A stretch of DNA of 62,283 nt. It comes from Vicinamibacteria bacterium. Lineage in GTDB: Bacteria > Acidobacteriota > Vicinamibacteria > Vicinamibacterales > JAMQPK01. Both the position numbers and the translations under genes were made by a program. Each line of letters begins with the position of its first letter. Positions within the stretch are counted from its first letter, which is position 1. Under the pieces are notes generated by a model that did no database searches, was not told where the DNA came from, and saw only the letters and a list, made by a program, of their open reading frames with translations. The stretch spans positions 1 through 62,283 of the forward strand of contig JANMJM010000070.1 in assembly GCA_031371345.1 (NCBI GenBank), in the 5' to 3' direction. Below are positions 1 to 62,283 of this stretch, in pieces.

Positions 1-130
1 CCGCAAACACCAGCAGCCCGATGGCGCCGAAGAACTGCCCGCGAATCACGTCGGCGCGCGATGCCCGGCGTGCGCGATTGCGCGACGCCCAGTAGACGGG
101 CAGCAACAAATAGGGAAAGGGAGCGGTCAT
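1..130 (-). CDS. ABC-2-type transporter permease, N-terminal fragment (runs off the window start)
   Basis: The minus-strand ATG at 130..128 overlaps the TGA of the upstream ATPase gene (ATGA). The translation MTAPFPYLLLPVYWASRNRARRASRADVIRGQFFGAIGLLVFA stays open to the window edge and ends in a hydrophobic stretch. It lies directly downstream of an ABC ATPase. Confidence 0.45.
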   Translation of the reverse strand, partial: MTAPFPYLLLPVYWASRNRARRASRADVIRGQFFGAIGLLVFA

Positions 131-879
131 AACATGTCGTCGATTTCCTGCAAACCGCTGCCGCCGGTCAGCTTCAGGAACACGGGGGTGAGTGCCTCGT
201 CCGGGCTGCCCGCCATGGCTTTCAGCTGATCGACCGTTCCTGTGGCGATGATTTTGCCCTTCAGGATAATGCTGATGCGATCGCACATCTCCTGTGCGAC
301 CTCCAGCGTATGCGTGCTCATAAGAATAGCGACGCCCCGCTCGCTCATCGTGCGGAACACGCCTTTGATCAGCTTGGCGCCCCGCGGATCCAATCCGACC
401 ATCGGCTCGTCAACGAGGACGGCGCCCGGCCGGTGCAGAAAGGCCGAGCCCATCACGAGCCGTTGTTTCATGCCGTGCGAAAAACTTTCGATCAGCTCGT
501 CCTTCCATCGTGAGAGCTCGAAGAGCTCGAGCATGTGATGCACGCGCTCGTCCACGCCGGCGTCCTCGATGCCGTAGAGACCCGCGTGAAATCGGAGGAA
601 TTCGCCGGCGGTGAGCTTCTCGTAGATGTACGGCCTGTCGGGAATGAAACCCAGCGACGCCTTGGCACCTTCCGGGTTCTTCGCCAGATCGTGGCCGTTC
701 ACGAAGATGCGCCCGGAAGTCGGCTTCAACAATCCGGCGATCATCCGGATGGTGGTGGTCTTGCCCGCACCGTTCGGCCCGAGGAAGCCGTGAATCTCGC
801 CGGGCTGGACATCGAGGCTGACGCCATCTACGGCCGTGAATTGGCCGTACTGCTTCACGAGATCGTGAATCGCGATCAT
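127..879 (-). CDS. ABC transporter ATP-binding protein
   Basis: Walker A GPNGAGKTT, signature-like FSHGMKQRL and Walker B VLVDEPMVGLD. The start ATG overlaps the stop of the upstream gene (ATGA at 876..879). Confidence 0.9.
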   Translation of the reverse strand: MIAIHDLVKQYGQFTAVDGVSLDVQPGEIHGFLGPNGAGKTTTIRMIAGLLKPTSGRIFVNGHDLAKNPEGAKASLGFIPDRPYIYEKLTAGEFLRFHAGLYGIEDAGVDERVHHMLELFELSRWKDELIESFSHGMKQRLVMGSAFLHRPGAVLVDEPMVGLDPRGAKLIKGVFRTMSERGVAILMSTHTLEVAQEMCDRISIILKGKIIATGTVDQLKAMAGSPDEALTPVFLKLTGGSGLQEIDDML

Positions 880-2528
880 TTATGGCCGCCGAGAAAACAG
901 GGCAAGCACCAGCGCGCCTGCGGAGGCTGAAGAGGCAGAGAGATTTCTGCCGCGGTCGGCGTGGCGTGCCCGACGAGAATCGGTGTCGCGTCGGGCGCAA
1001 GCTCGAGCTCGAGCACTGTAATCTTCACACGCCCGATGAATGGAATGATGGCGGCTTGCTTGTCGAGGCCGCCGCGCGCGAGTCGGAGATGCGTGCTATC
1101 GGCCGGAAACTGATTGAACGTGGGATCGACCGGCAGCCACAATCCGCGATTGCCGCCTTCGTCGATATACACCTCGGGCCACGCGTGGTAATAGAAGGCA
1201 CCGTGCACGAAGGCGAGACCGACGGCAATGCGCGCGGGAATGCCAATCGCCCGCGACATCGCGACAAACAGCGCCGTGTGCTCGTTACAGTCGCCGATTT
1301 TTGTGCGCAGCACTTCGCGCGCCGACGGAAGGCTCACGGTCGGTTTCTTCTGGATGAGGGCGTTCACGTAGCGTGTCAGCGCCTCTGCCCGTGCTCGAGC
1401 GCCATTGGTCCCATGCACGGCCTTGTCGGCCTCGGCGCGAATTTCGGGCGCATCGCTTTCGATAAAAAGTTCCGGGGCGAGGTACCGCGCCAGATCGCGA
1501 TCGCCGCGCTCGCTCGACGCCTGCTGCACGTCCCGGATCTCGACAATATCGCCGGCGATAGTCTGACCGGTGCCCTGAAGATCTGGAGACGACAGGTCGG
1601 CGCCTTCCACGCGAAGCCGCAACCGCCGAACGTCGCGCGGCTCCACGAGGGGCGGAAGCCGCGGAGTATGTGGCGCCATGACCGGCACGACCGCCGAGGC
1701 CTGCAGCAGGTCTTTCCGCATTTGTCCGGGCACGGCGAGCGCTCTGGCGCGTTCCGGCGTCTCGCGCACCGAAATAATGCCCATCGGGCTTTCTTCTCGC
1801 ACCACTTCTCCCGTGTCTGTCACCCACGACGTCGTGCGCAGGCCAACGAACTCCATGTCGACACGAAACGCGGGTATGGGCATGTTCGCCGCACGTATGA
1901 GCTCTCTCGATCCGACACGAACGGTGATCGGCGCATTGCGCAGCGTGGCGGGATCGAACACGCTCCATTGGTACCGTTTTCCTGCGGCAAGCCCGGCACC
2001 GGCCAGCCGGCGCGCCAGATTCAACGAGAGCATCGGCGGCTCGGCGAGTTCCCGCGTTTCCGTGCGGATCGATCCGGCGCTGGTGACGGAAATGACCAGG
2101 GTTCGCCCGTCAACCGTGCCGCTGACTTTGATGGGACCAGTGCCTGGGTCGAGCGAAAAATCGAACGTCTGCAGCTCGAACGCGCGATTCACTCGCGCCG
2201 TCGTGCGGATTTTGGCGGGGGTTGTCGCGCCGAGAAGCGCCATTTGCAGCTCGGCATCTTCTTGGAGCTCGAAGCCGGCTTTGGCGGGATCCTCATTATC
2301 AATAGGCACGGTCTGGCTGACGCTGAACCCCAGCTTCTCACCGCGGTAGTACACGCCCCGCCATTGGGCCGTCGATCCGTATCGCGCAAGATCGGTCGCG
2401 AGATTGGCAGAGGCCTGCAGATAGGATCGGTTGATGACGCTCGCCATCACGCCGGCCCAGGCTATCAGCACCAGAATTGAGATCGGCCGTGTGAGGGACC
2501 GGGGTAAAGGGATGAACCAGGAAGACAT
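876..2528 (-). CDS. Membrane-anchored transglutaminase-like (cysteine protease fold) protein
   Basis: N-terminal TM segment ISILVLIAWAGVMASVI. C-terminal transglutaminase core GDCNEHTALFVAMSRAIGIPARIAVGLAF...YYHAWPEVY (Cys and His motifs). Confidence 0.8.
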   Translation of the reverse strand: MSSWFIPLPRSLTRPISILVLIAWAGVMASVINRSYLQASANLATDLARYGSTAQWRGVYYRGEKLGFSVSQTVPIDNEDPAKAGFELQEDAELQMALLGATTPAKIRTTARVNRAFELQTFDFSLDPGTGPIKVSGTVDGRTLVISVTSAGSIRTETRELAEPPMLSLNLARRLAGAGLAAGKRYQWSVFDPATLRNAPITVRVGSRELIRAANMPIPAFRVDMEFVGLRTTSWVTDTGEVVREESPMGIISVRETPERARALAVPGQMRKDLLQASAVVPVMAPHTPRLPPLVEPRDVRRLRLRVEGADLSSPDLQGTGQTIAGDIVEIRDVQQASSERGDRDLARYLAPELFIESDAPEIRAEADKAVHGTNGARARAEALTRYVNALIQKKPTVSLPSAREVLRTKIGDCNEHTALFVAMSRAIGIPARIAVGLAFVHGAFYYHAWPEVYIDEGGNRGLWLPVDPTFNQFPADSTHLRLARGGLDKQAAIIPFIGRVKITVLELELAPDATPILVGHATPTAAEISLPLQPPQARWCLPCFLGGHK

Positions 2529-2588
2529 TGCGTGTCTGCCTGGTTATCGGATGAAGCGCCTTTCGAGGTGAGTAGGGGAAATTCCTAG

Positions 2589-3545
2589 TTAGAACCCGTA
2601 GAGTCGCGCCGGGTTATCGACAAGGATCGCGCGCCGCGTCGCGGGGTCTGGCACCCACACTGCCAGCGCGTTCAGCATCTGGCCGTCGTCGGTAGGGATA
2701 GGCCGCGCGATGTCGGTGTTTTTTCGACCGGGAACCCGATTGGAATCCGGATGGGGCCAGTTGGTGCCCCACAGAATGCGCTGAGGATTCGCCGCGATAA
2801 GCGCGCGCGCAAACGGCATGACGTCCGGATAGTCCGGCGCCCGTTTCGACATCAAGTCGAACGCGCCGGAAATTTTCACGTACGCGTTTCCGTTCTTTAC
2901 GAGATTCAACAGCGCGCCGTACCCCGGCTGCGTGAGTCCTGCCGCCGCCGTCGCGCCGCCGAAGTGATCAACCACGATGGTGACCGGCGAGGCAAGTACA
3001 AGGTCGCTGATGGCCTCAATCACCGTCGGCTGCGTGTTGATTTGAATGTGCCACTTGCGCGCCTGTATTCTCTCCACGCCGTTCTGAAATCGCTGCCGAG
3101 CCACGGCTGGATCGCTGATTCCGGCGGTCGCCAGGTTCAGGCGAATGCCACGAACGCCTGCCTTGCTCATCATGTCGAGGGCGCTCTCGGGTGTCTTCTC
3201 GTCGATGACGGCCACGCCGCGGGCACGCGCGCCAAGCTGCTTCAAGCCGTCGAGCATGCAGGTGTTGTCGGTGCCGTACACGCTCGGCTGGACGACGACC
3301 ACGCGGTCGATGTGCAGGGCCTGATGCAGTTTGAGCAGATCGTTGACCGTGGCCGCCTCGGGCGTGTAGACCCTGCCGGCGAAAAACGGATATCGCTTCG
3401 GATCGCCGAACACGTGCACGTGGCAATCGCAGGCGCCGGCGGGTACGTCGAAGCCGACTTTCGTGCTTGGCTGCGGCACCTTGGCGAGCAGCGTTTTCCC
3501 AAACAGTCCGGCCATGCCGGCGACAAGTTCCCTTCGGGATAGCAT
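2589..3545 (-). CDS. Amidohydrolase-2 family metal-dependent hydrolase with a Tat-like signal
   Basis: Twin-arginine-like N-terminus MLSRRELVAGMAGLFGKTLLA and HxH metal motif ACDCHVHVF. The overall pattern resembles TIM-barrel amidohydrolase_2 / LigI-like proteins. Confidence 0.75.
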   Translation of the reverse strand: MLSRRELVAGMAGLFGKTLLAKVPQPSTKVGFDVPAGACDCHVHVFGDPKRYPFFAGRVYTPEAATVNDLLKLHQALHIDRVVVVQPSVYGTDNTCMLDGLKQLGARARGVAVIDEKTPESALDMMSKAGVRGIRLNLATAGISDPAVARQRFQNGVERIQARKWHIQINTQPTVIEAISDLVLASPVTIVVDHFGGATAAAGLTQPGYGALLNLVKNGNAYVKISGAFDLMSKRAPDYPDVMPFARALIAANPQRILWGTNWPHPDSNRVPGRKNTDIARPIPTDDGQMLNALAVWVPDPATRRAILVDNPARLYGF

Positions 3546-3560
3546 CTAGTACCTCTCTGG

Positions 3561-3595
3561 AATCTAAAATCTATAATCTAAAATCTATAATTTAC
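3561..3595. repeat. AT-rich heptamer tandem repeat (AATCTAA AATCTAT AATCTAA AATCTAT AATTTAC) in an intercistronic spacer
   Basis: Read directly from the sequence. It fills most of the 46-nt spacer between the regulator stop (3592) and the amidohydrolase start (3545). Confidence 0.85.
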
Positions 3596-4077
3596 CCGCC
3601 GCGTTCGAGATGTTTCACAAACGCCGCCAAAGTTTCGCGGCTCACGTGATGCTCGATCCCCTCGGCATCCGACTCGGCCACATTAGATGGCACGCCGAGC
3701 GAAATGAGAAATCGGATGACCACTTCGTGCCGATCGCGCGATTCCTTGGCGAGGTTGCGCCCCGGCCCGGTAAGAAAGATAGACCGATACGGCTGCGTTG
3801 TCACCAGTCCTTTGCGCTGAAGCCGCTGAAGCGTCCGGCTGGCGGTCACGTGCGTCACTCCAAGCCCGCGCGCCAGGTCGATGAGCCGCGCCTCACCGGT
3901 TTTTGAAATCAGCTCGGCGATCATTTCGACGTAATCCTGCGCAAGCTCCTGGGAATGATCGTTCCGCGTGCGCTCGGAATGGCTTCTGAGCGGAACGCGG
4001 CGCGGTGATGTTTTTTTAGATCGTTTCACGCTACTCACTAGACCAAAACGACGCCGGTTTGACAAGGCGCGCCACAA
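3592..4077 (-). CDS. DtxR/MntR-family metal-dependent transcriptional regulator
   Basis: QDYVEMIAELISKTGEARLIDLARGLGVTHVTASRTLQRLQRKGLV (winged HTH) followed by RHEVVIRFL...AEGIEHHVS, which looks like a metal-binding/dimerisation region. The ORF-track start is a TTG. The true start may be an internal GTG near 4029. Confidence 0.8.
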   Translation of the reverse strand: MWRALSNRRRFGLVSSVKRSKKTSPRRVPLRSHSERTRNDHSQELAQDYVEMIAELISKTGEARLIDLARGLGVTHVTASRTLQRLQRKGLVTTQPYRSIFLTGPGRNLAKESRDRHEVVIRFLISLGVPSNVAESDAEGIEHHVSRETLAAFVKHLERGG

Positions 4078-4097
4078 AATGTAGCATTGGCTACATT
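4059..4097 (+). promoter_or_regulatory. Candidate sigma70-type promoter with overlapping 20-bp palindromic operator
   Basis: TTGACA at 4059..4064, a 17-nt spacer, then TAGCAT at 4082..4087. A perfect inverted repeat AATGTAGC-ATTG-GCTACATT at 4078..4097 abuts the ATG at 4098. It sits between the divergent DtxR/MntR regulator and the TonB-dependent receptor. Confidence 0.45.
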
Positions 4098-6497
4098 ATG
4101 GAGGCTTATCTACATCTGGTAGCAGGTTTCGTGTTTCTGCTCTACGCGGCACCGACCTCCGCGCAGACCGTCGCGCTGTTGCGTGGCGTCGTCCAGGATG
4201 TGCAGGGAGGATCGCTGCCAGGGGCAGAAGTCCGTCTCTCGAAATCACTCACGGGGCTCGAGCGCACGGCAGCGGCGTCGGTAGACGGCCGCTTTCAGAT
4301 CGCGAACATTCCGCTCGATACCTACGAGCTGCGTGTCGAATTTCCCGGCTTCGCGCCAAGCGTGCGGCGTCTCGATCTGCGCACGAGCGTGCCGATCGAG
4401 CTGAACGTGGTGCTCGAGCTCGCGGCGCAAAGCACTTCGGTGACAGTAACGCCGGAGGCGCCGCTCGTCGACACGTCGTCTGCCGGCACCCGCAATCAGG
4501 TGAGCATGACGCAAATCGAGCAGTTGCCGGCGACGGTCGGCAGCCGCGGCCTCGAGTCTGTGCTCGTCACCTTCCCCGGTTTCGCACAAAACGCCAATGG
4601 CGCCATCCACCCGCGCGGCGCGCACAATCAGATGACGTTTGTCGTCGACGGTCTGGTGATTAGCGATCAATTAACGGGCGCCTTCGCGAACGCGCTCGAC
4701 GCGAGCATCATCCAGACGACAGAACTGATGACCGGCAATATTCCGGCTGAGTTCGGCAGCAAGGTGTCTGGGGTGGCGGTCATCACCAGCCGCAGCGGGC
4801 TCGGCATTAATCGGCAGCTTGCCGGCGATCTCATGATCGCGGGCGCCGGGTTCAATACGTGGCACGGCGCACTGGAGGGCGGCGGCGGACGGAATCGCAT
4901 GGGATATTTCGGATCGGTGACGGCGATGCGCACCGAACGGTTTCTCGATCAGGTCGGCCTCGATAACCTGCATAACGCCGGACACTTCGGCCGTGGATTT
5001 GTGCGATTCGATCTTCAGCCGACCGATCGCGACATGCTGCACGTTCACGGCATGGGCGGCCGATCGCATTTTCAGATCGCGAACCTGCGATCGCAGCAGG
5101 CGTCCGGACAGGATCAGCGCCAAACGTTGTCTGATGGCGCGGCGTGGGCGTCGTACCTTCGAACGCTCAACAGCGGGTCAACCCTGGAATCCATTTTTGG
5201 CTATCGCGCGACGCAGGCGCGACTTGATCCGAGCGCGGGCGACAGGCCGGTGACGGCCTCTCAGCATCGCAGCCTCGCGACCACGACAGCATCCGTGCGG
5301 TACACCAGGGTGCTCGGCGCCAGTTCGGTCCGGGCCGGCGTCGATGTTCAACGCTTTCCCGTCCGTGAATCCTTCACGCTGGGCATCACGAGTGGCAGGT
5401 TCAACGACCCGGCATCACCGTCGTTCAACGCGTCGCTGCTGCGCCACGACCTCACGCGCGGTGGTTCGCCGTTCGTATTTGACGCCAGCGAGACGGGACA
5501 TCAGCTCGGGGCCTTCATTCAAACCACGCTGCATCTGCGTGCGCTCACGCTCGCGCTTGGCATTCGCCACGACACGTATTCGTTTCTCGTCGATGGCCGG
5601 CAGCTGCAGCCGCGGGCCGGCGTGTCGTATCAGCTGCCCGGCTCGGCCGGCGTGGTGCGCGCGTCCTACAACCGAAACTATCAAACGCCGCCGAATGAAA
5701 ACCTCTTGCTCTCGAGTTCCGAAGCGGCAAGCCGGCTTGCCCCCGAAAGCGTGAGGCAGGCGCTCGGAGGAGCGTTCCGGCCGATTCAGCCGGAACGGCA
5801 GAACGTGTACGAGATTGGATTTCAGCGGGCCATTTCCAACAGCGCAAGCGTCGATGTGTCGGCCTACCGCAAAGATTCGACCGATCAACAGGACAACAAT
5901 AACTTCTTCGATACCGGTATCATTTTTCCGACGGCGCTCGCAGCCATTCGCGTCGAGGGGGCCGAGTTTCGACTTTCGCTGGCTCACCGCCGCGCGGTCT
6001 CTGGCACGCTCAGCACGACTGTGGGCCGCGCGATTTCCACGCCGCCGTTCACTGGCGGGCTCTTCCTGGGTCAGGACGCCGTCGATCTCCTGTCGTCCGG
6101 GCCGTTCCGCATCGACCACGACCAGCGGCTGAGTGTTCACGCAACGGTTCAGTACACGGCTCCGCGCAATCTTTGGTTGGGCGGCTCCGCGCGGTACGAC
6201 AGCGGGCTGGTGTCGAATCCGTCCGATCCGGCGCAAGTGGCGCTAAATCCCGACTTCGCGGACCTGCTGCCGTATGTGAACCTGACGGCAGCCGTACCGC
6301 GCGTGCGGCCTCGGACGATCGTCGACGTCGCCGGCGGATACGATGGGCGATCACGCGGACGGCGTATCTGGAGCGTGCAGATGCAGGTGACGAATCTCGC
6401 CAACCGCACCGCGCTCTACAACTTTCAATCGGTGTTCGTCGGCACACGGCTGGTGCAGCCACGCACGGTTGCCGTTCGCGTCAAAAAATACTTTTAA
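4098..6497 (+). CDS. TonB-dependent outer-membrane receptor with N-terminal carboxypeptidase-regulatory-like domain
   Basis: Signal-like MEAYLHLVAGFVFLLYAAPTSAQ and CarboxypepD_reg-like GVVQDVQGGSLPGAEVRL...DGRFQIANIPLDTYELRVEFPGFA. A long beta-barrel-like region ends in an aromatic residue (...VRVKKYF). The ORF is open from 4059; the ATG at 4098 is preferred. Confidence 0.8.
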   Translation: MEAYLHLVAGFVFLLYAAPTSAQTVALLRGVVQDVQGGSLPGAEVRLSKSLTGLERTAAASVDGRFQIANIPLDTYELRVEFPGFAPSVRRLDLRTSVPIELNVVLELAAQSTSVTVTPEAPLVDTSSAGTRNQVSMTQIEQLPATVGSRGLESVLVTFPGFAQNANGAIHPRGAHNQMTFVVDGLVISDQLTGAFANALDASIIQTTELMTGNIPAEFGSKVSGVAVITSRSGLGINRQLAGDLMIAGAGFNTWHGALEGGGGRNRMGYFGSVTAMRTERFLDQVGLDNLHNAGHFGRGFVRFDLQPTDRDMLHVHGMGGRSHFQIANLRSQQASGQDQRQTLSDGAAWASYLRTLNSGSTLESIFGYRATQARLDPSAGDRPVTASQHRSLATTTASVRYTRVLGASSVRAGVDVQRFPVRESFTLGITSGRFNDPASPSFNASLLRHDLTRGGSPFVFDASETGHQLGAFIQTTLHLRALTLALGIRHDTYSFLVDGRQLQPRAGVSYQLPGSAGVVRASYNRNYQTPPNENLLLSSSEAASRLAPESVRQALGGAFRPIQPERQNVYEIGFQRAISNSASVDVSAYRKDSTDQQDNNNFFDTGIIFPTALAAIRVEGAEFRLSLAHRRAVSGTLSTTVGRAISTPPFTGGLFLGQDAVDLLSSGPFRIDHDQRLSVHATVQYTAPRNLWLGGSARYDSGLVSNPSDPAQVALNPDFADLLPYVNLTAAVPRVRPRTIVDVAGGYDGRSRGRRIWSVQMQVTNLANRTALYNFQSVFVGTRLVQPRTVAVRVKKYF

Positions 6498-7634
6498 CTA
6501 CAGGAGCAGGGACTCGACGCGGTGCGCGTGGACGCTGTCTTCGCACGGCGACCAGGCGAACACGGTGAAACGCCGGTCTTGCGATGCCACCAGCGCGATA
6601 GCGGCGTGCTGGTCATTCACGAACTGCGCAGCCGACAGGTGCCGCGTGCCGCCGAGAGTCGCCGATAGCAGGACCTTCGGCACGTTGCCCACGATGGGCT
6701 CGGTCATCGTCACCTGCTCGACCGGTGGCGCGCCCCGCCGCCGCTGGATCTTGCCGCCAAATCCCAGCACCTCGTACGCGTCCGTGATGATCGCAGCGCC
6801 GTCGACCGCCGTGAGCCCTGCGATGGCATCGACGGCCTCTCGCAGCGCCTCCTGCCACACGTGCAGCTTCATCCCGCTGCCGGTCCGCTGCATCAGCTCT
6901 GCGAGCTCTCGAAACGGCGGCGTCACCGCGTACGTCATCGGGTGAATGATCGACTCGCGCCATTCATCGGTGTTTGCAGGCACGACGAGCACTGATCCGC
7001 CGCGTCCATGCGCGCGCATCGACACGGCGATCTGTACGAGCACATTCACCGAGTCGACCCACGACGCCGGTGAGTCGAATCCCAGCAGCGAGTTGAGCAG
7101 ATCTGGGCAGTCGGGGAGGCTGGAGGCGCCTTCATCCACGATTTTGATCTGATCGCCTTCAAGCACCGCCACGTTCACGTATTTGCCGGACTGCTCGCCG
7201 CGATGGTGCTTGATGACCAAAAGCCCCGGCTCAACGACTTCGAGCACAAAACAGTAGTTGGGAATATTGTGGGTCGTGCCCCACACGCAGAGTTCTTCCT
7301 GATATCGCCACATCCCAAGGTGAATGCCGGCACGCTCGACAACCGGGGCAACTTTCGTGAGAGCCGCCGGCGTCAGCGGGAGCGGCTTTTCGAGCAACAG
7401 CGGATTGGCATCCTGCTCCGGCGGAAGATACGCGATCGAGATCTTCGGAACGTACCCCTCCTCGCGACGCAGGCTCGCCCAGAACGCAGCGTTGATGACC
7501 TGTTCGATGACATCCGCTTCGGGAAGCGCGGCAATGCCTTGAGCGCCTCGCGCTTTCGCCGCTTTCAGGTGGCGCGCGAAATGCGCCTGTACCTTCGGGG
7601 CCACGAGCCTCGCAGCCGGATAGGTCTCTGGCAT
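6498..7634 (-). CDS. DAC (diadenylate cyclase, DisA_N)-like domain protein with a large uncharacterised N-terminal domain
   Basis: The C-terminal half contains HGRGGSVLVV, then TAVDGAAIITDAYEVLGFGGKI, then LGGTRHLSAAQFVNDQHAAIALVASQDRRFTVFAW. These parallel the DAC motifs GALIVI / DGAxII / GTRHRAA / VVSEETG. Confidence 0.55.
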   Translation of the reverse strand: MPETYPAARLVAPKVQAHFARHLKAAKARGAQGIAALPEADVIEQVINAAFWASLRREEGYVPKISIAYLPPEQDANPLLLEKPLPLTPAALTKVAPVVERAGIHLGMWRYQEELCVWGTTHNIPNYCFVLEVVEPGLLVIKHHRGEQSGKYVNVAVLEGDQIKIVDEGASSLPDCPDLLNSLLGFDSPASWVDSVNVLVQIAVSMRAHGRGGSVLVVPANTDEWRESIIHPMTYAVTPPFRELAELMQRTGSGMKLHVWQEALREAVDAIAGLTAVDGAAIITDAYEVLGFGGKIQRRRGAPPVEQVTMTEPIVGNVPKVLLSATLGGTRHLSAAQFVNDQHAAIALVASQDRRFTVFAWSPCEDSVHAHRVESLLL

Positions 7635-7746
7635 GACCTAGGATTCTATTTCATTGAGTCGGCGTGACCGGAGCCGGAGGCGCATCGGGCGCCGCAACGC
7701 CTGTGCCTTGGCGTTAACATTGCATTCCAGGGGGAGTCCTCGATAA

Positions 7747-8250
7747 GTGGTTCAAAGCCTGTACATTCGCGCGCTCGGACTCGTCACGACCGTGTGTTAT
7801 GCGGCCTTAATTGGGTGGATGTATGTGCACCAGCCGCAATCTGTTGCCGAAGTGACCGGCGCCCTGTCGGCCAACATCGGCACGTATCAGGTGGACCAGC
7901 CGGCTTTTGACGAAGCGCTGCGTCTCTTTCGCGAGAATCAGTTTGCGGCCGCGCGGTCGGGATTCGAGCGTGCCGACCCGGCCCATCGCGACGCCAGAAC
8001 ACAGTTCTATGTTGCGTATAGTTTTTATCGAGAAGGTTGGGGACGGCTCTACAACGACGACCGCCTGTTTACGCTCGGCCTCGAGGCTGCCAATCGAGCA
8101 GTGGCGCTTTCGCCTCACGGAATTTTTCAGGTGGACGATGCCGGCCTCGGGATACGAACGGCGGACGAGCTGAAGGCAGAACTCGAATCCGGATTACGAC
8201 GGGATGTCTCCGACCTGAATCCCCTCAGACTCTTCAGGGTGCGCAAATGA
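7747..8250 (+). CDS. Hypothetical membrane-anchored protein (TPR-like helical region)
   Basis: GTG start, N-terminal TM segment LGLVTTVCYAALIGWMYV, and a helical, repeat-like remainder. The stop overlaps the next gene start (ATGA at 8247..8250). Confidence 0.55.
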   Translation: MVQSLYIRALGLVTTVCYAALIGWMYVHQPQSVAEVTGALSANIGTYQVDQPAFDEALRLFRENQFAAARSGFERADPAHRDARTQFYVAYSFYREGWGRLYNDDRLFTLGLEAANRAVALSPHGIFQVDDAGLGIRTADELKAELESGLRRDVSDLNPLRLFRVRK

Positions 8251-8900
8251 GTCCGGCACGCGAAGCGTTCTATTTGCCGCTGCTCTTTCTTACGGTCGTG
8301 CTGCTTGGCGGCATGCGGATCGTCGATCGCGTCGTGCTGCTACCGCCGACGTTGTTTGCGTTGGTCCTCGGTCTGTTGTTGCTGGGAGTGCTGGTGAAGT
8401 GCGGAGCGCTGGCGCCGGAACGCCTGATGAACGCGAACCGGCCCGCGCTCGCCAATCTCAACGGGTTTGTCGTACTGGGCGCGGCGTTTCTGGCAGGCGC
8501 TCAGGCGTTCAACTTGGCGACGCCAGACGCCGGCCTGCCGTACATCCTGTTCAGCGTGTTCTTCCTCGTGTTGCTGTTGAACACACTGGCCGCATCGCCC
8601 GATCGCGTTCGCGTGCTGCGCAGCCTTGTTGTCATTTTCGGGTCCGCGTTCATTTTGAAATTCATTGTGCTCGCCGCCGTGTCGGATCCGGAGGGCGGCC
8701 GATTGAGGCGCGTGCTGCTGGCGTTGCTCGAGGGCGTCACGTTGGGCACCCTCACTCAGCCGGTCGCGCATCCGGCGACCGGCTATCTAGCGTTTGTCAC
8801 GCTGCTGCTATTTTTGACGGGGCTGGCACTCTTGCCGCACGAGGTTGCCAGTTCTCAGTTGTCAGTCGTCGGCTCCCGAGCGCCGACAATTGACAACTGA
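8247..8900 (+). CDS. Hypothetical polytopic membrane protein
   Basis: The internal ATG at 8247 is coupled to the upstream stop. There are about six hydrophobic segments (LPLLFLTVVLLGG, LFALVLGLLLLGVLV, VVLGAAFLAGA, ILFSVFFLVLLL, VVIFGSAFILKFIVLAAV, YLAFVTLLLFLTGLALL). The last ~18 codons lie inside an inverted repeat. Confidence 0.6.
   Translation: MSPAREAFYLPLLFLTVVLLGGMRIVDRVVLLPPTLFALVLGLLLLGVLVKCGALAPERLMNANRPALANLNGFVVLGAAFLAGAQAFNLATPDAGLPYILFSVFFLVLLLNTLAASPDRVRVLRSLVVIFGSAFILKFIVLAAVSDPEGGRLRRVLLALLEGVTLGTLTQPVAHPATGYLAFVTLLLFLTGLALLPHEVASSQLSVVGSRAPTIDN
8856..8899. terminator. Inverted repeat / bidirectional terminator-like hairpin between convergent genes
   Basis: CAGTTGTCAGTCGTCGGC-tcccgagc-GCCGACAATTGACAACTG gives 18-nt arms with 2 mismatches. 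It is flanked by heptamer-periodic GTTGCCA GTTCTCA GTTGTCA GTCGTCG. Confidence 0.5.
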
Positions 8901-8904
8901 AAAA

Positions 8905-9300
8905 CTATCTTTTCGCCTTGAGCAGTGTGACGAGATCGCGGTGCGCGAACACCGCATCGGGGCTTTCCTGCAGCGCGGCGTAGTAGCGCTGCTCGTAGGG
9001 GTTCCCGGTTTCGTTCGGCGACGTCAAATCCCGCACGTGCCCCAGCACGGCTTCAAGATCGCCCGCGCCCGGAGGGATCTCGTCGTCGAGCATCTCGTCA
9101 ATGCGCACGACCATCTGCGACAGGCCTCGCAGCCACGCGAATTGAGGCTCTTTGAGCAGGGCATCGAGCAGCTGATTGCTCGTCAGACGCCCATTTGCGC
9201 GCTCGAAACCGGCGCGTTCCCAATCGAGCAGCGTTTTGTGAAGACGCAGCAGCGCTTGCCGAACATCCTTCAGTAATTTCTGCGCAGGTCCAGACTCCAT
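8905..9300 (-). CDS. Hypothetical cytoplasmic protein
   Basis: A 131-aa ORF with protein-like composition that fills the gap exactly. It lies divergent from recQ across a 24-nt spacer. Confidence 0.55.
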   Translation of the reverse strand: MESGPAQKLLKDVRQALLRLHKTLLDWERAGFERANGRLTSNQLLDALLKEPQFAWLRGLSQMVVRIDEMLDDEIPPGAGDLEAVLGHVRDLTSPNETGNPYEQRYYAALQESPDAVFAHRDLVTLLKAKR

Positions 9301-9324
9301 CTCCTCAGGATACGATATCCAGGG

Positions 9325-11142
9325 ATGCCCACTTCAAGTCTTCAGAATGTTATCTCCCAATACTGGGGATACACGTCGTTCCGGCCGCTGCAGCGCGAGG
9401 CCATGGACGCCGTGCTGGCGGGACGAGACTCGATTGTGGTGTTGCCCACGGGCGGAGGAAAGTCGCTGTGTTTTCAGGCGCCGGCGATCGTACAAGAGGG
9501 GCTCGCGCTCGTCGTGTCGCCGCTGATCTCGCTGATGAAAGACCAGGTTGACACCCTGGTCGGTAACGGCGTCCCGGCGGCGCTCTATAACAGTTCGCTG
9601 TCGAGCGCGGAGAAGGCCGACGTCACCGCCGGCCTTCGAGAGGGCCGCTTTCGTCTGCTTTACGTATCGCCCGAACGGCTCGTGGGCGAGGGCAGCGAGT
9701 ATTTCATCTCGATGCTATCGGCCTGCCGCGTCAGTTTCGTCGCCATCGATGAAGCGCACTGTATTAGTCAGTGGGGCCACGACTTCAGGCCGGAATATCG
9801 CCAGCTCGGGCGTCTGCGTCAACTGCTGCCCGGCGTTGGCCTTCACGCGTACACCGCCACGGCCACCGCCCGCGTGCGCCGCGATATTGCCGCTCAGCTT
9901 GGGCTGAACGATCCGATCGAGTTCGTCGGCTCCTTCGACCGGCCCAACCTTCTTTACCGATCCGTTCCGCGAGCCACGTTGAAAAAGCAATTGCTCGACG
10001 TGCTCGATCGCCACCGCCGCGAAGCCGGCATCATTTATTGCACGTCGCGCCGTGAAGTTGACGCGCTGGCGGCGTGGTTGACGGGGATTGGAGTCACCGC
10101 TCTGCCGTACCATGCAGGGCTTTCCGATGAAGAGCGCAGCCGTCACCAGGACGCGTTCCTCAGCGAGCGCGCCGACGTAATTGTCGCAACCGTCGCCTTC
10201 GGCATGGGCATCGATCGGTCCGACGTTCGCTTTGTCGTCCACGCCGGCGCTCCCCGTTCGCTGGAACATTATCAGCAGGAATCGGGACGGGCGGGCCGCG
10301 ACGGGCTCGAAGCCGAGTGTCTGCTCATTTATTCGTCGGCCGATTTCATGAAATGGCGCGTGATGCTCGAGCGCAACGGCGAGCTCACCGATGCCGCGCA
10401 AACGCTGCTGCGTCAGATGGAGCGGTACGCCGCGGGCGTCGCCTGCCGCCATCGCCATCTTGCGGAGTATTTCGGCGATCGCTACCCGAAAGACGGTTGC
10501 GCCGGTTGCGACTATTGTCTGAACGAGCTGGAACCAGCGGGCGAACCTGTTCCGCTGGCGCGCAAAATTCTTTCCTGTGTGGCCCGCGTAGGGCAGCGAT
10601 TCGGCGCCACCCATGTCGCAAGTGTCCTGCGAGGGCACGCGAGCGACCAGGTTGTGACGAGAGGCCACGGCAACCTCAGCACGTTCGGTCTGCTACCGGC
10701 GGCATCCGTCGCCGAGATCCGCGGATACATCGAGCAGCTCACGGCAGTGGGCCTCTTACATCAGACAGACGACGCGTATCCCGTTCTCAAGCTCACTGGT
10801 CGAGGACTCGAGTTGTTGAAAGATGAGGCGAGCTGCCCGGGCTTGAGGCTTGCGCGGCAGCGTCCACCCCGCAAGGACGCGCCTCGCACGCGGTCGCGCA
10901 TTGAGGCCGAGTCGTGGCAGGACGTCGATCGCGGCCTCTTCGACCGGCTACGCGCGGTACGGCTGGAGATCGCTCGCTCCCGCGGCGTGCCGCCGTACGT
11001 GATTTTCCACGACGCGACGCTGCGCGAGATGGCGCGCCTGCGGCCGCGATCGCTCGACGCGCTGCTCCAGGTCAAAGGCGTCGGCGCGCGCAAAGCCGAA
11101 GATCTCGGCGACGTGTTTCTTACCGCCATCCGCGAACACTAA
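9325..11142 (+). CDS. recQ: ATP-dependent DNA helicase RecQ
   Basis: YWGYTSFRPLQREA, PTGGGKSLCFQ, DEAHCISQWGHDFRPEY, an RQC-like region, and a C-terminal HRDC-like LFDRLRAVRLEIARSRGVPPYVIFHDATLREMA. Confidence 0.95.
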   Translation: MPTSSLQNVISQYWGYTSFRPLQREAMDAVLAGRDSIVVLPTGGGKSLCFQAPAIVQEGLALVVSPLISLMKDQVDTLVGNGVPAALYNSSLSSAEKADVTAGLREGRFRLLYVSPERLVGEGSEYFISMLSACRVSFVAIDEAHCISQWGHDFRPEYRQLGRLRQLLPGVGLHAYTATATARVRRDIAAQLGLNDPIEFVGSFDRPNLLYRSVPRATLKKQLLDVLDRHRREAGIIYCTSRREVDALAAWLTGIGVTALPYHAGLSDEERSRHQDAFLSERADVIVATVAFGMGIDRSDVRFVVHAGAPRSLEHYQQESGRAGRDGLEAECLLIYSSADFMKWRVMLERNGELTDAAQTLLRQMERYAAGVACRHRHLAEYFGDRYPKDGCAGCDYCLNELEPAGEPVPLARKILSCVARVGQRFGATHVASVLRGHASDQVVTRGHGNLSTFGLLPAASVAEIRGYIEQLTAVGLLHQTDDAYPVLKLTGRGLELLKDEASCPGLRLARQRPPRKDAPRTRSRIEAESWQDVDRGLFDRLRAVRLEIARSRGVPPYVIFHDATLREMARLRPRSLDALLQVKGVGARKAEDLGDVFLTAIREH

Positions 11143-13046
11143 TGCCTCTTCTGACACTCGATCACGTCTCGATGGCCTACGGACATCTGCCGCTGCTCGA
11201 AGATGCGAGCATGCAGATTGACGCGCGCGAACGCGTTTGCCTGATCGGACGCAACGGAACCGGAAAATCCACGCTTCTGCAAATCATCAGCGGCGACGTG
11301 ACGCCGGATGCCGGCAGCATCTGGCGGATGCCCGGCATCCGCGTCGCCAGGCTCGTGCAGGACGTGCCCCTCTCCGACGATCGTCCGGTGTTCGACATCG
11401 TGTCGGAAGGACTCGGCGAGCTTGGCGATCTGGCTGCGGCTTACCATCACGCAGCAGTTGCAGTGGCAGAACACGGGACTGACGCCTCACTGGCGACGCT
11501 GGGGCGGCTACAGCACGAGCTCGACGAGCGCGACGGATGGAGGGTCGAGCAGCGCGTCGAATTGGTTCTCCAGCGGCTCGATCTTCCCTCCGACGTCAGG
11601 GTGGATACGTTGTCGGGCGGCTGGAAACGCCGTGTGCTGCTCGCCCGCGCGCTGGTCGCTCAACCCGATCTGCTGCTGCTCGACGAGCCGACCAACCATC
11701 TCGACATCGAAGCCATGATGTGGCTCGAGACGTTTCTCATCGATTATCCCGGCTCCGTCGTTTTCGTCACGCACGATCGCGCCTTTCTCCGGCGTGTCGC
11801 CACGCGCATCGTCGAGCTCGATCGCGGAGTACTCACGTCGTGGCCTGGAGACTACGACACGTTTCTTCGGAGGAAAGAAGAGTGGCTCGCCAACGAGGCG
11901 GTGCACAATCAGAAATTCGACAAACGGCTGGCGCAGGAAGAGGTGTGGCTTCGCCAGGGGATTAAGGCACGGCGAACACGCGATGAGGGGCGCGTCCGCC
12001 GCCTGCTCGCGATGCGCGAAGAACGGGCGGCGCGTCGCGCGCTTGTTGGCAGCGTGCGGCTGCAGTCGGAAAGCGCCGATCGATCGGGGCAAATGGTGTT
12101 TGAGGCCGAGCAGGTCGTTAAATCATTTGGCGATAACACGGTGGTACACGATGTGTCGACACGTGTGATGCGCGGCGATCGCATCGGCCTGATCGGTCCC
12201 AATGGCGCCGGGAAGACCACGCTGCTTCGTATGTTGATGGGAGAGATCCAGCCGGATAGCGGAGAGGTTCGGCGCGGCGCCAACGTGCAAATTGCGTATT
12301 ACGACCAGCAGCGCGAACAGCTCGATCCCGAGCGCACGGTCTTCGACACGGTGGGTGAAGGCAACGATACGGTGACGGTGAACGGCCGGACGCAGCACGT
12401 GCACGGCTACCTGCGAGACTTTCTGTTCCCTCCCGAGCGGGTCACCTCGCCCGTGAAGGCACTGTCGGGTGGAGAGCGAAATCGATTGCTGCTTGCGCGG
12501 TTGTTTACGCGACCGGCAAACGTGCTCGTGCTCGACGAACCGACGAACGATCTCGATATCGAAACGCTGGAGTTGCTGGAGGCGTACCTGACCGAGTGGC
12601 CGGGCACGCTGCTGCTCGTGAGCCACGACCGCGCGTTCATCGACGACGTCGTGACGAGCACTCTGGTCTTCGAGGGCGATGGGCGCGTTCAGGAGTTCGT
12701 TGGCGGATATGAAGACTGGTTGAGGCAGCGGTCAGAACCCGCGCCGGTCGCCACACCGTCGGCTCCTGCGGCTCAAAAAGCCACGGCCGGCCAGGCGCCG
12801 ACCGCTCCGGCCTCTCGCAAGAAGCTTTCGTATCGCGAGCAGAAGGAGCTGGCCGACTTGCCGGATCGCATTCAGGCGCTCGAAGCCGAGCAACAACGGC
12901 TGAATACAGCGGTTGCCGATCCGGACTTCTACAAGGAGCCGGCCGGCATCATCAAGCGAACGCTCGCCCGCGTCGACGCACTTCGCGACGAACTGCTCCA
13001 GGTGTACGCACGTTGGGGCGATCTCGACTCGCGCACGAAACCGTAG
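11142..13046 (+). CDS. uup: ABC-F family ATPase (Uup-like)
   Basis: Two ABC cassettes (GRNGTGKST...LSGGWKRR...LLLDEPTNHLD and GPNGAGKTT...LSGGERNR...LVLDEPTNDLD) and a C-terminal coiled-coil tail KLSYREQKELADLPDRIQALEAEQQRL. The ATG at 11142 overlaps the recQ TAA by 1 nt. The Arg-rich upstream extension from 10914 was rejected. Confidence 0.9.
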   Translation: MPLLTLDHVSMAYGHLPLLEDASMQIDARERVCLIGRNGTGKSTLLQIISGDVTPDAGSIWRMPGIRVARLVQDVPLSDDRPVFDIVSEGLGELGDLAAAYHHAAVAVAEHGTDASLATLGRLQHELDERDGWRVEQRVELVLQRLDLPSDVRVDTLSGGWKRRVLLARALVAQPDLLLLDEPTNHLDIEAMMWLETFLIDYPGSVVFVTHDRAFLRRVATRIVELDRGVLTSWPGDYDTFLRRKEEWLANEAVHNQKFDKRLAQEEVWLRQGIKARRTRDEGRVRRLLAMREERAARRALVGSVRLQSESADRSGQMVFEAEQVVKSFGDNTVVHDVSTRVMRGDRIGLIGPNGAGKTTLLRMLMGEIQPDSGEVRRGANVQIAYYDQQREQLDPERTVFDTVGEGNDTVTVNGRTQHVHGYLRDFLFPPERVTSPVKALSGGERNRLLLARLFTRPANVLVLDEPTNDLDIETLELLEAYLTEWPGTLLLVSHDRAFIDDVVTSTLVFEGDGRVQEFVGGYEDWLRQRSEPAPVATPSAPAAQKATAGQAPTAPASRKKLSYREQKELADLPDRIQALEAEQQRLNTAVADPDFYKEPAGIIKRTLARVDALRDELLQVYARWGDLDSRTKP

Positions 13047-13072
13047 TGCGAACGCGCTGTAAGATGTAATGC

Positions 13073-13414
13073 GTGTCCGTGAAGGTGTACTCGACAGAGT
13101 CGGGCCGAATCTGCCCGACGTGTGGCTGGCCAGCGAACGACTGCAAGTGCAGCGCGACGCTGTGTGTAGAGCCTGTTCCCGCCAAAGTGATTGCGAAGCT
13201 GCGCATCGAAACGAAAGGTCGCGGAGGCAAGACGGTCACGGTCGTCTACGATCTCCCGCGCAACTCGGCCTTTCTGAAAGACCTGAGCCAGGAACTGAAG
13301 CGCACCTGCGGCACTGGCGGGGCGGTGTCGGACAATACGGTCGAGCTCCAAGGTGATCAGCGAGAGCGCGTACGGCCGGTGTTGTTGAAAAAAGGCTGGA
13401 CCGTGAAGGGATAA
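13073..13414 (+). CDS. yciH: SUI1/YciH-family translation initiation factor
   Basis: CPTCGWPANDCKC N-terminus and KGRGGKTVTVVYDL...LKRTCGTGGAV...VELQGDQRERV..LLKKGW, the typical SUI1 pattern. Confidence 0.9.
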   Translation: MSVKVYSTESGRICPTCGWPANDCKCSATLCVEPVPAKVIAKLRIETKGRGGKTVTVVYDLPRNSAFLKDLSQELKRTCGTGGAVSDNTVELQGDQRERVRPVLLKKGWTVKG

Positions 13415-13419
13415 AGACT

Positions 13420-13489
13420 GGGCGATTAGTGATTGAGTGATAGGAATTCCGTGAAGAGGAATTTCCTATCGCCCAATCACCTATCGCTC
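13420..13489. terminator. Long imperfect hairpin downstream of yciH
   Basis: GGGCGATTAGTGATTGAGTGATAGGAATTCC-gtgaaga-GGAATTTCCTATCGCCCAATCACCTATCGCTC. The arms show approximately 7-nt periodicity (GAT / ATC spacing). There is no U-tract. Confidence 0.45.
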
Positions 13490-13628
13490 AATCGTCACTT
13501 ACGTACTATGTGGCGCCATGGATCACGCCATCGCCTTGTATCGCTCGGTGGGATTTCAGGAGATACCGTCGTACTACGTGAACCCTCTTCCGAACGCGTT
13601 GTATTTACTTTCTAGTTCTACTTTTTAG
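13455..13628 (+). pseudogene. C-terminal remnant of a GNAT-family N-acetyltransferase
   Basis: The frame opens after the TGA at 13452. The translation ...GAMDHAIALYRSVGFQEIPSYYVNPLPNALYLL* matches the conserved GNAT C-terminal beta-alpha motif (A-x-x-LY-x-x-x-GF). Nothing upstream encodes the acetyl-CoA-binding motif. Confidence 0.55.
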
Positions 13629-13640
13629 TTTCTAGTTAAC
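13606..13640. repeat. T-rich degenerate heptamer-periodic tract (TCTAGTT repeated at 13611 and 13631) upstream of efpL
   Basis: Read directly: ...tactttctagttctactttttagtttctagttaac. It is followed by TACAAT (13641..13646) 8 nt before the ATG. Confidence 0.5.
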
Positions 13641-13654
13641 TACAATACACCCCT

Positions 13655-14227
13655 ATGTCTTTGATTGAGGCGATCGACATCAAGCGCAAGATGTATTTCG
13701 AGTACGACGGCGCGCCGTACCACGTGCTCGACGTCGAGGTCTCGCGTCCAACGGCACGCGGCGGCCAGACGCTCGTTCGCATCAAGATGCGGAATCTGAT
13801 GACGCGGGCCGTCTTCGACAAAACGTTCAAAGCCGGCGAAAAGTTCGAGGAGCCCGATCTCGTCGTCGAGCCCGCGGCGTTTCTCTATGCCGACGGCGTG
13901 GGGTATCACTTCATGGATCAGGAGAGCTACGAACAACTGACGCTTCGCAGAGACATGCTCGGCGAGGATACGCAGTTGCTCGTCGACAATCTGGTCGTGC
14001 AGGTACAGAAATTCAACGGCAATCCGATTGGCGTCCAGTTTCCCGCGCACATCGAGCTGACCGTCACATCGACCGAGCCGGGCGCGCGCGGCAATACGGC
14101 GAGCGGCAGCGTCACGAAAACAGCGACCACCGAAACAGGACTCGAGGTTCAGGTACCGCTGTTCATCAAAGAGGGCGAGAAGATCAAAGTGCACTCTGAG
14201 ACGCGGGAGTTCGCTGGTCGCGCATAG
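13655..14227 (+). CDS. efpL: Elongation factor P-like protein (EfpL/YeiP subfamily)
   Basis: EF-P three-domain pattern. The loop SRPTARGGQTLVRIKM and the C-terminal ...REFAGRA resemble E. coli YeiP/EfpL (SPTARG loop, ...YMGRAD end) rather than the KPGKG loop of canonical EF-P. Confidence 0.8.
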   Translation: MSLIEAIDIKRKMYFEYDGAPYHVLDVEVSRPTARGGQTLVRIKMRNLMTRAVFDKTFKAGEKFEEPDLVVEPAAFLYADGVGYHFMDQESYEQLTLRRDMLGEDTQLLVDNLVVQVQKFNGNPIGVQFPAHIELTVTSTEPGARGNTASGSVTKTATTETGLEVQVPLFIKEGEKIKVHSETREFAGRA

Positions 14228-14888
14228 GCGATAGCCACGCCTCGAACTCCGGGTAGCGCTCGAGGATGTCAGCCGGGTCTCGAAAGATCGCAATGCACCC
14301 GGTCTGCCGCAAGTCGGCTTCAGGAAAGCCGCCGCACAACACGCCAATCGTCCTCGCTCCGGCCCTGCCTGCGGCAATGGCGTCGTATGGAGAATCGCCG
14401 ATGACTATCGCGCGCGACGGTTCCGTGCGCAACCGTCCTAATGCCACTTCGAACACATCAGGGCACGGCTTCGAGCAATCCACATCGTCGGCAGAGGTCT
14501 CGGCGTCGACAAGTTCGGCGATGTTCGCCAGGCGTTTGTAGATCGCCACTTCGTCGGACTTCGCCGAGGATGCGAGACCGATGCGGTGGTGACGCTCTTT
14601 GATGCGCGTAAGCAACTCGCGGACTTTCGGAAACGGACGAAGCTGCGGAAGATATTCACGTTTGAAGAGCTCGCTTCGGTAGGCTTCGATCTGACTTTTC
14701 AGCGCGTCGAGTTTGTCGGGAGGAACGAAGACAGGCAGTAGTTGGTCGCCGCCCTTGCCGATCTGGGACCGCACGTCTTCGAACGACACACAGAACCCGA
14801 AGTGGGCGAACGTCTCGTGCCATGCCTTCGCGTGAAAATCGACCGAGTCGATCAGCGTGCCGTCGATGTCGAAGATAGCGGCGGTCAT
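14184..14888 (-). CDS. HAD-superfamily hydrolase (subfamily IA phosphatase-like)
   Basis: Motif I FDIDGTLIDS, motif II-like GLASSA and motif III-IV VIGDSPYDAIAAGRAG. The 3-prime end overlaps efpL by 44 nt (convergent). Confidence 0.85.
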   Translation of the reverse strand: MTAAIFDIDGTLIDSVDFHAKAWHETFAHFGFCVSFEDVRSQIGKGGDQLLPVFVPPDKLDALKSQIEAYRSELFKREYLPQLRPFPKVRELLTRIKERHHRIGLASSAKSDEVAIYKRLANIAELVDAETSADDVDCSKPCPDVFEVALGRLRTEPSRAIVIGDSPYDAIAAGRAGARTIGVLCGGFPEADLRQTGCIAIFRDPADILERYPEFEAWLSPMRDQRTPASQSAL

Positions 14889-14925
14889 TCCGCAGCTTTC
14901 GGTGCATTAACCGGGCCAGCCGCAG

Positions 14926-15330
14926 CTAATTGACTCGTTCCTGGACAGTAAAAGACCAGTCAAGATCTTGCGAATCGATGACGGCGAAAAATACGCGCGG
15001 GTCTTCGCCGACAAACGCGGTGCCTTTGCCGGGGCCTTTCTGATCGAGCGCCACGAATAACGGACGGCCGCTAATCGCGCTGTGAATGGTGAGCTTGAAG
15101 GCGCCCGAAGCAGCCCCGGCCGGCTTGGCCTCCCACTGGATGCGCATCACACCCGTATCGCTCGTAAACGATTGTGTTTGCTCGTTGCCGTGGCCGGAGA
15201 ATGTGCCAAGCGTGCGCCAGTCGATGTGTGATGTGGAATTTTGAGGCGGCGGCGGAGCCTGCGCGGGGCTACAGGACGCGCACGTGAGAAGCAGCATAAC
15301 GAACAAAGGGGACGGGAATCCTTTTCTCAA
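14926..15330 (-). CDS. Hypothetical lipoprotein
   Basis: TTG start preceded by GGAG. Signal plus lipobox-like MRKGFPSPLFVMLLLTCASC. Confidence 0.55.
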   Translation of the reverse strand: MRKGFPSPLFVMLLLTCASCSPAQAPPPPQNSTSHIDWRTLGTFSGHGNEQTQSFTSDTGVMRIQWEAKPAGAASGAFKLTIHSAISGRPLFVALDQKGPGKGTAFVGEDPRVFFAVIDSQDLDWSFTVQERVN

Positions 15331-15351
15331 AAGACTCCTGTCCCCAATTGG

Positions 15352-15386
15352 CAGAACCCAAAACCTAGAACCCAGAACCCAGAACC
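15352..15386. repeat. 5 x 7-bp tandem repeat (CAGAACC CAAAACC TAGAACC CAGAACC CAGAACC) in an intercistronic spacer
   Basis: Read directly. On the mRNA-sense (minus) strand it reads GGTTCTG GGTTCTG GGTTCTA GGTTTTG GGTTCTG. It lies between the stop at 15390 and the start at 15330. Confidence 0.9.
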
Positions 15387-15389
15387 TCG

Positions 15390-17876
15390 CTACACGTGCG
15401 CCGTCAGCGGCCGCATCATCGGATGCCCCGCTTCGAGCGACGCGAGGATGCCGTCGGCATTCACCGGCGCCCGCCGGAACACTTCATCGCCCACCGCGGC
15501 CGAGATTGCATTCAGCACTGCCGAGCAGCCAGACGCCACGGGCGGCTCGCCGATTCCTCGCGCGCCGACTGGTGACTCTGGATCTGCAAGGCCGACCGCA
15601 GCCCACTGCATGTTGTTCGGCACGTCGAGAATCGTGGGTGGCTTGTTGTTGTAGAAGCGCCGCGCCAGCGCCACGCCGTACTTCTGGTCGTACACCCACT
15701 TCTGTCCGATGGCGTGGCCGATGCCGAGAATCGAACGTCCGAGGATCTGGCCGCCAAGCGCCGCTGGATGGATGACCGTTCCGACGTCGGCGACCGACGC
15801 AAAGTCGGTGACCCTGTAGACACCGGTTTCGACGTCCACTTCAACCTCAGCAAAAGCCACCGTGAATGACAGCGTCGCGCCGTCTCGCGGGTAGCTGTCG
15901 CGCGCAATGCCCATCAAACCCTGACCAGCAAGCGCGACGGCTGAGCGCTTCGTGAACGCGTTGACCTCTTTGGGTACTTCGTGGCCGTCGAAGATGCCAC
16001 CGAGCTCGATTGCGCGCTGCGCAGCCTTTGCGAGCGTCATGCCCGCTCCGCCGCCTTTGCGCGCGACGCGCTCGTTGGCGACGACGTAGTCTTCCGGCTT
16101 GCCTCCCAGATCCTTTGCCGCGATCTGTTGCAGTTTCTTGATGCCGTCCATCGCCACAGCGTGCGCCGTGCGCGTGTGCGCGTGAATTGTCTGGCTGCCA
16201 CCAGACACGCAGCTCCACGGCAGGTTCTTGGACGTATCGCCCCAGGTGATTTCTACTTTCTCCCACGGCACGCCCAGCATCTCCGCGGTCACGCGCTGAC
16301 AGTCGGACCAGGATTCGGTGCCGAGGTTGCCGATACCAGTCTGGACGTAGAGCTTGCCGTCCGGCTTCAGGATGAACAACCCGTCGAACCCGACTGAACC
16401 CGCGTTATATGCGCTGACCGCGACGCCGCTGCCGCGCACTTTCGTGCCCTGACGTTTCCCACTCTGCGCGATTTTCTCATCCCATTTGAAAAGTGCTCTG
16501 CCTTGATCGAGCGCCTCTCTGAGAAAGCAGCTCGTCGAATAGGTTCGCTCGCCCCGTGCATTGGCCGGACCGAACTTCGCTTTGCCGGCAGGCGCATTGA
16601 TTTTCCGGATCTCGACTTGATCGACGCCTAGCTTGCGTGCCGCCTTGGCGACCACCGGCTCCATTAATACGATGCCCTGCATCCCGCCAGGCTGGCTCTG
16701 CGCGCGGCGAGGCGGCGTGTTGGTGATGGCCGTCACTCCGCGCCAGCGCATGGCCTCGGGCTGGAACAGCAGCGACGCGAAGCGGCTCGCAGAGTTGCCG
16801 TCGCCGCCTGGTCCGTACGGTCCACCTTCGACGACGGTGAACATATCGACCGCTGTAATTCGGCCCTCTTTGGTAAACCCGACCTTCATGCGGCCGTGCA
16901 ACGCGGGACGCGCGCCGCCGATGGCATGCTCTTCCTCTCGGCTGATGCGCATCTGCACGGGTGTGCCCGTTTTCTTGGAGAGCAGCGCCGGAATAATATC
17001 AGTGACCGATCCGGTTCCCTTCGCGCCGTAACCGCCACCGCAGAACTCGCTGATGAGCACGATGTTCTCGGGCGGGAGATCCAGCCAGCGCGAGACCGAC
17101 ATGACGGTCTGCGCAACGCTCTGCGTCGACAAGTGGATGTACAACTTGCCGTTCTGCCAGTACGCCATCGACGTGCGGCTTTCGAGGCACTGATGGCTCG
17201 TGTTCGGCGTGATGAAGGTTTCGTCGAGAATCAGATGAGCTTTTTTGAAACCGGCCTCGATGTCACCGTACTTCCAGGACGGATCGGTGTCTTTGCCCAT
17301 CGGCAGTCGGCCAGCCTTGTATTCCTCGACTTCCGCGTCTGTCCATTTCAAATTGGTGACTTCGGGCAGCGGCGGCGGCTGACCCTGCACCGGCGTGGGC
17401 CGAATCCAGACGTTGCCCTCGACGCGCGCGGTCGCCGCTCCCGGCAACAGCGTCGCCACGGGATCCACGTTGAACGGCAGCGGCTCCCACTTCACTTTGA
17501 TTTTCTCGATCGCTTCAGCCGCCGTTAGTTCGTCGACGGCCGCGATGGCAAGAACAGGCTCGCCCTGATAGAGCGGCTCGTCGGTCAGCGCTTTCTCGCT
17601 CTTCGGGTTGGCTCGAATCAACTGGCCCGCGTCGTTGGTCTGATCTTTCGGACCAGGCACATCGTCGGCTCGCAGAATTGCTTTCACGCCGGGCATCGCG
17701 AGCGCCGCGCTCGCGTCGACGCTGATGACGCGCGCGTGGGCGTAAGGACTTAAGAGGAGGCGCGCGAACAGCATCCCTTGCGCGCGGAAATCTTCAGCGT
17801 ATCGTGCGCGGCCAGTGACTTTGGCGCGCAGATCGGCCGTTGAGTAGTTCTGGCCTACCAACTTCTTTTCAGCCAT
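15390..17876 (-). CDS. Xanthine dehydrogenase/aldehyde oxidase-family molybdopterin-binding large subunit
   Basis: N-terminal a/b-hammerhead pattern VGQNYSTADLRAKVTGRARYAEDF...ARLLLSPYAHARVISVD. The 828-aa length and the C-terminal IGEPPV motif are typical of CoxL/XdhB-like subunits. Confidence 0.85.
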   Translation of the reverse strand: MAEKKLVGQNYSTADLRAKVTGRARYAEDFRAQGMLFARLLLSPYAHARVISVDASAALAMPGVKAILRADDVPGPKDQTNDAGQLIRANPKSEKALTDEPLYQGEPVLAIAAVDELTAAEAIEKIKVKWEPLPFNVDPVATLLPGAATARVEGNVWIRPTPVQGQPPPLPEVTNLKWTDAEVEEYKAGRLPMGKDTDPSWKYGDIEAGFKKAHLILDETFITPNTSHQCLESRTSMAYWQNGKLYIHLSTQSVAQTVMSVSRWLDLPPENIVLISEFCGGGYGAKGTGSVTDIIPALLSKKTGTPVQMRISREEEHAIGGARPALHGRMKVGFTKEGRITAVDMFTVVEGGPYGPGGDGNSASRFASLLFQPEAMRWRGVTAITNTPPRRAQSQPGGMQGIVLMEPVVAKAARKLGVDQVEIRKINAPAGKAKFGPANARGERTYSTSCFLREALDQGRALFKWDEKIAQSGKRQGTKVRGSGVAVSAYNAGSVGFDGLFILKPDGKLYVQTGIGNLGTESWSDCQRVTAEMLGVPWEKVEITWGDTSKNLPWSCVSGGSQTIHAHTRTAHAVAMDGIKKLQQIAAKDLGGKPEDYVVANERVARKGGGAGMTLAKAAQRAIELGGIFDGHEVPKEVNAFTKRSAVALAGQGLMGIARDSYPRDGATLSFTVAFAEVEVDVETGVYRVTDFASVADVGTVIHPAALGGQILGRSILGIGHAIGQKWVYDQKYGVALARRFYNNKPPTILDVPNNMQWAAVGLADPESPVGARGIGEPPVASGCSAVLNAISAAVGDEVFRRAPVNADGILASLEAGHPMMRPLTAHV

Positions 17877-17946
17877 ATCGGACCTCCGGTAGAACTCGAA
17901 TCGCCGGTTATTGGATCAGACTTGAAGGTGGAAAGTATACTCCTTC

Positions 17947-18927
17947 ATGCCCCAACCGCTGCGCATCGCATTTTTGGGCTGCGGTTATATTACGAGCGTC
18001 CACAGCCGGCACCTCCGGACACTCAAATCCGACATTGTCTGTAGCTACGCCAGCCGCGACGCCGCCAAGGCGGACACGTATTGCCGTCGTTTTCAAGGAG
18101 TTGGGACCTATTCGGACTATTCGGCCGCCATTGCCGACCCCCGGATCGATGCCGTCGTGGTCGCCGTTCCGCCCCGTTTTCACCTGGACCTGACGCTCCA
18201 GGCGTTGAGTGCGGGCAAGCATGTTTTGGTCGAAAAACCGGCCTTCCCGACGCTTCAGGGGTACCGGACGGTGCGGCAGGCGCGCGACGCGGCCGGGCTC
18301 GTCGTGCTCGTCGGCGAGAATGATCATTACAAGCCGCTGGCGATCACCTTGCGAAAACTGCTGGCCGGCGGCGTTATCGGCGACCTGGTGTTTGCCCACT
18401 TCACAACCATCGCAAAAAAGTTCAAGCCGGCCGGCGACTGGCGCAACGATCCGGAGATGGCCGGAGGCGATGCGTTTTTCGAGGAAGGCATCCATTGGTT
18501 GCATCTCGCGAACAGCCTCGGGCCGACGATTACCAACATTCAGGGCTACCAACCACGGTCGCCGCAAACGGGGACGATCACCGACGATACGCGTCTGAAG
18601 AGCATGATGGTCGCCTTTCAGTACGACAACTCTGCCGCCGGAGCGCTTTACTACTCGCGTGAAATTCCGTCACTGCTGCGCGGCCTGCGGCTCTCGAAGT
18701 TGTTTGGCCGCGACGGCATCATCACGTTCGAGTCGAACGGCAGCTTCGTGTTTGCCCGGGGGAAAGGGCTGCCGCGGTTCATCCTTCCGGGCTTCGGCGA
18801 CATTCGCGGCTATAAAGCCATGTACAAAGACTTTGTCGGATCGATTCGCAACGGCCGCGCACCGGAGATGAGCCTCGAACGGGCGATGGATGATCAGGTG
18901 CTGATGGAACGTGTTTATTCCACCTGA
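17947..18927 (+). CDS. Gfo/Idh/MocA-family NAD(P)-dependent oxidoreductase
   Basis: Rossmann N-terminus LRIAFLGCGYITSVHSRHL and EKP motif HVLVEKPAF. Confidence 0.85.
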   Translation: MPQPLRIAFLGCGYITSVHSRHLRTLKSDIVCSYASRDAAKADTYCRRFQGVGTYSDYSAAIADPRIDAVVVAVPPRFHLDLTLQALSAGKHVLVEKPAFPTLQGYRTVRQARDAAGLVVLVGENDHYKPLAITLRKLLAGGVIGDLVFAHFTTIAKKFKPAGDWRNDPEMAGGDAFFEEGIHWLHLANSLGPTITNIQGYQPRSPQTGTITDDTRLKSMMVAFQYDNSAAGALYYSREIPSLLRGLRLSKLFGRDGIITFESNGSFVFARGKGLPRFILPGFGDIRGYKAMYKDFVGSIRNGRAPEMSLERAMDDQVLMERVYST

Positions 18928-20420
18928 TGCCGAACGAACGCTACGACATCATCATTATTGGAACCGGCGCCGGCGGCGGAACCATCGCCTACGCGCTCGC
19001 CGACAGCTCGGCGCGCATCCTCATTCTGGAGCGTGGCGATTTCGTGCCGCAGGAAGAAGCGAACTGGGACCCCGAGGCCGTCTGGAAACATCTGCGCTAT
19101 CAGACGACTGAACGGTGGCTCGACGATCGCGGTGCGGCATTTCGTCCGTACACCCACTACAACATCGGCGGCAACACGAAGTTCTGGGGCAGCGTGCTGT
19201 TTCGGCTGCGGCGCGAAGATTTCCAGGCGCTCGAGCACATGGAGGGCATCTCGCCGAAGTGGCCCATTGATTACGAAACGCTGGAACCGTATTACGAGAA
19301 GGCAGAGCGTCTGTACTTCGTTCATGGTCAGCAAGGGGCCGATCCGACAGACCCGCCGCGCGGACCATTCCCGTACGAGCCGATTCCGCACGCAGACGGC
19401 ATGGCGGCCATTGTCGACCAACTGCGCAAGCAAGGACTCCATCCCGCCCCGCTGCCGCTCGGGCTGCGCGACGGCTGCATTCTCTGCAACACGTGCAACT
19501 CGTTTGCATGTAAGGTCCACGCTAAAAGCGACGCCGATGTGTGCTGCGTCAGAAGCACGATGCAGCGCGCGAATGTCACGCTCTGGACCAATGCGCTCGC
19601 GACGCGCCTGCTGACCGATGCGTCGGGGAAACACGTCGCGGCGGTCGAAGTCGAGCGCAACGGTGAAACGGTGCGCGTGGAAGCGCCGTTGGTGATCGTG
19701 TCGTGCGGAGCGGTGAATTCGGCGGCGCTGCTGCTCAGGTCGGCCAATGCCGCCCACCCCAACGGCCTGGCCAATTCATCCGGGTTGGTGGGGCGGCGCT
19801 ACATGGCGCATCTCGCGACGATGATGCAGGGGTTTCATCCATTCAGGAAAAACGACACGGTGTTTCAGAAAACGGTCGCCATCAACGACTATTATTTCTC
19901 CGGGCCGCGCACAAAATACCCGCTTGGCCAGATTCAGTCGCAGGGCCGCACGCATGGCATCATGGCGCAGACGGTGGTGCCATGGATTCCGCTGTGGGCG
20001 TACGACGCATGGGTCGCGCGCGGCGTCGATTGGCTTGCGATGTCGGAAGACTTGCCGACCCCGGAGAATCGCGTGACGATCGATACCGACGGACGCATCC
20101 GTCTTCACTACCGTCCGAACAACCTGAAAGCGCACCACATGCTCGTTGCCGAGATGAGGCGCATTCTCAAGCGTCTCGGATTTTGGCTGGTCGTCGCTCA
20201 CTCGCATGGGAATCGCAACACCACGCACCAATGCGGCACGCTCGTGTTCGGCGACAATCCCCGTGAGTCGGTGCTGGATCCGTATTGCCGCACGCACGAC
20301 ATTGGGAATCTCTTTGTCGTCGACGCCTCGTTCTTTCCCTCGTCGGCGGCGGTCAACCCGGCGCTGACGATCGTGGCGCAGGCGCTGCGCGTCGCCGATC
20401 ACATCAAGGAGACCGCGTGA
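18927..20420 (+). CDS. GMC-family FAD-dependent oxidoreductase
   Basis: YDIIIIGTGAGGGTIAYALA (FAD-binding GxGxxG) and C-terminal LFVVDASFFPSSAAVNPALTIVA. The start overlaps the upstream stop (TGATG). Confidence 0.85.
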   Translation: MPNERYDIIIIGTGAGGGTIAYALADSSARILILERGDFVPQEEANWDPEAVWKHLRYQTTERWLDDRGAAFRPYTHYNIGGNTKFWGSVLFRLRREDFQALEHMEGISPKWPIDYETLEPYYEKAERLYFVHGQQGADPTDPPRGPFPYEPIPHADGMAAIVDQLRKQGLHPAPLPLGLRDGCILCNTCNSFACKVHAKSDADVCCVRSTMQRANVTLWTNALATRLLTDASGKHVAAVEVERNGETVRVEAPLVIVSCGAVNSAALLLRSANAAHPNGLANSSGLVGRRYMAHLATMMQGFHPFRKNDTVFQKTVAINDYYFSGPRTKYPLGQIQSQGRTHGIMAQTVVPWIPLWAYDAWVARGVDWLAMSEDLPTPENRVTIDTDGRIRLHYRPNNLKAHHMLVAEMRRILKRLGFWLVVAHSHGNRNTTHQCGTLVFGDNPRESVLDPYCRTHDIGNLFVVDASFFPSSAAVNPALTIVAQALRVADHIKETA

Positions 20421-20929
20421 AAGCGCGCTCGTTCAGCCACGGCGGCATCACCGTGTCGGACTTCAACAAAGCCGTGAAGTTTTACTGGGAGATCTTCGGC
20501 TGCCCGCTGGTCGGCGTAGCCGATACGCCGCCCGATCGTGTGCGCACATTCTTCGGCGTGACCGGCGATTCACCCCGGTGCAAGATCGGATGGATCCGCG
20601 TGCCCGGCGGCGGAGTGCTCGAGATATTCGAATTTACGCCGCGCCTGCCGCCGACCGCCGTTCCTTGGAACCGCATCGGGCTTACCCACATTTCCTTCAA
20701 CGTCACGAATCTTCAGAAATGGCACGATCAGATGGTGAGCAAAGGCGTTGAGATCGTCAGCACACCCGAGCGTTCGCCTCGCGGGCACTCGTTTTTCTTC
20801 GTGAAGGACTTCGACGGTAATCTCATCGAGTTGATGGATCTCGGCCACATGTATCACGTGCTCAAGTGGCTTGGGCCGCTTGGAGGCTGGTTGTTCCGAC
20901 GCGGTATGTACAAGGAGTACTACAAATGA
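20417..20929 (+). CDS. VOC (glyoxalase/bleomycin-resistance/dioxygenase) family protein
   Basis: The GTG at 20417 overlaps the GMC stop (GTGA). FSHGGITVSDFNKAVKFYWEIFG...THISFNV...FFFVKDFDGNLIEL are paired beta-alpha-beta-beta-beta motifs. Confidence 0.75.
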   Translation: MKARSFSHGGITVSDFNKAVKFYWEIFGCPLVGVADTPPDRVRTFFGVTGDSPRCKIGWIRVPGGGVLEIFEFTPRLPPTAVPWNRIGLTHISFNVTNLQKWHDQMVSKGVEIVSTPERSPRGHSFFFVKDFDGNLIELMDLGHMYHVLKWLGPLGGWLFRRGMYKEYYK

Positions 20930-21309
20930 GAAGCGTGGCGACCATTACCGGGCTGTTGATCGCGCTTGGCGTCGGCTACGTCCTCTACACAAAATCGCTC
21001 ACGAGCGCGGGCGTCACCCAGGCGCCACCGCAGCAGACCATCGACGTCATCGACATCAAGACCAACCTCCAGAACATCGGTCAGGCAGAGCGGATGTATC
21101 TGAATGCGCATGGTGCCTACGGCACGCTCGAACAACTGAATCAAGACGGACCGCCGACGCTGCCCTTAGAAAATCGCGGATACGTGTTCGGCGTCGTGGC
21201 CGATGGGGCGAGATCGTTCACCGCGACGGCCACACCCACCGATTCGAACAAGGCCGGCTGGCCGACGCTGATGATGAACGAAACCATGACCGTCACGGAA
21301 AGCAAGTAG
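20926..21309 (+). CDS. Hypothetical membrane-anchored protein (pilin-like C-terminal pattern)
   Basis: The ATG at 20926 overlaps the VOC stop (ATGA). N-terminal TM segment ATITGLLIALGVGYVLY. NIGQAERMYLNAHGAYGTLEQL...GYVFGVVADGARSFTATATP resembles pilin-fold proteins, but no prepilin cleavage motif is present. Confidence 0.45.
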   Translation: MRSVATITGLLIALGVGYVLYTKSLTSAGVTQAPPQQTIDVIDIKTNLQNIGQAERMYLNAHGAYGTLEQLNQDGPPTLPLENRGYVFGVVADGARSFTATATPTDSNKAGWPTLMMNETMTVTESK

Positions 21310-21310
21310 G

Positions 21311-21859
21311 ATGAAACGTATGCGCAAATTTTCCGTGATGGTCTTACTTGTTCTGATGACGGCGCTCGCCGCGACACCTGTGCTGGCCGATTCGGCGGCC
21401 GGGTTGCGATGGACGGCGCCAGTCGGATGGAAGAGCGAAGCGGCGAGACCGATGCGCGCCGCGACGTACTCTGTGCCGCCAGCAGCGGGCGATCCAGCCG
21501 GTGGCGAAGTGGTGATCAACTTTTTCGGTCCTGGCCAAGGCGGAACCGTCGACGCAAACATTGAGCGCTGGAAGGGCCAGGTGCAAGGGCCAGACGGCAA
21601 ACCGGCGCCGGCGACAGTTGCGAAGCGAGCGGTGCGCGGTATTTCGATGACAACGACCGACGCATCAGGCGCCTACTCCGGCATGGGCGGCCCGATGATG
21701 GCGTCACCGAAAGCTGTGCCTGGATATCGTCTGCTCGGCGCGATCGTTGAAGGACCAGGCGGCAATGTGTTCGTGAAATTCGCCGGCCCGGCGAAAACCG
21801 TGGCGGCGAATCGCGAGAAATTCGAGGGGCTGCTGGCCTCATTCGAACGGGAAAAGTGA
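21311..21859 (+). CDS. Hypothetical secreted protein
   Basis: Signal peptide MKRMRKFSVMVLLVLMTALAATPVLA. It starts 1 nt after the previous stop. Confidence 0.55.
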   Translation: MKRMRKFSVMVLLVLMTALAATPVLADSAAGLRWTAPVGWKSEAARPMRAATYSVPPAAGDPAGGEVVINFFGPGQGGTVDANIERWKGQVQGPDGKPAPATVAKRAVRGISMTTTDASGAYSGMGGPMMASPKAVPGYRLLGAIVEGPGGNVFVKFAGPAKTVAANREKFEGLLASFEREK

Positions 21860-21885
21860 AAAACTGCCTCATGCCCGCCTAGCGC

Positions 21886-23136
21886 ATGCGCGCCCGTTTC
21901 GCCTACTACGGGTGGTTCGTCCTGCTGGCCGCCGCAGCGGCGATGGTCGGCACGCTGCCCAGCCGCACCCAAGGTCTCGGACTCATTACCGAGCCGCTGC
22001 TCGCCGATTTGAAAATCGGACGCGTCGAGTACGCACAACTGAACCTCTGGGCCACGCTTGTCGGAGCGACAGGCGCGATCGGCGTCGGCCGCCTCATCGA
22101 TCGTTTTGGCAGCCGCGCCGTGTTGACGGCCGTGGCGCTGTTACTCGGTACCGTCGTGTGCTGGATGAGCCGCGTGGCCACCTTCACCGAGTTGGCGATC
22201 GCCGTTACTCTGACGCGCGCGCTCGGACAAAGCGCCCTGTCCGTCGTCAGCCTCACCATGGTCGGCCAGTGGTTCGTGCGCCGCATCGACACGGCGATGG
22301 CCATCTACAGCGTCGTCTTAAGCGTGGGATTCATGATCGCGTTCCCCATTGTCGGGTCACTGGTTCAGCAACGGGGATGGCGCCACGCCTGGCTCAGCGT
22401 CGGCGTCGCTATTCTTGCGGGTCTCGTTCCGCTCGGCTGGCTCATCGTCCGGCGAAATCCGGAATCCATCGGCCTGGTTCCCGACGGTTTCGTGACGGTG
22501 GTCGATGGACGATCGACGAAGGACGATCTCCCCGGCTACGAGTTGCGAGCGGCGCTGATGACTCCGGCCTTTTGGGTGTTCGCGATCGGTGCGGCGCTGT
22601 ATGGTCTGGTTGCCTCCGGCATCGGACTGTTCAATGAGTCCATCCTCGTTGAACGCGGATTCGGTCCCAACATCTATTACCAGACGCTGGTTGTGACGGC
22701 GATAACAGGCCTGACCGGTAACTTCCTCGGCGGATGGCTCGCCGCATACGTCCCGCTGAATCGACTGCTGGCGATATCACTCTTTGTCTTAACCGGCGGG
22801 CTCGTGGCGCTTCCTCATGTCAGCACCCATGCGATGGTGATGGCCTGGGCGGCATGCATGGGCCTCGGCGGTGGGCTGGTCATGGTGCTGTTCTTCAGCG
22901 TGTGGCCTCGCGTTTACGGGCGGCGGCACCTGGGCCGCATCCAAGGCGCCGCCCAGGCGCTCACCGTCCTCGCATCGGCGGTGGGGCCGCTGCTACTCGC
23001 GACGTGCGTTGAATGGACGGGAAGCTATCGCGCGGTCTTCTACATTCTTGCGGCGGCCATCGGCATGTTTAGCGTGGCCGCGCTCGTCGTGGCCCTGCCT
23101 GAAGGATTTCAGAACATCAGTCGCGCACCGAACTGA
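21886..23136 (+). CDS. MFS transporter
   Basis: A 416-aa protein with about 12 hydrophobic segments and a GRLIDRFGSR loop motif between TM2 and TM3. Confidence 0.85.
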   Translation: MRARFAYYGWFVLLAAAAAMVGTLPSRTQGLGLITEPLLADLKIGRVEYAQLNLWATLVGATGAIGVGRLIDRFGSRAVLTAVALLLGTVVCWMSRVATFTELAIAVTLTRALGQSALSVVSLTMVGQWFVRRIDTAMAIYSVVLSVGFMIAFPIVGSLVQQRGWRHAWLSVGVAILAGLVPLGWLIVRRNPESIGLVPDGFVTVVDGRSTKDDLPGYELRAALMTPAFWVFAIGAALYGLVASGIGLFNESILVERGFGPNIYYQTLVVTAITGLTGNFLGGWLAAYVPLNRLLAISLFVLTGGLVALPHVSTHAMVMAWAACMGLGGGLVMVLFFSVWPRVYGRRHLGRIQGAAQALTVLASAVGPLLLATCVEWTGSYRAVFYILAAAIGMFSVAALVVALPEGFQNISRAPN

Positions 23137-26100
23137 ATGTGTCTCGGGCTCTGCGCCGACAGAATCCTCCCAAAGGTCGGCGAGCCGTAGAAATTGTCCG
23201 GCAAATCGAAATTCGCGCGGTTCAGCAGATTGAACACTTCGGCGCGCAGCTGCAGGCGAGCGCTCCCTGACAACGGTACCTGCTTCAGCAACGCAAGGTT
23301 GACGTTTTGATAGCCTGGCCCCTCGAGAATGTTCCGCCCTGCGTTGCCGAACGTGCCATACGACGGCATCGAAAACGCCGCGCCATTGAACCACTGGTTT
23401 GGCCCAGGGTTGGTCAACGCCGTGTTACCAGTCACGTTCGGGCGATCGTTCGCCCCGAACCCGAGCGACGAACGGCCCGTGTTGCTGTTGTCGATCTCCG
23501 GAAGCAGCGCCGCGGTGAACGGACGTCCGCTTTGCATTGCCACTATGCCGCTAACGGTGAAGCCAAACGGCACCTCGTATGAAAAGCTCACCGAGAAGCG
23601 ATGGCGGACATCGAAACTCGATCGGCCCCATTCGGCGCCGAGGTTGGCGCTGTCCTGTGGAAAATTTGGATCGCCCGCACTCGTGAAAAATCCGGATGCA
23701 TCGTCCATGGACTTGCCGAGGGTATAGGCGACGAGCATCGTGCAGCCGAAGTCGTAGCGCTGCTGGAAGCGTGTCTGGAAGCTGTCGAATTCCGAACGCG
23801 CACGCGACTCGATGAGCGTAATGTCGGCGTATCGCGGATTGGGCCGGAGATTCAGTTGGGCGGTGCTCGGCCGCGGCTGGTTGATATCGCGCGACGCTAT
23901 CAGGTTGCGGCCCCGCGATCCCACATAGGCCACTTCTGCCACGCGCGTCGCCCCGAGTTGCCGCTGCAGCGTCACGTTGTATTCATGAAGGTACGGCGTC
24001 CGTAAGTCTCGCTGAATACCAAGCGCAGGATTGGGCGTTGGAATAGGAAAGCTGATGGGAAAGGGATCGCTCAGCGTGACGAGGCCGAGCTGCGACGTGA
24101 AATATAACGCGTACGTGTAGTACGGCGCGTTGAAATACAGGCCCTCGCTCGGCGCCAGTGCCGAGTGGTTGTAATACAGCCCATACGCACCGCGCACCAC
24201 CGTCGTGCCTGCTGCGTCGACGGTCCAGGCTGCGCCAAGCCGCGGCGCCCAATTATTGCGATCGGCGTCGTATCCGCCACGCGGAAAACCGTCGGCGCCG
24301 GCAGCCTTCAGAGATCCGGTCTGCGGATCGTAGAGTGTCGCGCGATCCGTGGCGTCGACCGGAGGTGATGTGACGTCGTAGCGCAGGCCGGCAGACAGGG
24401 TGACGTTCGGCCGGACGCGGAAGTTATCCTGAAGAAAGCCGGCGTACGATTCGGTGCGAAGGCGCTGAGGATTGTCGAGATGCGCAGCGGTCGTGAATGT
24501 CGCCAGCCCCGATAACAGCTCCACCAACGGATCGCCGGCGAGCAGTCCGGTGAAACCGAGCGTGCCGCGCGACAACACGTCGCGAAACGCGTCCTGCCTG
24601 ATAAACCGGCCGTCGAATCCCGCTTTGATGAGATGGTTGCCGCGAGTCCACGTGAGCGTGTCGGCGATCTGAATCACGTTCGTCGTGCCGCTCTGCGGAT
24701 TGTTGTACTCGTGTCCCAGAGGCGAGAACCCCGAGACGGTGATGAGGCTCAATCCGACATCGCGCGGATTGGTCGACAACTCGGGAAGGCCCACACTGCG
24801 ATTTGTCGCTCCCCCGCGCTCGGGAAAGACGTCCGCCGACACGCGGTTGAACGCGGCTCTCGTTTCGTTCAACAGGGTCGGCGAGGCCACATGCATCGCG
24901 CTGCCGCCGGCATTCTGACCGCGACGCGCGACGTCGTTCCCATATCCAGGGACGAGGGAAAACGACGGCCCGCTGAATGGCTCGAACAGACGTCGGTCGG
25001 CGAAGCTATATCGAACGGCGACATCCAGCGAGTGGCCGAATGCGGTGTCGCTGCGAACATCGAAGTGATCGGTGTCATCGCGCTGTGTCGGCGACGACAC
25101 ATAGTTTCCACTCGTGCCGGGGCGATTCGGACTTGGATAGAGCGCAGCAATGGCGCGCCCGACTGGATGCGTCAGAAATGCCGGGAGAGATGCGCGCGCA
25201 GCATCGGTCGGTACGGTCGTCACGCGAGTGACGCCCTCGTCGGCTCGCGTCCCTTCGTAGTCGGTAAAGAAGAACATCCGATCGCGCACGACCGGGCCGC
25301 CTAGCGAAAATCCAAATTGGTTGCGTTGATACTCGGGGGCAGGCTCATTCTTTGGAGCAAAATAGTTCCGCGCATCCAGCGCGCCGTTGCGGAAGAAGTT
25401 GTAAGCCGTGCCGCCGATGTGATTCGTTCCCGACTTGAGGACGACGCTCACTTGTGAAGCCGCCTGACGTCCGAACGAAGCCTCGGGCGTGCTCGTAAGA
25501 ACTTCGAATTCCTGAATCGCATCGATGGGCGGCCGTACGCCGACTGTATTGAGCTTTGGATCGACGTTGTCCGCGCCGTCAAGGAGGAAGCTGTTGAAAT
25601 CTTCGCGTCCGCCATTGACGCTGAATGCGAAATCGCCGCGTGCCGAACCGGCCGATCCCTGAGCTGCCGGCACGGCGCCCGGCGCCAGCAATGTGAGCTC
25701 GAGAAAATTCCGGCCGTCGAGCGGCATGTCCAGAATCTGCCGGTTGTCGACGATGGTACCCATTGCCGGAGAGCCGCGCCTGAGATCGACGAGCGGCGCG
25801 GTCACCTCGACGCGGTCGGTCAGAGCGCCGATTTCCAGCCGCGCATCCGCCCGCCGTTCCTGATTCACTTCTAACGTCAGCCGCTGCACCAGAGTCTTGT
25901 GACCCGGCGCGGCAATTTCGATGCGCCAGGGTCCCGGGGCGAGCTCCGCCAGCGCAAACGTGCCGGCATCGCCCGTTTCCGTCGTCCGTGTCTCGTTCGT
26001 CGCTTCGTTCACCGCCGTGACGCCGGCGCCAATCATCGCCGCGCCCGAGCGATCCTCGACGCGTCCTCGTATGGCGCTGCGAGGGCTCTGTGCGTGGATT

Positions 26101-26153
26101 ACCGGTGCGAGCCAGAGTGCGAACGCAAACACGATCGCCGTCTTGCGCATCAT
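23109..26153 (-). CDS. TonB-dependent receptor-like outer-membrane protein with carboxypeptidase-regulatory-like domain
   Basis: Signal MMRKTAIVFAFALWLAPVIHAQS and CarboxypepD_reg-like IRGRVEDRSGAAMIGAGVTAVNEATNE...GTFALAELAPGPWRIEIAAPGH. A very long barrel ends in ...QFGARLMF. The preferred start is 26153 (the ORF is open to 26204). Confidence 0.8.
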   Translation of the reverse strand: MMRKTAIVFAFALWLAPVIHAQSPRSAIRGRVEDRSGAAMIGAGVTAVNEATNETRTTETGDAGTFALAELAPGPWRIEIAAPGHKTLVQRLTLEVNQERRADARLEIGALTDRVEVTAPLVDLRRGSPAMGTIVDNRQILDMPLDGRNFLELTLLAPGAVPAAQGSAGSARGDFAFSVNGGREDFNSFLLDGADNVDPKLNTVGVRPPIDAIQEFEVLTSTPEASFGRQAASQVSVVLKSGTNHIGGTAYNFFRNGALDARNYFAPKNEPAPEYQRNQFGFSLGGPVVRDRMFFFTDYEGTRADEGVTRVTTVPTDAARASLPAFLTHPVGRAIAALYPSPNRPGTSGNYVSSPTQRDDTDHFDVRSDTAFGHSLDVAVRYSFADRRLFEPFSGPSFSLVPGYGNDVARRGQNAGGSAMHVASPTLLNETRAAFNRVSADVFPERGGATNRSVGLPELSTNPRDVGLSLITVSGFSPLGHEYNNPQSGTTNVIQIADTLTWTRGNHLIKAGFDGRFIRQDAFRDVLSRGTLGFTGLLAGDPLVELLSGLATFTTAAHLDNPQRLRTESYAGFLQDNFRVRPNVTLSAGLRYDVTSPPVDATDRATLYDPQTGSLKAAGADGFPRGGYDADRNNWAPRLGAAWTVDAAGTTVVRGAYGLYYNHSALAPSEGLYFNAPYYTYALYFTSQLGLVTLSDPFPISFPIPTPNPALGIQRDLRTPYLHEYNVTLQRQLGATRVAEVAYVGSRGRNLIASRDINQPRPSTAQLNLRPNPRYADITLIESRARSEFDSFQTRFQQRYDFGCTMLVAYTLGKSMDDASGFFTSAGDPNFPQDSANLGAEWGRSSFDVRHRFSVSFSYEVPFGFTVSGIVAMQSGRPFTAALLPEIDNSNTGRSSLGFGANDRPNVTGNTALTNPGPNQWFNGAAFSMPSYGTFGNAGRNILEGPGYQNVNLALLKQVPLSGSARLQLRAEVFNLLNRANFDLPDNFYGSPTFGRILSAQSPRHIQFGARLMF

Positions 26154-26230
26154 CGGATTCACCTCGTAAGCAGCCTTTCCGGGTGGGACGTATTCAAGTA
26201 ACATCCCATTCTATTCACAGGGACATTTCC

Positions 26231-28451
26231 ATGCTGAAAAAGCTCCTTCCTGCTCTCGCCCTTTCCCTGTTCGTCGCGGTGCCGTCAGCGGCCCAGGGAC
26301 CTCGACAAAGTCGCGCTCGGAGACTGGCCCGAAGCGAGGGGACCGAATCGCGACGGCACCTCGCTCGAAACCGGTCTTCCCGATTCATGGGATCTGAAAG
26401 GCACTCTGCTGTGGCGGGCGCCGTACGGAGGCCGATCGGCGCCCATCGTCATGGGCAATCGCGTATACGTGCAGAACCCGTCGGGCAGGGGCGCGGCATT
26501 GCAGGAACGCGTGATGGCGCTCGACACCGAATCAGGCAAAGTTGTCTGGGAATACAAGTTCAATATTTTTCAGAGCGACGTGCCGCCTCACCGCGTGGGA
26601 TGGGCGTCGCCGGCGGCCGATCCTGAAACCGGCAATATTTACGCGCTTGGCGTCGGCGCGACGCTCGTCGCTCTGAGCCGTGACGGCAAGCTGCTCTGGG
26701 ACCGATCGATTGGTGAAGAATACGCGGCGTTCACCACTCACGGCGGCAGGACGATGTCTCCGCTCGTCGACGGCGATCTGGTGATTGTCAGCGCGGCGGT
26801 GTCGAATTGGGGCACGCAGGCCGCGCGATCGCATCGCTTCATCGCTCTCAACAAGCGGACGGGCCAGATCGTTTACGTCGCCAATCCCGGCGGCCGCCCG
26901 TACGACACCGCGTACGCGTCCCCAACGATCGCTACCATCAACGGCACCCGGCTTCTCCTCTGCGGGCTCGGAGACGGCGCGGTTCACGCCATCAAACCGC
27001 AGACCGGTGAAAAAGTCTGGAGTTACGTCATCTCCAAGCGGGCCATCAACACCGGCGTCGTGGTGAGCGGCAGTACTGTGATCGTGTCGCACGGCGATGA
27101 GAACCTCGACACCAACCAGATGGGCATGATCGCGGCAATCGACGGATCACAGACCGGCGAGATCAAAACCACGAAGTGGGCGGTCAAGGGCGATCAGTTC
27201 GGTTTCTCCTCGCCGCTTACCGACGGCACTCGCGTTTATCAAATTGAAAATGGATCGCGGCTGAAAGCGTACGACCTCGCGACCGGGCGCGAGCTCTGGA
27301 CGCAGGCCCTCGGCACGGTGCAGAAAGCGCCGCCGGTCCTCGCCGACGGAAAAATTTTCGTCGGTACCGAAAGCGGCAAGTTCTTCATCGTGAGGCCGCA
27401 TGCCGACCGCGCAGAGGTGCTCAGCGAAGTGCAATTGCCTCTCAGCACGAACAGCGTCGGTGGATCTGAAGGCACACCCGAACAGGTGCTTGCGGGCGTC
27501 GCCATTTCTCGGGGCCGGGTGTTTTTCGTCTCGAGCGATGCTGTCTATGCATTTGGCCCAAAGCAGCGAAAGACGTTGACGGGATTCGCCGCCAACGAGC
27601 CGGCTGTCAGCGGTGAGGGCGCACCGGCGTATGTGCAGGTGACGCCAACCGAACTCGTCTTGACACCGGGGCAGACGGTGAAGCTCACTGCGCGTACGTT
27701 CGACAATCGAGGCCGTTTTCTCCGCGAAGAAAAAGCCACGTGGGCGCTCGATGGGTTGAAGGGCACGGTCACAGACGGCGCACTCACTGTGAGCAGCGAT
27801 CCAGGCGAACAAGCCGGCCTTATCAAGGCGAGCGTCGCGGGATTAACCGGCGAAGCGAGAGCTCGTGTCGTTCGGCCGATGCCGTGGAACGAAACGTTCG
27901 AGTCGTTCCCCGACGGCACTGCACCGCCCGGATGGGTGAATACCACGGCCGGCCAATTGACGATCGCCACGCTCGACGGCCAGAAAGTTCTGCAGAAGGC
28001 GCCGATGAACACGATCTTCAAGCGCATTCGCGCGTTCATCGGGCCGGTCGAGTGGTCCAACTACACCTTCGAAGCCGACGTGCGAGCCGCCACGAGGCGG
28101 CGGATGATGGGCGACGTCGGCATCACGGCCCAACGCTACAGCCTGGTACTGTACGGCACGACTCAACGTCTGAAGCTCGAGCCGTGGGAACCGGAAACGG
28201 CACGATCGGTCGCGCTGCCCTTCGCGTGGAAACCCGACACGTGGTACCACTTGAAGCTGCGCGTCGAGACCCTCCCGAACGGGAGCGTGCGCGCGCGCGG
28301 AAAGGCGTGGCCCACTGGAGAGCCGGAGCCGGCGGCGTGGCTCATCGATAAGACCGATCCGATCGGCAACAAGCAAGGTGCGCCGGGGTTTTTCATCGAT
28401 GCCGAGTTTGGGGCGTTTCTCGACAACTTGAAGATTTCACAGAATCAGTAA
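26231..28451 (+). CDS. Secreted PQQ-like beta-propeller protein with C-terminal LamG/DUF1080-like jelly-roll domain; apparent +1 frame disruption near 26296
   Basis: The signal peptide MLKKLLPALALSLFVAVPSAAQ (ATG 26231) is in one frame. The mature part DLDKVALGDWPEARGPNRDGTSLETGLPDSW...MGNRVYV... continues in the frame of the 26451..28451 ORF, which has no ATG/GTG/TTG before 26451. The C-terminus WSNYTFEADVRA...WYHLKLRVE...GFFIDAEFGAFLDNLKI is concanavalin-like. Confidence 0.7.
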
Positions 28452-28454
28452 TTT

Positions 28455-29891
28455 ATGAACAACACACGCACCCTCGTCGCCGCGGCCATTCTGATTCTGG
28501 CCACCGCGAGCGTTTCACGACTGACCGCTTCGGATCCGAACACCGGCGACTGGCCCATGTGGGGCGGCACTCCCGATCGCAACATGGTCTCGGCAATGAA
28601 GGGGCTCCCTATCGATTGGGATATCAAGACGAAGAAAAATGTGAAATGGGTCGCCGATCTCGGGTCGCAGTCCTACGGCAATCCGGTCGTGGCCGGCGGC
28701 ATGGTGTTCGTCGGGACGAACAACGAAGGGATGCGCGATCCGAAACAGCCCGGCGATCGCGGCGTGCTCATGGCGTTCCGCGAGTCCACCGGCGAATTCA
28801 TGTGGCAGCAGACGCATATCAAGCTGGAGTCGGGCCGCGCCAACGATTGGCCCTATCAAGGCGTGGCCTCTTCCCCGGCCGTGGAAGGCACTCATCTCTA
28901 TTACGTCAGCAACCGCGGCGTCCTCTTCTGCCTCGACATCGAGGGCTTCCGCGACGGTGAAAACGACGGCCCGGTTAAGGATGAAAAACTCACGAGCCCT
29001 CAGGACGCCGACGTCATCTGGTCGTTCGACATGATGGAAGAAGTCGGCACGTATCCGCACAACCTGGCGAATTCGTCGCCTGTCGTCTGGGGCGATCTGG
29101 TGTTTGTGAGCACCTCGAACGGACAGGACGAAAGCCACGTGAACATTCCTTCGCCGCGCGCGCCGGCGATTATTGCGGTGAACAAACAGACGGGCAAGCT
29201 CGTGTGGGAAGACAACTCGGTCGACGATCGCATTCTGCACGGCCAGTGGTCCACGCCTTCCGTGGGAACCATAGGCGGCGTGCTGCAAGTGGTGTCGGCG
29301 CAGGGCGACGGCCAAGTGCGCGGCTATGAAGCGCTCACAGGCAAAAAGCTCTGGGAGTTCGACACGAACCCGAAGGACGCCGTGTGGCCGAAAACGCGCA
29401 ACGAGCTGATCGCGACACCAGTCATCTATCAGGATCGTGTGTACATCGCCAACGGGCAAGATCCGGAGCATGGCGAAGGAACTGGGCACTTCTACGCGAT
29501 CGATGCGACCAAGCGCGGCGACATTACGCAGACGGGACGCGTGTGGCACTTCGACAAGCTACGCCGATCGATCTCAACGGCGGCCGTGCTCGACGGCGTC
29601 GTCTACATTTCCGATTTCAGCGGCTTCCTGTACTGCCTCGACGCCGCCAGCGGCAAGGAAATCTGGATGCACGATCTCTTCGCAGCCACATGGGGCTCGC
29701 CCTTCGTAGCCGATGGAAAGCTTTACATCGGTGACGAAGACGGCGACGTGACTGTGCTCGCGCACAGCAAGGAAAAGAAAGTCCTGGCCGAGATGAACAT
29801 GGGCAGCTCGGTGTACTCCACACCGGCGCCTGCGCACGGCGTCCTGTTTCTGAATAACCGCAACCAGCTTTACGCATTGGCGATCAAGTGA
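28455..29891 (+). CDS. Secreted PQQ-like/BamB-like beta-propeller repeat protein
   Basis: Signal MNNTRTLVAAAILILATASV and GDWPMWGGTPDRN, with repeated GxxxALDxxTGKxxW-type blades (e.g. GYEALTGKKLWEF, CLDAASGKEIWMH). It starts 3 nt after the previous stop. Confidence 0.85.
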   Translation: MNNTRTLVAAAILILATASVSRLTASDPNTGDWPMWGGTPDRNMVSAMKGLPIDWDIKTKKNVKWVADLGSQSYGNPVVAGGMVFVGTNNEGMRDPKQPGDRGVLMAFRESTGEFMWQQTHIKLESGRANDWPYQGVASSPAVEGTHLYYVSNRGVLFCLDIEGFRDGENDGPVKDEKLTSPQDADVIWSFDMMEEVGTYPHNLANSSPVVWGDLVFVSTSNGQDESHVNIPSPRAPAIIAVNKQTGKLVWEDNSVDDRILHGQWSTPSVGTIGGVLQVVSAQGDGQVRGYEALTGKKLWEFDTNPKDAVWPKTRNELIATPVIYQDRVYIANGQDPEHGEGTGHFYAIDATKRGDITQTGRVWHFDKLRRSISTAAVLDGVVYISDFSGFLYCLDAASGKEIWMHDLFAATWGSPFVADGKLYIGDEDGDVTVLAHSKEKKVLAEMNMGSSVYSTPAPAHGVLFLNNRNQLYALAIK

Positions 29892-29899
29892 GGAAACGT

Positions 29900-30349
29900 A
29901 TGGGATGGATCGTGTTCGTGGCCGGCGCCGTGTTGTCCTGGGGCGCCTACGGCATGCTGCTGCACCAGGGTCAGGTTCTGCTCGGCAATCCGCTGAAAGC
30001 GCTGCTATGCGTCGGCGTCGCGTACTTTCTCATCGGCGTGCTCGTGCCTGTTGCGACGCTTGCGGTGCAAGGCCAGTTGGGCGGATTCGATACACGGGGT
30101 TTATTGACGGCCACCATCGCGGGCGCGCTCGGCGCCATCGGCGCCGCGTGCATCATTTGGGCGTTTCGCACCGGAGGCTTGCCGGTGTATGTGATGCCGC
30201 TGGTGTTTGGCGGTGCGCCGATCGTGAACGTGCTGCTGTCGATGGTTCTGCATCCGCCGAGAGTCGCGCCGAATCCTCTTCTGTATCTCGGCTTTGTGCT
30301 CACGTCGGTGGGCGCGGGGATGGTGCTGTACTTCAGGCCTGCCGCGTAA
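29900..30349 (+). CDS. Hypothetical small 4-5 TM membrane protein
   Basis: GAGGAA lies 4 nt upstream of the ATG at 29900 (an alternative GTG at 29888 overlaps the upstream stop). The sequence is highly hydrophobic. Confidence 0.6.
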   Translation: MGWIVFVAGAVLSWGAYGMLLHQGQVLLGNPLKALLCVGVAYFLIGVLVPVATLAVQGQLGGFDTRGLLTATIAGALGAIGAACIIWAFRTGGLPVYVMPLVFGGAPIVNVLLSMVLHPPRVAPNPLLYLGFVLTSVGAGMVLYFRPAA

Positions 30350-30393
30350 TCGCGCATTGGAGCTTTCATGAATGCAGGACCGATTTACATTTT

Positions 30394-31527
30394 TCAATCT
30401 CGTGCGTACTTCCTCAGATTGTTGAAGCCGACATCCGCCGCATAGACGTTCCCCCGATCGTCGACCGCGATGCCGGACGCCGACGTGCCCGTGTCCGGCA
30501 TCTTGCTCAGATCGCCCGGATCTGGAATGAGGTATTTGAGCTCGCCTGTGATCGCGTTGCCGATCACGATCGCTCTGTCGTTCGGGGTTGTCGACGATCG
30601 GTTGACAGATCCGCGAGACTGATCCTGATAAGTGGCCCCAACGTAGATGTTGTCGTTCTTGTCGACATACACGGAGCTCGGCTGCCCGAACTGTCTCCAC
30701 GCGGCGATGAAATTGCCGTCCTGATCGAACACCTGGATGCGATTGTTCTGGCGATCGGCAACATACACGTAGCCTTTGGAGCCGCCGACGTACAGGTCGT
30801 GTGGATCCCTGAAGTTTCCCTGCTCCGGCCCCATGCGTCCCCAGGTTTTGATGAACTTGCCGTCGGACGAATACTTCACGACGCGACCGCTCCCTGATCG
30901 GTTGCCGGAATGGCCATCGGTGACAAAGATATTTCCGTTGGGCGCAATGGAAACGCCTGTCGGCTGATCGAAGGTGTTCGGCCCAATCCCGCCGACGCCC
31001 GCCGAGCCAATCGTCATCATTACTTTGCCGGTCGGGCTGATCTTGAGAACCTGCTGACCCATCGTCACGCCCTGACCATTCTTCGCAGGCATGCCGAGGA
31101 TCGTTTCCTCGTCATTGGTGTCGGTTGCCCAGAGGTTGCCGTCCTTGTCGACGGTAAATCCGTGCGGCTTCGCAAACAGTCCAGCGCCAAGGCTCTTCAA
31201 TAGCCTGCCTGCCGGATCGAACTCCAGGATCGGCGGGTTGGCCTCACCTCGGTTCAGGCAGGTGGCGTCGCCGTTCGGCTGGTCGTTGAAACAGCGGTGA
31301 AACACCCAGATGTTGCCATTTGGCGCGACATGGACTCTGATGACCTCTCCCCATTTGCGTCCATTCGGACCCTTCATCCTGGCGGGCAGCCTCGGCCAGT
31401 CGGGCACAGGGCGATACGGATTTGGCAGCATCGGTTTGGCGACCTGCGCATCGTTGGGCACCTGAGCATTCGCGATTGCTGCAAGGGAAAAGAGGGCAAC
31501 GACGGGGACAAAAAAATTCATCGTCAT
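30394..31527 (-). CDS. Secreted NHL-repeat six-bladed beta-propeller (peptidyl-alpha-hydroxyglycine lyase-like)
   Basis: Signal MTMNFFVPVVALFSLAAIANA. Recurring NHL-type blades PHGFTVDKDGNLWATD, PTGVSIAPNGNIFVTD, PHDLYVGGSKGYVYVADRQNNRIQVF, SGIAVDDRGNVYAAD. Confidence 0.75.
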   Translation of the reverse strand: MTMNFFVPVVALFSLAAIANAQVPNDAQVAKPMLPNPYRPVPDWPRLPARMKGPNGRKWGEVIRVHVAPNGNIWVFHRCFNDQPNGDATCLNRGEANPPILEFDPAGRLLKSLGAGLFAKPHGFTVDKDGNLWATDTNDEETILGMPAKNGQGVTMGQQVLKISPTGKVMMTIGSAGVGGIGPNTFDQPTGVSIAPNGNIFVTDGHSGNRSGSGRVVKYSSDGKFIKTWGRMGPEQGNFRDPHDLYVGGSKGYVYVADRQNNRIQVFDQDGNFIAAWRQFGQPSSVYVDKNDNIYVGATYQDQSRGSVNRSSTTPNDRAIVIGNAITGELKYLIPDPGDLSKMPDTGTSASGIAVDDRGNVYAADVGFNNLRKYARD

Positions 31528-31617
31528 ATTTTTTGGTAAACCCCTGGCGTTTCGCGCTTCTGACCGGGTTTATTTAGGCAGACGTGCCTTGCGAAGAATG
31601 GACCCTTAAAAGACGCT

Positions 31618-32889
31618 TCAATGTCTATTCCCCACGGCCCATAGCCAACCCGCGGTTCTGATGAATATCTGGCCATCCGAGATCGCCGGTGAGCTGAGCG
31701 TGTAGTCGTCGAAATTATTCTCGGCGAGCACCTCGAACTTCGGCCCGGCCCGCACCACAATCGTTACGCCGTCTTCATTCGTGATGTAGAGCTTGCCGTC
31801 GCCGAGCGCGAACGATCCGCTGTAGGTGCTCGAGCGGAGGCGCTGCCGGCCGTAAATTTCCTTTCCAGTCTTCGCGTCGAGGCACCACATGATGCCGCGG
31901 TCATTGACAACGTAGAGATACGTGCCGTCGGTGACCGGGGTTGGGACATCGGGTCCGTTGTTGAACGACCACAACAGGTGAGACGAGGTGATATCGCCGC
32001 GTCCGCCGGCCCTCAACGCCAGCATCGGCCGCTCGCGGCTTGGCGCATAGATGATGTCGCCGTGCACGAAGGGGGACGCGACAATCCGGTATGAGCCGTC
32101 GTTCGAAGGATTCAGCCCGTTGGCGCGCCAGAGTTCTTTACCCGTCGAGAGATCGTGGCCAGTCACAACGTCGCCGCCTGTAATGACCAACTCGGTAGCG
32201 TTCCCGTAGCGGAGCAACGCGGGCGTCGTATACGAGTCCGGTGATTCAGACTGCGCGCTTGTCGGCCGCTCCACGCGCCAAATCGTGCGTCCGTTCGCCT
32301 TGCTGATGCGCAGCACATAGGACGGCGCGTCGGTTCTCATCCCGTGCAGGACCTGCACGTATAGCGAGTCCTCGTGCAGCAGTGGAGACGAACCATAGCC
32401 CCAGTTCAATCCGAAACGGCCGTAATCTTTCTGAATGTCGCGCGTCCAGAGTTCCTTGCCAGTGAAGTCGAAGCTTTTAAGGATGCCGGTTCCCGTCATC
32501 ACCCACACCTGGTTGCCGTCGGTGACTGGCGACGGAGACGACATGTTCTGCTTCTGCTCGCGGTGATCGCCGCCGCTCAGGTACTGCTTCCACAGGGGAA
32601 CGCCTTTGACGCGTTCTATACACCAGAGATGCAGGCTGCCCTTCTCGGCCACGTTCAGGAAAATACGATCACCCCACACGATGGGTGTCGAACCCGACCA
32701 TTCGGGAAGCGCAAGCTTCCAGGCGATGTTCTCGGTCGCCGACCATTTGACGGGCAGATTCGTTTCGCCACTGACACCGTTCTGCGTGGGTCCGCGCCAC
32801 TGCGGCCAGTTCTCCGCGCGCACGACACTGAGCATGGCGCAGAGCGCCATGACAATCGCCAGCGGCGTGTAAGTGTGACTGCGTGACAT
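31618..32889 (-). CDS. Secreted PQQ-like/BamB-like beta-propeller repeat protein
   Basis: Signal ...[44 protein letters not shown], and C-terminal [11 protein letters not shown]...[14 protein letters not shown]. Confidence 0.85.
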
Positions 32890-32892
32890 TTA

Positions 32893-32927
32893 CCCTTTGC
32901 CCCTTACCCCTTGCCCCTTACCCCTTT
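32893..32927 (-). repeat. 5 x 7-bp tandem repeat forming a canonical G-quadruplex motif on the mRNA-sense strand
   Basis: The plus strand reads CCCTTTG CCCCTTA CCCCTTG CCCCTTA CCCCTTT. The minus strand reads AAAGGGG TAAGGGG CAAGGGG TAAGGGG CAAAGGG TAA ATG. It occupies essentially the whole 38-nt spacer between the stop at 32928 and the start at 32889. Confidence 0.9.
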
Positions 32928-34235
<1,308 letters not shown>

Positions 34236-34246
34236 GGTGGAGTGGG

Positions 34247-35572
34247 TTATTTTGCGCCGATGCTGTAAAGGTACCGATATCCGCGCATGTAAATCTCGCC
34301 ATCGACCAGTGCCGGCGATGCGTCGAAGCCGTCGTCCAGCACGTTCTTCGCCAGCACCTCGAATTTCGGGGCGTTGCGGATCACCAGGGTCGTACCCTCG
34401 CGTCCTGTGACATACACCCGCCCGGCCGCGCCAACCGGCGACGAGAAGACCTCGGAGAGACCATCGAGGCGTTGAAGCTGATAGTGCGGCGTGCCGGTTT
34501 TGGCGTCGAACGCCGACAAAATATTGTTGTTCGTCTTCAGGAAATACAGGATGCCGTCGTATAGCACCGGCGACGGCACGTATGGCGTATCGCGATCAAG
34601 CGACCACACAATCGCGCCGGAATGGGAGATGTCGCCCTTGGCATCGGCCAGCCGAACCGCTTTCAAGTTGTTGCCGCGGAAACCGCTCATCGCATAGATC
34701 ATCCCGTCGGCACCCACCGGCGAGGGAATCGGATTCATCGTGAGCCCCTGGCTGTGCCAGACCACCTCTCCGTTCTCCAGATCGTAACTGATCAACTTGT
34801 TCATCCCTGGCACGATTACCTGCGCGCGGCCCGCGTGCTCGACGATGAGAGGCGTGGCCCATGTGTCGATCTCGTCGCGCTTCACTCGCCACAGCTCATT
34901 GCCGGTTCGCTTGTCGAGGGCGACGATGTAGGAGCCCGCGGTGTGATCCCAGACGACGACCAATCGATTGCCGTGCAGTGCCGGCGTAGTGCCTTCGCCG
35001 AACTGATTGCGCATCGCCTTGTCGCCAAGATCCTTTTCCCAGACGAGCTTGCCGTCCATGTCGTACGCGAAAATTCCGCGCGACTCGAAGAACGCGATGA
35101 CGTGCTGCCCGTCGGTCACGGCCGAGCTCGATGCCCATGTACCGTTGTCTGCATGCGAGGCTTCATGAGGCGCCTGCTCGCGCGCGGTCCGCTCCCACGC
35201 GATGCGGCCGTCGCGACGATCGATCGCCATCAGGACGAATCGATGCACCGCTCTCGGTGAGATGCCTCCCCGCGGCGTGTGAGATTCGGCGCCCTTCGCA
35301 TCTGCGGGAACGGCCGTCAAGATGTAAAGCCGATCGCCCCATACGACGGGCGATGATGATCCCCGGCCGGGAATCTCGATCTTCCAGCGGATATTCTTCG
35401 TCTCGCTCCACTCGACCGGCGGGTTCGCGTGCCGCGAAATGCCATTGGCTTCCGGGCCGCGCCACCGCGGCCAATAGCTCGCGCCGTCCAGCGGGCTCGG
35501 CGCCTGCGCGACGGACGTCATCATCAGGGGCACGGTGACAAGAGCAGCGGTAAGGGCTGCGGTTATGCGCAT
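34247..35572 (-). CDS. Secreted PQQ-like/BamB-like beta-propeller repeat protein
   Basis: Signal MRITAALTAALVTVPLMMTSVAQA, SYWPRWRGPEANG, GSSSPVVWGDRLYIL, and C-terminal PKFEVLAKNVL...ASPALVDGEIYMRG. Confidence 0.85.
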   Translation of the reverse strand: MRITAALTAALVTVPLMMTSVAQAPSPLDGASYWPRWRGPEANGISRHANPPVEWSETKNIRWKIEIPGRGSSSPVVWGDRLYILTAVPADAKGAESHTPRGGISPRAVHRFVLMAIDRRDGRIAWERTAREQAPHEASHADNGTWASSSAVTDGQHVIAFFESRGIFAYDMDGKLVWEKDLGDKAMRNQFGEGTTPALHGNRLVVVWDHTAGSYIVALDKRTGNELWRVKRDEIDTWATPLIVEHAGRAQVIVPGMNKLISYDLENGEVVWHSQGLTMNPIPSPVGADGMIYAMSGFRGNNLKAVRLADAKGDISHSGAIVWSLDRDTPYVPSPVLYDGILYFLKTNNNILSAFDAKTGTPHYQLQRLDGLSEVFSSPVGAAGRVYVTGREGTTLVIRNAPKFEVLAKNVLDDGFDASPALVDGEIYMRGYRYLYSIGAK

Positions 35573-35783
35573 AACTCGCTAATTATTACTGCCGATTGGA
35601 TCTGCGAGTTTACCAGACGCCTTTTCGATCCATTGTCCCCTGTTTACCGGAGGCGCTGTCGCCGCACCTATGGCGTATATGGCTCGCGATCGACGCGAAG
35701 AGCGGACAGCGCGTGTGGCAGGAGCGCACGGGAGACGTGCCGTGTACGCGATAGGGAAATAGGGAACGGCCGAGGTGCCACAC

Positions 35784-37058
35784 TTATCGGCCGATGGCGA
35801 AGAGGTGTCGATCCGATCGAATGTACCAGTTGCCATCGACGAGCGCCGGAGACGCCAGCGTCGACTCACCGATGCTGTTGGTTCGCAGCAGCTCGAACTT
35901 CGGGCCGGCGCGCAACACAAACGTGTCGCCCTCGTCGTTGGTGAAAAACACTTTGCCGTCGACGGCAACGGGCGACGCGGAGAACCCTTCGCGCTGGGCC
36001 ACCCCGAGCCGCCCCTGCCACATCACTTTCCCCGTGGCGACTTCCATGCACGTGACGATGCTTGCCATGTCGTTCACCATATAGAGATAGTCGCCGTAGA
36101 CAATGGGCGACGGCACAAACGGCGATCCCTTCGGGCTCGCCCACGCGAGATGCGTGCGCGTGACGTTACCCCGTCCACCGGGACGAATCGCCAGCGTCGG
36201 GCCGACGCGACCTGATGACGCGATGACGAGTCCGTGAGAAACCACAGGAGTCGGGATCACCTCGTATGAATTGCCGTCGCACCGCCATAGTTCGGCGCCG
36301 GTGTCCGGATGATACGCCGTGACGGCCGCCTGGCTGCTGACGATGATTTCATCGTGTGTGCCAACGCGCACAGCGATCGGCGTTCCCCATCCGGCGTAGG
36401 CCTCGCGTGGTGTGCGCCAGAGTTGTTTACCGCTTCGCGCGTCGAACGCCGCCACGAAGGCGCCACGACCATGATCCTGAAAAATAATCACGCGGTTCTT
36501 GTACAGCAGCGGCGACCCTGCGGCGCCGTGATAGTTGTCGACCGGTCCGAGGTCCTGATGCCAGGCCAGCTTGCCGTCGAATGTGAACGCCACGAGTCCT
36601 CGACTGCCGAAGGAAACATAAATCAGGCTGCCGTCAGTGGCGGGAGTCGGAGAGGCATGGCCGTTCTTGTAATGAGCGCCGGACGTCCGCCCATCTGGCG
36701 CGAACGCCTCCCACAACTGTGTGCCGTCGCCGCGACGGAACGACAGCAGCGAGACGCGACGCCCGCCGTCGTAAGCCGTTGTGAGAAAAATTCTGTCGCC
36801 CCACACAATCGGCGATGAATTGCCACGCCCGGGAACTGTCGTTTTCCAGAGCACGCCGTCTGTCGCCGACCACGTGTCGCGGTAGTTGGTGCCTTCGACG
36901 AGACCTTGTCCCGACGGACCGCGCCACACAGGCCAGTACTTCGCCCCTTCTCCTTCTATGCCGACCATCTGCACGTCGGCTTGTTGCTGCCCGACAATCG
37001 AGGCACCGGCAAGAGCGAGAAACAGCGCGATCGCGATCGGCAGGCGCATATTGCTCAC
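35784..37058 (-). CDS. Secreted PQQ-like/BamB-like beta-propeller repeat protein
   Basis: Signal [47 protein letters not shown], and PKFELLRTNSI...ASPALVDGNWYIRS. The GTG at 37058 overlaps the upstream stop (GTGA). An alternative ATG lies at 37049. Confidence 0.85.
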   Translation of the reverse strand: MSNMRLPIAIALFLALAGASIVGQQQADVQMVGIEGEGAKYWPVWRGPSGQGLVEGTNYRDTWSATDGVLWKTTVPGRGNSSPIVWGDRIFLTTAYDGGRRVSLLSFRRGDGTQLWEAFAPDGRTSGAHYKNGHASPTPATDGSLIYVSFGSRGLVAFTFDGKLAWHQDLGPVDNYHGAAGSPLLYKNRVIIFQDHGRGAFVAAFDARSGKQLWRTPREAYAGWGTPIAVRVGTHDEIIVSSQAAVTAYHPDTGAELWRCDGNSYEVIPTPVVSHGLVIASSGRVGPTLAIRPGGRGNVTRTHLAWASPKGSPFVPSPIVYGDYLYMVNDMASIVTCMEVATGKVMWQGRLGVAQREGFSASPVAVDGKVFFTNDEGDTFVLRAGPKFELLRTNSIGESTLASPALVDGNWYIRSDRHLFAIGR

Positions 37059-38344
37059 GCAATCACAAACCGTCTGGCCTTCATGTCGAACCGCGGAAGC
37101 ACGCCGGCGTCGACGGTGCGTACGGCGACGGTCAGGCCAAGCCCGTCGCGCAGGGCGCCACTGATGCGTTCGTCAAGCGACGCTGATCCTGGCGCCAGCT
37201 CGATCTCAAGTGACAGCTCGCGTAAGGCGCCGTTGTTCACGACGGTTGCGCGATACTCGACGACCTCATCAAAACGGCGGACCACCGCCTCGACAGCCGA
37301 AGGGTACACATTGACGCCGCGAACGTTCACCATATCGTCGACGCGCGACAGGATTCCGCCCTCGAGACGCGTCAGCGTGCGGCCGCAGGCACACAGCCCG
37401 CTGCGTCGGACGACCACATCGCCCGTGCGGTACCGAATCAACGGGCTCGCGGTTCGTCCGAGATTGGTAATCACCAGCTCGCCGCGCACGCCGTCGGGCA
37501 CCTCGCGATCGGCAGCCGGCTCGAGCACCTCGCAGATGTACTCGCACTCGTTCACGTGCAAGTAACCTGGTGACTCCCAGCACTCAAAACTGATTGGTCC
37601 GACCTCGGTGAGCCCGTGATGATCGATCACCCGCGCTCCCCATGCCTTTTCGATTCGCGCCCGCGTTGGCGGAACGTTCCCACCAGGTTCCCCGGCGACG
37701 ATCAGGACACCGACCGAACACTCGGCCAGACGTCTTCCAGACTCGCCGCGCTGCGCCGCGACTTCGGCCAACCGCAGGGCATAGGTCGGCGTGCAGCAGA
37801 CGACCGTTGGCGCCAACGAATCGATCAACGCCAGCCGCGCCTCGCTCGACATGCCGCCGGCCGGGATGCAGTGCGCGTCGATCTGGCAGCCGGCTTCGAA
37901 CGCCGTCCAAAATCCAAGAAACGGACCGAACGAAAAGGGGAACAGGATGCGGTCACGCGCGCCGACATTGGCCGCGCGGTAGACAGCCTTCCAGCAGTCC
38001 ACCATCCACTGCCAGCTTTCGTTCGTGTCGAGCCATCGCAGTGCGCTCCCGGTGGTTGACGACGTTTGGTTGTACCGGGTGTAACGCTCGATCGGCTCGG
38101 TGAGCGCGGTGCCCCACGGCGGCGACGATGCCTGATCGGCGATCAGCTCGCGCTTGGTCGTCAGCGGAAGCTTCGTAAAATCGACCTGCGGATTGAAGGC
38201 GTCACGCCGGATGCCTGCGGCCTCCAGCTTGCGGGTGTAGAACGCGTTCCGGCCGTGAATCTGCCGAATCATTTGCGACAGACGCGTCATCTGAGCGGCG
38301 GTGCGCGCGGCCGGATCGGCGCGCTCGAGGTCCGTGGCGATCAT
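37055..38344 (-). CDS. Phenylacetate-CoA ligase (PaaK)-family adenylate-forming enzyme
   Basis: PaaK-like N-terminus (RNAFYTRKLEAAGI...LPLTTKRELI), P-loop-like YNQTSSTTGSALRW and VITNLGRTASPLIRYRTGDVV. The 429-aa length is typical of the PaaK/F390-synthetase family. Confidence 0.8.
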   Translation of the reverse strand: MIATDLERADPAARTAAQMTRLSQMIRQIHGRNAFYTRKLEAAGIRRDAFNPQVDFTKLPLTTKRELIADQASSPPWGTALTEPIERYTRYNQTSSTTGSALRWLDTNESWQWMVDCWKAVYRAANVGARDRILFPFSFGPFLGFWTAFEAGCQIDAHCIPAGGMSSEARLALIDSLAPTVVCCTPTYALRLAEVAAQRGESGRRLAECSVGVLIVAGEPGGNVPPTRARIEKAWGARVIDHHGLTEVGPISFECWESPGYLHVNECEYICEVLEPAADREVPDGVRGELVITNLGRTASPLIRYRTGDVVVRRSGLCACGRTLTRLEGGILSRVDDMVNVRGVNVYPSAVEAVVRRFDEVVEYRATVVNNGALRELSLEIELAPGSASLDERISGALRDGLGLTVAVRTVDAGVLPRFDMKARRFVIA

Positions 38345-38347
38345 TTA

Positions 38348-38761
38348 TTAGACGCCCGGTGCCACCTGGAACAGCGCATCGATCTCGGGTGGGATGTCTG
38401 CTCCGCGCATCGGCTCGCCCGGACGGTTCGTGACGCACTTCACGACGAGCGTACCTGTCGCGATTCGCGTCTCTCCGCTGGTAATGACGCCCTCGTATCG
38501 GATCGTGCGGGCGTCCTTCCCGACAACTCGCAGGCGCACCTCGAACTCGTCGTCAAACTTCAACGGCCGGAGATATTCGAACGATGCCGCAATGCGAGGC
38601 CAGCCGATTCCCGAACCGTCGGCGATGCGCAGTCCGGCCTCGCGCCACATCGCGTGTTCGGCCTCTTCCAGGTACCGGAAGTAGCAGCTGAAATGCACGA
38701 TGCCCGCCATGTCGGTTTCGTAGAACTGCACGCGGCGCTTCAAGCGGTGTTCGAAAGGCAT
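38348..38761 (-). CDS. 4HBT/YbgC-type hotdog-fold acyl-CoA thioesterase
   Basis: RVQFYETDMAGIVHFSCYFRYLEEAEHAMWREAGL (catalytic Asp context of the 4-hydroxybenzoyl-CoA thioesterase/YbgC family); 137 aa. Confidence 0.8.
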   Translation of the reverse strand: MPFEHRLKRRVQFYETDMAGIVHFSCYFRYLEEAEHAMWREAGLRIADGSGIGWPRIAASFEYLRPLKFDDEFEVRLRVVGKDARTIRYEGVITSGETRIATGTLVVKCVTNRPGEPMRGADIPPEIDALFQVAPGV

Positions 38762-38765
38762 AAGC

Positions 38766-39311
38766 TCAGACGAGCGGAAGCACCTCGACGATGTCGCCGA
38801 TCCTGGCGCCCTCGTGAATCATCTCAGTCCGCCGGCCATAGAGCGTCCGCGGTTCGCGCATCCAGAAGACGCCCATCATCTCGGGATTCGGCGTGACCGC
38901 GAGAAACGCGATGGGCCGGCTTTCGTACTTCACACCGCCGTCGCGGAGCAACCGTCCGAGCGGCACATCGTTCTTCAAGATCTGGCGGCGGATGCGATCG
39001 GAGAACGCGCCGACTTTGATTCTGATGGCGCCCATCTCGACCGGCCGCCCGGTGTATTCCTGAGCCAGCAGCACGCGCCGAAAGTACCACGGGCCGCTCG
39101 TAAACGTCGCCAACGGCCGCAGCGCGACTTTCCCGCCGAAATGCCGCTCGAGCGTCAACGTCATATCGGTCGTATGCACGAGCAGGGAACGATACGGAAG
39201 CGGGATGTCGGCTGGGTCAACCGCCGCGACGTCTGGCAGCGCCACGCCGGACCGCGCGTAAACGAAGTCGAGCGGAAACAGCAGCCCGTTGCTCGAGGCT
39301 CGAGGACGCAC
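38766..39311 (-). CDS. Chorismate lyase (UbiC/DUF98)-fold protein
   Basis: It aligns by eye to E. coli UbiC landmarks. LLVHTTDMTLTLERHFG matches LLLEDSMTKRFEQQG. WYFRRVLL...GRPVEMGAIRI matches YWLREILL...GEPWLAGRTVV. VPLGRLL matches TPLGRYL. LYGRRTEM...IVEVLP matches LWGRRSRL...LTELFLP. Confidence 0.6.
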   Translation of the reverse strand: MRPRASSNGLLFPLDFVYARSGVALPDVAAVDPADIPLPYRSLLVHTTDMTLTLERHFGGKVALRPLATFTSGPWYFRRVLLAQEYTGRPVEMGAIRIKVGAFSDRIRRQILKNDVPLGRLLRDGGVKYESRPIAFLAVTPNPEMMGVFWMREPRTLYGRRTEMIHEGARIGDIVEVLPLV

Positions 39312-40643
39312 TTATGTGTACCGGATGCCGGCGTGCTGCGCCTGAAAAAATCTCGGCAGTAGTGCATCGACGCGCAGCAAACCCGCGCGAGTAAGCGCGA
39401 CGATGTCGTTGCTCGCCTCGGCGAGGTACCCGCCTTCGGCAAGCGACGCCAGCGGCTGTTCGAACCGTTGGAGGATATCGACGCCGTATTTCGTCGCGAA
39501 GTACGGCGGGCGGATCCGGCCGAGCTTCAACTGCAGCACCAGCTCACGAATGAGCCGTTCTTCCGAGTCGGGCCGGTACGCGCGGCTCAACGGAAGCGCA
39601 CCTTCCCTGATTTTTGCGCTGTACTTTTCCCACGTGTCCAGATTCTGCATGTGCACGCCGTTGATGTGTCCGAACGAGGCCACGCCGAGCCCCGCGAGGT
39701 CTGCGCCCTGCCATAAACGATCGCGGTAGATGAACTTTGTGCGATCCGGATCTTTGACGGCCGTGTACGCGCTGCCCACGGTGTAGCCGGCGCGCTGCAG
39801 CGCGTCGAACGCTTCGTCGACCCAGCGGCGCTTGGTCGACCAGCCGGCGACGTGTTCCTGGAAGCGCCCCGCACCTTTCAATACGTCACCGCTGATGGTC
39901 GTGTTGAACGGCAGCTCCATCTGATAGATCGTGACGCTGTCGGCTCCGAGCTCGACCGTCTTCTGAATGCAGCGCTGCCAGTTCTCTTCCGTTTCTCCCA
40001 GCATGCCCGCGATGAGATCGAGGTTGATCTGCGGAAATTTCAGCGATTGCGCAAACTGGTACGCGCGGAGAATCTCGGCTGAACGATGTGCACGGCCGTT
40101 GAGCTCGAGAATATGGTCGTCGAAGTTTTCGATGCCGAGGCTCAGCCGCGTCACGCCGAGTCCTCGGATCGCGGCCAGCTTACTCTCCGTGAGCGTGCCT
40201 GGCTCGCACTCGAACGTGATCTCTTCGGCGGTCTTCCAGGAGGTCGTGGCCGTGAGCCGGTGAACCAGCCGCTCGAGCTGACGAACAGAAAGAAATGACG
40301 GCGTGCCGCCGCCGAAGTACACGAAATTCAGCGGACGCCCGTTGATCGCGGGATACGTGTTGTAGAGCTCCCATTCGCGCGCCATGACGTCGAGATACGC
40401 TTCGACCTCCTGCGCGTTCTTGTCGGTGTACACCCGGAAGTAGCAAAAGTGGCAACGCTTGCGGCAGAACGGCACGTGCAGATACAGGCCGAGAGGCACG
40501 GCCGCGGCCAGCGCGCTTAACGCGGGCAGCGCGTCGCGCTCGACAGCGTCGGCGGTCCAGACGGAGAATGGCGGATAGTTGGCAACGAAGTAGCTGCCGA
40601 CTTCCGTCTCATCGACCGCCGTCGCGCGAGCGGATTCGACCAT
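39312..40643 (-). CDS. HemN-like (class C) radical SAM enzyme / coproporphyrinogen-III oxidase family
   Basis: CX3CX2C cluster motif LHVPFCRKRCHFCYF and GGGTPSFL. The 443-aa length with a HemN_C-like tail fits the family. Its stop abuts the next gene start with a 0-nt gap. Confidence 0.85.
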   Translation of the reverse strand: MVESARATAVDETEVGSYFVANYPPFSVWTADAVERDALPALSALAAAVPLGLYLHVPFCRKRCHFCYFRVYTDKNAQEVEAYLDVMAREWELYNTYPAINGRPLNFVYFGGGTPSFLSVRQLERLVHRLTATTSWKTAEEITFECEPGTLTESKLAAIRGLGVTRLSLGIENFDDHILELNGRAHRSAEILRAYQFAQSLKFPQINLDLIAGMLGETEENWQRCIQKTVELGADSVTIYQMELPFNTTISGDVLKGAGRFQEHVAGWSTKRRWVDEAFDALQRAGYTVGSAYTAVKDPDRTKFIYRDRLWQGADLAGLGVASFGHINGVHMQNLDTWEKYSAKIREGALPLSRAYRPDSEERLIRELVLQLKLGRIRPPYFATKYGVDILQRFEQPLASLAEGGYLAEASNDIVALTRAGLLRVDALLPRFFQAQHAGIRYT

Positions 40644-40677
40644 CGCACGTAATATACCTTAGGGAGCCACAACACTC
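40644..40677. promoter_or_regulatory. 34-bp divergent intergenic region with a TAATAT/ATATTA -10-like element
   Basis: cgcacgTAATATaccttAGGGAGccacaacactc. TAATAT is at 40650..40655. AGGGAG at 40661..40666 serves the plus-strand propeller gene. On the minus strand TATATT ends 7 nt from the radical SAM ATG, so that transcript could be leaderless. Confidence 0.3.
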
Positions 40678-41955
40678 ATGTCACCCAGGCAATTCTGCAT
40701 CTCAGCTCTCGCTGGTCTGTGCCTGAATCTCACCACTTTGCCGGAGGCGTCGGCGCAGAACTGGCCGCAGTTTCGGGGGCCGGGCAGCCAGGGGATCTCG
40801 GTCGAGACCGGCCTGCCCGTGCAGTGGAGCGCCACGTCGAATGTGATCTGGAAGACAACGCTCCCTGGACCAGGCCATTCCTCGCCAATCGTGTGGGGCG
40901 ATCGGATCTTTCTCACCGCGTTTCGTTCCGAGCGCATGTCGAACGCGTACGCGGCGCGCTATCTATTATCGGCTCGCGGGCAGCTTGTGGTACTCGCGCT
41001 CGACAAATCTTCTGGAAAAATTCTGTGGGAACGCGCCGTCAAGGCTTCGAGCATCGAAGCGCTCCATCCGACAAACAGCCCGGCCTCGCCAACGCCAGTG
41101 ACCGACGGTCGTTACGTGTATGTGTATTTCGGATCGGCCGGACTCGTGGCGTTCGACTTCAACGGAACGGTCGTGTGGGAAAAACGGCTGGGCCCGTTCC
41201 CCAGCGATTGGGGCAGCGCCAGCTCGCCCGTGCTCTACGGCAGCACCTTATTGTTGAACGTCGACACTGATGGAGATGACTTTCTGCTGGCGGTCGACAA
41301 AACCACCGGCACGACGATCTGGCAGACGCCCCGCGGCCATGTGACCCGATCGTGGTCGACGCCGATCATCTGGAACGCGAACGGCCGCGACGAGATCGTC
41401 GTCAGTGGAAGCCAGCGCGTGAAAGGATACGACCCGGTCGGCGGAAAAGAGCTCTGGACCGTTGACGGCCTCACCGAATGGGTCGCGCCAACCCCAGTCA
41501 CGGCGCACGGTTTGTTGTTTGTGGCATCGAACGGCCCCGGCGGGAACATCATCATGGCCATTCGCCCGGGCGGCAGCGGCAATGTCACGCGCAGTCACGT
41601 CGCGTGGCGGTACGAGCGTGGTGCGCCCTACACGCCATCGCCAGTGGTTGTCGGCGATTATTTATTCGCCGTGAGAAGCGGCGGCCTGCTCACATGTCTG
41701 AACGCGAAGACAGGCGTCGAGGTGTGGCAGCATCGTCTGCCGGCGCGCGGCGACTATTACGCCAGCCTGCTCGCGGGCGACGGAAAGATTTACGCGCTCA
41801 GCGAGGATGGCGAGACCACGGTGATCGCCGCCAAGCCGGTGTACCAGCTGTTGAGCGTGAACGACATGGCCGAGCGGTCGATGGCCACTCCGGCAGTGTC
41901 TGGTGGACGACTTTTCATCCGCACCGACAGCGCACTGTACTCAATAGGAAAGTAG
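40678..41955 (+). CDS. Secreted PQQ-like/BamB-like beta-propeller repeat protein
   Basis: Signal ...[46 protein letters not shown], and C-terminal PVYQLLSVNDM...ATPAVSGGRLFIRT. Confidence 0.85.
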   Translation: MSPRQFCISALAGLCLNLTTLPEASAQNWPQFRGPGSQGISVETGLPVQWSATSNVIWKTTLPGPGHSSPIVWGDRIFLTAFRSERMSNAYAARYLLSARGQLVVLALDKSSGKILWERAVKASSIEALHPTNSPASPTPVTDGRYVYVYFGSAGLVAFDFNGTVVWEKRLGPFPSDWGSASSPVLYGSTLLLNVDTDGDDFLLAVDKTTGTTIWQTPRGHVTRSWSTPIIWNANGRDEIVVSGSQRVKGYDPVGGKELWTVDGLTEWVAPTPVTAHGLLFVASNGPGGNIIMAIRPGGSGNVTRSHVAWRYERGAPYTPSPVVVGDYLFAVRSGGLLTCLNAKTGVEVWQHRLPARGDYYASLLAGDGKIYALSEDGETTVIAAKPVYQLLSVNDMAERSMATPAVSGGRLFIRTDSALYSIGK

Positions 41956-42053
41956 AACGAGGGAGCGCGGCACATAAGGCCGGCCAAGCGGCCGTGTTCG
42001 TGCACCGTCAGTTCCGGCCGCGGGACGGCCTTTATGGTGACATGTTCCCTCGT
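41956..42053. terminator. Extended GC-rich imperfect palindrome between convergent genes
   Basis: The outer stem ACGAGGGA (41957..) pairs with TCCCTCGT (..42053). Inner CACATAAGGCCG pairs with CGGCCTTTATGGTG, and there is a central GGCCaagcGGCC. Confidence 0.4.
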
Positions 42054-42055
42054 CT

Positions 42056-43297
42056 TCAGTTCAGCGTCCAGAGTGCGAGCGTGTCGATGTCGCGCACGAA
42101 GATGCGGTTGCCAGAAATCGCGGGCGCCGGCCACGTCGCGCTGTCGGCGACCGTGTAAGTCTTAAGCGGCTCGAATCCGCCTGGCGTGCTGCGCGCCACC
42201 ATCAACTGGGCGTCATCCTTCAGCACGAACAGTAGATTTCCGGACCGCACGATGGCCGCGTTGCCAGCCTGGCGCGGCGGCGACATCCACAGCGTCTTCC
42301 CGGACTTCGCATCGGCCCAGAAAAACTGCCCGCTGTTGAGCGGCGACAACGAGAACACCGCGTCGCCAACGAGCACCGGATTGCTGAACGACATCTGCAC
42401 TTCCGGATTTTCCCACGCCACGTCGGCCACCCATTTGTTGTCACGCTTTGCAATCGTGTAGGCGGTCAGCGGCTTGCCTTGCCCCGACACGATCAACGTC
42501 CGCCCCTGATACAGGAGCGGCGTAATCGAGTTGGTGGTCGATCGCGCCTCGAACGGCATGCTCCAGAGCAGCTGGCCAGTGGCCGCATCGACCCCAACCA
42601 GGTTCTTCTGCGAGAACGTGATCACCTGCCGCGTGCCATCGACGTCGATGATGATTGGCGAGCCATACCCGGGACCGTCGCCCTTCCAGCTCCATTTCTC
42701 GGCGCCGGTCGCGGGATCGAACGCCGTCAGGGCACCGTCGTTGTTGCCTCCGACATGAATGATCATCAAGCCGCGATCGACAATCGGCGACTGGGCCGTG
42801 TGGAACGTCTGCGGAACCACAGGCTTTGGCTTCTGCCACAACTGTTTGCCCGTCGCGGCGTCAAAAGCCGTGACGATGCCGCTCATGCCCATGGTGAAGA
42901 TTCTGCCGTCGGCAAACGCCGGCGTGGATTTTGGCCCAGGGCCATGGCGCGAGGTTGAGTTATTCATCATGAACGGCGCGGCATACGGCGATTCCCATAT
43001 GACTTTGCCGCTGGCAGGATCGATCGCGCGCAACACTTCATTCTCGTTCTGTCGCGAGAACACATACACACGGTTCCCGACCACAAGTGGCGTCGCGTAC
43101 CCAGTACCGACGGGAATCTTCCATCGCTGGGTCAGCGCGTCGGGCCAGCTCTTCGGCTCGGTGAACGACGTCAGCACGCCATCTCTACTAGGACCACGCC
43201 ACTGCGGCCAGTCCGGTCCAGCATTCTGTCCCGTTGCCACAGCCGACAAAGCGGCGAAAAGGACGATCCCGACAAACGAAGTACGTCGCAGTCTCAT
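42056..43297 (-). CDS. Secreted PQQ-like/BamB-like beta-propeller repeat protein
   Basis: Signal MRLRRTSFVGIVLFAALSAVATG and PDWPQWRGPSRDG, with blades AIDPASGKVIWES, AFDAATGKQLWQK, AFDPATGAEKWSW and GVDAATGQLLWSM. Confidence 0.85.
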   Translation of the reverse strand: MRLRRTSFVGIVLFAALSAVATGQNAGPDWPQWRGPSRDGVLTSFTEPKSWPDALTQRWKIPVGTGYATPLVVGNRVYVFSRQNENEVLRAIDPASGKVIWESPYAAPFMMNNSTSRHGPGPKSTPAFADGRIFTMGMSGIVTAFDAATGKQLWQKPKPVVPQTFHTAQSPIVDRGLMIIHVGGNNDGALTAFDPATGAEKWSWKGDGPGYGSPIIIDVDGTRQVITFSQKNLVGVDAATGQLLWSMPFEARSTTNSITPLLYQGRTLIVSGQGKPLTAYTIAKRDNKWVADVAWENPEVQMSFSNPVLVGDAVFSLSPLNSGQFFWADAKSGKTLWMSPPRQAGNAAIVRSGNLLFVLKDDAQLMVARSTPGGFEPLKTYTVADSATWPAPAISGNRIFVRDIDTLALWTLN

Positions 43298-43310
43298 GGT
43301 GTCCTCATCA

Positions 43311-46300
43311 TCATTCGGTTCGGAGCGCCTGCAGCAACGGCGAACGAAGCGCCGCCGCCGTTGCGCCGATCGAAGCCATCAAACCCGTTATCAGCACGCC
43401 GAGAAGAAGCAGTCCAAGCGTCGGCCCGGGCAATCGTCCACCACGATCCATGAGCGTCGGTGCAATCGCCAGGAGCGCGCAAAACGTTCCGGCAGCCAGT
43501 CCGCATACGAGGAGCAGAATATTCTCGGCCACGACCATCGCAAAGAAATCCGCCTGCCGATATCCGAGCGCGCGAAGGAGCGCAAGCTCTCGACGCCGTT
43601 CGAGCACGTTCCGCAGCAGAACCGCGCCAAGGCCGAGTGTGCCGAGCAGCAACCCGAGGCCGCCGAGCATCTGAAAAGTGAGGAGGTAAGTATATTCAAC
43701 GCGGTGGAATCCCGCGAGACGTTCCGATGTGGAGGCAGCATCTACCCCGAAGTCGGGCATTCTCGACTCGAAGATCCCGGTGACGTCCGCCGCTCGTTCC
43801 GGCGGCACATCCACCAGGAAGAATCGATAGCCCTCCCATTCGGGAAACGTGCGCACGAACGGCGATTCCGCCATCAGGAGCTCGCCTTGAAAAATACTGT
43901 CCGACAACGCGCCGACCAGCCGCAGCCTCACCGGCCGCTCGGATGAACCTGGAAGCAAGAGATCGTCGCCAAGCTTCATGTGAAGGACGTAGGTCATCGA
44001 GTTGGCGTCGGTGATCACGGGAATGGCGCCGTCGGGAAACTCACGGTTCAGAAGCCGCCAGGGATTCGCTGTTTCTTCGGGCGTGGCAGCCATCGAGCTA
44101 TGAAACGCGAATCGGCCCGCGTTCACGAAATCGGGCGACGCAGCAAGAATGCGCGGGTTTTTCGGCTGATACAAGTTCAGACAACTCGTGTCGTCGCCGG
44201 GACGGACGCGAAAGCGATCGACGCGCACGCCCGCCAACTCGCCCTCGGTCGGAAGATTCATCGCCTCGCGCCCGGCTGCGCTGTTGAGGTCGTGAACGAT
44301 GGGAAGCAGCGACTCGACAAGTAGCGGGTAACCGCCGGTTCCCGACTGTCGATCGCGCAACGCGTCGCCGGCGTCGCGCTTGAACGCCTCGACTGCCACA
44401 ATCACAAACGTCGCAAAGGCGATCAGTGCGATGCAAAGGACACTGCGCGCAGGACGGAAAGTGGCATTGCGAAATCCTAGTTGCCAGACCGGCCATCTCC
44501 CGTGCCCATGAAGCGTTCGGCGATGGCCGCTTCGCAGCCAGGCTGACGACAAACATAACATCGCGACGAGCGCCGATGTACCCGCGCCGAAGAATCCGGC
44601 TACTCGGCCAATCCATCCCGTGGTCGCTCCGAAAAGAAGCATGACAGCCAGGAGTCCGAAGGCGGCCGCCGACATTGCACGTGCACGGCCGCTGAGCCCG
44701 ACACGCGCCACGTTCCGTGCTCCGACGGCGCCGGCTAAGAGGTTGCGGCTGGACAATTCGGCAACCGAGCGCAGCGACCACCAGATGCAAGCGACCGAGA
44801 CGGCAATGCCGCCGGCGGCTCCGGCCGCAAGCGACGCCGGATCGATATGGAGTGTGAGCGCGGTCGTACCCACCGCATCAACCCACCAGGTGCGCAATCC
44901 GAACATAATGACCGCGCCATACGCCACCGCTCCGGCCATTCCCACAAGGCCGCCTGCCAACGAGAGCACGATCCCCTCAACGGTAAACAATCTGCGAATG
45001 GTGACGGGATCGAAGCCCAGTGCCTGAAGCAGCCCGACTTCACGCAAACGCTGCTCGATGCCGAGCTTGAAGAAAAGCGCAGCGAGCAGAACGGCAGACA
45101 CCACGAGGAACATGCTGAAGTATGTGAAGTACTCGCTGAAGTCGGTCGCCCCGGTCGATGCGGCGAGGCTCTGCGCACGCACGTCCTGCACCGAGAATCC
45201 AGCGGCCGCTGGATCGAGCTCTGCCCTGAACGCGCGTCCGTACTGATCCAACGCCGCCGCAAGAGATGTTCCGTCGGACGGCCGGATGCGCAGGGCCGTC
45301 AGCGATCCGTAGCGGGATCGCCACAGTCGCTGCCCCATCGAGATCGGGATGAACGCTTTCGGTGTGGCGCGATAGCGTTTCCAGTAATCCTCATCAGCGG
45401 GCCGAACGCGCCGCAAGTCGATCGGGAACGGTGGATCCCAGTCGGACAGTCGATCGGAATCGGTGATGATGCCCGGATATTCCGGAACGAGATCGCGGTC
45501 CGCCGCGGGCCCTTCGATGGGAACAATCGCCGCGACGCGGAACTCGGCGCTCCGCGTCGACAAACGGCCCTCGGTCTCCCACACGTAGTAGTCGATCGAT
45601 ACCGGATCGCCCACTCGAACACTCAGCTCGTCTGCAGCCCACTGGTTCAAGACGATCGAGCTCGGGGCTGTGGGCGAGGCAAGGAGTCCCGCTGCCTTCA
45701 AATCAAGAGCGGTGATCACGGAATACGGAACCTCACGATTGCCTGAGCGGATAGTGTTTGCCAGATATGTCAGCGTCGGCAGCGTCGCCATCCCCAGCCG
45801 TCCGGCGGTGTTCTGCGCCGTCGCCACAAGATTGTCGCTGAGCACGGTGCTGCTGCTGTCGAGCGCGAGGCTGTGCCATTGCTCGAGCGCGCGAAGTCTC
45901 AACCCTAAATCGTCGAGGCGTGCGGTTTCTCGGACGGTGCGTTCGAGCTCCGCGCGATTCGTGTCGTCGTCGCCCGCCCCCACCGCGGCCCGCGCGTCGA
46001 TGAGAATCGTGTTCACCCTGTCCGGCTGCTGCAAAACCGCCTGCAAGCGACGCAAGGGGACGAAGATGGCGCGGATCGATCCCTGGCGCGGGCTGAGAGA
46101 AAATTCGCCGAGATCGTCGGCCCGCAGAACCTGGCGAGCCGTCAGCCGGACCGTTCGACCGACGTCTTCCTTCCGGCCGTGCAGCGATTCGGTGGGAATC
46201 GCCGACGCGCTTTCCAGGCGAAGCAGCACCGACTCGCCCGGCGTTGTCTCGATCTCACGGGCCAGCCCTTGGCTCAGGAACGCGTCATTGCCGCCAGGGC

Positions 46301-46688
46301 CCGCAATCGCTCCGACGCGGTGGAATTTCCAGAAACGATCATCGACTGCATACACCTGTACACGCGAGGCGCGCCGGCCGCCGGTCTGATCGGTCACGAA
46401 GCCTTCGAGCGCGATTATTGGAACGGCCGAAACGAACCGGTCGGTGAATCGGCCGTGCGTGGCAATCTCGCTCGCCAGCTGTTCGCGGAAGAAGCCGCTC
46501 GATACGACGACGTGATCGGTTTCGCCCAGCCGCTGCACCACCAGATCGCGCAAGCTCGCCCGGACGGACACGCCGACGGTAAGCGCCCCGGCCAGCACTG
46601 CGACCGCAATCGCCACGCCGGCAATGACGGCGAGATTCGTCCGCCAGTAATGCGTCAGGCTGCGGCGAAGAAGCATGGTGGCGCGCAT
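43311..46688 (-). CDS. MacB/FtsX-type ABC transporter permease, duplicated (two FtsX domains), 1125 aa
   Basis: Two FtsX cores: EQRLREVGLLQALGFDPVTIRRLFTVEGIVLSLAGGLVG and ERRRELALLRALGYRQADFFAMVVAENILLLVCGLAAG. Each is preceded by a long, presumably periplasmic, hydrophilic region. Confidence 0.85.
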   Translation of the reverse strand: MRATMLLRRSLTHYWRTNLAVIAGVAIAVAVLAGALTVGVSVRASLRDLVVQRLGETDHVVVSSGFFREQLASEIATHGRFTDRFVSAVPIIALEGFVTDQTGGRRASRVQVYAVDDRFWKFHRVGAIAGPGGNDAFLSQGLAREIETTPGESVLLRLESASAIPTESLHGRKEDVGRTVRLTARQVLRADDLGEFSLSPRQGSIRAIFVPLRRLQAVLQQPDRVNTILIDARAAVGAGDDDTNRAELERTVRETARLDDLGLRLRALEQWHSLALDSSSTVLSDNLVATAQNTAGRLGMATLPTLTYLANTIRSGNREVPYSVITALDLKAAGLLASPTAPSSIVLNQWAADELSVRVGDPVSIDYYVWETEGRLSTRSAEFRVAAIVPIEGPAADRDLVPEYPGIITDSDRLSDWDPPFPIDLRRVRPADEDYWKRYRATPKAFIPISMGQRLWRSRYGSLTALRIRPSDGTSLAAALDQYGRAFRAELDPAAAGFSVQDVRAQSLAASTGATDFSEYFTYFSMFLVVSAVLLAALFFKLGIEQRLREVGLLQALGFDPVTIRRLFTVEGIVLSLAGGLVGMAGAVAYGAVIMFGLRTWWVDAVGTTALTLHIDPASLAAGAAGGIAVSVACIWWSLRSVAELSSRNLLAGAVGARNVARVGLSGRARAMSAAAFGLLAVMLLFGATTGWIGRVAGFFGAGTSALVAMLCLSSAWLRSGHRRTLHGHGRWPVWQLGFRNATFRPARSVLCIALIAFATFVIVAVEAFKRDAGDALRDRQSGTGGYPLLVESLLPIVHDLNSAAGREAMNLPTEGELAGVRVDRFRVRPGDDTSCLNLYQPKNPRILAASPDFVNAGRFAFHSSMAATPEETANPWRLLNREFPDGAIPVITDANSMTYVLHMKLGDDLLLPGSSERPVRLRLVGALSDSIFQGELLMAESPFVRTFPEWEGYRFFLVDVPPERAADVTGIFESRMPDFGVDAASTSERLAGFHRVEYTYLLTFQMLGGLGLLLGTLGLGAVLLRNVLERRRELALLRALGYRQADFFAMVVAENILLLVCGLAAGTFCALLAIAPTLMDRGGRLPGPTLGLLLLGVLITGLMASIGATAAALRSPLLQALRTE

Positions 46689-46695
46689 GGTCAGA

Positions 46696-47364
46696 TCACG
46701 AAAGCTGACGCAGCCGGCGATCGGTCAGTTCGAAACGAAGCGGGAACCGAGCGGCCATATCCGGACTGTGAGTGACGACAATCAGGATGGCCTTCTGCTG
46801 TTGCTGCAGATTCAGCAGCAGCGACGCCACGCCGTGGGCAGAGGCGCGATCGAGATTGCCGGTCGGCTCGTCGCACAGAATCAGCCGCGGACGCCGGACC
46901 AGGGCGCGCGCCAGCGCGACTCGCTGCTTCTCGCCGCCCGACAACTGAGCCGGAACGTGGTCAATGCGCTCAGTCAGGCCGACCTGATCGATCAGCGACC
47001 GCGCGTGAGCTGCCGCATCTGGATCTAAAGGACCGACAAGGGTGGGAACGAGCACGTTCTCGAACACGGTGCACTGCGGGAGCAGACAGTGATCCTGGAA
47101 AACGAATCCGATCTCCTTATTGCGGAACGCCGCGAGCGTCTTCGGCGCGAGCTCGAATGGATTCTGGCCTTCGAGGCGCACCGTACCGGTTGTCGGCGGC
47201 TCGAGCGCGCCCAAAATGTACAGCAGCGTACTCTTCCCGCTGCCCGAAGGTCCCATGACGGCGGCGGCATCGCCGGAAGAAAATGATAAGGAGATATCGG
47301 TCAGGACCTCGACGTGTCCCTGCGGAGCGGGATAGGTCTTTCCTACGCTGTTGACGATCAGCAC
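46696..47364 (-). CDS. MacB/LolD-type ABC transporter ATP-binding protein
   Basis: [41 protein letters not shown] start overlapping the upstream stop. Confidence 0.9.
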
Positions 47365-48644
47365 ATCGAGCTCTCGTAAACCTCGAGCATTCGTTCTGCG
47401 GAGCGAGCGATGCTGTAATGCCTCCGCACACCGTCGAATCCATGAGCGCCGAGCTCGGCGCGACGGGCCGGATCGTTCCAGAGGTTGTAAATCCCGTCGG
47501 CGAGGCGACCGCTGTTATCCGCCTCGACGAGCACGCCTCCGGACGTCTTCGCGATCATTTCCGGGAATGCTCCATGGTTCGGCTGAACCACCGGGACGCC
47601 GCACGCCATCGCCTCGAGGAGAAACAAGCCCTTCGGCTCGACGTAAACCGTCGGCACGGAGAACACGTCGAGGTTCCGCAGGAACCGAATCTTCTGCTCA
47701 CGGTCCAGCAGCCCGCGATAGTGAAACTCGTTGCCAAGACCTGCGGCCTCCAGGCGCCGCCGAGCCTCGCGAAGGTAGCCCTGTTTATCTGACGCCATGT
47801 ACCCGGCAACTTCGAGCTGCGCGCGCTCGACACCCGGTCTTTGTCGGAATCGCACGTATGCCTCGCACAGCGCGTGAAGGCCTTTCTCCGGCGCGATCCT
47901 CGCCAGGTAGCCAACTGTAAACGGCCTGTCGGACGAGACGATTCTTTGCGCGAACCCTTCGAGATTGATCCCGAGCGGCACGACGTCTATCTTGTCGCGA
48001 GGGATGGAGAGGTAGGTGGACATGAACGTCGCGTAGTACTCGCTCACGGCGGTGAACCGATCGACGAACGCCGCGTTCTGTCGAATCAGCTCGATCGACG
48101 TGCGGCGATGGGCGTCCGGGAGACCGTCGAGAAACAGATCTTCGCCTTGCAGCGTGCAGTGCACTGGCCGCTTCAATTCGCGCTTGAGCGGTTTGGCGAG
48201 GCTGGCCAGCAGGGCATTCGGCAGCTGAATGACGTCGGGGGGAGGCTCGCTCGTGAGCCATTGCAGCAGCTTGCAGAACTCCTTTCGCTGAAAGCCGTCC
48301 TCGCCCTTGAGCGTCGACACCGTCAGCTCGCCAAGCGAGCGCGGGTCCGTTGAGAACGATCCGGACGTGGCCGCTTTAATCAGCCACGACGAGTCCAGCA
48401 GCTTGTCGAGCAGCGCAGGAGTGCGCCGGAAAAGACCCGCATGCTGTTGCAGGTAGACGTTGATGCCGCCGAAGAACACGCGCGGCTCGCTGACATTCGG
48501 CTCGTCGGTGAGCGTGGGCGTGTAAAGAGGAACCAGCAGCACGTCATGGCCGCGCGCCTTCAGCTCCGCAGCCAATGCGTTGTCCCGCAGACAGCTTCCG
48601 CAGTACATGCCCGCCGCACCCGCCGTGACAAAGAGGATGTTCAC
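47358..48644 (-). CDS. GT-B fold glycosyltransferase (GT4-like) with N-terminal CxxC-containing variant motif
   Basis: The GTG at 48644 overlaps the upstream TGA (GTGA). N-terminus VNILFVTAGAAGMYCGSCLRDNALAAELKARGHDV. C-terminal EPKGLFLLEAMACGVPVV is the typical GT1/GT4 E-x7-E region. The Arg-rich extension to 48821 was rejected. Confidence 0.8.
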   Translation of the reverse strand: MNILFVTAGAAGMYCGSCLRDNALAAELKARGHDVLLVPLYTPTLTDEPNVSEPRVFFGGINVYLQQHAGLFRRTPALLDKLLDSSWLIKAATSGSFSTDPRSLGELTVSTLKGEDGFQRKEFCKLLQWLTSEPPPDVIQLPNALLASLAKPLKRELKRPVHCTLQGEDLFLDGLPDAHRRTSIELIRQNAAFVDRFTAVSEYYATFMSTYLSIPRDKIDVVPLGINLEGFAQRIVSSDRPFTVGYLARIAPEKGLHALCEAYVRFRQRPGVERAQLEVAGYMASDKQGYLREARRRLEAAGLGNEFHYRGLLDREQKIRFLRNLDVFSVPTVYVEPKGLFLLEAMACGVPVVQPNHGAFPEMIAKTSGGVLVEADNSGRLADGIYNLWNDPARRAELGAHGFDGVRRHYSIARSAERMLEVYESSMC

Positions 48645-50068
48645 ATGCTGCCGGCGCTCTGCAACGCGCGCGGGCGATACAGGAAGTCGACGATATTGCC
48701 CTCGTGCGGCTGCAGCCAATTGAGCCGGATGGTCGGAATCGGCCCCAGGTTCAGGCGATCGACATGGGTTGCGTCGAGCAGCGCGCGCTGCAGCTCGGGT
48801 TTCCCGGTAATCGCCGAACACACGAGCGTGGGCCCGATGGCGTCGAGCATCTTCGTTTCAGGACACTCGACAACCGTGACGAAGGGAAACATGTATTCCT
48901 TGGCGGCGATCGCTGCGTCCGGCGTCGCGCAATGAACGACGGTCGGCAGCAGGTATTCTGCGCGGCCCTTTTTCACCACACGCGAGCCATCGCGATACTT
49001 CGCCGTGACGTCGGTCACGCCAGGCGCAGTCAAATCCGCATCGATCGAGTGGGAGATGGCGTCGGCCATTCCCGGCACCGTGAACGCCGCCAGGCTCGCC
49101 TTCGGATCATCCGGGGGCAGCGCTTCGACGGCCGCGAGGCGTTCGCCAAGCGCAGCGGCGATTTCTCGGCTGTGGCGGCTGACCCAGATTCCGGAGCAAT
49201 TGATGCAGCCTCGCCCGCTGTTCAGAAACACGCTGTCGACCATTACGTCGAGGTAGCGTTCCCAGTCGTCGACGCAATCGTCCCCAAACAGAATCTTCGA
49301 AAATCCCGGACCATGAACCTGCACCCGCGGGTTCCCTTTGTACCGTTCGACGGTCGGCGTGCCGCCAAAGATCAAGCTTCGGCCGCACGCGGCAACCACG
49401 GCGGCGCCTACCTCAGCTTCTCCGGGATAGATCGAGATCGCTTCGCGTGGGATACCTGCCTGAAAAAACGCCTCGGCGACACGGTACGGCGTCCAGGGTT
49501 CTTGGGGCCCTGGTTTGAGCACCAGCCCAATCTGCAACGGAATGATGGGCAGCCACAATGTGTGCACGCCCGGCGAGTTCGACGGGAGGACGAGCCCCAG
49601 CACCGGGCTTTGCGCCTGATAACTGATCGGGACGCCGTTTTCTTCGCCGTATCCGCTGCTCAACACATTCAGGTCCAGGCCGCGCGTGAGCGCTTTCAGG
49701 ATGTTGCCCATTTCGCCAAGCACGAACTGATTCTTCTTCATGTTGCCGCGGCACAGCGCTTCAGGAAGCCCCGTGCTCGCCGACTGCTGCTTCACGAAAT
49801 CGTCGGGCGTCTGGCTGCCGTCACCAATCGCGAGTGTGGCATTCATGTAGAGATCGCCGGCGATTTTCATTCGATGGATGAGCTCGTCGATGGGAATTTT
49901 GCGGAGCGCCTCGCGAGCACCCGCAGCCTTCCGCATGTCGCGCTGAATGAGGCCGGCGTTGGCCCGGCTGACTTTCGCAATGGGCTCGCCGGTGAGGAAG
50001 TGCACCACCTCATCGGTGTCCACGCTCGAGTACGGAGTGCCCCAACGGAGGGCGGGGATGTTGATCAT
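48641..50068 (-). CDS. Aldehyde dehydrogenase-superfamily protein (possibly LuxC-like acyl-CoA/acyl-adenylate reductase)
   Basis: ALDH-like core LVLPSNSPGVHTLW...LKPGPQEPWT...FGGTPTV... and candidate catalytic Cys FLNSGRGCINCSG. Preferred start MINIPALRW at 50068. The upstream ORF extension translates the heptamer repeat. Confidence 0.7.
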   Translation of the reverse strand: MINIPALRWGTPYSSVDTDEVVHFLTGEPIAKVSRANAGLIQRDMRKAAGAREALRKIPIDELIHRMKIAGDLYMNATLAIGDGSQTPDDFVKQQSASTGLPEALCRGNMKKNQFVLGEMGNILKALTRGLDLNVLSSGYGEENGVPISYQAQSPVLGLVLPSNSPGVHTLWLPIIPLQIGLVLKPGPQEPWTPYRVAEAFFQAGIPREAISIYPGEAEVGAAVVAACGRSLIFGGTPTVERYKGNPRVQVHGPGFSKILFGDDCVDDWERYLDVMVDSVFLNSGRGCINCSGIWVSRHSREIAAALGERLAAVEALPPDDPKASLAAFTVPGMADAISHSIDADLTAPGVTDVTAKYRDGSRVVKKGRAEYLLPTVVHCATPDAAIAAKEYMFPFVTVVECPETKMLDAIGPTLVCSAITGKPELQRALLDATHVDRLNLGPIPTIRLNWLQPHEGNIVDFLYRPRALQSAGSM

Positions 50069-50153
50069 GGTTGTTAGTTGTTGGTTGTTGGTTCTGCCGC
50101 TTGTCCTTCGCGTGTTTGGTCTCGTCGTTCGAACTAACAACTAACAACTAATA
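50069..50153. repeat. Inverted pair of heptamer tandem repeats forming an intercistronic hairpin
   Basis: GGTTGTTA GTTGTTG GTTGTTG GTTCTG (50069..50096), a ~34-nt loop, then GAACTAAC AACTAAC AACTAAT (50131..50153). The second arm contains the TAG stop at 50148..50150. No Shine-Dalgarno motif is visible before the ATG at 50068. Confidence 0.8.
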
Positions 50154-51260
50154 GACGCCCACCGTCGTCGTTGCCGCGAAGCCGCGAAACGGGCGCACAC
50201 CGCTGACGCCGTCCCATGGATATTTGGCGCAGGGGCGCTCGCGTTCCCCTTCATCACGCTCGAGGAAGCCAGGGACGAAAAACTCTTTCGTCAGCGTCGT
50301 CAATTTCACCCGGCCGGTCTTTCCGTACTCCACAATCTTCAGCGGATTATCGAGGTCGACCACTTCGATGACCGCGCGTGGCTGCGGCGCATGATAGGTA
50401 ATCTTGTAGTTGTTCTCGGGACCCGTCGGAGCGCTGGCGGCCAGTCCCATCAACGTGTTGCCGTACGTAGGTGTCATGTACGCGCCGTCGAGGAGCTCTT
50501 CGTGAGCGAACCGGTTCCACTGCGGCGTAAATTCGGTGCCGCCAGAGAAAATTCCCGTGATGCCGGCTTGTCGAATGGTCGTGCCCTCCGACTCCAGTCT
50601 GAGCGCGAGCGCTTCCAACAGTTTGGGGGTCGTGAACATGCAGCGAATATCGTGACCGGCCTGCAGAATCGACACGGCTTGATCGATCACGTGCGCCTTG
50701 TAGGCTTCGAGCTGATCCATCGAGCCTTTCTTGATCAGCTTGATCACCCACCTGGGATCGAGATCGACACAGAACGAGATGCCGCCGCGATACTGCGCGA
50801 GGTGCTCGACCGATAGCCGGAGTCGGCGTGGTCCGGACGGCCCAAGCATCAGCCAGTTCGATCCGAGTGGAAAATATTCGTCGGGCAGCGTGCGGCTGAA
50901 CAGCTCGTAATCGGTCCGGAAATCTTCGAACGCGACACGCGTCTTGGGAATGCCGGTCGTGCCGCCTGTCTCGAATACGTAGACCGGTTTGCCGGCGCAC
51001 CCTTTCGGAATCCAGCGCTGCACGGGGCCGCCACGCAACCATTCGTCTTCGAAGGCCGGAAAACGCGAAAGATCCCGGTAACCATGGATCGCCTGTCGGG
51101 GATCCCACCCGAGTTTGCCGGCGAACTCCAACCAGAATGGACACCCTGTGGCGGGATCGAAATGCCAGGCCACCGTCTCGCGCACGTGGGCGTCCAGCGC
51201 CTCCTGCGCCTGGCGAGCGCGAACCGCAACGTCGCTTGGGGTCTCGGTCTCCGACTTCAT
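50148..51260 (-). CDS. LuxE/PaaK-like adenylate-forming enzyme (370 aa)
   Basis: Start MKSETETPS at 51260. P-loop-like VFETGGTTGIPKTRV. The size and layout resemble the short PaaK/LuxE acyl-AMP-forming family. The ORF extension to 51650 was rejected (Arg-rich, and it overlaps the divergent DUF3311 gene). Confidence 0.65.
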   Translation of the reverse strand: MKSETETPSDVAVRARQAQEALDAHVRETVAWHFDPATGCPFWLEFAGKLGWDPRQAIHGYRDLSRFPAFEDEWLRGGPVQRWIPKGCAGKPVYVFETGGTTGIPKTRVAFEDFRTDYELFSRTLPDEYFPLGSNWLMLGPSGPRRLRLSVEHLAQYRGGISFCVDLDPRWVIKLIKKGSMDQLEAYKAHVIDQAVSILQAGHDIRCMFTTPKLLEALALRLESEGTTIRQAGITGIFSGGTEFTPQWNRFAHEELLDGAYMTPTYGNTLMGLAASAPTGPENNYKITYHAPQPRAVIEVVDLDNPLKIVEYGKTGRVKLTTLTKEFFVPGFLERDEGERERPCAKYPWDGVSGVRPFRGFAATTTVGVY

Positions 51261-51293
51261 AGCCGCGTAGTATATTCTGACCCAACTCGAGAC

Positions 51294-51494
51294 ATGAGGC
51301 TTTGGTCCGCAGTCGCCGCCGTGGCTCTGCTCTACGCGCTCCACCAGGATTTCTGGTATTGGCGTGATGCGCGTCCGCTGGTCTTCGGCATCCTTCCGAT
51401 TGGCCTCTTCTACCACGCGGCGTACACCGTCGCCGCTTCCGGCGTGCTCTGGCTGCTCGTCAGGACGGCATCGCCCACGCATCTCGACGAATGA
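51294..51494 (+). CDS. DUF3311-like small membrane protein (symporter-associated)
   Basis: [56 protein letters not shown] forms two TM helices. The stop overlaps the symporter start (ATGA), the arrangement typical of DUF3311 with a sodium:solute symporter. Confidence 0.7.
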
Positions 51495-53119
51495 TTCCAA
51501 CCCTCGTCGTCTTTGCCTACCTCGCGGTCGTTCTCTACATCGGCGTCTTCGCGTTCCGCCTGTCGCGACGGAAGAATGATGCGGAAGACTTTTTTCTCGC
51601 CGGCCGGTCGCTGGGACCCACGGTGTTTCTGTTGTCGCTGTTCGGCACAAACATGACCGCCTTCTCCATCCTTGGGGCCTCGGGTCACGCGTTCGCCAAC
51701 GGCATCGTCACCTTCGGCCTGATGGCCTCGTCCTCGGCGCTGATCATTCCGGTGGGCATCTTCGTGATCGGCACACGTCTGTGGGCGCTCGGAAAACGCC
51801 ACGGCTTCATGACACCCGTGCAGATGTTCCGCGATCGCTGGGAATGCCGGCACATCAGCACGGTCATTTTCGCAGTCCAAGCCGTGCTGCTCGTTCCCTA
51901 CATCATCATTGCCGTCATGGGCGGCGGCACGACGCTGCAGGCCATCTCCAGCGGGTTCATTCCGTATTGGCTGGGCGGCGGCATCGTGTCGGCGGTCGTC
52001 ATGAGCTATGTGTTCCTCGGCGGGATGCGTGGCACTGCCTGGGTGAACGCATTGCAGACGACGCTGTTTCTTATGTTCGGTACGATTGCGGTCGTCGTGA
52101 TCGGAAACGGGATGGGCGGATTTCACGACGCGATGGAGGCGATGCTGGCATCGCCGGCGACGGCGCCGCTGCTGACGCGCGAGCGCGTCTCGCCGCTCTA
52201 CTTTTTCAGTTACACGTTCATCCCGCTCTCTTCGATTGCTTTTCCGCACATCTCCATCTTCTGCTTGACCGCGCGCAGTGGTACCTACTTCCGAAAAACC
52301 GTGGTGCTGTATCCGATATGCATGCTCTTCATCTGGCTACCGTCGGTCTTCCTCGGCGTCGTCGCCAATCAGGCCAGAGCGCTACCCGCCATTGAATCGA
52401 AGCTCGAAGCTCGTGCACAGCTCGCGGCGCCAAACGCGACGATGTCGCCGGACGAACGCGTACGGCTGCGCGCCCAGGCAGGCGGCGATGATGTGATTCT
52501 GCGACTGGTCGACGGGTACGCGCCTTTGTGGCTGGCGTCGCTGCTCGGCGCCGCGGTCATGGCCGCCGTCATGGCAAGCGACTCGCAGATTCTCGCCCTG
52601 TCAACCATGTTCACCGAGGACATCTTCACCTTCTATCAAGGGACGGCGAGATTCGGGCAGGCAGTGCAGGTGATGACCGGACGCGTATTCGTCGTGCTGG
52701 TGACCGTCGTGGCCTACGCAATCGCGTTGCGTCTTCCGCAATCGATTTTCGACGTCGCGACGCAGTACGCGTTCGCGGGATACGCGGCCCTCGCGCCGCT
52801 GCTGGTGGCTGCGCTCTTTTGGAGAAACAGCACGAAATGGGGCGCGCTCGCGAGCACGCTTTGGACGGCGGCGGCTGTGACGGCCGTCGCCGCCTGTCAG
52901 ACGCTGATTCCAGCTCCGCCGCCCGGCTCGGAAGTTCTTGTCTGGTCCCTGAACGACGTGCGTGTCATCACTCGCGGCGCCGCCGGCACGCTGGTGCTCG
53001 GCTTGTTACCGGTCGTTCCGATGACGATTGTCTCGGCGCTCCTCATGTTCGTCGTGTCGATGGCAACCCTGTCCGCGTCGAAGCCCGGCGCCGTGACCCT
53101 CGCGAGGTATTTTCGATGA
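51491..53119 (+). CDS. Sodium:solute symporter (SSS) family transporter
   Basis: A 542-aa protein with about 13 TM segments and the SSS-type N-terminus [10 protein letters not shown]. Confidence 0.85.
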
Positions 53120-54480
53120 CGAGTCGACTGACCCCCGTGCAATGGTTGATCTGCGCAATTGCCGCGATCGGCTTTGCATTTGATATCTACGAAATTCTGA
53201 TGCTGCCGTTGATAGTACGTCCCGCGCTGCTCGAGCTCACCGGCGCTGCGCCAGGTTCGCCGGCATTTCAGATGTGGGTAGGGCGGCTCTTCTACCTCCC
53301 GGCGTTCGCCGGCGGCATCTTCGGATTGATCGGCGGCTATTTGACCGATCGCCTCGGGCGGCGGCGGGTGCTCACCTACAGCATTCTGATCTACGCCGTG
53401 TCGGCATTTGCATCGGGGTTCTCGACGTCGATCCAAATGCTCCTCGTCCTACGGTGTTTCGTCTTCATCGGCGTGTGCGTCGAGTTCGTCGCCGCCACTG
53501 CCTGGCTGGCCGAGTTGTTCACCGAGCCGGCACGGCGCGAGAAAGTTCTCGGATACACGCAGGCGTTCTCGTCGATTGGCGGCGTGCTGGTCGCCACGGT
53601 GAACGGTGTATGTGTGGCGTACGCGCATAACCTGCCGGCCGTCGCCGGGTTCGGGCTTGCCATCGCGGACCCGCATGCGCCCTGGCGCTACACGCTGATG
53701 TCGGGCGTGCTGCCCGCGATTCCGTTGATCCTTATTCGGCCGCTGCTGCCAGAGTCGCCGGCATGGCAGCAGAAAAAGGCCGCGGGAACGTTGCGGCGTC
53801 CGAGCATTGCCGCGCTCTTTTCTCCAGAGTTCCGGCGGACGACGATCGTCACGACCGTCATGTTTGCGATGGCGTACGGCGCAGCCTTCGGCGCGATTCA
53901 GCAGATTCAGCAGATTGTGCCGGGCCTGCCCGAGGTGCGCAGCATGACGCAGGGACTGACGCCTCCTCGCGCGGGACTCGTCACGCAGGAAGTGGCGGCG
54001 AACGTGACGAAGGTGCAGGAGATCGGCGGGCTCGCGGGCCGCATCGCGCTGGCGTATCTGGCGGTCATTGTCGTGAGTCGCCGGAAGCTGATCAGGCTGT
54101 TCCAGATTCCCGGGTTAATCGTGATGCCGTTGACGTTCGCGGTCGCCGCAACCACCAGCTTGAGCTGGCTGTATCCGGCGATGTTCTTCGCGGGATTTTT
54201 TACCGTTGCGCAATTCAGTTTCTGGGGAAACTACCTGCCGCGCGTGTATCCCACGTACCTAAGAGGAACGGGTGAAAGCTTCGCCGCCAACATCGGCGGG
54301 CGCCTGATCGGTACGTCGTTCGCCTGGCTGACGGCCACGCTCGCCGTCACGCCGGATCGCGGGTACGCTCCGACGAAGGTGGCGCTCGTCGCCGCGGTCG
54401 TGGGATTCTCGTGCTATCTCGTCGGTTTCATCGCGAGCTTCTGGCTGCCGGAACCAAGTGTTGAAACGTTACCTGATTAG
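53116..54480 (+). CDS. MFS transporter
   Basis: The ATG at 53116 overlaps the symporter stop (ATGA). [14 protein letters not shown] loop motif and about 12 TM segments. The Arg-rich extension from 52528 was rejected. Confidence 0.85.
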
Positions 54481-54843
54481 GATTCTTATCGGCGCGCTTT
54501 TGATCGCGGGCGTCAGCACGCTCGGCGACTTCATTTGGGCCGGTCTGCATTTACGCCATCGACCGCTGTACGGTCTCACCCATGGAACGCTTCTTTTTTT
54601 GTGCATCGGAGTCTATCTGGGAGTACTCGCGAAGCAACCTTACTTAGGCGCGCTCGCTGGCGCCATCACGTCGTCGTGCGAGGCATCGCTGCCGCGATCG
54701 GATCTGGCATCGCCTTCTACTCAATTTCGGGGATCTGGCGGCCGTTCAATCCTGAAGGTTGGGATTACGCGATCCACTTTCTCAGTTGGACAGTTGCGTA
54801 TTTACCAGGTTTTTCGGCCCTGATGTTTGAGAATCCTGATTAA
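54458..54843 (+). CDS. Small ~4-TM membrane protein with an apparent -1 frame disruption near 54665-54680
   Basis: The frame from GTG 54458 gives [27 protein letters not shown]...LLFLCIGVYLGVLAKQPYLGALAGAI and then turns hydrophilic. The adjacent frame continues membrane-like, GIAAAIGSGIAFYSISGIW...YAIHFLSWTVAYLPGFSALMF, to the TAA at 54841..54843. Confidence 0.45.
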
Positions 54844-55937
54844 CCGAAGCAATACAGTCTTCCGTCGTGACTACCCACGACGACGCGGCCGGCGGCGATC
54901 GCAGGCGATGCGGTGATGGCCGCACCTGCGTCGAACTCCCACAGCTTTCCGCCTTTCAACAGATCGAGGACATAAAGACGGCCGTCGCTCGACCCCCCGA
55001 ACACCCGGGGGCCGGCGATCGCCGGCGACGACTCGACGCGGGCGTTGGTCATGAACGTCCAGCGGGCCTTTCCTGTCTTCGCATCGAGCGCGTGAATCAT
55101 CTTGTCGCGTCCGCCGAGGAAGACGGTGCCCTGGCTGACGGCTGCCGACGAATAAAACGGGAACCGCCGCTCTGGGTGGCGGTACTCCCAGAGCAGCTTG
55201 CGCGACTTGATGTCGATGCCGATGACTTCGCTTTCGAACGTACCGACGTACGCGGCGCCGCCGGTGATCGCGGACGATGCGCCCATGTAGGCGCCAATTG
55301 GCACGTTGATCACTTCCTTTCCGTCGGCGACGCGCACGCCGTGGAACCGCTCGTCGCATCCGGAGATATACGCGACACCGTCGGCAACCGCCGGCGTGGC
55401 GTGCACGTATCCGTCGAACTCGACTTTCCAGTCGACAGTGCCGCGCTCGACCGACAGTCCGTATAGGAACCGATCGTAGGACCCGATGAGCACGCGCGTG
55501 CCTACAACGACGGGTGAGGACCGAATCTCACCGGCTGTCTTGAACGTCCAGCGGGCCTTGCCGCTCTGAACGTCCACTGCGTGGAGCACTCCGGAAAGGT
55601 CGCCGATGTACACGACGCCGTCGGCCACGGCGGGAGACGACTCGCCGATCTCCGCGGTGCGATACCGCCAGCGCACAGCGCCTGATTGAAGGTCGAGCGC
55701 GACGAGCTCGCCCGCCGCGGAGCCCATAAACACCACTCCGTCAGCAATCGCGGCCGAGGATTCAATCGCGTCACCCGCATCAAATGTCCACATCACTTTG
55801 AGTGCGGATGGCACGATGGAGGAGGTGACGCCCGTCAGCTGCGGATTCCCTCGAAACTGTGGCCACGACGATTGCTGCGCGACGGGGGTTTCCGCAAGGC
55901 ACGCCAGCGCGACGAGCAATCCCATCAGAAGGCGCAT
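54840..55937 (-). CDS. Secreted PQQ-like/BamB-like beta-propeller repeat protein
   Basis: Signal MRLLMGLLVALACLAETPVA and SSWPQFRGNPQ, with blades ALDLQSGAVRWRY, AVDVQSGKARWTF, ALDAKTGKARWTF and VLDLLKGGKLWEF. The start overlaps the upstream alcohol dehydrogenase stop. Confidence 0.85.
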   Translation of the reverse strand: MRLLMGLLVALACLAETPVAQQSSWPQFRGNPQLTGVTSSIVPSALKVMWTFDAGDAIESSAAIADGVVFMGSAAGELVALDLQSGAVRWRYRTAEIGESSPAVADGVVYIGDLSGVLHAVDVQSGKARWTFKTAGEIRSSPVVVGTRVLIGSYDRFLYGLSVERGTVDWKVEFDGYVHATPAVADGVAYISGCDERFHGVRVADGKEVINVPIGAYMGASSAITGGAAYVGTFESEVIGIDIKSRKLLWEYRHPERRFPFYSSAAVSQGTVFLGGRDKMIHALDAKTGKARWTFMTNARVESSPAIAGPRVFGGSSDGRLYVLDLLKGGKLWEFDAGAAITASPAIAAGRVVVGSHDGRLYCFG

Positions 55938-57070
55938 TCGTACACCTCCTGGGCGCCTGCGGCGTCGAATCGGCGAGGGTTGAACTTTCCGGTCCATTGT
56001 TCCGAAGCTTCCTGCGCGAGCGTCGACAGATCGCCTTTCGATGCGCCCACATCGGACAACGCCGACGGCAGGCCGCCCGCTGCGGCGAGTTCCTCAAGTC
56101 GCTTCGCTAACGCGAGGCCCGGATTGCCATCACCGTTGTGTCTCCCGGCCTCTCGAAGCAGCTCGCTGTAGTGCGGGCCCACGGCGCCGGCATTCCAGCG
56201 CACGACATGCGGCAGCAGAATGGCAATCGCCTCGCCGTGCGTCGTGCCGTAGCGCGCCGTCGGCGGATTCGCGCACGCGTGCGTCGCGCCGAGCATCGAC
56301 AACTCGATCGCCATCCCCGCGTAGAATGCCCCGATCTGCATGGCCTCGCGCGCGTCGAGATCGCCGGGCATCGCAAGCACTCGCTCGTAGTGGCTCTCGA
56401 GCAGCCGCCAGGCTTCACGCGAGAGCTTCTCTGAAGTCGGATTGCGTGTGGTGCACACGTAGCTCTCGACCGCATGCGCCATCGCGTCGAAGCCGGCCGT
56501 CGCCGTCACCGAGGCTGGCTGCGTGAGCGTCAAGCTTGCGTCCAGGATCACGCCTCGGAACGCGACCTTCGGATCGCCGCAGGCCATCTTCTGATGCGTT
56601 TTGGGATCCGAGATGATCGCGTACGACTGCGCTTCGCTTCCGGTGCCGGCCGTCGTCGGCACGCCAATCATCGGAAGCATGGGTTTGGCGGCTTTGCCGT
56701 ATCCCAGAAAATCGTGGATCGGACCGCCCTGTGTAAGCACGAAGTTGATTCCCTTCGCGCAATCGAGCGAGCTGCCCCCGCCAAGCCCCACGATCGAATC
56801 GATGCCTGCGGCGGCGGCGCACGCACGACCGGCGTTGACCATGTCGGCGTCCGGGTTTGGACCGAAATCGCTGAAGTCGAACACGGAGATGCCGGCGCTG
56901 TTCAGAAATCTGTGGGCGTGTTCGAGATGCCCGGCTCGAGCGACCCCCGGATCGGACACCAGCAACGTGCGCGTAAAGCCAAATTCCTTTGCGAGCGAGC
57001 CAAGCTGTTCCAGCGAACCCTTGCCCGACAAGACACGGGCATCTGTTTTGACATCAAAGAGTTGCAGCAT
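55925..57070 (-). CDS. Iron-containing (group III) alcohol dehydrogenase
   Basis: GLGGGSSLDCAKG, the NAD-binding region, and the His-rich metal site ...AMAHAVE... / ...GATHACANP... / ...THGEAIA. Confidence 0.85.
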   Translation of the reverse strand: MLQLFDVKTDARVLSGKGSLEQLGSLAKEFGFTRTLLVSDPGVARAGHLEHAHRFLNSAGISVFDFSDFGPNPDADMVNAGRACAAAAGIDSIVGLGGGSSLDCAKGINFVLTQGGPIHDFLGYGKAAKPMLPMIGVPTTAGTGSEAQSYAIISDPKTHQKMACGDPKVAFRGVILDASLTLTQPASVTATAGFDAMAHAVESYVCTTRNPTSEKLSREAWRLLESHYERVLAMPGDLDAREAMQIGAFYAGMAIELSMLGATHACANPPTARYGTTHGEAIAILLPHVVRWNAGAVGPHYSELLREAGRHNGDGNPGLALAKRLEELAAAGGLPSALSDVGASKGDLSTLAQEASEQWTGKFNPRRFDAAGAQEVYECAF

Positions 57071-57087
57071 GTTCGCGTCTATCTATT

Positions 57088-59145
57088 TTGTACTATAGTG
57101 CCTCCGTGGGAGCGCCGGAGGTGTTCGAGCGGTTGAACCAGAAGCAGCTCGAGGCGGCGCGCTTCGGCCCCGGCCCTCTGCTTATCATCGCCGGCGCAGG
57201 CACAGGTAAGACCAACACGCTCGCTCACCGCGTCGCGCACCTCGTGCTCGAGGGCGCCAGACCCGAACGCATCCTTCTCTTAACGTTCACTCGGCGCGCC
57301 GCGCTCGAAATGACCCGCCGCACGCAACGGATTGTCGGCGATGTCATCAGCGACGTACGGCTGCCGTGGTCCGGGACCTTCCACTCGATTGCCAATCGCC
57401 TTATTCGACAACACTCGGCGGTTGTCGGGCTCGACGAGAGCTTCAGCGTGCTCGATCGTGGCGACGCGGCAGATCTGATGGACGTGCTGCGGCACGAGCT
57501 GGGGCTTTCAAAAACCGAGAAGCGGTTTCCGCGCAAGGACACGTGTCTCGCAATCTATTCGCACCGCGTGAACACGCAGCGGCCGCTCGCAGAAACGCTC
57601 GACGGCGTGTTCCCCTGGTGCGCGGAATGGGAAAGCCAGCTCGCCACGCTCTACCGGGCGTATGTCGACAAGAAGCTCGTGAATCAAGCGCTCGACTACG
57701 ACGACTTGCTCCTGTACTGGCACGCCATGATGTCTGATGATGGGCTCGCGGCCGATATCGCGTCGCAGTTCGACTACGTCCTCGTTGACGAGTACCAGGA
57801 CACGAACGTGCTGCAGGCAGAAATTCTGTTTCGGCTGCGGCCCAACGGCGAAGGCGTCACGGTGGTCGGCGACGATGCCCAGGCCATTTATTCGTTCAGG
57901 GCGGCGACGGTGGAGAACATTCTCGGATTTCCCGACCAATACACCTCAGAGACCGGCCACGCGGCGTCGGTAGTGACGCTCGAGGAAAATTATCGCTCGA
58001 CGCAGGCCGTGCTCGATTCGGCCAACGCGCTCATCGCGGAGGGCCAGCGTCAGTATCGGAAAGTCCTGAAGGCGCACCGTGGAACGGGCGACCGGCCGCG
58101 ATACGTGACGGTTGCCGATGACCAGGGTCAGGCCGAATATGTCGTGGCACGCGTGCTGGACACGCGCGAGCAGGGCGTGCCGCTGAAACGGCAGGCCGTG
58201 CTCTTCCGCAGCTCTCACCATAGCGACGTGCTGGAACTCGAGCTCACGCGCCGGAATATTCCGTACGTGAAGTACGGCGGCCTGAAGTTTCTCGAGGCGG
58301 CGCACGTGAAAGACATGCTTGCCGTTTTGCGGTGGGCCGACAATCCCAAAAATCGGATCGCGGCGTTTCGTGCCCTGCAGCTGCTACCGGGCATGGGCCC
58401 ATCGACGGCCGAGCAATTCGTCGCCAGATTCGACGCGAGCGGATACTCATGGACGGCGCTCAACGATTTTCATCCTGCCGCGGGTCTCGCCGAGGCCTGG
58501 ACACCGTTTGCGGAACTCTTGAGCAGTCTCGCGAGAACCGAGGGGCCATGGCAGGGGCAGGTTGGGCAGGTGCGTGAGTGGTTCGAGCCGCATCTCCAGC
58601 GAATCTACGATTCGGCGCAGGTCCGCATGGGCGACTTGGTGCAGCTCGAGCGTCTCGCTCAGCAATTCTCCACACGGGATCACTTCCTCGCCGAGCTCGC
58701 TCTCGATCCACCGCAGGCGACCGGCGACAATTCAGGGGCTCCTTATCTAGATGAGGACTATCTCGTCCTCTCCACCGTTCATTCGGCGAAGGGCCAGGAA
58801 TGGGACGCCGTTTACATCCTGAACGTCGCCGACGGAAATTTTCCATCGGAATTCTCGACCGGCCGCTCCGATCAGATCGAAGAGGAACGCCGATTGCTTT
58901 ACGTCGCGATGACGCGCGCAAAGAACGATCTTCACCTGATTGCGCCGCTCAAGTACTACGTCACGAGCCAGTCTCGCATGGGCGATCGGCACGTGTACGG
59001 CGCGAAAAGCCGATTCCTGACAAAAATGGTGATGTCTCGGCTCGAATCAATCGTGTGGCCCGATCGGCACGAGGTGCAGAGCCCCGCGAAATCTCAAGCG
59101 TCGCGCGTCGACGTCGGTGCGAAGCTTCGAGGGATGTGGTCGTAG
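57088..59145 (+). CDS. UvrD/Rep/PcrA-family ATP-dependent DNA helicase
   Basis: LNQKQLEAA, AGAGTGKTNTL (motif I), VDEYQDTN (motif II), NYRSTQ, and C-terminal STVHSAKGQEWDAVY / YVAMTRAK. The start is uncertain: TTG 57088, or in-frame GTG at 57106 or 57121. Confidence 0.9.
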   Translation: MYYSASVGAPEVFERLNQKQLEAARFGPGPLLIIAGAGTGKTNTLAHRVAHLVLEGARPERILLLTFTRRAALEMTRRTQRIVGDVISDVRLPWSGTFHSIANRLIRQHSAVVGLDESFSVLDRGDAADLMDVLRHELGLSKTEKRFPRKDTCLAIYSHRVNTQRPLAETLDGVFPWCAEWESQLATLYRAYVDKKLVNQALDYDDLLLYWHAMMSDDGLAADIASQFDYVLVDEYQDTNVLQAEILFRLRPNGEGVTVVGDDAQAIYSFRAATVENILGFPDQYTSETGHAASVVTLEENYRSTQAVLDSANALIAEGQRQYRKVLKAHRGTGDRPRYVTVADDQGQAEYVVARVLDTREQGVPLKRQAVLFRSSHHSDVLELELTRRNIPYVKYGGLKFLEAAHVKDMLAVLRWADNPKNRIAAFRALQLLPGMGPSTAEQFVARFDASGYSWTALNDFHPAAGLAEAWTPFAELLSSLARTEGPWQGQVGQVREWFEPHLQRIYDSAQVRMGDLVQLERLAQQFSTRDHFLAELALDPPQATGDNSGAPYLDEDYLVLSTVHSAKGQEWDAVYILNVADGNFPSEFSTGRSDQIEEERRLLYVAMTRAKNDLHLIAPLKYYVTSQSRMGDRHVYGAKSRFLTKMVMSRLESIVWPDRHEVQSPAKSQASRVDVGAKLRGMWS

Positions 59146-59214
59146 AAAGTTTTTTTCATTTGAGGCGAAACTTTAGGTTCGCGCACATCATTTTCGTACT
59201 ATCATTCGCGAAGC

Positions 59215-60105
59215 ATGTCTGAAGCATTCGATCCCACGGCATCCGCGGCGATACCTCAAGAAAATTTCAACGAGATTCTCGATAGCATCGCGCCGCCGGC
59301 CAAGCCGCGCGCCGTGCGTCAGGGTCTTCCGACCGAATATCGCATGCGCCACGACGCGCATTACGTCGAAGAGCTCGGTGCCCGCGCGTCTGCCGCGCGA
59401 CCCGAGCACGCGCTTACGCTGCCGACGGTGCCTGCCGCGGCCGCATTGCGCGATCTCTGCCAGGAGTTCGAAGGGCTCGCGTCCTGCTTCAATCTCATCC
59501 AACAAAGTGCGCGGCCGCTGCGCGAGCGTCTCGGCGTCACGCTCGCGAAAATCGGCGTTCAGCGCAGCATCCGCTACGCGCAGTACCTCAGGTTGCTGAT
59601 GGAAGACCAGCACGTGTCTCGCCGGGACATCCGGCTCGACGATCTCGTGCGGCAAGCGCTCGGAGACTTCAAGGAAGAACTTCGCCTGACCGAATCGACA
59701 CTCGTCGTCGATCTGCCCGATTCACCGCTCGCGGCACAGGGCGACGCCGGTCTCCTGCTGACCGGCATCCGCGGTTGCATCGGCGCGGCCGTCGCGCTCA
59801 TCGAGTTCAGCGGCATGCCCGCTGATCTGCATGTGACGGCATTCGCGTCTGGCGACGCTCTTCAGTGTGAAGTCCGTCAGGACGTATACGCGGTCGACAC
59901 GCATCAGCTCACGCGATTGTTCGACATGGAATCGAGCGATCGACCTGGCGGCAGGATGATGGCGGTCGCGCTCTCCGCTGCCAGACGGATGGCGCAGCTC
60001 CATGGCGGTTTCGTCGACGCCCGGCCGGCAGGCTCCGGCGGCAGCACGTTCGTGTTCAGTGTGCCCGCGATGACGCTTTCGAGCGGCCCTGTCAAAGCGA
60101 ACTAA
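59215..60105 (+). CDS. Hypothetical protein with a degenerate histidine-kinase-like (HATPase_c-like) C-terminus
   Basis: The C-terminal GGRMMAVALSAARRMAQLHGGFVDARPAGSGGSTFVFSVP resembles the G2-box/ATP-lid end of sensor kinases. I saw no recognisable H-box (SHELRTPL-type) and no TM segments. Confidence 0.4.
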   Translation: MSEAFDPTASAAIPQENFNEILDSIAPPAKPRAVRQGLPTEYRMRHDAHYVEELGARASAARPEHALTLPTVPAAAALRDLCQEFEGLASCFNLIQQSARPLRERLGVTLAKIGVQRSIRYAQYLRLLMEDQHVSRRDIRLDDLVRQALGDFKEELRLTESTLVVDLPDSPLAAQGDAGLLLTGIRGCIGAAVALIEFSGMPADLHVTAFASGDALQCEVRQDVYAVDTHQLTRLFDMESSDRPGGRMMAVALSAARRMAQLHGGFVDARPAGSGGSTFVFSVPAMTLSSGPVKAN

Positions 60106-60578
60106 TCGCTGGTTGCCGATGCGCCCAACCGCCACGCGGTCGCCGTCATCAACAAAAACGCGGCCGCCACGGCGAGGTTCGGATAAAACGTGAAACCGGC
60201 GAGGTGCGGAATGGCGTTCGGGTCGCCGGCCCAAGCCGTTGAACCGGGCAACACGGACGTAATGTAGAACAGCGGCGTCCAGAATGACGCCGAGATGAGC
60301 GCCGCCGCCTTCACGGCCACGTCGGGTTCCTTCGAGTCGCGCCAGAGCAGCCACACCCCCGTCAACGACACGCCCGCAAGCAAAAACAACAGCAGCGCGC
60401 CGTGGAAGCGCGCATGACCGTGCCACGCCGGATTCAAAAGATGATTGGCGCTCCAGTCGAGAGCAAAGGACAGCGCGGCCCCCAACAGCAGCACGCCTGT
60501 GAGAATCAATCTGGCAAGTTTGAGCCGCATGGCAGCTAAGACGAATTTCAGCGCCTCAGAGTTCCTGTCGAGCCACAC
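60102..60578 (-). CDS. Hypothetical 4-TM membrane protein
   Basis: Hydrophobic segments LILTGVLLLGAALSFAL, ALLLFLLAGVSLTGVWLLW, AAALISASFWTPLFYI and NLAVAAAFLLMTATAW. The start may be the internal M at about 60530. Confidence 0.5.
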   Translation of the reverse strand: MWLDRNSEALKFVLAAMRLKLARLILTGVLLLGAALSFALDWSANHLLNPAWHGHARFHGALLLFLLAGVSLTGVWLLWRDSKEPDVAVKAAALISASFWTPLFYITSVLPGSTAWAGDPNAIPHLAGFTFYPNLAVAAAFLLMTATAWRLGASATSD

Positions 60579-60586
60579 TAGAGAGG

Positions 60587-61168
60587 ATGGAGCTGCTGAG
60601 CGCCCTTGGCCGGATGCTCGGGTTTTCGTTTGCCGCGGGCATCAACCTGTACGCCACGACGGCGATTCTCGGGCTCGCCAGCCGCTATCACTGGGTCAAC
60701 CTGCCCGATCAGTATCGCGTGTTCGACAATGACTGGATCATCGCCGTCGCGCTGTTCCTGTACGGGGTGGAATTCGTGGCCGACAAAATCCCGTGGGTCG
60801 ACTCGATCTGGGACGCCGTTCACACCGTGATTCGGCCCGCTGGAGGCGCGTTGATTGCCGTCGCATCGATGGGGCCGATCTCGCCGGACATGAAATCGAT
60901 CGTGGCGCTCGCCGGCGCCGCGCTCGCTGCAAGCAGTCACCTGACGAAGGCCGGTACACGCGCGGCGGCCAACACCAGCCCTGAGCCGTTCTCGAACTGG
61001 ATATTGAGCCTGAGCGAGGACGGCTTTGTGGTGGGCCTCGCGCTGCTGGCGTTGAAGTATCCGGTGGCGGCCGCGATCGTCGTCCTTGCGTCGCTGGCGA
61101 TCATCGCCGCTCTGGCGGGCTGGCTCGTTCGCGCCCTGCGCCGCCGATTGACGCCGCGCGGTCGTTAA
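60587..61168 (+). CDS. DUF4126-family membrane protein
   Basis: GFSFAAGINLYATTAILGL...VEFVADKIPWVDSIWDAVHTVIRPAGGALIAV is the characteristic DUF4126 pattern. Confidence 0.7.
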   Translation: MELLSALGRMLGFSFAAGINLYATTAILGLASRYHWVNLPDQYRVFDNDWIIAVALFLYGVEFVADKIPWVDSIWDAVHTVIRPAGGALIAVASMGPISPDMKSIVALAGAALAASSHLTKAGTRAAANTSPEPFSNWILSLSEDGFVVGLALLALKYPVAAAIVVLASLAIIAALAGWLVRALRRRLTPRGR

Positions 61169-62028
61169 TAGAATTTCCGCGAAATATTGAATCCAAGATA
61201 CCAGTCGTCGTGGCTCGTCCCGCCTCGTGCCATCTGACCGAAGGTCGTTCCGAATCCATTGGAAAAATTCAGTTGGAATAAGTGACCGCCCGCCCGTTTT
61301 TCCAAGCCGACGCTGATGTGCGTCACTGCGGGATCGTAGCCGGCCACTCGCGGCGCGCCCTCGAGCACAAGATACACCGTGGGTCTAATCCTCAGGCGAG
61401 CGCCCAATCCGAGCAGCATCGTGTCGTTATTGTCGACCAGCGCCGTCGGCAACGGGTTGGTATTGTTTACCCACACAGGTTCGAGATAGAGCGCGCCGCG
61501 GTCCGAAATCGTCCTCGACACGAGCACCCCAACCCCTGGCGAATAGCTGTCGCGGAAATTGTTCGTGCCTTCGGCAAGTCCAAGCACGGTGACAGTGAAC
61601 GGAAATGACTCACGTTGCCTTTTTATTTCGTGCTCGGCGAAGAACTCGATGGTTCGGTCCGACGTTCGATGAATGCCTACTTGTGTTCCGCTCATGATGC
61701 CATAGCGGTACTCGAGGCCGATTTGAGCACCGGAGTCCAGCCCGAAAAAATCGCCCGCCAGGCTTCCGAAACTGCCACGCCCAAGGGGACGGCCGAAGCG
61801 ATGGGTGACACGAAAGGCGCTTTTATGTTTCGGCAGCCTGAGCGTCGTCGGAAGTGCGGCAAGCGTGAAATCTGGCTGCGCGAGGTCCACTGCGAGATCC
61901 TGATCGTCCTGCTGTGGCGAAGGCGCCGCGGCAGGCGCCGGGGTGGCTTGGGCAATGGCCAGGGGAACGTGCATCGTCGAGACGAGCAGGGCTAGAGCGA
62001 AGATCGCAGGCGGTTTCGGCATTCGCAT
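61165..62028 (-). CDS. DUF5777-like outer-membrane beta-barrel protein
   Basis: A signal peptide followed by a Pro/Ala-rich linker. FRVTHRFGRPLG...FFGLDSGAQIGLEYRYGIMSGTQVGIHRTS... fits the family, and the protein ends in ...ISRKFY. Confidence 0.6.
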   Translation of the reverse strand: MRMPKPPAIFALALLVSTMHVPLAIAQATPAPAAAPSPQQDDQDLAVDLAQPDFTLAALPTTLRLPKHKSAFRVTHRFGRPLGRGSFGSLAGDFFGLDSGAQIGLEYRYGIMSGTQVGIHRTSDRTIEFFAEHEIKRQRESFPFTVTVLGLAEGTNNFRDSYSPGVGVLVSRTISDRGALYLEPVWVNNTNPLPTALVDNNDTMLLGLGARLRIRPTVYLVLEGAPRVAGYDPAVTHISVGLEKRAGGHLFQLNFSNGFGTTFGQMARGGTSHDDWYLGFNISRKFY

Positions 62029-62048
62029 CTTCCTTCTGGTTGTTTCGC

Positions 62049-62283
62049 TTAGTTGTTTTGAGCGCCCTGTTGAATCCAGCGGCGAATCACGAGCATTTGT
62101 CCGGGCGTTAGAAAGGGGCCAGTCCCCCGCGGCATGCGCACCCCGGCAATATCAAGCGCGCCTTCCAGCTTCTTCACAAGGTAGCTGTTGTCTGGGTCTC
62201 CGGGAATCACCCGCGTAGCCCCGGGCTTCCCGGTACTCGGGCGGGTAACCAGGGCATCGTACGCGCGACCGTCGAGCAGCACC
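62049..62283 (-). CDS. C-terminal part of a cytochrome-c-like (planctomycete-type PSCyt-like) domain protein; the 5-prime end lies beyond the window
   Basis: VIPGDPDNSYLVKKLEG...GVRMPRGTGPFLTPGQMLVIRRWIQQGA is the typical tail of that domain. The ORF is open to the window end. Confidence 0.5.
   Translation of the reverse strand, partial: VLLDGRAYDALVTRPSTGKPGATRVIPGDPDNSYLVKKLEGALDIAGVRMPRGTGPFLTPGQMLVIRRWIQQGAQNN

Follow-up and report, generated by a model that had tools for sequence, protein, structure and literature searches.

Why does one stretch of acidobacterial DNA carry so many genes for secreted propeller proteins, and what could they do there? We addressed this in a 62,283-nt stretch from a Vicinamibacteria bacterium (the window), where an earlier note had pointed to eight PQQ-like/BamB-like propeller genes. 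PF13360 (PQQ_2) matched exactly eight ORFs of the window above threshold (P1-P8, Table 1), all within 26.2-56 kb and at or near the positions given in that note, with 91-148 bits each against a gathering score of 27.6. The HMM search that it had recommended thus placed the genes in one family, not in unrelated ones; the NHL-type propeller that it had seen among them was also recovered. A profile built from the eight was run over the 411 ORFs of the window (six frames, 80 aa or longer) and found no ninth member, and the 32 kb of the window outside 26-56 kb contained no propeller gene. Six of these proteins also had PF01011 matches that reached the gathering score.

Table 1. Propeller genes and their neighbours in the window
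Feature	Coordinates	Strand	Remarks
Outer-membrane beta-barrel, CarboxypepD_reg N-domain (TonB-dependent-receptor-like)	23109-26204	-	PF25183 690 bits, PF13620 64 bits; adjoins P1
P1	26231/26298-28451	+	propeller ~370 aa plus ~340-aa C-terminal extension; PQQ_2 100 bits
P2	28455-29891	+	begins 3 nt after P1; PQQ_2 105 bits; most conserved propeller
Small multi-pass membrane protein, 153 aa	29888-30349	+	start overlaps P2 stop; no family match
Exported NHL-repeat propeller	30394-31527	-	PF01436 88.7 bits; last gene of minus-strand operon
P3	31618-32889	-	subfamily propeller; PQQ_2 91 bits
Flavin-dependent halogenase-like FAD enzyme	32928-34235	-	PF04820 106 bits
P4	34247-35572	-	subfamily propeller; PQQ_2 91 bits; 76% ortholog in L004
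P5	35784-37049	-	subfamily propeller; start 5 nt past PaaK-like stop; PQQ_2 100 bits
PaaK-like aryl-acid adenylating enzyme / CoA ligase	37055-38344	-	PF00501, PF14535; PaaK models 198-212 bits, below cut-off
4HBT hot-dog thioesterase	38348-38761	-	PF13279 54 bits
181-aa protein	38766-39311	-	relatives named chorismate-pyruvate lyase by JGI
HemN-like (class C) radical SAM enzyme	39312-40643	-	PF04055 76 bits, HemN_C; first gene of minus-strand operon
P6	40678-41955	+	subfamily propeller, divergent from minus-strand operon; PQQ_2 105 bits
P7	42056-43297	-	13 nt downstream of FtsX permease gene; PQQ_2 127 bits
Duplicated FtsX/MacB-type permease, 1125 aa	43311-46688	-	PF02687 twice, PF12704
ABC ATPase of FtsX/MacB-type permease	46696-47364	-	PF00005; LolD, MacB and DevA-type ATPase matches
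GT4 glycosyltransferase	47358-48821	-	upstream of exporter genes, same direction
Aldehyde-dehydrogenase-family protein	48641-50140	-	upstream of exporter genes, same direction
Weak AMP-binding-like protein	50148-about 51260	-	upstream of exporter genes, same direction
P8	54840-55937	-	minimal regular eight-repeat propeller; overlaps Fe-ADH gene end; PF13570 205 bits, PQQ_2 148 bits
Iron-containing alcohol dehydrogenase family protein (Fe-ADH)	55925-57070	-	PF00465, PF25137; translationally coupled to P8

All eight N-termini have a signal-peptide-like segment followed by W-P-x-[WFA]-[RG]-G. The hydrophobic stretch is preceded by K/R in every case (10-aa Kyte-Doolittle mean 2.2-3.2), and the motif lies 7-24 residues past it in P2-P8; in P1 the distance was not measurable because of a frameshift. 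The P1 signal peptide is read from ATG 26231 and the body, with GDWPEARGP, in the frame of 26298, with a one-base shift near 26290-26300; an intact ortholog was found in a related locus (L067). The earlier description of each gene as a signal peptide followed by the motif therefore holds for P2-P8, while in P1 the two are in different frames. Protein lengths were 385-478 aa apart from P1 (717 aa), which is longer only because of its C-terminal extension; this extension had no Pfam, NCBIfam or PDB match. Taken together, these results support a single homologous set of PQQ_2/BamB-like propellers, predicted to be exported from their signal-peptide-like N-termini. The earlier note mentions neither the P1 frameshift nor that an ABC exporter and enzymes share operons with the propellers.

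The WPxWRGP motif had been presented as a shared feature of the island genes, but it turned out to be shared far outside it. A regular expression run over the window returned the eight genes and one antisense chance match, and W, P and G were invariant in the eight-way alignment. The motif also aligned with NWPILRGNYQG of the PQQ-ADH 7wmd and GDWPSYGRD of ADH-IIG (22vi), both true PQQ alcohol dehydrogenases. All 35 cluster representatives (50% identity) sampled from the family carried it as well; this family is very large, with 19,538 clusters at E<=1e-30 and, at 50% identity, 173,582 at E<=1e-3. About 20-27 residues after the motif comes the N-terminal strand that, if BamB and PQQ enzymes are a guide, would close the last blade. 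AlphaFold2 modelled the motif region with confidence in P5 (pLDDT about 86) but not in P2 (35-45). The WPxWRGP element at the N-terminus belongs to the superfamily as such; it is a feature of the fold, and not a sorting signal of the island.

All-vs-all comparison gave identities of 23-42% between the propellers of the window. P3-P6 formed the subfamily proposed earlier, with 32-42% identity (E 1e-63 to 1e-103; 42% for P5 and P6) against 22-29% for most other pairs, though two of its consensus blocks had to be amended: P3 reads STPIVWGDR and not SSP, and P6 reads PVYQLL and not PKFE[VL]L. The longest DNA repeat between paralogs was 78 nt at 77% identity, so that no recent duplication is seen. 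Counterparts in other classes of Acidobacteriota were 68-80% identical for P2, 46-71% for P1 and 52-64% for P8, making these three much closer to genes of other classes than to one another. P7 had 43-44% identity in other classes, and orthologs of P3, P4, P5 and P7 in other Vicinamibacterales-type genomes were 66-77% identical. P2, whose mature N-terminus SDPG(T/S)GDWPMWGGTPDRNM is almost invariant, was better conserved than the neighbouring cytoplasmic enzymes (51-53% for the radical SAM enzyme and 48-49% for the FAD enzyme against Pyrinomonadaceae counterparts); for a protein that only scaffolds, conservation this strong would be surprising, whereas an enzyme could well show it. The local duplication that the earlier note had read from the subfamily was not borne out as a set of recent events, given paralog identities of 23-42%, no long DNA repeats and closer counterparts elsewhere. 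Instead, the comparison showed at least five types, old and differentiated: P1, P2, P7, P8 and the P3-P6 subfamily.

Gene maps of related loci (L004, L005, L007, L067, L035-L047, L053, L074 and L076) contained the same members in differing orders. Several propeller types were kept together in at least three classes (Vicinamibacteria, Blastocatellia/Pyrinomonadaceae and Bryobacterales/gp2); membership recurred across lineages while gene order and orientation varied. The P1-P2 pair was constant: in about 11 retrieved loci the gene immediately upstream of P2 was the P1 counterpart. Co-conserved with the propellers were the FtsX/MacB-type exporter, the halogenase-like/HemN-like radical SAM pair, the Fe-ADH, the small membrane protein and the TonB-receptor-like barrel. 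A propeller gene was found directly downstream of FtsX in the window and in six of seven evaluable loci; P3 orthologs occupy this place in L005, L007 and L067 (66-73% identity), and the P7 ortholog of L004 (71%) also follows FtsX. The background for density was a set of loci from other genomes, each picked for containing one family member and centred on it. Among 51 such loci of at least 20 kb, 28 had one propeller, 13 had two and 10 had three or more, and all ten of the last group carried marker enzymes or the P8-P2-P1 module. Since the propeller types are kept together across several classes beside the exporter and the enzyme pair, we take the cluster to be a real, non-random neighbourhood that recurs in shuffled form in soil Acidobacteriota. 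Together with the density comparison, this bears out the earlier view that the local clustering is meaningful.

The halogenase-like enzyme had halogenase 8zop as its best PDB match (229 bits), followed by CndH, PltA and CmlS. GGGPAGS, GWFWYIP and K71 were invariant in eight orthologs; by halogenase numbering we take K71 to be the candidate catalytic Lys. The enzyme scored 212 bits on the CmlS model (cut-off 900) and gave sub-threshold matches to QhpG (134 bits) and LodB (100 bits), halogenases being closer. Among 34 metagenome loci (9 kb or longer) centred on its relatives, only 7 had any propeller; where the radical SAM gene was present too, 4 of 7 loci had one. As the gene often occurs without propellers, the enzyme-propeller link may be inherited synteny in some lineages. 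The radical SAM gene adjoins the halogenase-like gene in Pyrinomonadaceae; its product stayed below the cut-offs of the HutW/HemN/HemW models (155-175 bits), with HemN and the methyltransferase NocN as PDB matches. UbiC-like and PaaK-like genes were missing from Pyrinomonadaceae loci, and the 181-aa protein had no Pfam, NCBIfam or PDB match.

Outside this enzyme block, the Fe-ADH matched ErcA best in NCBIfam (258 bits, cut-off 550), with lactaldehyde reductase scoring nearly equally. Its counterparts sit beside P8 in Pyrinomonadaceae (58-62% identity), where P8 counterparts adjoin Fe-ADH, P2 and P1. Exporter relatives in related loci were 52-66% identical. The exporter resembles MacB/LolCDE-type (FtsX-family) ABC systems in having an ATPase, a permease with a large periplasmic domain and a periplasmic protein encoded directly downstream; it differs in that the permease is internally duplicated and the candidate partner is a propeller, not MacA, LolA or EnvC. 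Barrel relatives were 52-62% identical in propeller loci of Pyrinomonadaceae, gp2 and Bryobacteraceae, and relatives of the small membrane protein (70-85%) lay inside related loci at differing positions. The block from 47358 to 51650, with the glycosyltransferase, aldehyde-dehydrogenase-family and AMP-binding-like genes, was also present in L005, L067, L076, L053 and L142. The NHL propeller was not consistently present in related loci.

The two propellers that were modelled with AlphaFold2, P5 (pLDDT 88.6) and P2 (79.2), each had eight four-stranded blades, which supplies the blade count that the earlier note had hoped for from structure prediction. Foldseek placed Cake8, BamB and tetrathionate hydrolase as the best PDB folds of P5, and BamB at the top for P2 (target-normalised TM about 0.8); E-values to Cake8 and BamB were 1e-17 to 1e-22.

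The best structural match, BamB (YfgL; TM about 0.6-0.8), is likewise an eight-bladed PQQ_2-type propeller of similar size. BamB is a periplasmic lipoprotein of the BAM complex and a non-catalytic scaffold. P8, which scored best on the BamB model (152 bits) and has a Cys at a lipobox-like position, or else P2, might be the BamB with which Acidobacteriota assemble outer-membrane proteins, the others being diverged copies. We find this scarcely credible: scores were 48.9-152.3 against 285 bits for TIGR03300 and 35-112 against 423 bits for NF008351, the lipobox-like Cys is unique to P8 among the eight, with none in P2 or P7, and is not conserved in P8 orthologs, and the neighbours are Fe-ADH and other enzymes, not bam genes. 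The window proteins further differ from BamB in not being lipoproteins, in the WPxWRGP element, in their many differentiated paralogs and in gene context. Another view, that the genes share no function and lie together only because the family is hugely expanded, so that copies meet by chance or arise in tandem, could draw on the family size given above, on all 8000 scored P2 candidates reaching E<=1e-20 and on most relatives elsewhere being single propellers in unrelated contexts. Against it stand the same distinct types together in different classes with shuffled order, the constant P1-P2 adjacency, FtsX followed by a propeller in seven of eight cases, the lack of recent duplication and the propeller-free remainder of the window; synteny has already largely refuted it, and we regard it as very improbable.

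Catalysis with PQQ or a related soluble quinone deserves more attention, with the propellers as periplasmic dehydrogenases of an oxidation system, the barrel as the route by which substrate or cofactor enters, and the Fe-ADH in a role like that of ErcA in the ethanol-oxidation regulon of Pseudomonas. The propellers are homologous to PQQ alcohol/methanol dehydrogenases (TIGR03075; 7wmd, 22vi, 7o6z) from the very N-terminus, including [DN]WPx[YWL][GR]G, and share periplasmic export; the PF01011 matches, the ErcA match, the enzyme-like conservation of P2 and the co-conserved barrel point the same way. However, they scored 19-92 bits on TIGR03075 (cut-off 480), are 150-200 residues shorter than the ~570-600 aa of these enzymes, and have no vicinal Cys-Cys: no 'CC' occurs in any of the eight, and in the alignment of P7 with 7o6z the CC stands opposite non-Cys residues. 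The best folds were BamB and designed minimal propellers, with PedH at rank 44-48; the ErcA score is under half its cut-off and hardly separated from lactaldehyde reductase; and no pqq genes were found in the window. The earlier verdict that these are not PQQ quinoprotein dehydrogenases thus stands on score, size and the missing Cys pair, and we consider a PQQ role unlikely. Nor do the proteins belong to TIGR04528 ('acido-empty-quinoprotein group A'), a curated group of paralogs resembling PQQ enzymes and linked by its name to Acidobacteria: at most 70.8 bits on a 493-position model with a 650-bit cut-off places them in a different, smaller branch. Less likely still are sulfur-compound enzymes working with rhodanese and related to tetrathionate hydrolase of Acidithiobacillus ferrooxidans, a cofactor-less PQQ-like propeller enzyme whose catalytic residue is Asp325. 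The hydrolase (6l8a, 7cqy; E about 5e-9) gave the sole PDB sequence matches of P5 and was among its top folds (TM 0.65-0.70), and many P5 orthologs carry a rhodanese, in frame ahead of them or overlapping. Yet the match to 6l8a (E 5.8e-9) covers only residues 314-412, about 100 C-terminal residues of generic repeats, and the window has neither a rhodanese nor a sulfur-oxidation context. In the fusions the rhodanese precedes the signal-peptide-like helix and so would stay cytoplasmic, across the membrane from the propeller. The source organisms are neutrophilic soil bacteria, unlike A. ferrooxidans.

The reading we prefer, with a probability of about 0.55, is that old propeller types in a conserved neighbourhood serve as periplasmic modules of an envelope pathway. 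The propellers would bind ligands or partners, and some may be catalytic; the cytoplasmic enzymes would synthesise or modify a small molecule, aromatic or lipid-like, which the MacB-type pump would handle with one propeller as its periplasmic partner. Binding or scaffold parts of an envelope export or processing pathway would be the most likely role. Points against this reading are the strong conservation of P2, the frequent occurrence of the halogenase-like gene without propellers, the lack of UbiC-like and PaaK-like genes in Pyrinomonadaceae loci and the low confidence of the P2 motif region. A literature search found no paper on the locus, and no experiment or characterised ortholog that ties these proteins to a function.

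A long shot is that the propellers are 'empty' quinoprotein-like enzymes and that the island itself produces the cofactor they receive. In one version, the radical SAM enzyme and the flavoenzyme (halogenase/QhpG/LodB-like) would convert a conserved Trp into a protein-derived quinone before export, much as QhpD and QhpG take part in the maturation of quinohemoprotein amine dehydrogenase. Alternatively, the UbiC-like and PaaK-like proteins, the thioesterase, the halogenase and the class C radical SAM enzyme might build a small aromatic cofactor from chorismate, for the ABC exporter to deliver. The idea comes from co-location, the sub-threshold QhpG/LodB matches and the invariant mature N-terminus of P2. 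If true, the propellers would be a new class of redox enzymes, periplasmic and very abundant in soil Acidobacteriota.

Vicinamibacterales and Pyrinomonadaceae are recovered mainly as soil metagenome genomes, from which most of their biology is inferred. For these groups, the fixed propeller set with its MacB-type exporter and halogenase/radical SAM pair offers a concrete unit of an uncharacterised periplasmic system, a lead rather than a mechanism discovered. It also carries a warning for annotation, as there is no support for calling these genes 'BamB' or 'PQQ-binding'. P2-like proteins are extremely frequent in metagenomes, the top 120 being at least 79% identical, and bear generic names only.

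Each of the eight exported propellers (P1-P8) scored 91-148 bits with PF13360 (PQQ_2), whose gathering score is 27.6 bits. A hydropathy check found at every N-terminus a K/R-flanked hydrophobic stretch of the Sec-signal-peptide type, and in the eight-way alignment this was followed by W-P-x-[WFA]-[RG]-G, with W, P and G invariant. The claim of the earlier note that these are eight secreted propellers with a common N-terminal motif was thus borne out, and the HMM check placed all of them in PQQ_2. A profile of the eight proteins, searched against the 411 six-frame window ORFs of at least 80 aa, revealed no ninth member and nothing further in the other 32 kb, so the propeller island is confined to 26-56 kb. 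G+C content was 62% along the whole window, and the nearest relatives of its proteins belong to metagenome-assembled Vicinamibacterales (Acidobacteriota). Exact-sequence searches with window proteins yielded just three Logan contigs of 3-5 kb.

None of the eight reached a curated NCBIfam cut-off: scores were 49-152 bits for BamB (TIGR03300, cut-off 285), 19-92 bits for the PQQ alcohol dehydrogenase family (TIGR03075, cut-off 480) and at most 71 bits for acido-empty-quinoprotein group A (TIGR04528, cut-off 650). The vicinal Cys-Cys of methanol/ethanol dehydrogenases was absent from all eight, which together with these scores agrees with the previous description of the proteins as too small for quinoprotein dehydrogenases and without their landmarks. 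A lipobox-like Cys was found only in P8; its orthologs have no conserved Cys there, and P8 as a lipoprotein BamB was ruled out. Judged by sequence, the eight propellers are not BamB. AlphaFold2 models of P5 (pLDDT 88.6, pTM 0.88) and P2 (pLDDT 79.2, pTM 0.82) each had eight four-stranded blades, in line with their reading as propellers. When compared with the PDB by Foldseek, the P5 model was most like Cake8, a designed propeller, along with BamB and tetrathionate hydrolase, and the P2 model was most like BamB; target-normalised TM reached ~0.8. In the P5 model, strand 66-71 (VLWKTT) comes before blade 1; if BamB and the PQQ enzymes are a guide, this strand would complete the final blade.

As a mark of the island, the N-terminal motif did not hold. 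In phmmer searches of the PDB, P7 'DWPQWRGPSRDG' aligned with 'NWPILRGNYQG', the N-terminus of PQQ-dependent alcohol dehydrogenase 7wmd, and with 'GDWPSYGRD' of ADH-IIG 22vi, and the eight-protein profile matched PQQ dehydrogenases starting at their first 10-30 residues. When the profile was run against 1.84 billion 50%-identity representatives, 173,582 proteins passed E<=1e-3, of which 19,538 also passed E<=1e-30; the motif or a near variant (e.g. EWPMWGGT) was present in all 35 single-domain representatives retrieved. A strict regular expression found it in 118 of the 164 propeller ORFs of related loci. From these alignments we take it to be an N-terminal element of the whole family and no island-specific signal. 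Its region had a pLDDT of ~86 in the P5 model and just 35-45 in that of P2.

All-against-all BLASTP gave 32-42% mutual identity within P3-P6 versus 22-29% for nearly all other pairs, the exception being P5-P8 (36% over a short 72-residue segment). The longest nucleotide repeat shared by two propeller genes spans 78 nt (77% identity) and belongs to the conserved block at the C-terminal end of P3 and P5; a DNA repeat search found no duplicated segments. By these comparisons the propellers are old paralogs: the P3-P6 subfamily proposed earlier stood, and its recent local duplication did not. An overlooked feature was a break in P1, whose signal peptide MLKKLLPALALSLFVAVPSAAQ (ATG 26231) lies in another frame than the body bearing GDWPEARGP. 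The one-base shift falls at ~26290-26300, within a GCCCAGGGACC run, and the P1 ortholog in the related locus L067 is intact in one frame. Either the assembly is wrong at this point or P1 is a pseudogene.

Genes of the propeller island (P1-P8 from ORF listing and translation; window positions unless L041, a Pyrinomonadaceae locus, is named; operon genes are numbered in order of transcription)
Feature	Position	Strand	Remarks
CarboxypepD_reg/beta-barrel outer-membrane protein			abuts P1
P1	26231/26298-28451	plus	third unit
P2	28455-29891	plus	third unit, 3-nt gap after P1
153-aa multi-pass membrane protein	29888-30349	plus	third unit, start overlaps P2 stop
Exported NHL propeller	30394-31527	minus	operon gene 9
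P3	31618-32889	minus	operon gene 8
Flavin-dependent halogenase-like enzyme	32928-34235	minus	operon gene 7
P4	34247-35572	minus	operon gene 6
P5	35784-37049	minus	operon gene 5
PaaK-like adenylating enzyme		minus	operon gene 4
4HBT thioesterase		minus	operon gene 3
181-aa protein	38766-39311	minus	operon gene 2
HemN-like radical SAM enzyme	39312-40643	minus	operon gene 1
P6	40678-41955	plus	
P7	42056-43297	minus	second run
FtsX/MacB-type permease	43311-46688	minus	second run; 1125 aa, internally duplicated: two FtsX domains and MacB periplasmic core domain
P8	54840-55937	minus	
Iron-containing alcohol dehydrogenase (Fe-ADH)	55925-57070	minus	3' end overlapped by P8
L041 ankyrin-repeat protein and Na+/H+ exchanger	7399-8292 and 15153-16604		inside propeller island; Pfam

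P3-P5, P7 and P1-P2 each share a unit with enzyme, exporter or membrane-protein genes. The genes of the minus-strand operon are separated by 0-91 nt, except for P5 and P4, between which lies its sole sizeable non-coding gap (35573-35783, 211 nt). In the halogenase-like protein, GGGPAGS, GWFWYIP and Lys71 were invariant among eight orthologs, and its best PDB matches were 8zop, CndH, PltA and CmlS. In several Acidobacteriota classes its gene has a HemN/NocN-like class C radical SAM gene as companion, and the two look like a conserved small-molecule tailoring pair. The 181-aa protein had no sequence match in Pfam, NCBIfam or the PDB; it has more than 1000 relatives, many labelled chorismate-pyruvate lyase by JGI.

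A second minus-strand run encodes a weak AMP-binding-like protein, an aldehyde-dehydrogenase-family protein, a GT4 glycosyltransferase, an ABC ATPase, the permease and, starting 13 nt past the permease gene, P7. A 'LuxC/LuxE-like' label for the aldehyde-dehydrogenase and AMP-binding-like genes was dropped, as no LuxC/LuxE model matched. The permease matched the acidobacterial ADOP family weakly (38 bits versus a cut-off of 622). In the third unit, PDB and family searches gave no match for the C-terminal half of P1 or for the 153-aa membrane protein, whose relatives within related propeller loci are 70-85% identical. The best NCBIfam match of Fe-ADH was ErcA (258 bits, cut-off 550), followed by lactaldehyde reductase (223 bits); ErcA belongs to the PQQ ethanol-oxidation system of Pseudomonas, which this alcohol-dehydrogenase-like protein regulates. 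A promoter/terminator scan returned promoter-like sites at chance level (4 found, 4.0 expected) and, as its sole plausible feature, a terminator-like hairpin after P6 (42016-42030). Elsewhere, a sodium:solute symporter ORF (51491-53119) and an MFS transporter ORF (52528-54480) overlap by ~590 nt on the same strand; the Pfam match of the latter starts only at residue 243, so its true start probably lies downstream of the GTG that was called.

Every six-frame ORF in the 80 loci retrieved by the genome-collection scan described below was labelled using the window proteins. Compared across all related loci, counterparts were 68-80% identical for P2, 46-71% for P1 and 52-64% for P8, and the mature N-terminus of P2, SDPG(T/S)GDWPMWGGTPDRNM, was near-invariant between classes. 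Orthologs of P3, P4, P5 and P7 occurred at 66-77% in Vicinamibacterales-type genomes; in Pyrinomonadaceae and other non-Vicinamibacterales loci P3-P6 reached 31-43%, without one-to-one matches. Two long Vicinamibacterales contigs with P5 orthologs (L004, L005) carry the same gene set in another order. The operon of L004 includes a Na+/H+ exchanger (7235-8335), which that of the window does not. Six Pyrinomonadaceae/Blastocatellia loci (L035, L038, L041, L042, L044, L047) carry P8, Fe-ADH, P2, P1, two to four P5/P6-like genes and one P7-like gene, together with an outer-membrane barrel (6/6) and an ankyrin-repeat protein ORF (Pfam-checked in L041 only). Radical SAM and halogenase-like enzymes were present in L038, L041, L044 and L047, and a Na+/H+ exchanger-sized ORF in the first three of these (Pfam-checked in L041 only). 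The ORFs in the other Pyrinomonadaceae loci resemble the L041 ankyrin-repeat and exchanger genes in size and placement. Identities in the Pyrinomonadaceae loci were 58-62% for Fe-ADH, 51-53% for the radical SAM enzyme and 48-49% for the halogenase-like enzyme, with 43-44% for P7 in L041 and L044; UbiC-like and PaaK-like genes were absent from them. In about eleven fetched loci that show both genes, P1 immediately precedes P2, and the gene next after the FtsX permease encodes a propeller in the window, as it does in six of seven evaluable loci.

A genome-collection scan with the P3-P6 alignment matched at least 600 stretches; 590 of those listed encode relatives, and the listed relatives came from Acidobacteriota, Planctomycetota and Verrucomicrobiales. 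Propellers 41-62% identical were also seen in L012, L016, L043 and L057, metagenome-assembled genomes titled Cyanobacteriota, Acidimicrobiia or Heliobacteriaceae; the label of L043 is probably a binning error, because its propeller arrangement is that of the Pyrinomonadaceae loci.

As a conditional, cross-genome proxy for genome-wide density, we counted propellers in loci from other genomes, each centred on a relative and at least 20 kb long: of 51 such loci, 28 had one, 13 had two and 10 had three to eight. All loci with three or more carry the marker enzymes or the P8-P2-P1 module. Dense propeller islands thus recur as a discrete entity; this, and the fact that their membership stays constant while gene order is shuffled, speaks for selection to keep the genes close together. 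The reverse test took 80 metagenome loci built around relatives of the halogenase-like gene. Of the 34 that span at least 9 kb, only 7 had any propeller; among those keeping the radical SAM neighbour it was 4 of 7, and several short contigs end inside a propeller gene. Co-occurrence being partial, the halogenase-like/radical SAM pair is a module that joins propellers in certain lineages and is not obligatory for them.

A search of the literature on PQQ-like propellers in Acidobacteria and Planctomycetes, and for the NCBI product name, found no paper on the locus; the lanthanide PQQ enzymes of a 2026 preprint were set aside as six-bladed sGDH-like proteins, unlike the window propellers. The very large domain family is already known, and in source databases the proteins go by generic names alone ('PQQ-binding-like beta-propeller repeat protein' or 'BamB'). 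The conserved multi-type propeller island with its partner genes is new, and offers a solid testable lead into a predicted, abundant periplasmic system of soil Acidobacteriota.

The overall picture is one of old, differentiated propeller types in a recurrent neighbourhood that would be periplasmic modules of an envelope-associated pathway (probability about 0.55, with the weight mostly on the descriptive part). Their periplasmic role would be that of binding modules or scaffolds, with P2, given its conservation, perhaps an enzyme. MacB/FtsX-type pumps have dedicated periplasmic partners (MacAB, LolCDE, FtsEX), and the propeller encoded after the FtsX permease is the obvious candidate for this role. 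The cytoplasmic enzymes (the chorismate-lyase-like protein, an aryl-acid adenylase, the thioesterase, the halogenase-like flavoenzyme, the class C radical SAM enzyme, the glycosyltransferase and the aldehyde-dehydrogenase-family protein) resemble a small pathway that would tailor a molecule of aromatic or lipid-like character.

Homology from the N-terminus and the conservation of P2 would also fit true PQQ or quinone dehydrogenases, which we consider unlikely given the size, NCBIfam scores, missing landmarks and BamB-like folds of the propellers. Tetrathionate-hydrolase-like sulfur enzymes acting with a rhodanese are more doubtful still. A ~95-aa rhodanese domain comes before many P5 orthologs (L004 9672-10001; P0001, P0016, P0021, P0045): it is either fused in frame ahead of a signal-peptide-like helix or has a gene of its own that overlaps the start codon. 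The rhodanese is, however, absent from the window and sits before that helix. Such a fusion would be a single membrane-anchored chain with its sulfurtransferase in the cytoplasm and its propeller in the periplasm. Clustering by chance is highly improbable, as it is contradicted by the recurrent related loci and the discrete dense islands, and that one propeller is BamB proper is scarcely credible after the failed score and lipoprotein tests. The island could instead make a cofactor for 'empty' quinoprotein-like propellers, either a protein-derived one, by analogy with QhpG/QhpD, or a chorismate-derived small molecule; we regard this as a very long shot, and the flavoenzyme gave sub-threshold matches to QhpG and LodB.

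Follow-up and report, generated by a model that had tools for sequence, protein, structure and literature searches.

Five tightly packed genes on the minus strand are a predicted operon core and one piece of a larger conserved gene cluster, which most likely makes a small aromatic product, chlorinates or methylates it, and exports it. The window (the whole stretch of 62,283 nucleotides analysed, from a Vicinamibacteria bacterium) holds this cluster at about 26.4-57.1 kb. The cluster spans roughly 30 kb and is conserved across three or more bacterial phyla. No description of it was found in the literature.

The five-gene block and its surroundings

The block contains the following genes, in order of transcription.

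39312-40643, minus strand: HemN-like (class C type) radical SAM enzyme, 443 aa
38766-39311, minus strand: X181, a divergent chorismate-lyase-fold protein, 181 aa, GTG start, putative 4-hydroxybenzoate-forming lyase
38348-38761, minus strand: 4HBT/YbgC-type hotdog thioesterase, 137 aa
37055-38344, minus strand: PaaK-like adenylate-forming (aryl/acyl-CoA) ligase, 429 aa
35784-37058, minus strand: predicted exported 8-bladed BamB/PQQ_2-like beta-propeller, 424 aa, GTG start

A preliminary description of this DNA had placed five reading frames here with junctions of 0, 4, 3 and -4 nt, and all of these can be read directly in the sequence. The stop codon of the radical SAM gene abuts the start of X181 (ACA TAA, then GTG CGT). 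X181 is separated from the thioesterase gene by 4 nt (GTC TGA gctt ATG), and the thioesterase gene from the ligase gene by 3 nt (GTC TAA taa ATG). The ligase gene ends in a GTGA overlap with the propeller gene (GCG TGA overlapping GTG AGC). The propeller could instead start at an ATG 9 nt downstream, where its signal-peptide-like segment begins (MRLPIAIALF...), leaving a 5-nt spacer and no overlap. A consensus scan revealed no convincing promoter or terminator inside the block. The HemN-like gene lies directly upstream of X181 in all 134 genome loci that hold both, mostly with junctions of -8 to +27 nt. Thus, the packing is not a matter of chance.

The preliminary description had proposed gene order in relatives as a check, and the order does recur across phyla: HemN, X181, (halogenase), thioesterase, ligase is found in more than 130 genome loci from Acidobacteriota, Verrucomicrobiota, Planctomycetota and other groups. 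Among 62 loci seeded on X181 with at least 6 kb on both sides, the HemN-like gene is present in 58, the thioesterase in 57 and the ligase in 58. The same description saw a compact five-gene module, which proves too narrow. The conserved core also includes a flavin-dependent halogenase, and it is set in a cluster of 14 families, found in several phyla, that adds reductase, glycosyltransferase and exporter genes to the block. The genes overlooked were the halogenase, an EhpF/EhpG-like pair, an Fe-alcohol dehydrogenase, a GT4 enzyme, a small membrane protein, a MacB-type exporter and the recurrent propellers.

29888-30349, plus strand: f20, a small, polytopic membrane protein (its L102 homolog is 47% identical over 122 aa)
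31618-32889, minus strand: third co-directional propeller paralog, 423 aa (PQQ_2, 91 bits)
32928-34235, minus strand: flavin-dependent halogenase, 435 aa, member of the conserved core (Trp_halogenase, 106 bits)
34247-35572, minus strand: second propeller paralog, 441 aa, present in near relatives (PQQ_2, 91 bits)
40678-41955, plus strand: inverted propeller paralog between the upstream propeller and the HemN-like gene (PQQ_2, 105 bits)
42056-43297, minus strand: propeller, directly upstream of HemN in relatives (PQQ_2, 127 bits)
43311-46688, minus strand: MacB/ADOP-type duplicated FtsX permease, 1125 aa (FtsX, MacB_PCD and ADOP family match)
46696-47364, minus strand: ABC ATPase, partner of the permease (ABC_tran, 121 bits)
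47358-48821, minus strand: GT4 glycosyltransferase (Glycos_transf_1, 92 bits)
48641-50140, minus strand: aldehyde-dehydrogenase-family protein, EhpG-like partner (Aldedh, 73 bits)
50148-51650, minus strand: EhpF-like truncated adenylating enzyme of the 'arylcarboxylate reductase' type (EhpF 3hgu)
51491-53119, plus strand: sodium:solute symporter, conserved neighbour of the reductase pair (SSF, 126 bits)
54840-55997, minus strand: ACSF4-type propeller paired with the Fe-alcohol dehydrogenase (Beta-prop_ACSF4, 205 bits, cutoff 133)
55925-57070, minus strand: iron-containing alcohol dehydrogenase (Fe-ADH, 152 bits)

Most relatives have the halogenase between X181 and the thioesterase; in the window it is downstream of the five-gene block. 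PVC loci have f20 immediately upstream of the ligase, the ABC ATPase after it, the GT4 gene between halogenase and thioesterase, and the symporter in the same position as here. The order thioesterase, f20, PaaK recurs in relatives, and the permease is conserved in the cluster across phyla. No Pfam model matches f20, and one homolog has a faint EamA match. The Fe-alcohol dehydrogenase is 51% identical to that of the cluster in Planctomycetales bacterium ZRK34. In Gemmataceae loci, the ligase, propellers and reductase module persist with no HemN, X181 or halogenase nearby; a single linear pathway may thus not connect all modules.

The 181-aa protein

Even with the threshold relaxed to E<=10, X181 has no Pfam or NCBIfam match, and by sequence it has no PDB match either. 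Its failure with every chorismate-lyase and DUF98 HMM is an outcome that the preliminary description had named as refuting its reading. The UbiC-like call fails by family model and holds only by predicted fold and profile comparison. The AlphaFold2 model (pLDDT 93) is closest in Foldseek to the DUF98 protein AF1396 (TM 0.68/0.76), followed by UTRA domains and UbiC (TM 0.55/0.60 for UbiC). A profile of the X181 family aligns with E. coli UbiC in hhalign at 83% probability (E 9e-6), compared with 0.1% for an unrelated protein as negative control; with a shallow family alignment the comparison is not significant. Identity to solved structures is about 15-18%.

E. coli UbiC and the DUF98/Rv2949c family are chorismate pyruvate-lyases. 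X181 resembles them in predicted fold, in an SMT-like motif, in an Arg equivalent to UbiC R76 and in a PLG motif. The alignment pairs DMT with SMT (M34), R78 with R76 and PLG with PLG, matching the SMT and catalytic Arg positions. Across 39 diverse members of the X181 family (window numbering), Arg78 and Arg160 never vary, and conservation of His46 and Glu176 is at least 90%; this Glu lies in the last strand, and its register relative to UbiC E155 is uncertain. X181 differs from both lyase groups in being invisible to Pfam, NCBIfam and PDB sequence searches, and in being nearly always paired with a HemN-like radical SAM gene rather than a prenyltransferase. It forms a large family of its own, with 1301 clusters at 50% identity. 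The fold is also that of non-catalytic UTRA ligand-binding domains, whose Foldseek scores nearly equal UbiC's; X181 carries no DNA-binding domain.

Gene context is informative as well. X181 lies directly before a PaaK-like ligase also in lineages without the remaining cluster genes, and an alphaproteobacterial MAG encodes it as a fusion with an A-T-TE protein, beside a KASIII gene. These are the positions expected of a supplier of aryl starters. Some Terriglobia loci that lack X181 still keep the HemN-like gene, halogenase, thioesterase and ligase, as would be expected if X181 served a precursor-supply step.

Tailoring enzymes and the proposed route

The other family assignments in the block stand. 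The radical SAM protein matches Radical_SAM (76 bits) and, weakly, HemN_C (22 bits, just below the cutoff of 24), and its translation carries CRKRCHFC and GGGTP motifs. In the PDB it is closest to HemN 1olt and the methyltransferase NocN. The thioesterase matches 4HBT_2 (54 bits) and 4HBT (39 bits), has a YETD17 motif, and has 4-hydroxybenzoyl-CoA thioesterase 5wh9 among its PDB matches. The ligase has AMP-binding and AMP-binding_C_2 domains, with 2-hydroxyisobutyryl-CoA synthetase and PaaK as best PDB matches; with scores of 212/700 and 198/646 against PaaK models, it does not qualify as an equivalog. An operon that pairs a ligase with a thioesterase could also simply reflect proofreading, a point that counts against the route proposed below.

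Nine of the ten top PDB matches of the halogenase are halogenases, including 8zop (229 bits), CndH, PltA, Mpy16, Bmp2, ChlB4, CmlS and RadH. The exception, 3nix, is a structural-genomics entry deposited as 'Flavoprotein/dehydrogenase'. Conservation among 73 orthologs reaches at least 95% for a GWFWYIP motif (WxWxIP) and a Lys. Neither a flavin reductase nor any halide-related gene was recognised, which likewise counts against the route below. The EhpF-like protein, which probably starts near 51233, has EhpF 3hgu as its sole PDB match (135 bits, with the alignment beginning at residue 140). Annotations of its homologs read arylcarboxylate reductase or phenazine biosynthesis protein on plasmids, and 'arylcarboxylate reductase' in Streptomyces.

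The idea of a module that forms, activates and tailors an aryl acid is supported, as is the absence of a local PKS, NRPS or ACP gene in family searches. Neither the window nor about 160 related loci contain an ACP, UbiA or canonical UbiC. We give even chances to a specific reading, in which a carrier-protein-free cluster turns chorismate into 4-hydroxybenzoate, modifies this as a CoA thioester, and then reduces, glycosylates and exports it; its substrate and order of steps are those that we infer. X181, as a very divergent chorismate pyruvate-lyase, would convert chorismate to 4-hydroxybenzoate or a close aryl acid. The PaaK-like ligase would form the CoA thioester, with CoA in place of the carrier protein of comparable pathways. 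The halogenase may then chlorinate or brominate the ring, and the class C radical SAM enzyme may add a one-carbon unit to it, after which the thioesterase would set the tailored acid free. Its carboxylate would be reduced to the aldehyde and then to the benzyl alcohol by the EhpF/EhpG-like pair together with the Fe-alcohol dehydrogenase. Glycosylation by the GT4 enzyme would follow, and the ABC/MacB-type transporter would carry the product to the cell surface or periplasm; the exported propellers may bind it there or make use of it.

Parts of this route have parallels in known systems. The marine bmp (Bmp6/Bmp5) and cyanobacterial ambigol (Ab5/Ab6/Ab8/Ab10) clusters use a chorismate lyase and flavin halogenases to make halogenated phenols. 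The logic is alike, from chorismate to 4-hydroxybenzoate, activation and flavin-dependent ring halogenation, and the window halogenase falls in the same structural clade as Bmp2, PltA and CndH. Unlike these sporadic clusters, the one described here is conserved across phyla, has a CoA ligase and hotdog thioesterase instead of a carrier protein, P450 and decarboxylating halogenase, and adds the radical SAM, aryl-carboxylate reductase, GT4 and MacB exporter genes.

In nosiheptide and nocathiacin biosynthesis, which use NosI and NosN (NocN), a ligase activates an aryl acid and a class C radical SAM enzyme methylates the ring of the bound thioester. Here too, a HemN-like radical SAM enzyme accompanies an adenylating enzyme for an aromatic acid. 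Among the PDB sequence matches of the radical SAM protein NocN ranks second, with the similarity confined to the radical SAM core (residues 50-243, 89 bits). Unlike the thiopeptide systems, the window cluster has no thiopeptide precursor or carrier protein, and no conserved small peptide was found.

In 4-chlorobenzoate dehalogenation, a ligase, a CoA-level dehalogenase and 4-hydroxybenzoyl-CoA thioesterase act together. Both systems bracket ring chemistry on a CoA ester with an aryl-CoA ligase and a 4HBT-fold thioesterase. The direction would be reversed here, with halogen introduced rather than removed; there is no crotonase-type dehalogenase, and the ligase is of the PaaK rather than the FcbA type.

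EhpF and EhpG are proposed to reduce an aromatic carboxylate to the aldehyde in the biosynthesis of the phenazine D-alanylgriseoluteic acid. Their genes are paired, ehpF then ehpG (PMC11278526). The EhpF-like gene of the window is likewise followed by an aldehyde-dehydrogenase-family gene, and such AMP-binding/ALDH pairs also occur in phenazine and Streptomyces aromatic clusters. Unlike ehpF/ehpG, the window pair (about 35% identity) has no phenazine genes around it and is joined to the Fe-alcohol dehydrogenase and the sodium:solute symporter.

Alternative readings and the propellers

The ligase, f20, GT4 and ABC/MacB genes might instead serve to decorate an exported glycoconjugate (such as a lipid, polysaccharide or lipoprotein) with an aryl or acyl substituent, with propellers as periplasmic partners and the aryl-acid genes merely supplying the substituent. 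Thioesterase, f20, PaaK, ABC and MacB, often with GT4, form the tightest recurring block outside HemN-X181; Lentisphaeria and Kiritimatiellia loci retain only f20 and PaaK (with or without ABC and MacB), a gene for a Na+/H+ exchanger-like membrane protein precedes the ligase in other lineages, and the GT4 is weakly similar to exopolysaccharide GT4 enzymes. Such envelope decoration is nevertheless unlikely: a polysaccharide polymerase, a flippase, an MBOAT/DltB-like acyltransferase and a carrier protein were all missing from the genes found in the cluster. It also overlaps the aryl-acid route rather than excluding it. Uptake and catabolism or detoxification of an exogenous aromatic acid appears more doubtful still. 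The conserved symporter would be the importer, the ligase and thioesterase would act as in PaaK/PaaI-type CoA-dependent catabolism, which the pair resembles, and X181 would be a non-catalytic ligand binder like the UTRA domains of GntR regulators, whose fold it shares. However, paaABCDE and ring-cleavage genes are absent, PaaK equivalog scores are far under cutoff, X181 retains the UbiC Arg and SMT-like motif, and the halogenase, radical SAM, GT4 and exporter genes are biosynthetic rather than catabolic. It is barely credible that the cluster serves primary metabolism, with the HemN-like protein as coproporphyrinogen dehydrogenase or heme chaperone, or with a ubiquinone/menaquinone module using 4-hydroxybenzoate. 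HutW, HemN and HemW models do match at 150-175 bits, and X181 is 64-89% identical within Vicinamibacterales, but every equivalog cutoff is missed (174/400, 159/325 and 155/205), the window and about 160 related loci lack a UbiA-type prenyltransferase and any further gene for heme or quinones, and the halogenase, GT4 and exporter do not fit.

The propellers suggest one more reading, which is highly improbable: the product could act as a cofactor or redox shuttle of small aromatic (quinone-like) type, which the exporter delivers to periplasmic PQQ-like 'empty' propellers in order to load or feed them. The exporter is conserved, the cluster holds at least 8 propeller paralogs, and no non-core gene is a more frequent neighbour than a propeller, which directly precedes HemN in 30/62 and 15/38 loci. 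The paralogs have weak NCBIfam 'acido-empty-quinoprotein' and PQQ dehydrogenase matches. Against this, with about 420 aa they have the size of BamB, their scores (36/480) fall far short of PQQ-dehydrogenase cutoffs, there is no sign of a cofactor pocket, and halogenation and glycosylation are unusual for cofactors.

The propeller at 35784-37058 is of the PQQ_2/BamB-like, signal-peptide type, as first described (PQQ_2, 100 bits). Its membership of the module holds in part: only the closest relatives have it after the ligase, while propellers recur elsewhere in the cluster, for instance in the order Fe-ADH, propeller, HemN seen in relatives. Foldseek with its AlphaFold2 model (pLDDT 78) returns BamB, also an 8-bladed propeller, as best match, then tetrathionate hydrolase and quinohemoprotein ADH. 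Identity with BamB itself was rejected: the protein scores 56 against an equivalog cutoff of 285, its N-terminal hydrophobic segment has no lipobox Cys, and it is one of the many paralogs. The inverted paralog at 40678-41955 is only 34 nt from the ATG of the HemN-like gene and is absent at that position in two near relatives (L001, L002). Close orthologs of the propeller at 35784-37058 have an N-terminal rhodanese domain.

The predicted five-gene operon and its enzymes

The preliminary description proposed an operon of five minus-strand genes with almost no spacers:

39312-40643, minus strand, HemN-like radical SAM protein (443 aa)
38766-39311, minus strand, X181, a 181-aa protein proposed to form 4-hydroxybenzoate
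38348-38761, minus strand, 4HBT-type thioesterase (137 aa)
37055-38344, minus strand, PaaK-like ligase (429 aa)
35784-37058, minus strand, exported beta-propeller (424 aa)

These coordinates match the window sequence exactly. The junctions, read directly, are also as described: TAA followed by GTG with 0 nt between them, TGA-gctt-ATG (4 nt), TAA-taa-ATG (3 nt), and a 4-nt GTGA overlap. A consensus scan found no convincing promoter or terminator inside the operon, and a riboswitch and tRNA search returned none. Because its G+C content (61-64%) is the same as that of the remaining window, the operon is not a compositional island. To judge by the nearest homologs, the DNA comes from an acidobacterium of the Vicinamibacterales type. 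The propeller gene has an alternative ATG 9 nt further on, at the onset of the signal-peptide-like segment MRLPIAIALFLALAGAS, which may be its start.

The operon promoter has almost no room, since only 34 nt separate the HemN-like ATG from the divergent ATG of another propeller gene, 40678-41955 on the plus strand. This cramped spacer does contain a TATATT box, about 10 nt before the HemN-like ATG. Compared with the nearest relatives, in which a propeller of the type found at 42056 directly precedes the HemN-like gene, the divergent gene is inserted in inverted orientation.

The radical SAM assignment of the first gene holds. The protein matches Radical_SAM with 76 bits and carries both CRKRCHFC (the CxxxCxxC cluster motif) and YFGGGTPS (GGGTP, the second SAM site), features of the class C (HemN-like) enzymes; the third such feature, HemN_C, scores 22 bits, just under its cutoff of 24. 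Its nearest solved relatives are HemN (1olt, aligned over residues 22-390) and NocN, a methyltransferase of class C. A specific function as HemN, HemW, ChuW/HutW, or HemZ is disfavoured, as every NCBIfam equivalog cutoff is missed (score/cutoff: HutW 174/400, HemN 159/325, HemW 155/205, HemZ 149/321). The protein therefore belongs to an unnamed HemN-like subfamily.

The thioesterase and ligase families were likewise recovered. The former exceeds the cutoffs of both 4HBT_2 (54 bits) and 4HBT (39 bits) and keeps the N-terminal catalytic aspartate (Asp17 in YETDMAGIVH); it misses the tol-pal YbgC equivalog (53/141). The ligase shares the two-domain PaaK architecture. It is not phenylacetate-CoA ligase PaaK itself, for it reaches only 212/700 and 198/646 of the equivalog cutoffs and the window holds no paa genes.

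X181 and the chorismate lyase fold

X181 had been described as UbiC-like. A failure to match chorismate lyase or DUF98 profiles was set beforehand as the result that refutes this, and, read literally, that is the result obtained: X181 has no family match in Pfam (E<=10) or NCBIfam, and a profile of its family finds no match among PDB sequences. The predicted fold and a distant alignment to UbiC nonetheless rescue the assignment. The AlphaFold2 model (pLDDT 93) shows the alpha+beta fold of UbiC and UTRA proteins. Its best Foldseek match in the PDB is the DUF98 protein AF1396 (2nwi, E 4e-8, TM 0.68/0.76), and its other neighbours include E. coli chorismate lyase (1jd3/1g81, TM 0.55/0.60) as well as UTRA domains of the GntR type.

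Evidence at the level of alignment is provided by hhalign. Against E. coli UbiC, a profile built from 39 diverse members of the family reaches 83% probability (E 9e-6), pairing DMT (M50) of X181 with SMT (M34) of UbiC, R78 with R76, and PLG with PLG, while the same profile gives 0.1% against an unrelated control protein. Only the diverse alignment works; a shallow one restricted to Vicinamibacterales is not significant against UbiC. Glu176, in the C-terminal VEVLP, is kept in at least 90% of family members and is a candidate counterpart of the catalytic E155 of UbiC; it falls beyond the aligned stretch, and an ungapped comparison puts it one position out of register. The family comprises 1301 clusters at 50% identity, and many members carry the JGI annotation 'chorismate-pyruvate lyase'.

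Three features of its genomic distribution suggest that X181 supplies an aryl acid. Certain Terriglobia loci have lost the gene and retain the remaining core; in lineages with none of the other genes it lies directly against a PaaK-like ligase; and in one metagenome-assembled genome (MAG) it is fused to an A-T-TE protein (verified as a single ORF) next to a KASIII gene. Against a catalytic role, the same fold is found in non-catalytic proteins of the UTRA type. Taken together, the predicted structure and the profile alignment indicate that X181 is a UbiC-fold protein and probably a lyase, short of a demonstrated member of that family.

A representative protein library contains one radical SAM-X181 fusion and one X181-PaaK fusion. 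Neither 'Rosetta stone' was reproduced in any genome locus: a fused HemN-X181 ORF occurs in 0 of 134, and the X181 and ligase genes adjoin each other as distinct ORFs, in some cases in frame with one stop codon between. Both fusions are therefore treated as rare or as gene-calling artefacts and carry no weight here. The in-frame arrangement is seen in loci L166, L167, and L168, and its library version (protein P0225) is a read-through or fusion of 613 aa.

The wider cluster and its conservation

The operon lies within a larger group of genes, of which the following are needed here:

23109-26204, large CarboxypepD_reg + OMP beta-barrel gene (TonB-dependent-receptor-like), adjoining the propeller-rich region at one cluster border
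29888-30349, plus strand, f20, a small polytopic membrane protein
30394-31527, NHL-repeat propeller, additional to the BamB/PQQ_2-like paralogs
32928-34235, flavin enzyme, located after two propellers
47358-48821, GT4 glycosyltransferase
50148-51650, EhpF-like protein
57088, UvrD helicase, at the other border

The gene order of the core is conserved in relatives, as the preliminary description had asked. Loci seeded with X181 are mostly from Vicinamibacterales (64-89% identity) and have the HemN-like gene immediately upstream. Of the 62 loci whose flanks are long enough, 57-58 also have the thioesterase and ligase downstream. In most loci the counterpart of the window's flavin enzyme is placed between X181 and the thioesterase. 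Further scans found carriers in Verrucomicrobiota (Opitutales, Limisphaerales, and Chthoniobacter, including the cultured C. flavus Ellin428), in Planctomycetota (Phycisphaerae, Pirellulales, Gemmataceae, and the cultured Planctomycetales bacterium ZRK34), and in Lentisphaeria, Kiritimatiellia, Terriglobia, Bryobacterales, Calditrichia, and others.

The canonical order is propeller, Na+:solute symporter, EhpF-like, ALDH-family, Fe-ADH, propeller, HemN-like, X181, halogenase, GT4, thioesterase, f20, ligase, ABC ATPase, and MacB/ADOP-type permease. All of these families are found at 26.4-57.1 kb of the window in a rearranged order. The window and about 160 related loci contain no homolog of ACP (AcpP-like), UbiA, or canonical UbiC.

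The ligase is repeatedly preceded by a membrane protein: an Na+/H+ exchanger-like gene of about 400 aa separates it from the thioesterase in near relatives (L002-L018), an Na_H_Exchanger gene precedes the X181-ligase pair in a 'Deltaproteobacteria' MAG (L170), and f20 occupies this position in PVC bacteria. Five Gemmataceae loci (L213, L214, L223, L227, L244) have the ligase flanked by several propellers and then EhpF-like, ALDH, and Fe-ADH genes, with no HemN-like gene, X181, or halogenase nearby. This suggests that the cluster is modular, and its modules may be separable.

For the flavin enzyme, nine of the ten top PDB matches are halogenases, among them 8zop (229 bits), CndH, PltA, Mpy16, Bmp2, ChlB4, CmlS, and RadH; the exception is 3nix, deposited as 'Flavoprotein/dehydrogenase'. 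Across 73 orthologs, drawn from several phyla, conservation is at least 95% for the motifs GGGPAGS (GxGxxG) and GWFWYIP (WxWxIP) and for the lysine in FVKKHSVQF. By sequence the enzyme clearly belongs to the flavin-dependent halogenase clade, and it is predicted to halogenate.

EhpF is the sole PDB match (135 bits) of the EhpF-like protein, a truncated ANL enzyme. It is followed by an ALDH-family gene, as is ehpF, and the same pairing is seen in annotated records. The combination of a truncated ANL homolog with an ALDH partner defines the EhpF type, for which aryl-carboxylate reductase activity can be predicted. Homologs on Streptomyces plasmids carry the annotation 'arylcarboxylate reductase' or 'phenazine biosynthesis protein', and in S. 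goshikiensis the pair adjoins DAHP synthase and pabB genes. The EhpF-like ORF has a TTG start and 500 aa with homology beginning at residue 140 (homologs are 362-371 aa), and the ALDH and GT4 ORFs share 181 nt; the starts of the EhpF-like and GT4 ORFs appear over-extended.

At least eight BamB/PQQ_2-like paralogs are found within about 31 kb (26451-57070), with starts at 26451, 28455, 31618, 34247, 35784, 40678, 42056, and 54840. The four N-termini read (34247, 35784, 40678, and 42056) begin with a signal-like segment, after which comes a WPxWRGP-type motif. A propeller directly precedes the HemN-like gene in about half of the loci, and one after the ligase, as in the window, occurs in the closest relatives only. 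The operon's own propeller has the signal-like segment expected of an exported protein, MRLPIAIALFLALAGASIVGQ, which contains no Cys. Its moderately confident AlphaFold2 model (pLDDT 78) is predicted to be eight-bladed, with BamB as the best structural match and tetrathionate hydrolase among the others. It is not BamB (equivalog 56/285 and 50/423, no lipobox, one of many paralogs), nor a PQQ-dependent alcohol dehydrogenase (36/480, and 424 aa against about 550-600 aa).

Many close orthologs of this propeller (75-88% identity; P0271, P0286, P0291, P0312) are longer, at 507-530 aa. An N-terminal rhodanese of about 97 aa with a CGHGPRA loop is fused in frame to the hydrophobic segment and propeller, so the predicted layout is a rhodanese in the cytoplasm, a membrane-spanning helix, and a propeller in the periplasm. 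The window protein has no rhodanese and begins at the ligase stop codon.

A proposed pathway and its alternatives

From these families we infer a scheme of seven steps, in which each conserved enzyme is used once. X181 would convert chorismate to 4-hydroxybenzoate, the presumed substrate, and the PaaK-like ligase would form its CoA ester. The ring could then be modified at the thioester level by the halogenase and the class C radical SAM enzyme, after which the hotdog thioesterase would release the acid. The EhpF/EhpG-like pair and Fe-ADH would reduce the acid to a benzyl alcohol, to be glycosylated by GT4 and exported through the MacB-type transporter. Under this scheme, the ligase and thioesterase coexist because CoA is the carrier. 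The scheme has precedents in the 4-chlorobenzoate, NosI/NosN, bmp, and ambigol pathways.

Several other readings of the cluster can be considered. An envelope-decoration system built around f20, the ligase, the ABC and MacB proteins, and GT4 is plausible, and partly overlaps the seven-step scheme. Uptake and catabolism of an exogenous aromatic acid is unlikely: a halogenase, radical SAM enzyme, GT4, and exporter are present, and paa genes are absent from the window. A role in heme or quinone primary metabolism is disfavoured by scores below the cutoffs, an unfitting context, and the lack of UbiA. Tailoring on a carrier protein was rejected with no AcpP-like gene present, and a RiPP pathway with no conserved small peptide between the propellers.

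The abundance of propellers allows a more speculative reading, in which the exported product, a halogenated, C-methylated molecule of the hydroxybenzyl type, would act as a dedicated organic cofactor, or as a redox shuttle, of the large families of PQQ-like 'empty' beta-propellers that Acidobacteriota and PVC bacteria have in the periplasm. This is a long shot; if true, aromatic tailoring that is CoA-templated and carrier-free would underlie a new cofactor system.

All of the enzyme families are known, and halogenated aryl pathways primed by a chorismate lyase exist. No description of this gene combination was found in open-access full text, an absence that is no proof. As far as that literature shows, what is new is the carrier-free arrangement at the CoA level, the systematic HemN-like/X181 pairing, the presence of reductase, GT4, and MacB modules, and the conservation of the cluster across three or more phyla.

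If the seven-step scheme is correct, hundreds of genomes share a route to a halogenated aromatic compound, and natural organohalogens may have a bacterial source here. Current biosynthetic-cluster finders would miss the cluster, since it has no PKS, NRPS, or carrier protein. The finding also defines a large chorismate-lyase-like family outside profile-HMM coverage, systematically paired with an uncharacterised class C radical SAM subfamily, and suggests that CoA can stand in for a carrier protein in flavin halogenation and radical methylation. The carriers belong to abundant, poorly cultured phyla of soil, freshwater, and marine habitats (Acidobacteriota including Vicinamibacterales, Verrucomicrobiota including Chthoniobacter, and Planctomycetota), and the two cultured strains make the pathway testable.

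Follow-up and report, generated by a model that had tools for sequence, protein, structure and literature searches.

Which product do the six co-directional genes on the minus strand at 42056..51260 make, and do these genes belong together? The contig comes from a soil acidobacterium of the Vicinamibacteria, which, like the Planctomycetota, are an abundant, poorly studied environmental group found mainly in soil. The window denotes here the whole stretch of 62,283 nucleotides that was analysed. A sequence-only reading had proposed a six-gene operon whose products activate and reduce a carboxylic acid in the manner of LuxE/LuxC, glycosylate it, and export it through a MacB-type pump to a propeller. 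When the sequence was read directly, the six ORFs (G1 to G6) were found exactly where proposed, and five of them were identical to the public gene calls of the contig (Table 1, also for the lengths of G1, G2, G3 and G5).

Table 1. Features of the operon and of the wider cluster, with positions counted from the first nucleotide of the window
Feature	Position	Strand	Length	Assignment	Basis
PaaK-type ligase	37055..38344	-	429 aa	full-length PaaK-type aryl/acyl-CoA ligase	Pfam AMP-binding, AMP-binding_C_2
TE	38348..38761	-	137 aa	4HBT/YbgC-class hotdog thioesterase	Pfam 4HBT_2, 4HBT
c12	38766..39311	-	181 aa	predicted chorismate-lyase-fold protein	predicted structure; zero gap from rSAM stop
rSAM	39312..40643	-	443 aa	HemN-like (class C) radical SAM enzyme	Pfam Radical_SAM, HemN_C
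G6	42056..43297	-	413 aa	exported PQQ_2/BamB-like beta-propeller	Pfam PQQ_2, 127 bits
G5	43311..46688	-	1125 aa	fused double FtsX permease (type VII ABC; FtsX2)	two FtsX domains
G4	46696..47364	-	222 aa	LolD/MacB-class ABC ATPase	Pfam ABC_tran, 120.9 bits
G3	47358..48644	-	428 aa	GT4 retaining glycosyltransferase	Pfam Glycos_transf_1, Glyco_transf_4
G2	48641..50068	-	475 aa	EhpG-type ALDH-superfamily reductase	Pfam Aldedh; EhpG-like match
G1/G2 spacer	50069..50147	-	79 nt	spacer with hairpin	arms of short tandem TTGTTAG units and their complement
G1	50148..51260	-	370 aa	EhpF-type adenylating enzyme, ANL superfamily without C-terminal domain	EhpF match
DUF3311	51294..51494	+		DUF3311 small subunit	relative L213
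SSF	51491..53119	+		SSF sodium:solute symporter	Pfam SSF, 126 bits
MFS	about 53128..54480	+		MFS transporter	Pfam MFS_1/Sugar_tr
prop2	54840..55937	-	~365 aa	exported beta-propeller, PF13570 ACSF4-type/PQQ_2	PF13570, 205 bits (cutoff 133)
Fe-ADH	55925..57070	-	381 aa	Fe-dependent alcohol dehydrogenase, candidate aldehyde to alcohol step	Pfam Fe-ADH, ADH_Fe_C

All the proposed junctions were read in the sequence. G1 and G2 are separated by a spacer with a hairpin (MFE -24.8 kcal/mol, z = -3.4 against shuffles, 0 of 200 shuffles being as stable) that contains a 21-nt inverted repeat of 90% complementarity. Many relatives have a far longer hairpin of the same architecture at this junction, built from different repeat-unit sequences. 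The start and stop codons of G2/G3 overlap in GTGA (48641..48644) and those of G3/G4 in the 7-nt GTGCTGA (47358..47364). G4 and G5 are 7 nt apart, and the 13-nt gap between G5 and G6 contains a GAGGA ribosome-binding site. Translational coupling at these four junctions indicated an operon structure. Terminator-like and promoter-like sites were not in excess in the block (for terminator-like sites, 23 in 19.5 kb where 15.8 +/- 5 would be expected), none of the gene junctions scanned in the block carried a terminator-like site, and an Rfam scan of the block gave zero matches. The families had also been named broadly correctly (truncated ANL/PaaK-like enzyme, ALDH superfamily, GT4, MacB/LolD-type ATPase, FtsX permease, PQQ_2 propeller), and the motif FLNSGRGCINCSG described for G2 was present, as was ETGGTTGIPK in G1.

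The affinity to LuxE/LuxC did not hold, as Pfam LuxE and LuxC were absent even at E<=10 and hmmscan returned only AMP-binding for G1 and Aldedh, apart from noise, for G2. The nearest solved structure of G1 was EhpF (PDB 3l2k/3hgu; E=1.2e-38 with phmmer against PDB, residues 10-359 of G1 against 9-354 of the chain). The Pfam AMP-binding score of G1 (25.6 bits) was under the cutoff, no AMP-binding_C domain was detected with Pfam up to E<=10, the P-loop is retained, and the homologues are 355-394 aa long. FAAL and FadD were rejected as identities of G1. G2 scored 73.6 bits with Pfam Aldedh (cutoff 23) and matched the EhpG-like ALDH of an ehp phenazine cluster over its full length (24% identity, E=2e-31). 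Asn164, Cys288 and Glu391 do not vary across the family alignment of G2, the first two being the equivalents of the oxyanion Asn169 and the catalytic Cys302 of the ALDH superfamily. The hydrolytic Glu268 (ELGGK motif) is missing, Lys or Ser occupying its position in the alignment to 3b4w, and an invariant GPG(F/R)(S/A)K replaces the motif of the general base. This replacement fits a reductase or acyl-transfer role. G2 adjoined G1 in all 88 loci with full flanks.

In a proposal by Bera et al., EhpF and EhpG are said to convert an aryl carboxylate to the aldehyde by way of an acyl-adenylate; to our knowledge this activity is a structure-based proposal, and we know of no reconstitution. The acid-to-aldehyde logic attributed to G1 and G2 was supported by this direct homologous precedent, and the two genes probably encode a carboxylate reductase pair, the direction and the coupling of the reaction being taken from EhpF/EhpG. 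The EhpF structures (PDB 3HGU, 3HGV, 3L2K) belong to Bera et al. (2010, Acta Cryst D66:664), as cited in PMC3175449.

The neighbourhoods of annotated relatives pointed to the kind of acid. Some relatives of the pair are named 'arylcarboxylate reductase' by NCBI, and the ehp-type relative lies among phenazine genes. Further relatives lie beside DAHP synthase and PabB, near an isochorismatase and a PhzE-like anthranilate synthase, or near DAHP synthase and isochorismate synthase. One Streptomyces relative of G1, with no adjoining ALDH, is flanked by FAD monooxygenases and a type I PKS. All bacterial annotated relatives inspected had phenazine, chorismate-pathway or aromatic-tailoring genes as neighbours. 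Since this family context is one of chorismate-derived aromatic acids and not of fatty acids, a 'glycoconjugate' product has better support than a 'glycolipid'.

G3 exceeded the cutoffs of four Pfam models (92.5 bits with Glycos_transf_1, then 75.4, 52.2 and 52.0 bits). Its GT-B domains are in place, its EX7E motif reads EPKGLFLLE, and its nearest solved structures were PimB'/PimA. G4 carries the Walker A, signature and Walker B motifs; its best NCBIfam model was LolD (230.6 bits, under the cutoff of 307.75), and YbbA scored 190. G5 matched Pfam FtsX (74.6 bits) in two stretches, and MacB_PCD (26.9 bits) fell just under the cutoff of 27. Hydropathy predicted ~10 TM segments and two large periplasmic domains (~47-518 and 772-1001), and weak PDB matches were obtained to YtrF, an Spr0695-like permease and MacB. 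G4 and G5 belong to the type VII ABC systems, as the ATPase is of the LolD/MacB class and the permease has FtsX domains with a periplasmic domain that separates TM1 from TM2. LolCDE was rejected as an identity (LolD 230.6 against 307.75, lolCE 25.5 against 362), as was MacAB-TolC (separate ATPase, two FtsX domains; MacB equivalog 181 for G4 and 17 for G5, cutoff 966). The window genes that were scanned included no member of the HlyD/MacA family. The permease is not MacB proper; it is a fused double FtsX, YbbP/ADOP-like, without a MacA-type adaptor.

The propeller had been counted as a member of the operon, and this part of the proposal needed correction. G6 has a visible N-terminal signal peptide. 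It was rejected as BamB (equivalog 72.5 against a cutoff of 285) and as a PQQ alcohol dehydrogenase (PQQ_enz_alc_DH 60 against 480), only the generic PQQ_2 model being matched. The window contains ~8 PQQ_2 propeller paralogues, G6 among them, an orthologue (at least 40% identity) was present in only 21 of 73 loci, and L213 and L214 have an operon that lacks G6 but is identical in all else. Judged by this distribution, G6 is a lineage-specific paralogue that lies physically within the operon and is not a conserved member; it would be a hitch-hiker from the local paralogue array. The second propeller gene, prop2, has its ATG at 55937 with a GGAGG ribosome-binding site and overlaps the stop of the Fe-ADH gene by 13 nt; it comes after Fe-ADH in Planctomycetes and close relatives.

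Nor did the six genes prove to be the whole functional unit. Fe-ADH, prop2, rSAM, c12 and the 4HBT thioesterase are linked to the unit in Acidobacteriota and Planctomycetota, all are present in the window, and some share the operon in relatives. Fe-ADH directly follows G2 in 14 of 15 planctomycete loci. The DUF3311, SSF and MFS genes diverge from G1, and the layout <MFS <SSF >G1 recurs among relatives; the best NCBIfam model for the MFS protein was an aromatic acid/H+ symporter family (80 bits, sub-threshold). Small aliphatic acids would suit the families of SSF and Fe-ADH as well, a point against the model given below. The rSAM protein scored best with ChuW/HutW (174 bits) and HemN (158 bits), each sub-threshold, and its gene comes after prop2 in Planctomycetes and after FtsX2/G6 in close relatives. 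The PaaK-type ligase (NCBIfam PaaK 198-212 bits, sub-threshold) lies within the same operon in L213 and L214.

The c12 protein had no Pfam match (hmmscan against Pfam-A, E<=10). Its AF2 model (pLDDT 92.5) retrieved AF1396/DUF98 as top Foldseek match (TM 0.67-0.76) and E.coli UbiC with TM 0.55-0.61. An hhalign comparison with E.coli UbiC was weak (E=0.045), with Arg78 placed on the product-binding Arg76 and the PLGR motif aligned. JGI names c12 homologues 'chorismate-pyruvate lyase', and the chorismate-lyase fold is also seen in UTRA ligand-binding domains. In the window c12 travels with rSAM; in Planctomycetes it travels with GT4, in many of them immediately upstream of it, and the thioesterase gene lies directly 3' of GT4.

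The reading that we hold with moderate confidence is that an aromatic acid is converted to an aldehyde (and then to an alcohol), glycosylated and exported to the envelope, the operon supplying the exporter half of a small-molecule pathway that is conserved and uncharacterised. G1, without the thioester-forming C-terminal domain, would adenylate the acid, the Cys of G2 would accept the acyl group, and reduction with NAD(P)H would yield the aldehyde, which the nearby Fe-ADH could convert to the alcohol. G3 would put a sugar on a hydroxyl group, and G4 with G5 would expel or extract the amphiphilic product at the periplasmic face of the inner membrane. An aromatic acid derived from chorismate, for example 4-hydroxybenzoate, is the most likely substrate, favoured by the context of the relatives, the predicted fold of c12, the 4HBT thioesterase, the PaaK-type ligase and the affinity of the MFS protein. 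The co-encoded c12 could make this acid, or the divergent SSF/MFS transporters could import it. Points against this model are that c12 has no Pfam match and resembles UbiC only weakly in sequence, and that we know of no type VII ABC system that transports cytoplasmic solutes across the bilayer, so that a soluble glycoside would have to leave by other means.

Synteny bore on whether there is a common product at all. It is unlikely, though to be taken seriously, that there is none, G1-G2 (with SSF/MFS and Fe-ADH) forming a stand-alone module that reduces carboxylates for assimilation or detoxification and GT4-ABC-FtsX2 an unrelated envelope module that is its chance neighbour in Vicinamibacterales. 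Consistent with this, 13 of the 15 planctomycete loci and Kolteria have G1-G2 with no GT4, ABC or FtsX2 gene within 10 kb (GT4 and ABC genes lie that close in only 1-2 of the 15, which also counts against the preferred model), and planctomycete GT4-ABC-FtsX2 loci mostly lack G1-G2 inside 10 kb. A haloarchaeal plasmid carries only the trio SSF-G1-G2. The occurrence of G1-G2 alone in Kolteria and on this plasmid shows that the modules can work apart, a further point against the preferred model. However, the start and stop codons overlap at G2/G3 and G3/G4, and G1-G5 proved syntenic across Vicinamibacterales. Within 10 kb of G1-G2 the ABC gene was found in 70 of 73 acidobacterial loci, GT4 in 58 and FtsX2 in 59, and one Vicinamibacterales lineage keeps G1-G2-ABC-FtsX2 without GT4 between, though its want of GT4 also counts against the preferred model. 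With the gene order G1-G5 kept in 58-73 of the 73 related loci, the arrangement is not due to chance.

The operon recurs in hundreds of relatives and partly in Planctomycetes, where the two parts are rejoined in another order. The planctomycete GT4 orthologues are 45-48% identical to G3, the same ABC genes come next, and the order GT4-TE-ABC-FtsX2 is recurrent. The locus L116/L158 has G1-G2-FeADH-prop2-rSAM-c12-GT4-ABC in a single row, and four others (L167, L180, L181, L183) have prop2-rSAM ... c12-GT4-TE-ABC-FtsX2 in one ~20 kb stretch. A further point against a single pathway as preferred here is that Fe-ADH, prop2, rSAM and c12 are seldom near neighbours of G1 in Acidobacteriota, only 8-15 of the 73 loci having them inside 10 kb.

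Less probable again is a LuxE/LuxC-like route in which a fatty acid is converted to an aldehyde or alcohol, made into a glycolipid by GT4 and extracted by the type VII ABC system, as with HglT and DevBCA. The acid-to-aldehyde chemistry would be identical, PimA/PimB', the nearest solved relatives of G3, act on lipids, LolD is the best-scoring family of G4, and type VII ABC systems, LolCDE for example, deal with lipidic cargo. YbbAP-TesA likewise takes hydrophobic compounds out of the inner membrane (PMC12646458). Against this stand the lack of LuxE/LuxC matches and of FAAL or FadD likeness, the aromatic or chorismate-type contexts of the pair's annotated relatives, and a cluster that has c12, with its predicted chorismate-lyase fold, the 4HBT thioesterase and the PaaK-type ligase, and no fatty-acid or PKS genes.

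It is very improbable that the pathway makes a periplasmic cofactor or ligand for prop2, G6 and their paralogues, as a radical-SAM pathway does with PQQ, for although prop2 is a conserved exported member in both phyla, the radical SAM enzyme and the exporter are conserved alongside it, the window holds ~8 PQQ_2 propellers and weak matches to the 'acido-empty-quinoprotein' family occur, the propellers are BamB-like and of ~370-440 aa, not quinoprotein dehydrogenases of ~600 aa, PQQ-dehydrogenase models scored far under cutoff, a precursor peptide and PqqB/C/D-like genes are absent, and propeller paralogue arrays are common without any functional link being required.

The preferred reading, an exported aromatic glycoside, can be extended, speculatively and with rather little likelihood, to a system of ~10 genes common to Vicinamibacteria and Planctomycetota (EhpF/EhpG-type pair, Fe-ADH, exported propeller, rSAM, c12, hotdog thioesterase, GT4, type VII ABC exporter) that would make a glycosylated aromatic compound of the envelope not described before. 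With a prenyl-diphosphate synthase and a divergent class II terpene cyclase embedded in the cluster, the compound of Planctomycetes could be a meroterpenoid. The co-encoded periplasmic propellers might use the compound as ligand or cofactor. G1 is 72-91% identical across 139 unique loci of Acidobacteriota and Planctomycetota and 72-78% identical between the two phyla; if the extended reading is true, this near-EF-Tu conservation would mark a core, not an accessory, function.

We know of no characterised system of the same composition. The closest is EhpF/EhpG of Pantoea agglomerans (D-alanylgriseoluteic acid, a phenazine), which has the same families, gene order and adjacency, likewise an ANL enzyme without C-terminal domain, and an ALDH partner with the Cys and with GPG for the Glu motif. 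It differs in that identity is only ~33-37% for G1 and 24% for G2, in that phenazine genes are absent here and the G1 clade spans two phyla at 72-91% identity, and in the tie to GT4, type VII ABC, Fe-ADH, rSAM and the predicted chorismate-lyase-fold protein. LuxE/LuxC resemble the pair in size and in splitting an ATP-dependent acyl activator from a Cys-dependent NADPH reductase that yields the aldehyde, but there is no family match (E<=10) and no LuxD, and the context is aromatic, not fatty-acid. Single-chain CAR carries out the same net reaction of an aromatic or aliphatic acid with ATP and NADPH to the aldehyde; it is, however, an ANL-PCP-reductase with an SDR-type domain that needs a phosphopantetheinyl transferase, whereas the pair described here works with no carrier protein in its set and its reductase is of the ALDH fold.

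Among exporters, LolCDE, MacAB-TolC, FtsEX and YbbAP-TesA share the LolD/MacB-class ATPase, FtsX-type domains and large periplasmic domains, and YbbP, like G5, is a duplicated permease of roughly 10 TM. In contrast to them the operon contains no MacA, TolC, LolA, EnvC or TesA partner gene, the periplasmic domains of G5 are much bigger (~470 and ~230 aa), and all equivalog models scored under cutoff. The heterocyst glycolipid system combines the glycosyltransferase HglT with the DevBCA-TolC exporter, and the mycobacterial p-hydroxybenzoate derivatives and phenolic glycolipids depend on the chorismate lyase Rv2949c (DUF98-type), glycosyltransferases and DrrABC/MmpL7. Both use polyketide synthases and other glycosyltransferase and exporter families, with neither an EhpF/EhpG-type reductase nor a HemN-like rSAM. 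They are nevertheless alike in logic to the pathway preferred here, with an alcohol or phenol aglycone, glycosylation and ABC export to the envelope, and the mycobacterial one starts from chorismate.

All six minus-strand ORFs proposed by the sequence-only reading were found, and every junction was as it had described. An exact-sequence look-up showed that G1 (adenylating enzyme), G2 (aldehyde dehydrogenase (ALDH)-superfamily reductase), G3 (GT4 glycosyltransferase) and G5 (double FtsX permease) are identical to products in the public annotation of the contig. The 79-nt G1/G2 spacer can form a hairpin (-24.8 kcal/mol, z = -3.4). G2 and G3 share the start/stop overlap GTGA, and G3 overlaps the ABC ATPase gene (G4) by 7 nt (GTGCTGA). 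G4 and G5 are separated by 7 nt, and G5 and the propeller gene (G6) by 13 nt containing the ribosome-binding site GAGGA. Consensus scans, which are weak for Acidobacteria, detected no promoter- or terminator-like sites above background inside the block. A regulatory RNA in the spacers was rejected as no Rfam match was obtained. The G+C content is about 62% across the entire window, codon-position composition is even over the block and its neighbours, and GC3 is 0.72-0.81 in all genes; in the absence of a compositional signal, recent horizontal transfer of the block was also rejected. The spacer between the G1 start codon and the divergent DUF3311-SSF-MFS transporter genes is just 33 nt long, with a TATACT hexamer 9 nt 5' of the G1 ATG. 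The promoters for the two directions must overlap either one another or coding sequence, and G1 may be transcribed with almost no leader.

Features of the window (coordinates in nt)
Feature	Position	Strand	Length
G1, EhpF-type adenylating enzyme	51260..50148	minus	370 aa
G2, EhpG-type reductase	50068..48641	minus	475 aa
G3, GT4 glycosyltransferase	48644..47358	minus	428 aa
G4, ABC ATPase	47364..46696	minus	
G5, double FtsX permease	46688..43311	minus	1125 aa
G6, PQQ_2 propeller	43297..42056	minus	
Fe-ADH	57070..55925		
prop2, second exported propeller (PQQ_2)	55937..54840		
HemN-like radical SAM protein	40643..39312		
c12, chorismate-lyase-fold protein	39311..38766		181 aa
4HBT thioesterase	38761..38348		
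PaaK-type ligase	38344..37055		
Halogenase-like protein	32928..34235	minus	
PQQ_2 propeller	26451..28451		
PQQ_2 propeller	28455..29891		
PQQ_2 propeller	31618..32889		
PQQ_2 propeller	34247..35572		
PQQ_2 propeller	35784..37058		
PQQ_2 propeller, G6 paralogue	40678..41955		
NHL propeller	30394..31527		
G1/G2 spacer hairpin	50069..50147		79 nt
Repeat-built hairpin	13416..13493		
Repeat-built hairpin	8852..8903		
Divergent spacer	51261..51293		33 nt

In the intergenic hairpins listed in the table, one arm is a tandem array of 6-8 nt units, and the complements of these units form the other. Hairpins are also present at the G1-G2 junction of homologous loci from relatives (L002, L003, L007, L009, L025, L029, L031), where they reach lengths of 137-263 nt and energies of -95 to -133 kcal/mol, and a further one of the tandem-unit type was found at L007:19569-19660. 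The unit differs by genome (GGTTCTG, GGTTCGT, GGTGCGT, CACGAAA, CCACTTT and others) with architecture and position constant; in some relatives the spacer is wholly absent. The pattern suggests a class of stem-loops built from repeats and spread throughout Vicinamibacterales genomes, which might influence mRNA stability or the ratio of G1 to G2 expression.

G1 and G2 had been proposed to activate and then reduce a carboxylic acid in the manner of LuxE and LuxC. Pfam LuxE and LuxC matches were absent for both proteins even at E<=10. In Pfam and NCBIfam G1 gave only a sub-threshold AMP-binding match and weak F390-synthetase/PaaK-type matches, and G2 matched Aldedh (73.6 bits). Decisive was the full-length match of G1 to the solved EhpF structure (E=1e-38); G1, like EhpF, is without the C-terminal domain. 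Phenazine clusters of the ehp type carry an ALDH-family gene, ehpG, after the EhpF gene (PMC11278526). This order was also found in such a cluster on an E. coli plasmid (L157), with whose EhpG-like protein G2 could be aligned over the full length (E=2e-31). The G2 family retains the ALDH oxyanion Asn, catalytic Cys and NAD-ribose Glu, and carries an invariant GPG motif in place of the general-base Glu motif, as expected for an enzyme reducing, not hydrolysing, an acyl-Cys intermediate. Thus the logic of activation followed by reduction holds, supported by EhpF/EhpG homology and by loss of the Glu motif, whereas the LuxE/LuxC family assignment had to be abandoned. The pair belongs to the EhpF/EhpG type. 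Some relatives are named 'arylcarboxylate reductase' by NCBI, a name that also speaks for an aromatic substrate; a search for literature on this name or on two-component carboxylate reductases found none.

G3 is a clear GT4 enzyme by Pfam and NCBIfam, carries the EX7E motif and has PimA/PimB' as nearest solved relatives. By the same databases G4 is an ATPase of the LolD/YbbA/MacB class, and G5 has two FtsX domains and a MacB-type periplasmic domain. The topology of G5 (about 10 TM segments, two large periplasmic domains) resembles the architecture of YbbP. Architecture and sub-threshold scores ruled out both a MacAB-type tripartite pump and equivalence to LolCDE, and the ADOP family was rejected for G5 (38 bits vs a cutoff of 622). 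Type VII ABC systems are known to extract or expel outer-leaflet or periplasmic material, not cytoplasmic solutes (YbbAP-TesA, PMC12646458), which argues for an amphiphilic or membrane-associated final product.

Two scans of species-representative genomes yielded 533 and 554 G1 relatives, and more than 8000 metagenomic homologues were found; at 50% clustering the family has about 300 representatives (E<=1e-30). Synteny was analysed in 139 loci remaining after de-duplication, in which genes were called by conservation-weighted ORF selection and compared with public gene calls. G2 adjoins G1 in all loci with full flanks (88/88). In acidobacterial loci the pair is followed by the ABC ATPase (70/73), the FtsX permease (59/73) and GT4 (58/73). 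G1 identity is 72-91% across all loci and, between Acidobacteriota and Planctomycetota, 72-78%, about equal to the within-phylum level (L069, L086-L154); that of its operon partners falls to 30-70%. Such a plateau is unusual for a secondary-metabolism enzyme. A second Vicinamibacterales lineage (L099, L114, L118, L129, L134-L137, L145, L150, L152, L153) has G1-G2-ABC-FtsX without GT4, a conserved pterin-4a-carbinolamine dehydratase-like gene just upstream and a tricorn/S41-like protease of about 1100 aa downstream.

The gene set extends beyond the operon. Public calls for a relative (L213/L214) give the row Fe-ADH, propeller, SSF and DUF3311 (these two in opposite orientation), G1, G2, GT4, ABC and FtsX (1126 aa), then radical SAM, a 196-aa protein, 4HBT thioesterase and PaaK-type ligase. 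Planctomycetes have a conserved row of G1-G2-FeADH-prop2-HemN-like radical SAM followed by GcvH-like and ferredoxin-like proteins, Fe-ADH being present in 14 and radical SAM in 11 of 15 loci. Further loci were collected with a planctomycete GT4 orthologue (45-48% identity to G3) as query. This gene is immediately preceded by a c12 homologue and followed by a 4HBT thioesterase, an ABC ATPase (55-58% identity) and a double FtsX permease (35-42%); in several loci prop2-radical SAM lies about 8 kb upstream of it, and L116/L158 unite G1-G2-FeADH-prop2-radical SAM-c12-GT4-ABC in a single row. The window contains Fe-ADH and prop2 as well as the radical SAM, c12, thioesterase and ligase genes, the last four tightly packed. 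The strongest case for the operon being part of a single larger functional system is that the same set occurs, in different orders, in two phyla.

Downstream of these four window genes, among propeller genes, lies a flavin-dependent halogenase-like gene (Trp_halogenase 106 bits; CmlS-type 212 bits, sub-threshold), whose homologue adjoins the same genes in L026 and L072. A halogenated aromatic intermediate is conceivable, and a class C methyltransferase role of the radical SAM protein is possible. Between radical SAM and c12-GT4, Planctomycetes have three embedded genes (L180:5176-9197 and 11887-12813; homologues in 13-25 of 55 planctomycete loci). They code for a divergent class II terpene cyclase with DxDD (DADDTP), a prenyl-diphosphate synthase-DUF116 fusion and a 308-aa single alpha-alpha-toroid protein; their presence hints at a prenylated aromatic or meroterpenoid in the planctomycete version. 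The window contains neither the cyclase nor the fusion nor any other terpenoid gene, and the planctomycete cyclase scored only 113 bits to squalene-hopene cyclase (cutoff 431); a hopanoid link was accordingly not adopted for this organism.

G6, classed by Pfam and NCBIfam as a PQQ_2 (BamB-like) propeller and bearing a signal peptide, had been taken for the propeller served by the exporter. Synteny ruled out this dedicated periplasmic partnership. An orthologue (>=40% identity) occurs in only 21/73 acidobacterial loci and is missing from the L213/L214 row; in the window, an insertion of G6 and a paralogue in opposite orientation separates G5 from the radical SAM gene, and about 8 PQQ_2 propellers are present in all, indicating that G6 is a local paralogue and not a system component. 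These PQQ_2/BamB-like propellers lie within 30 kb together with one NHL-repeat propeller, most bearing signal peptides. G6 and prop2 show weak similarity to the 'acido-empty-quinoprotein' family.

Several independent lines point to a chorismate-derived aromatic acid as the likely substrate. Four of the five annotated bacterial G1/G2 relatives inspected lie among chorismate-utilising genes, namely phenazine genes, DAHP synthase plus aminodeoxychorismate synthase, isochorismatase plus a PhzE-like synthase, and DAHP synthase plus isochorismate synthase. The fifth, a Streptomyces 'arylcarboxylate reductase' without adjoining ALDH, is found beside FAD monooxygenases, a 3-hydroxycinnamate-type hydroxylase and a type I PKS. 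c12 has no Pfam match and its sequence search against PDB returned nothing, so that fold comparison was required. Its confident AlphaFold model (pLDDT 92.5) resembles AF1396 (DUF98; TM 0.67-0.76) and E. coli chorismate lyase (TM 0.55-0.61). A weak profile alignment with UbiC places Arg78 over Arg76 and keeps the PLGR motif, and c12 homologues are annotated by JGI as chorismate-pyruvate lyase. The cluster also includes the 4HBT-class thioesterase and the PaaK-type ligase, and in 39/73 loci an MFS gene is divergent from G1, its nearest relatives being aromatic-acid/H+ symporters (sub-threshold). Alternatively, the substrates may be small aliphatic acids, which would fit the SSF and Fe-ADH families. 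A sodium:solute symporter (SSF)-G1-G2 row is present on the haloarchaeal megaplasmid Halalkalicoccus jeotgali B3 plasmid 2 (L156, 4511-8569; G1 homologue 37%, G2 homologue 27% identity, SDR adjoining). The pair is thus found in Archaea too, coupled to an importer, which suggests that the acid could also be taken up.

With an aromatic acid as the most likely substrate, G1 would adenylate the acid, the acyl group would be transferred to Cys288 of G2 and reduced to the aldehyde, which Fe-ADH can convert to the alcohol. GT4 would then glycosylate a hydroxyl group, and G4 and G5 would handle the product at the periplasmic face. The number of candidate substrates is small and they can be bought, which makes the question directly testable.

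The soil metagenomes that yield these sequences are rich in Vicinamibacterales and Planctomycetes; to our knowledge, biochemical work on these groups covers few cultured strains. The analysis identifies a strongly conserved cluster in hundreds of species. Every component is from a known family. In the literature no described system was found that combines a carrier-free aryl-carboxylate reductase, a GT4 and a double-FtsX type VII ABC exporter. As far as found, this combination, within a two-phylum set with Fe-ADH, propeller, HemN-like radical SAM, chorismate-lyase-fold protein and thioesterase, is undescribed and uncharacterised. If the model is true, the product would be a candidate for a new class of glycosylated aromatic metabolite, either located in the envelope or exported, and the type VII ABC transporters, which are mechanistically unusual, would gain a new cargo. 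The cluster would then provide the first physiological context for a carrier-free EhpF/EhpG-type carboxylate reductase beyond phenazine antibiotics, a type of interest as a biocatalyst alternative to CARs.
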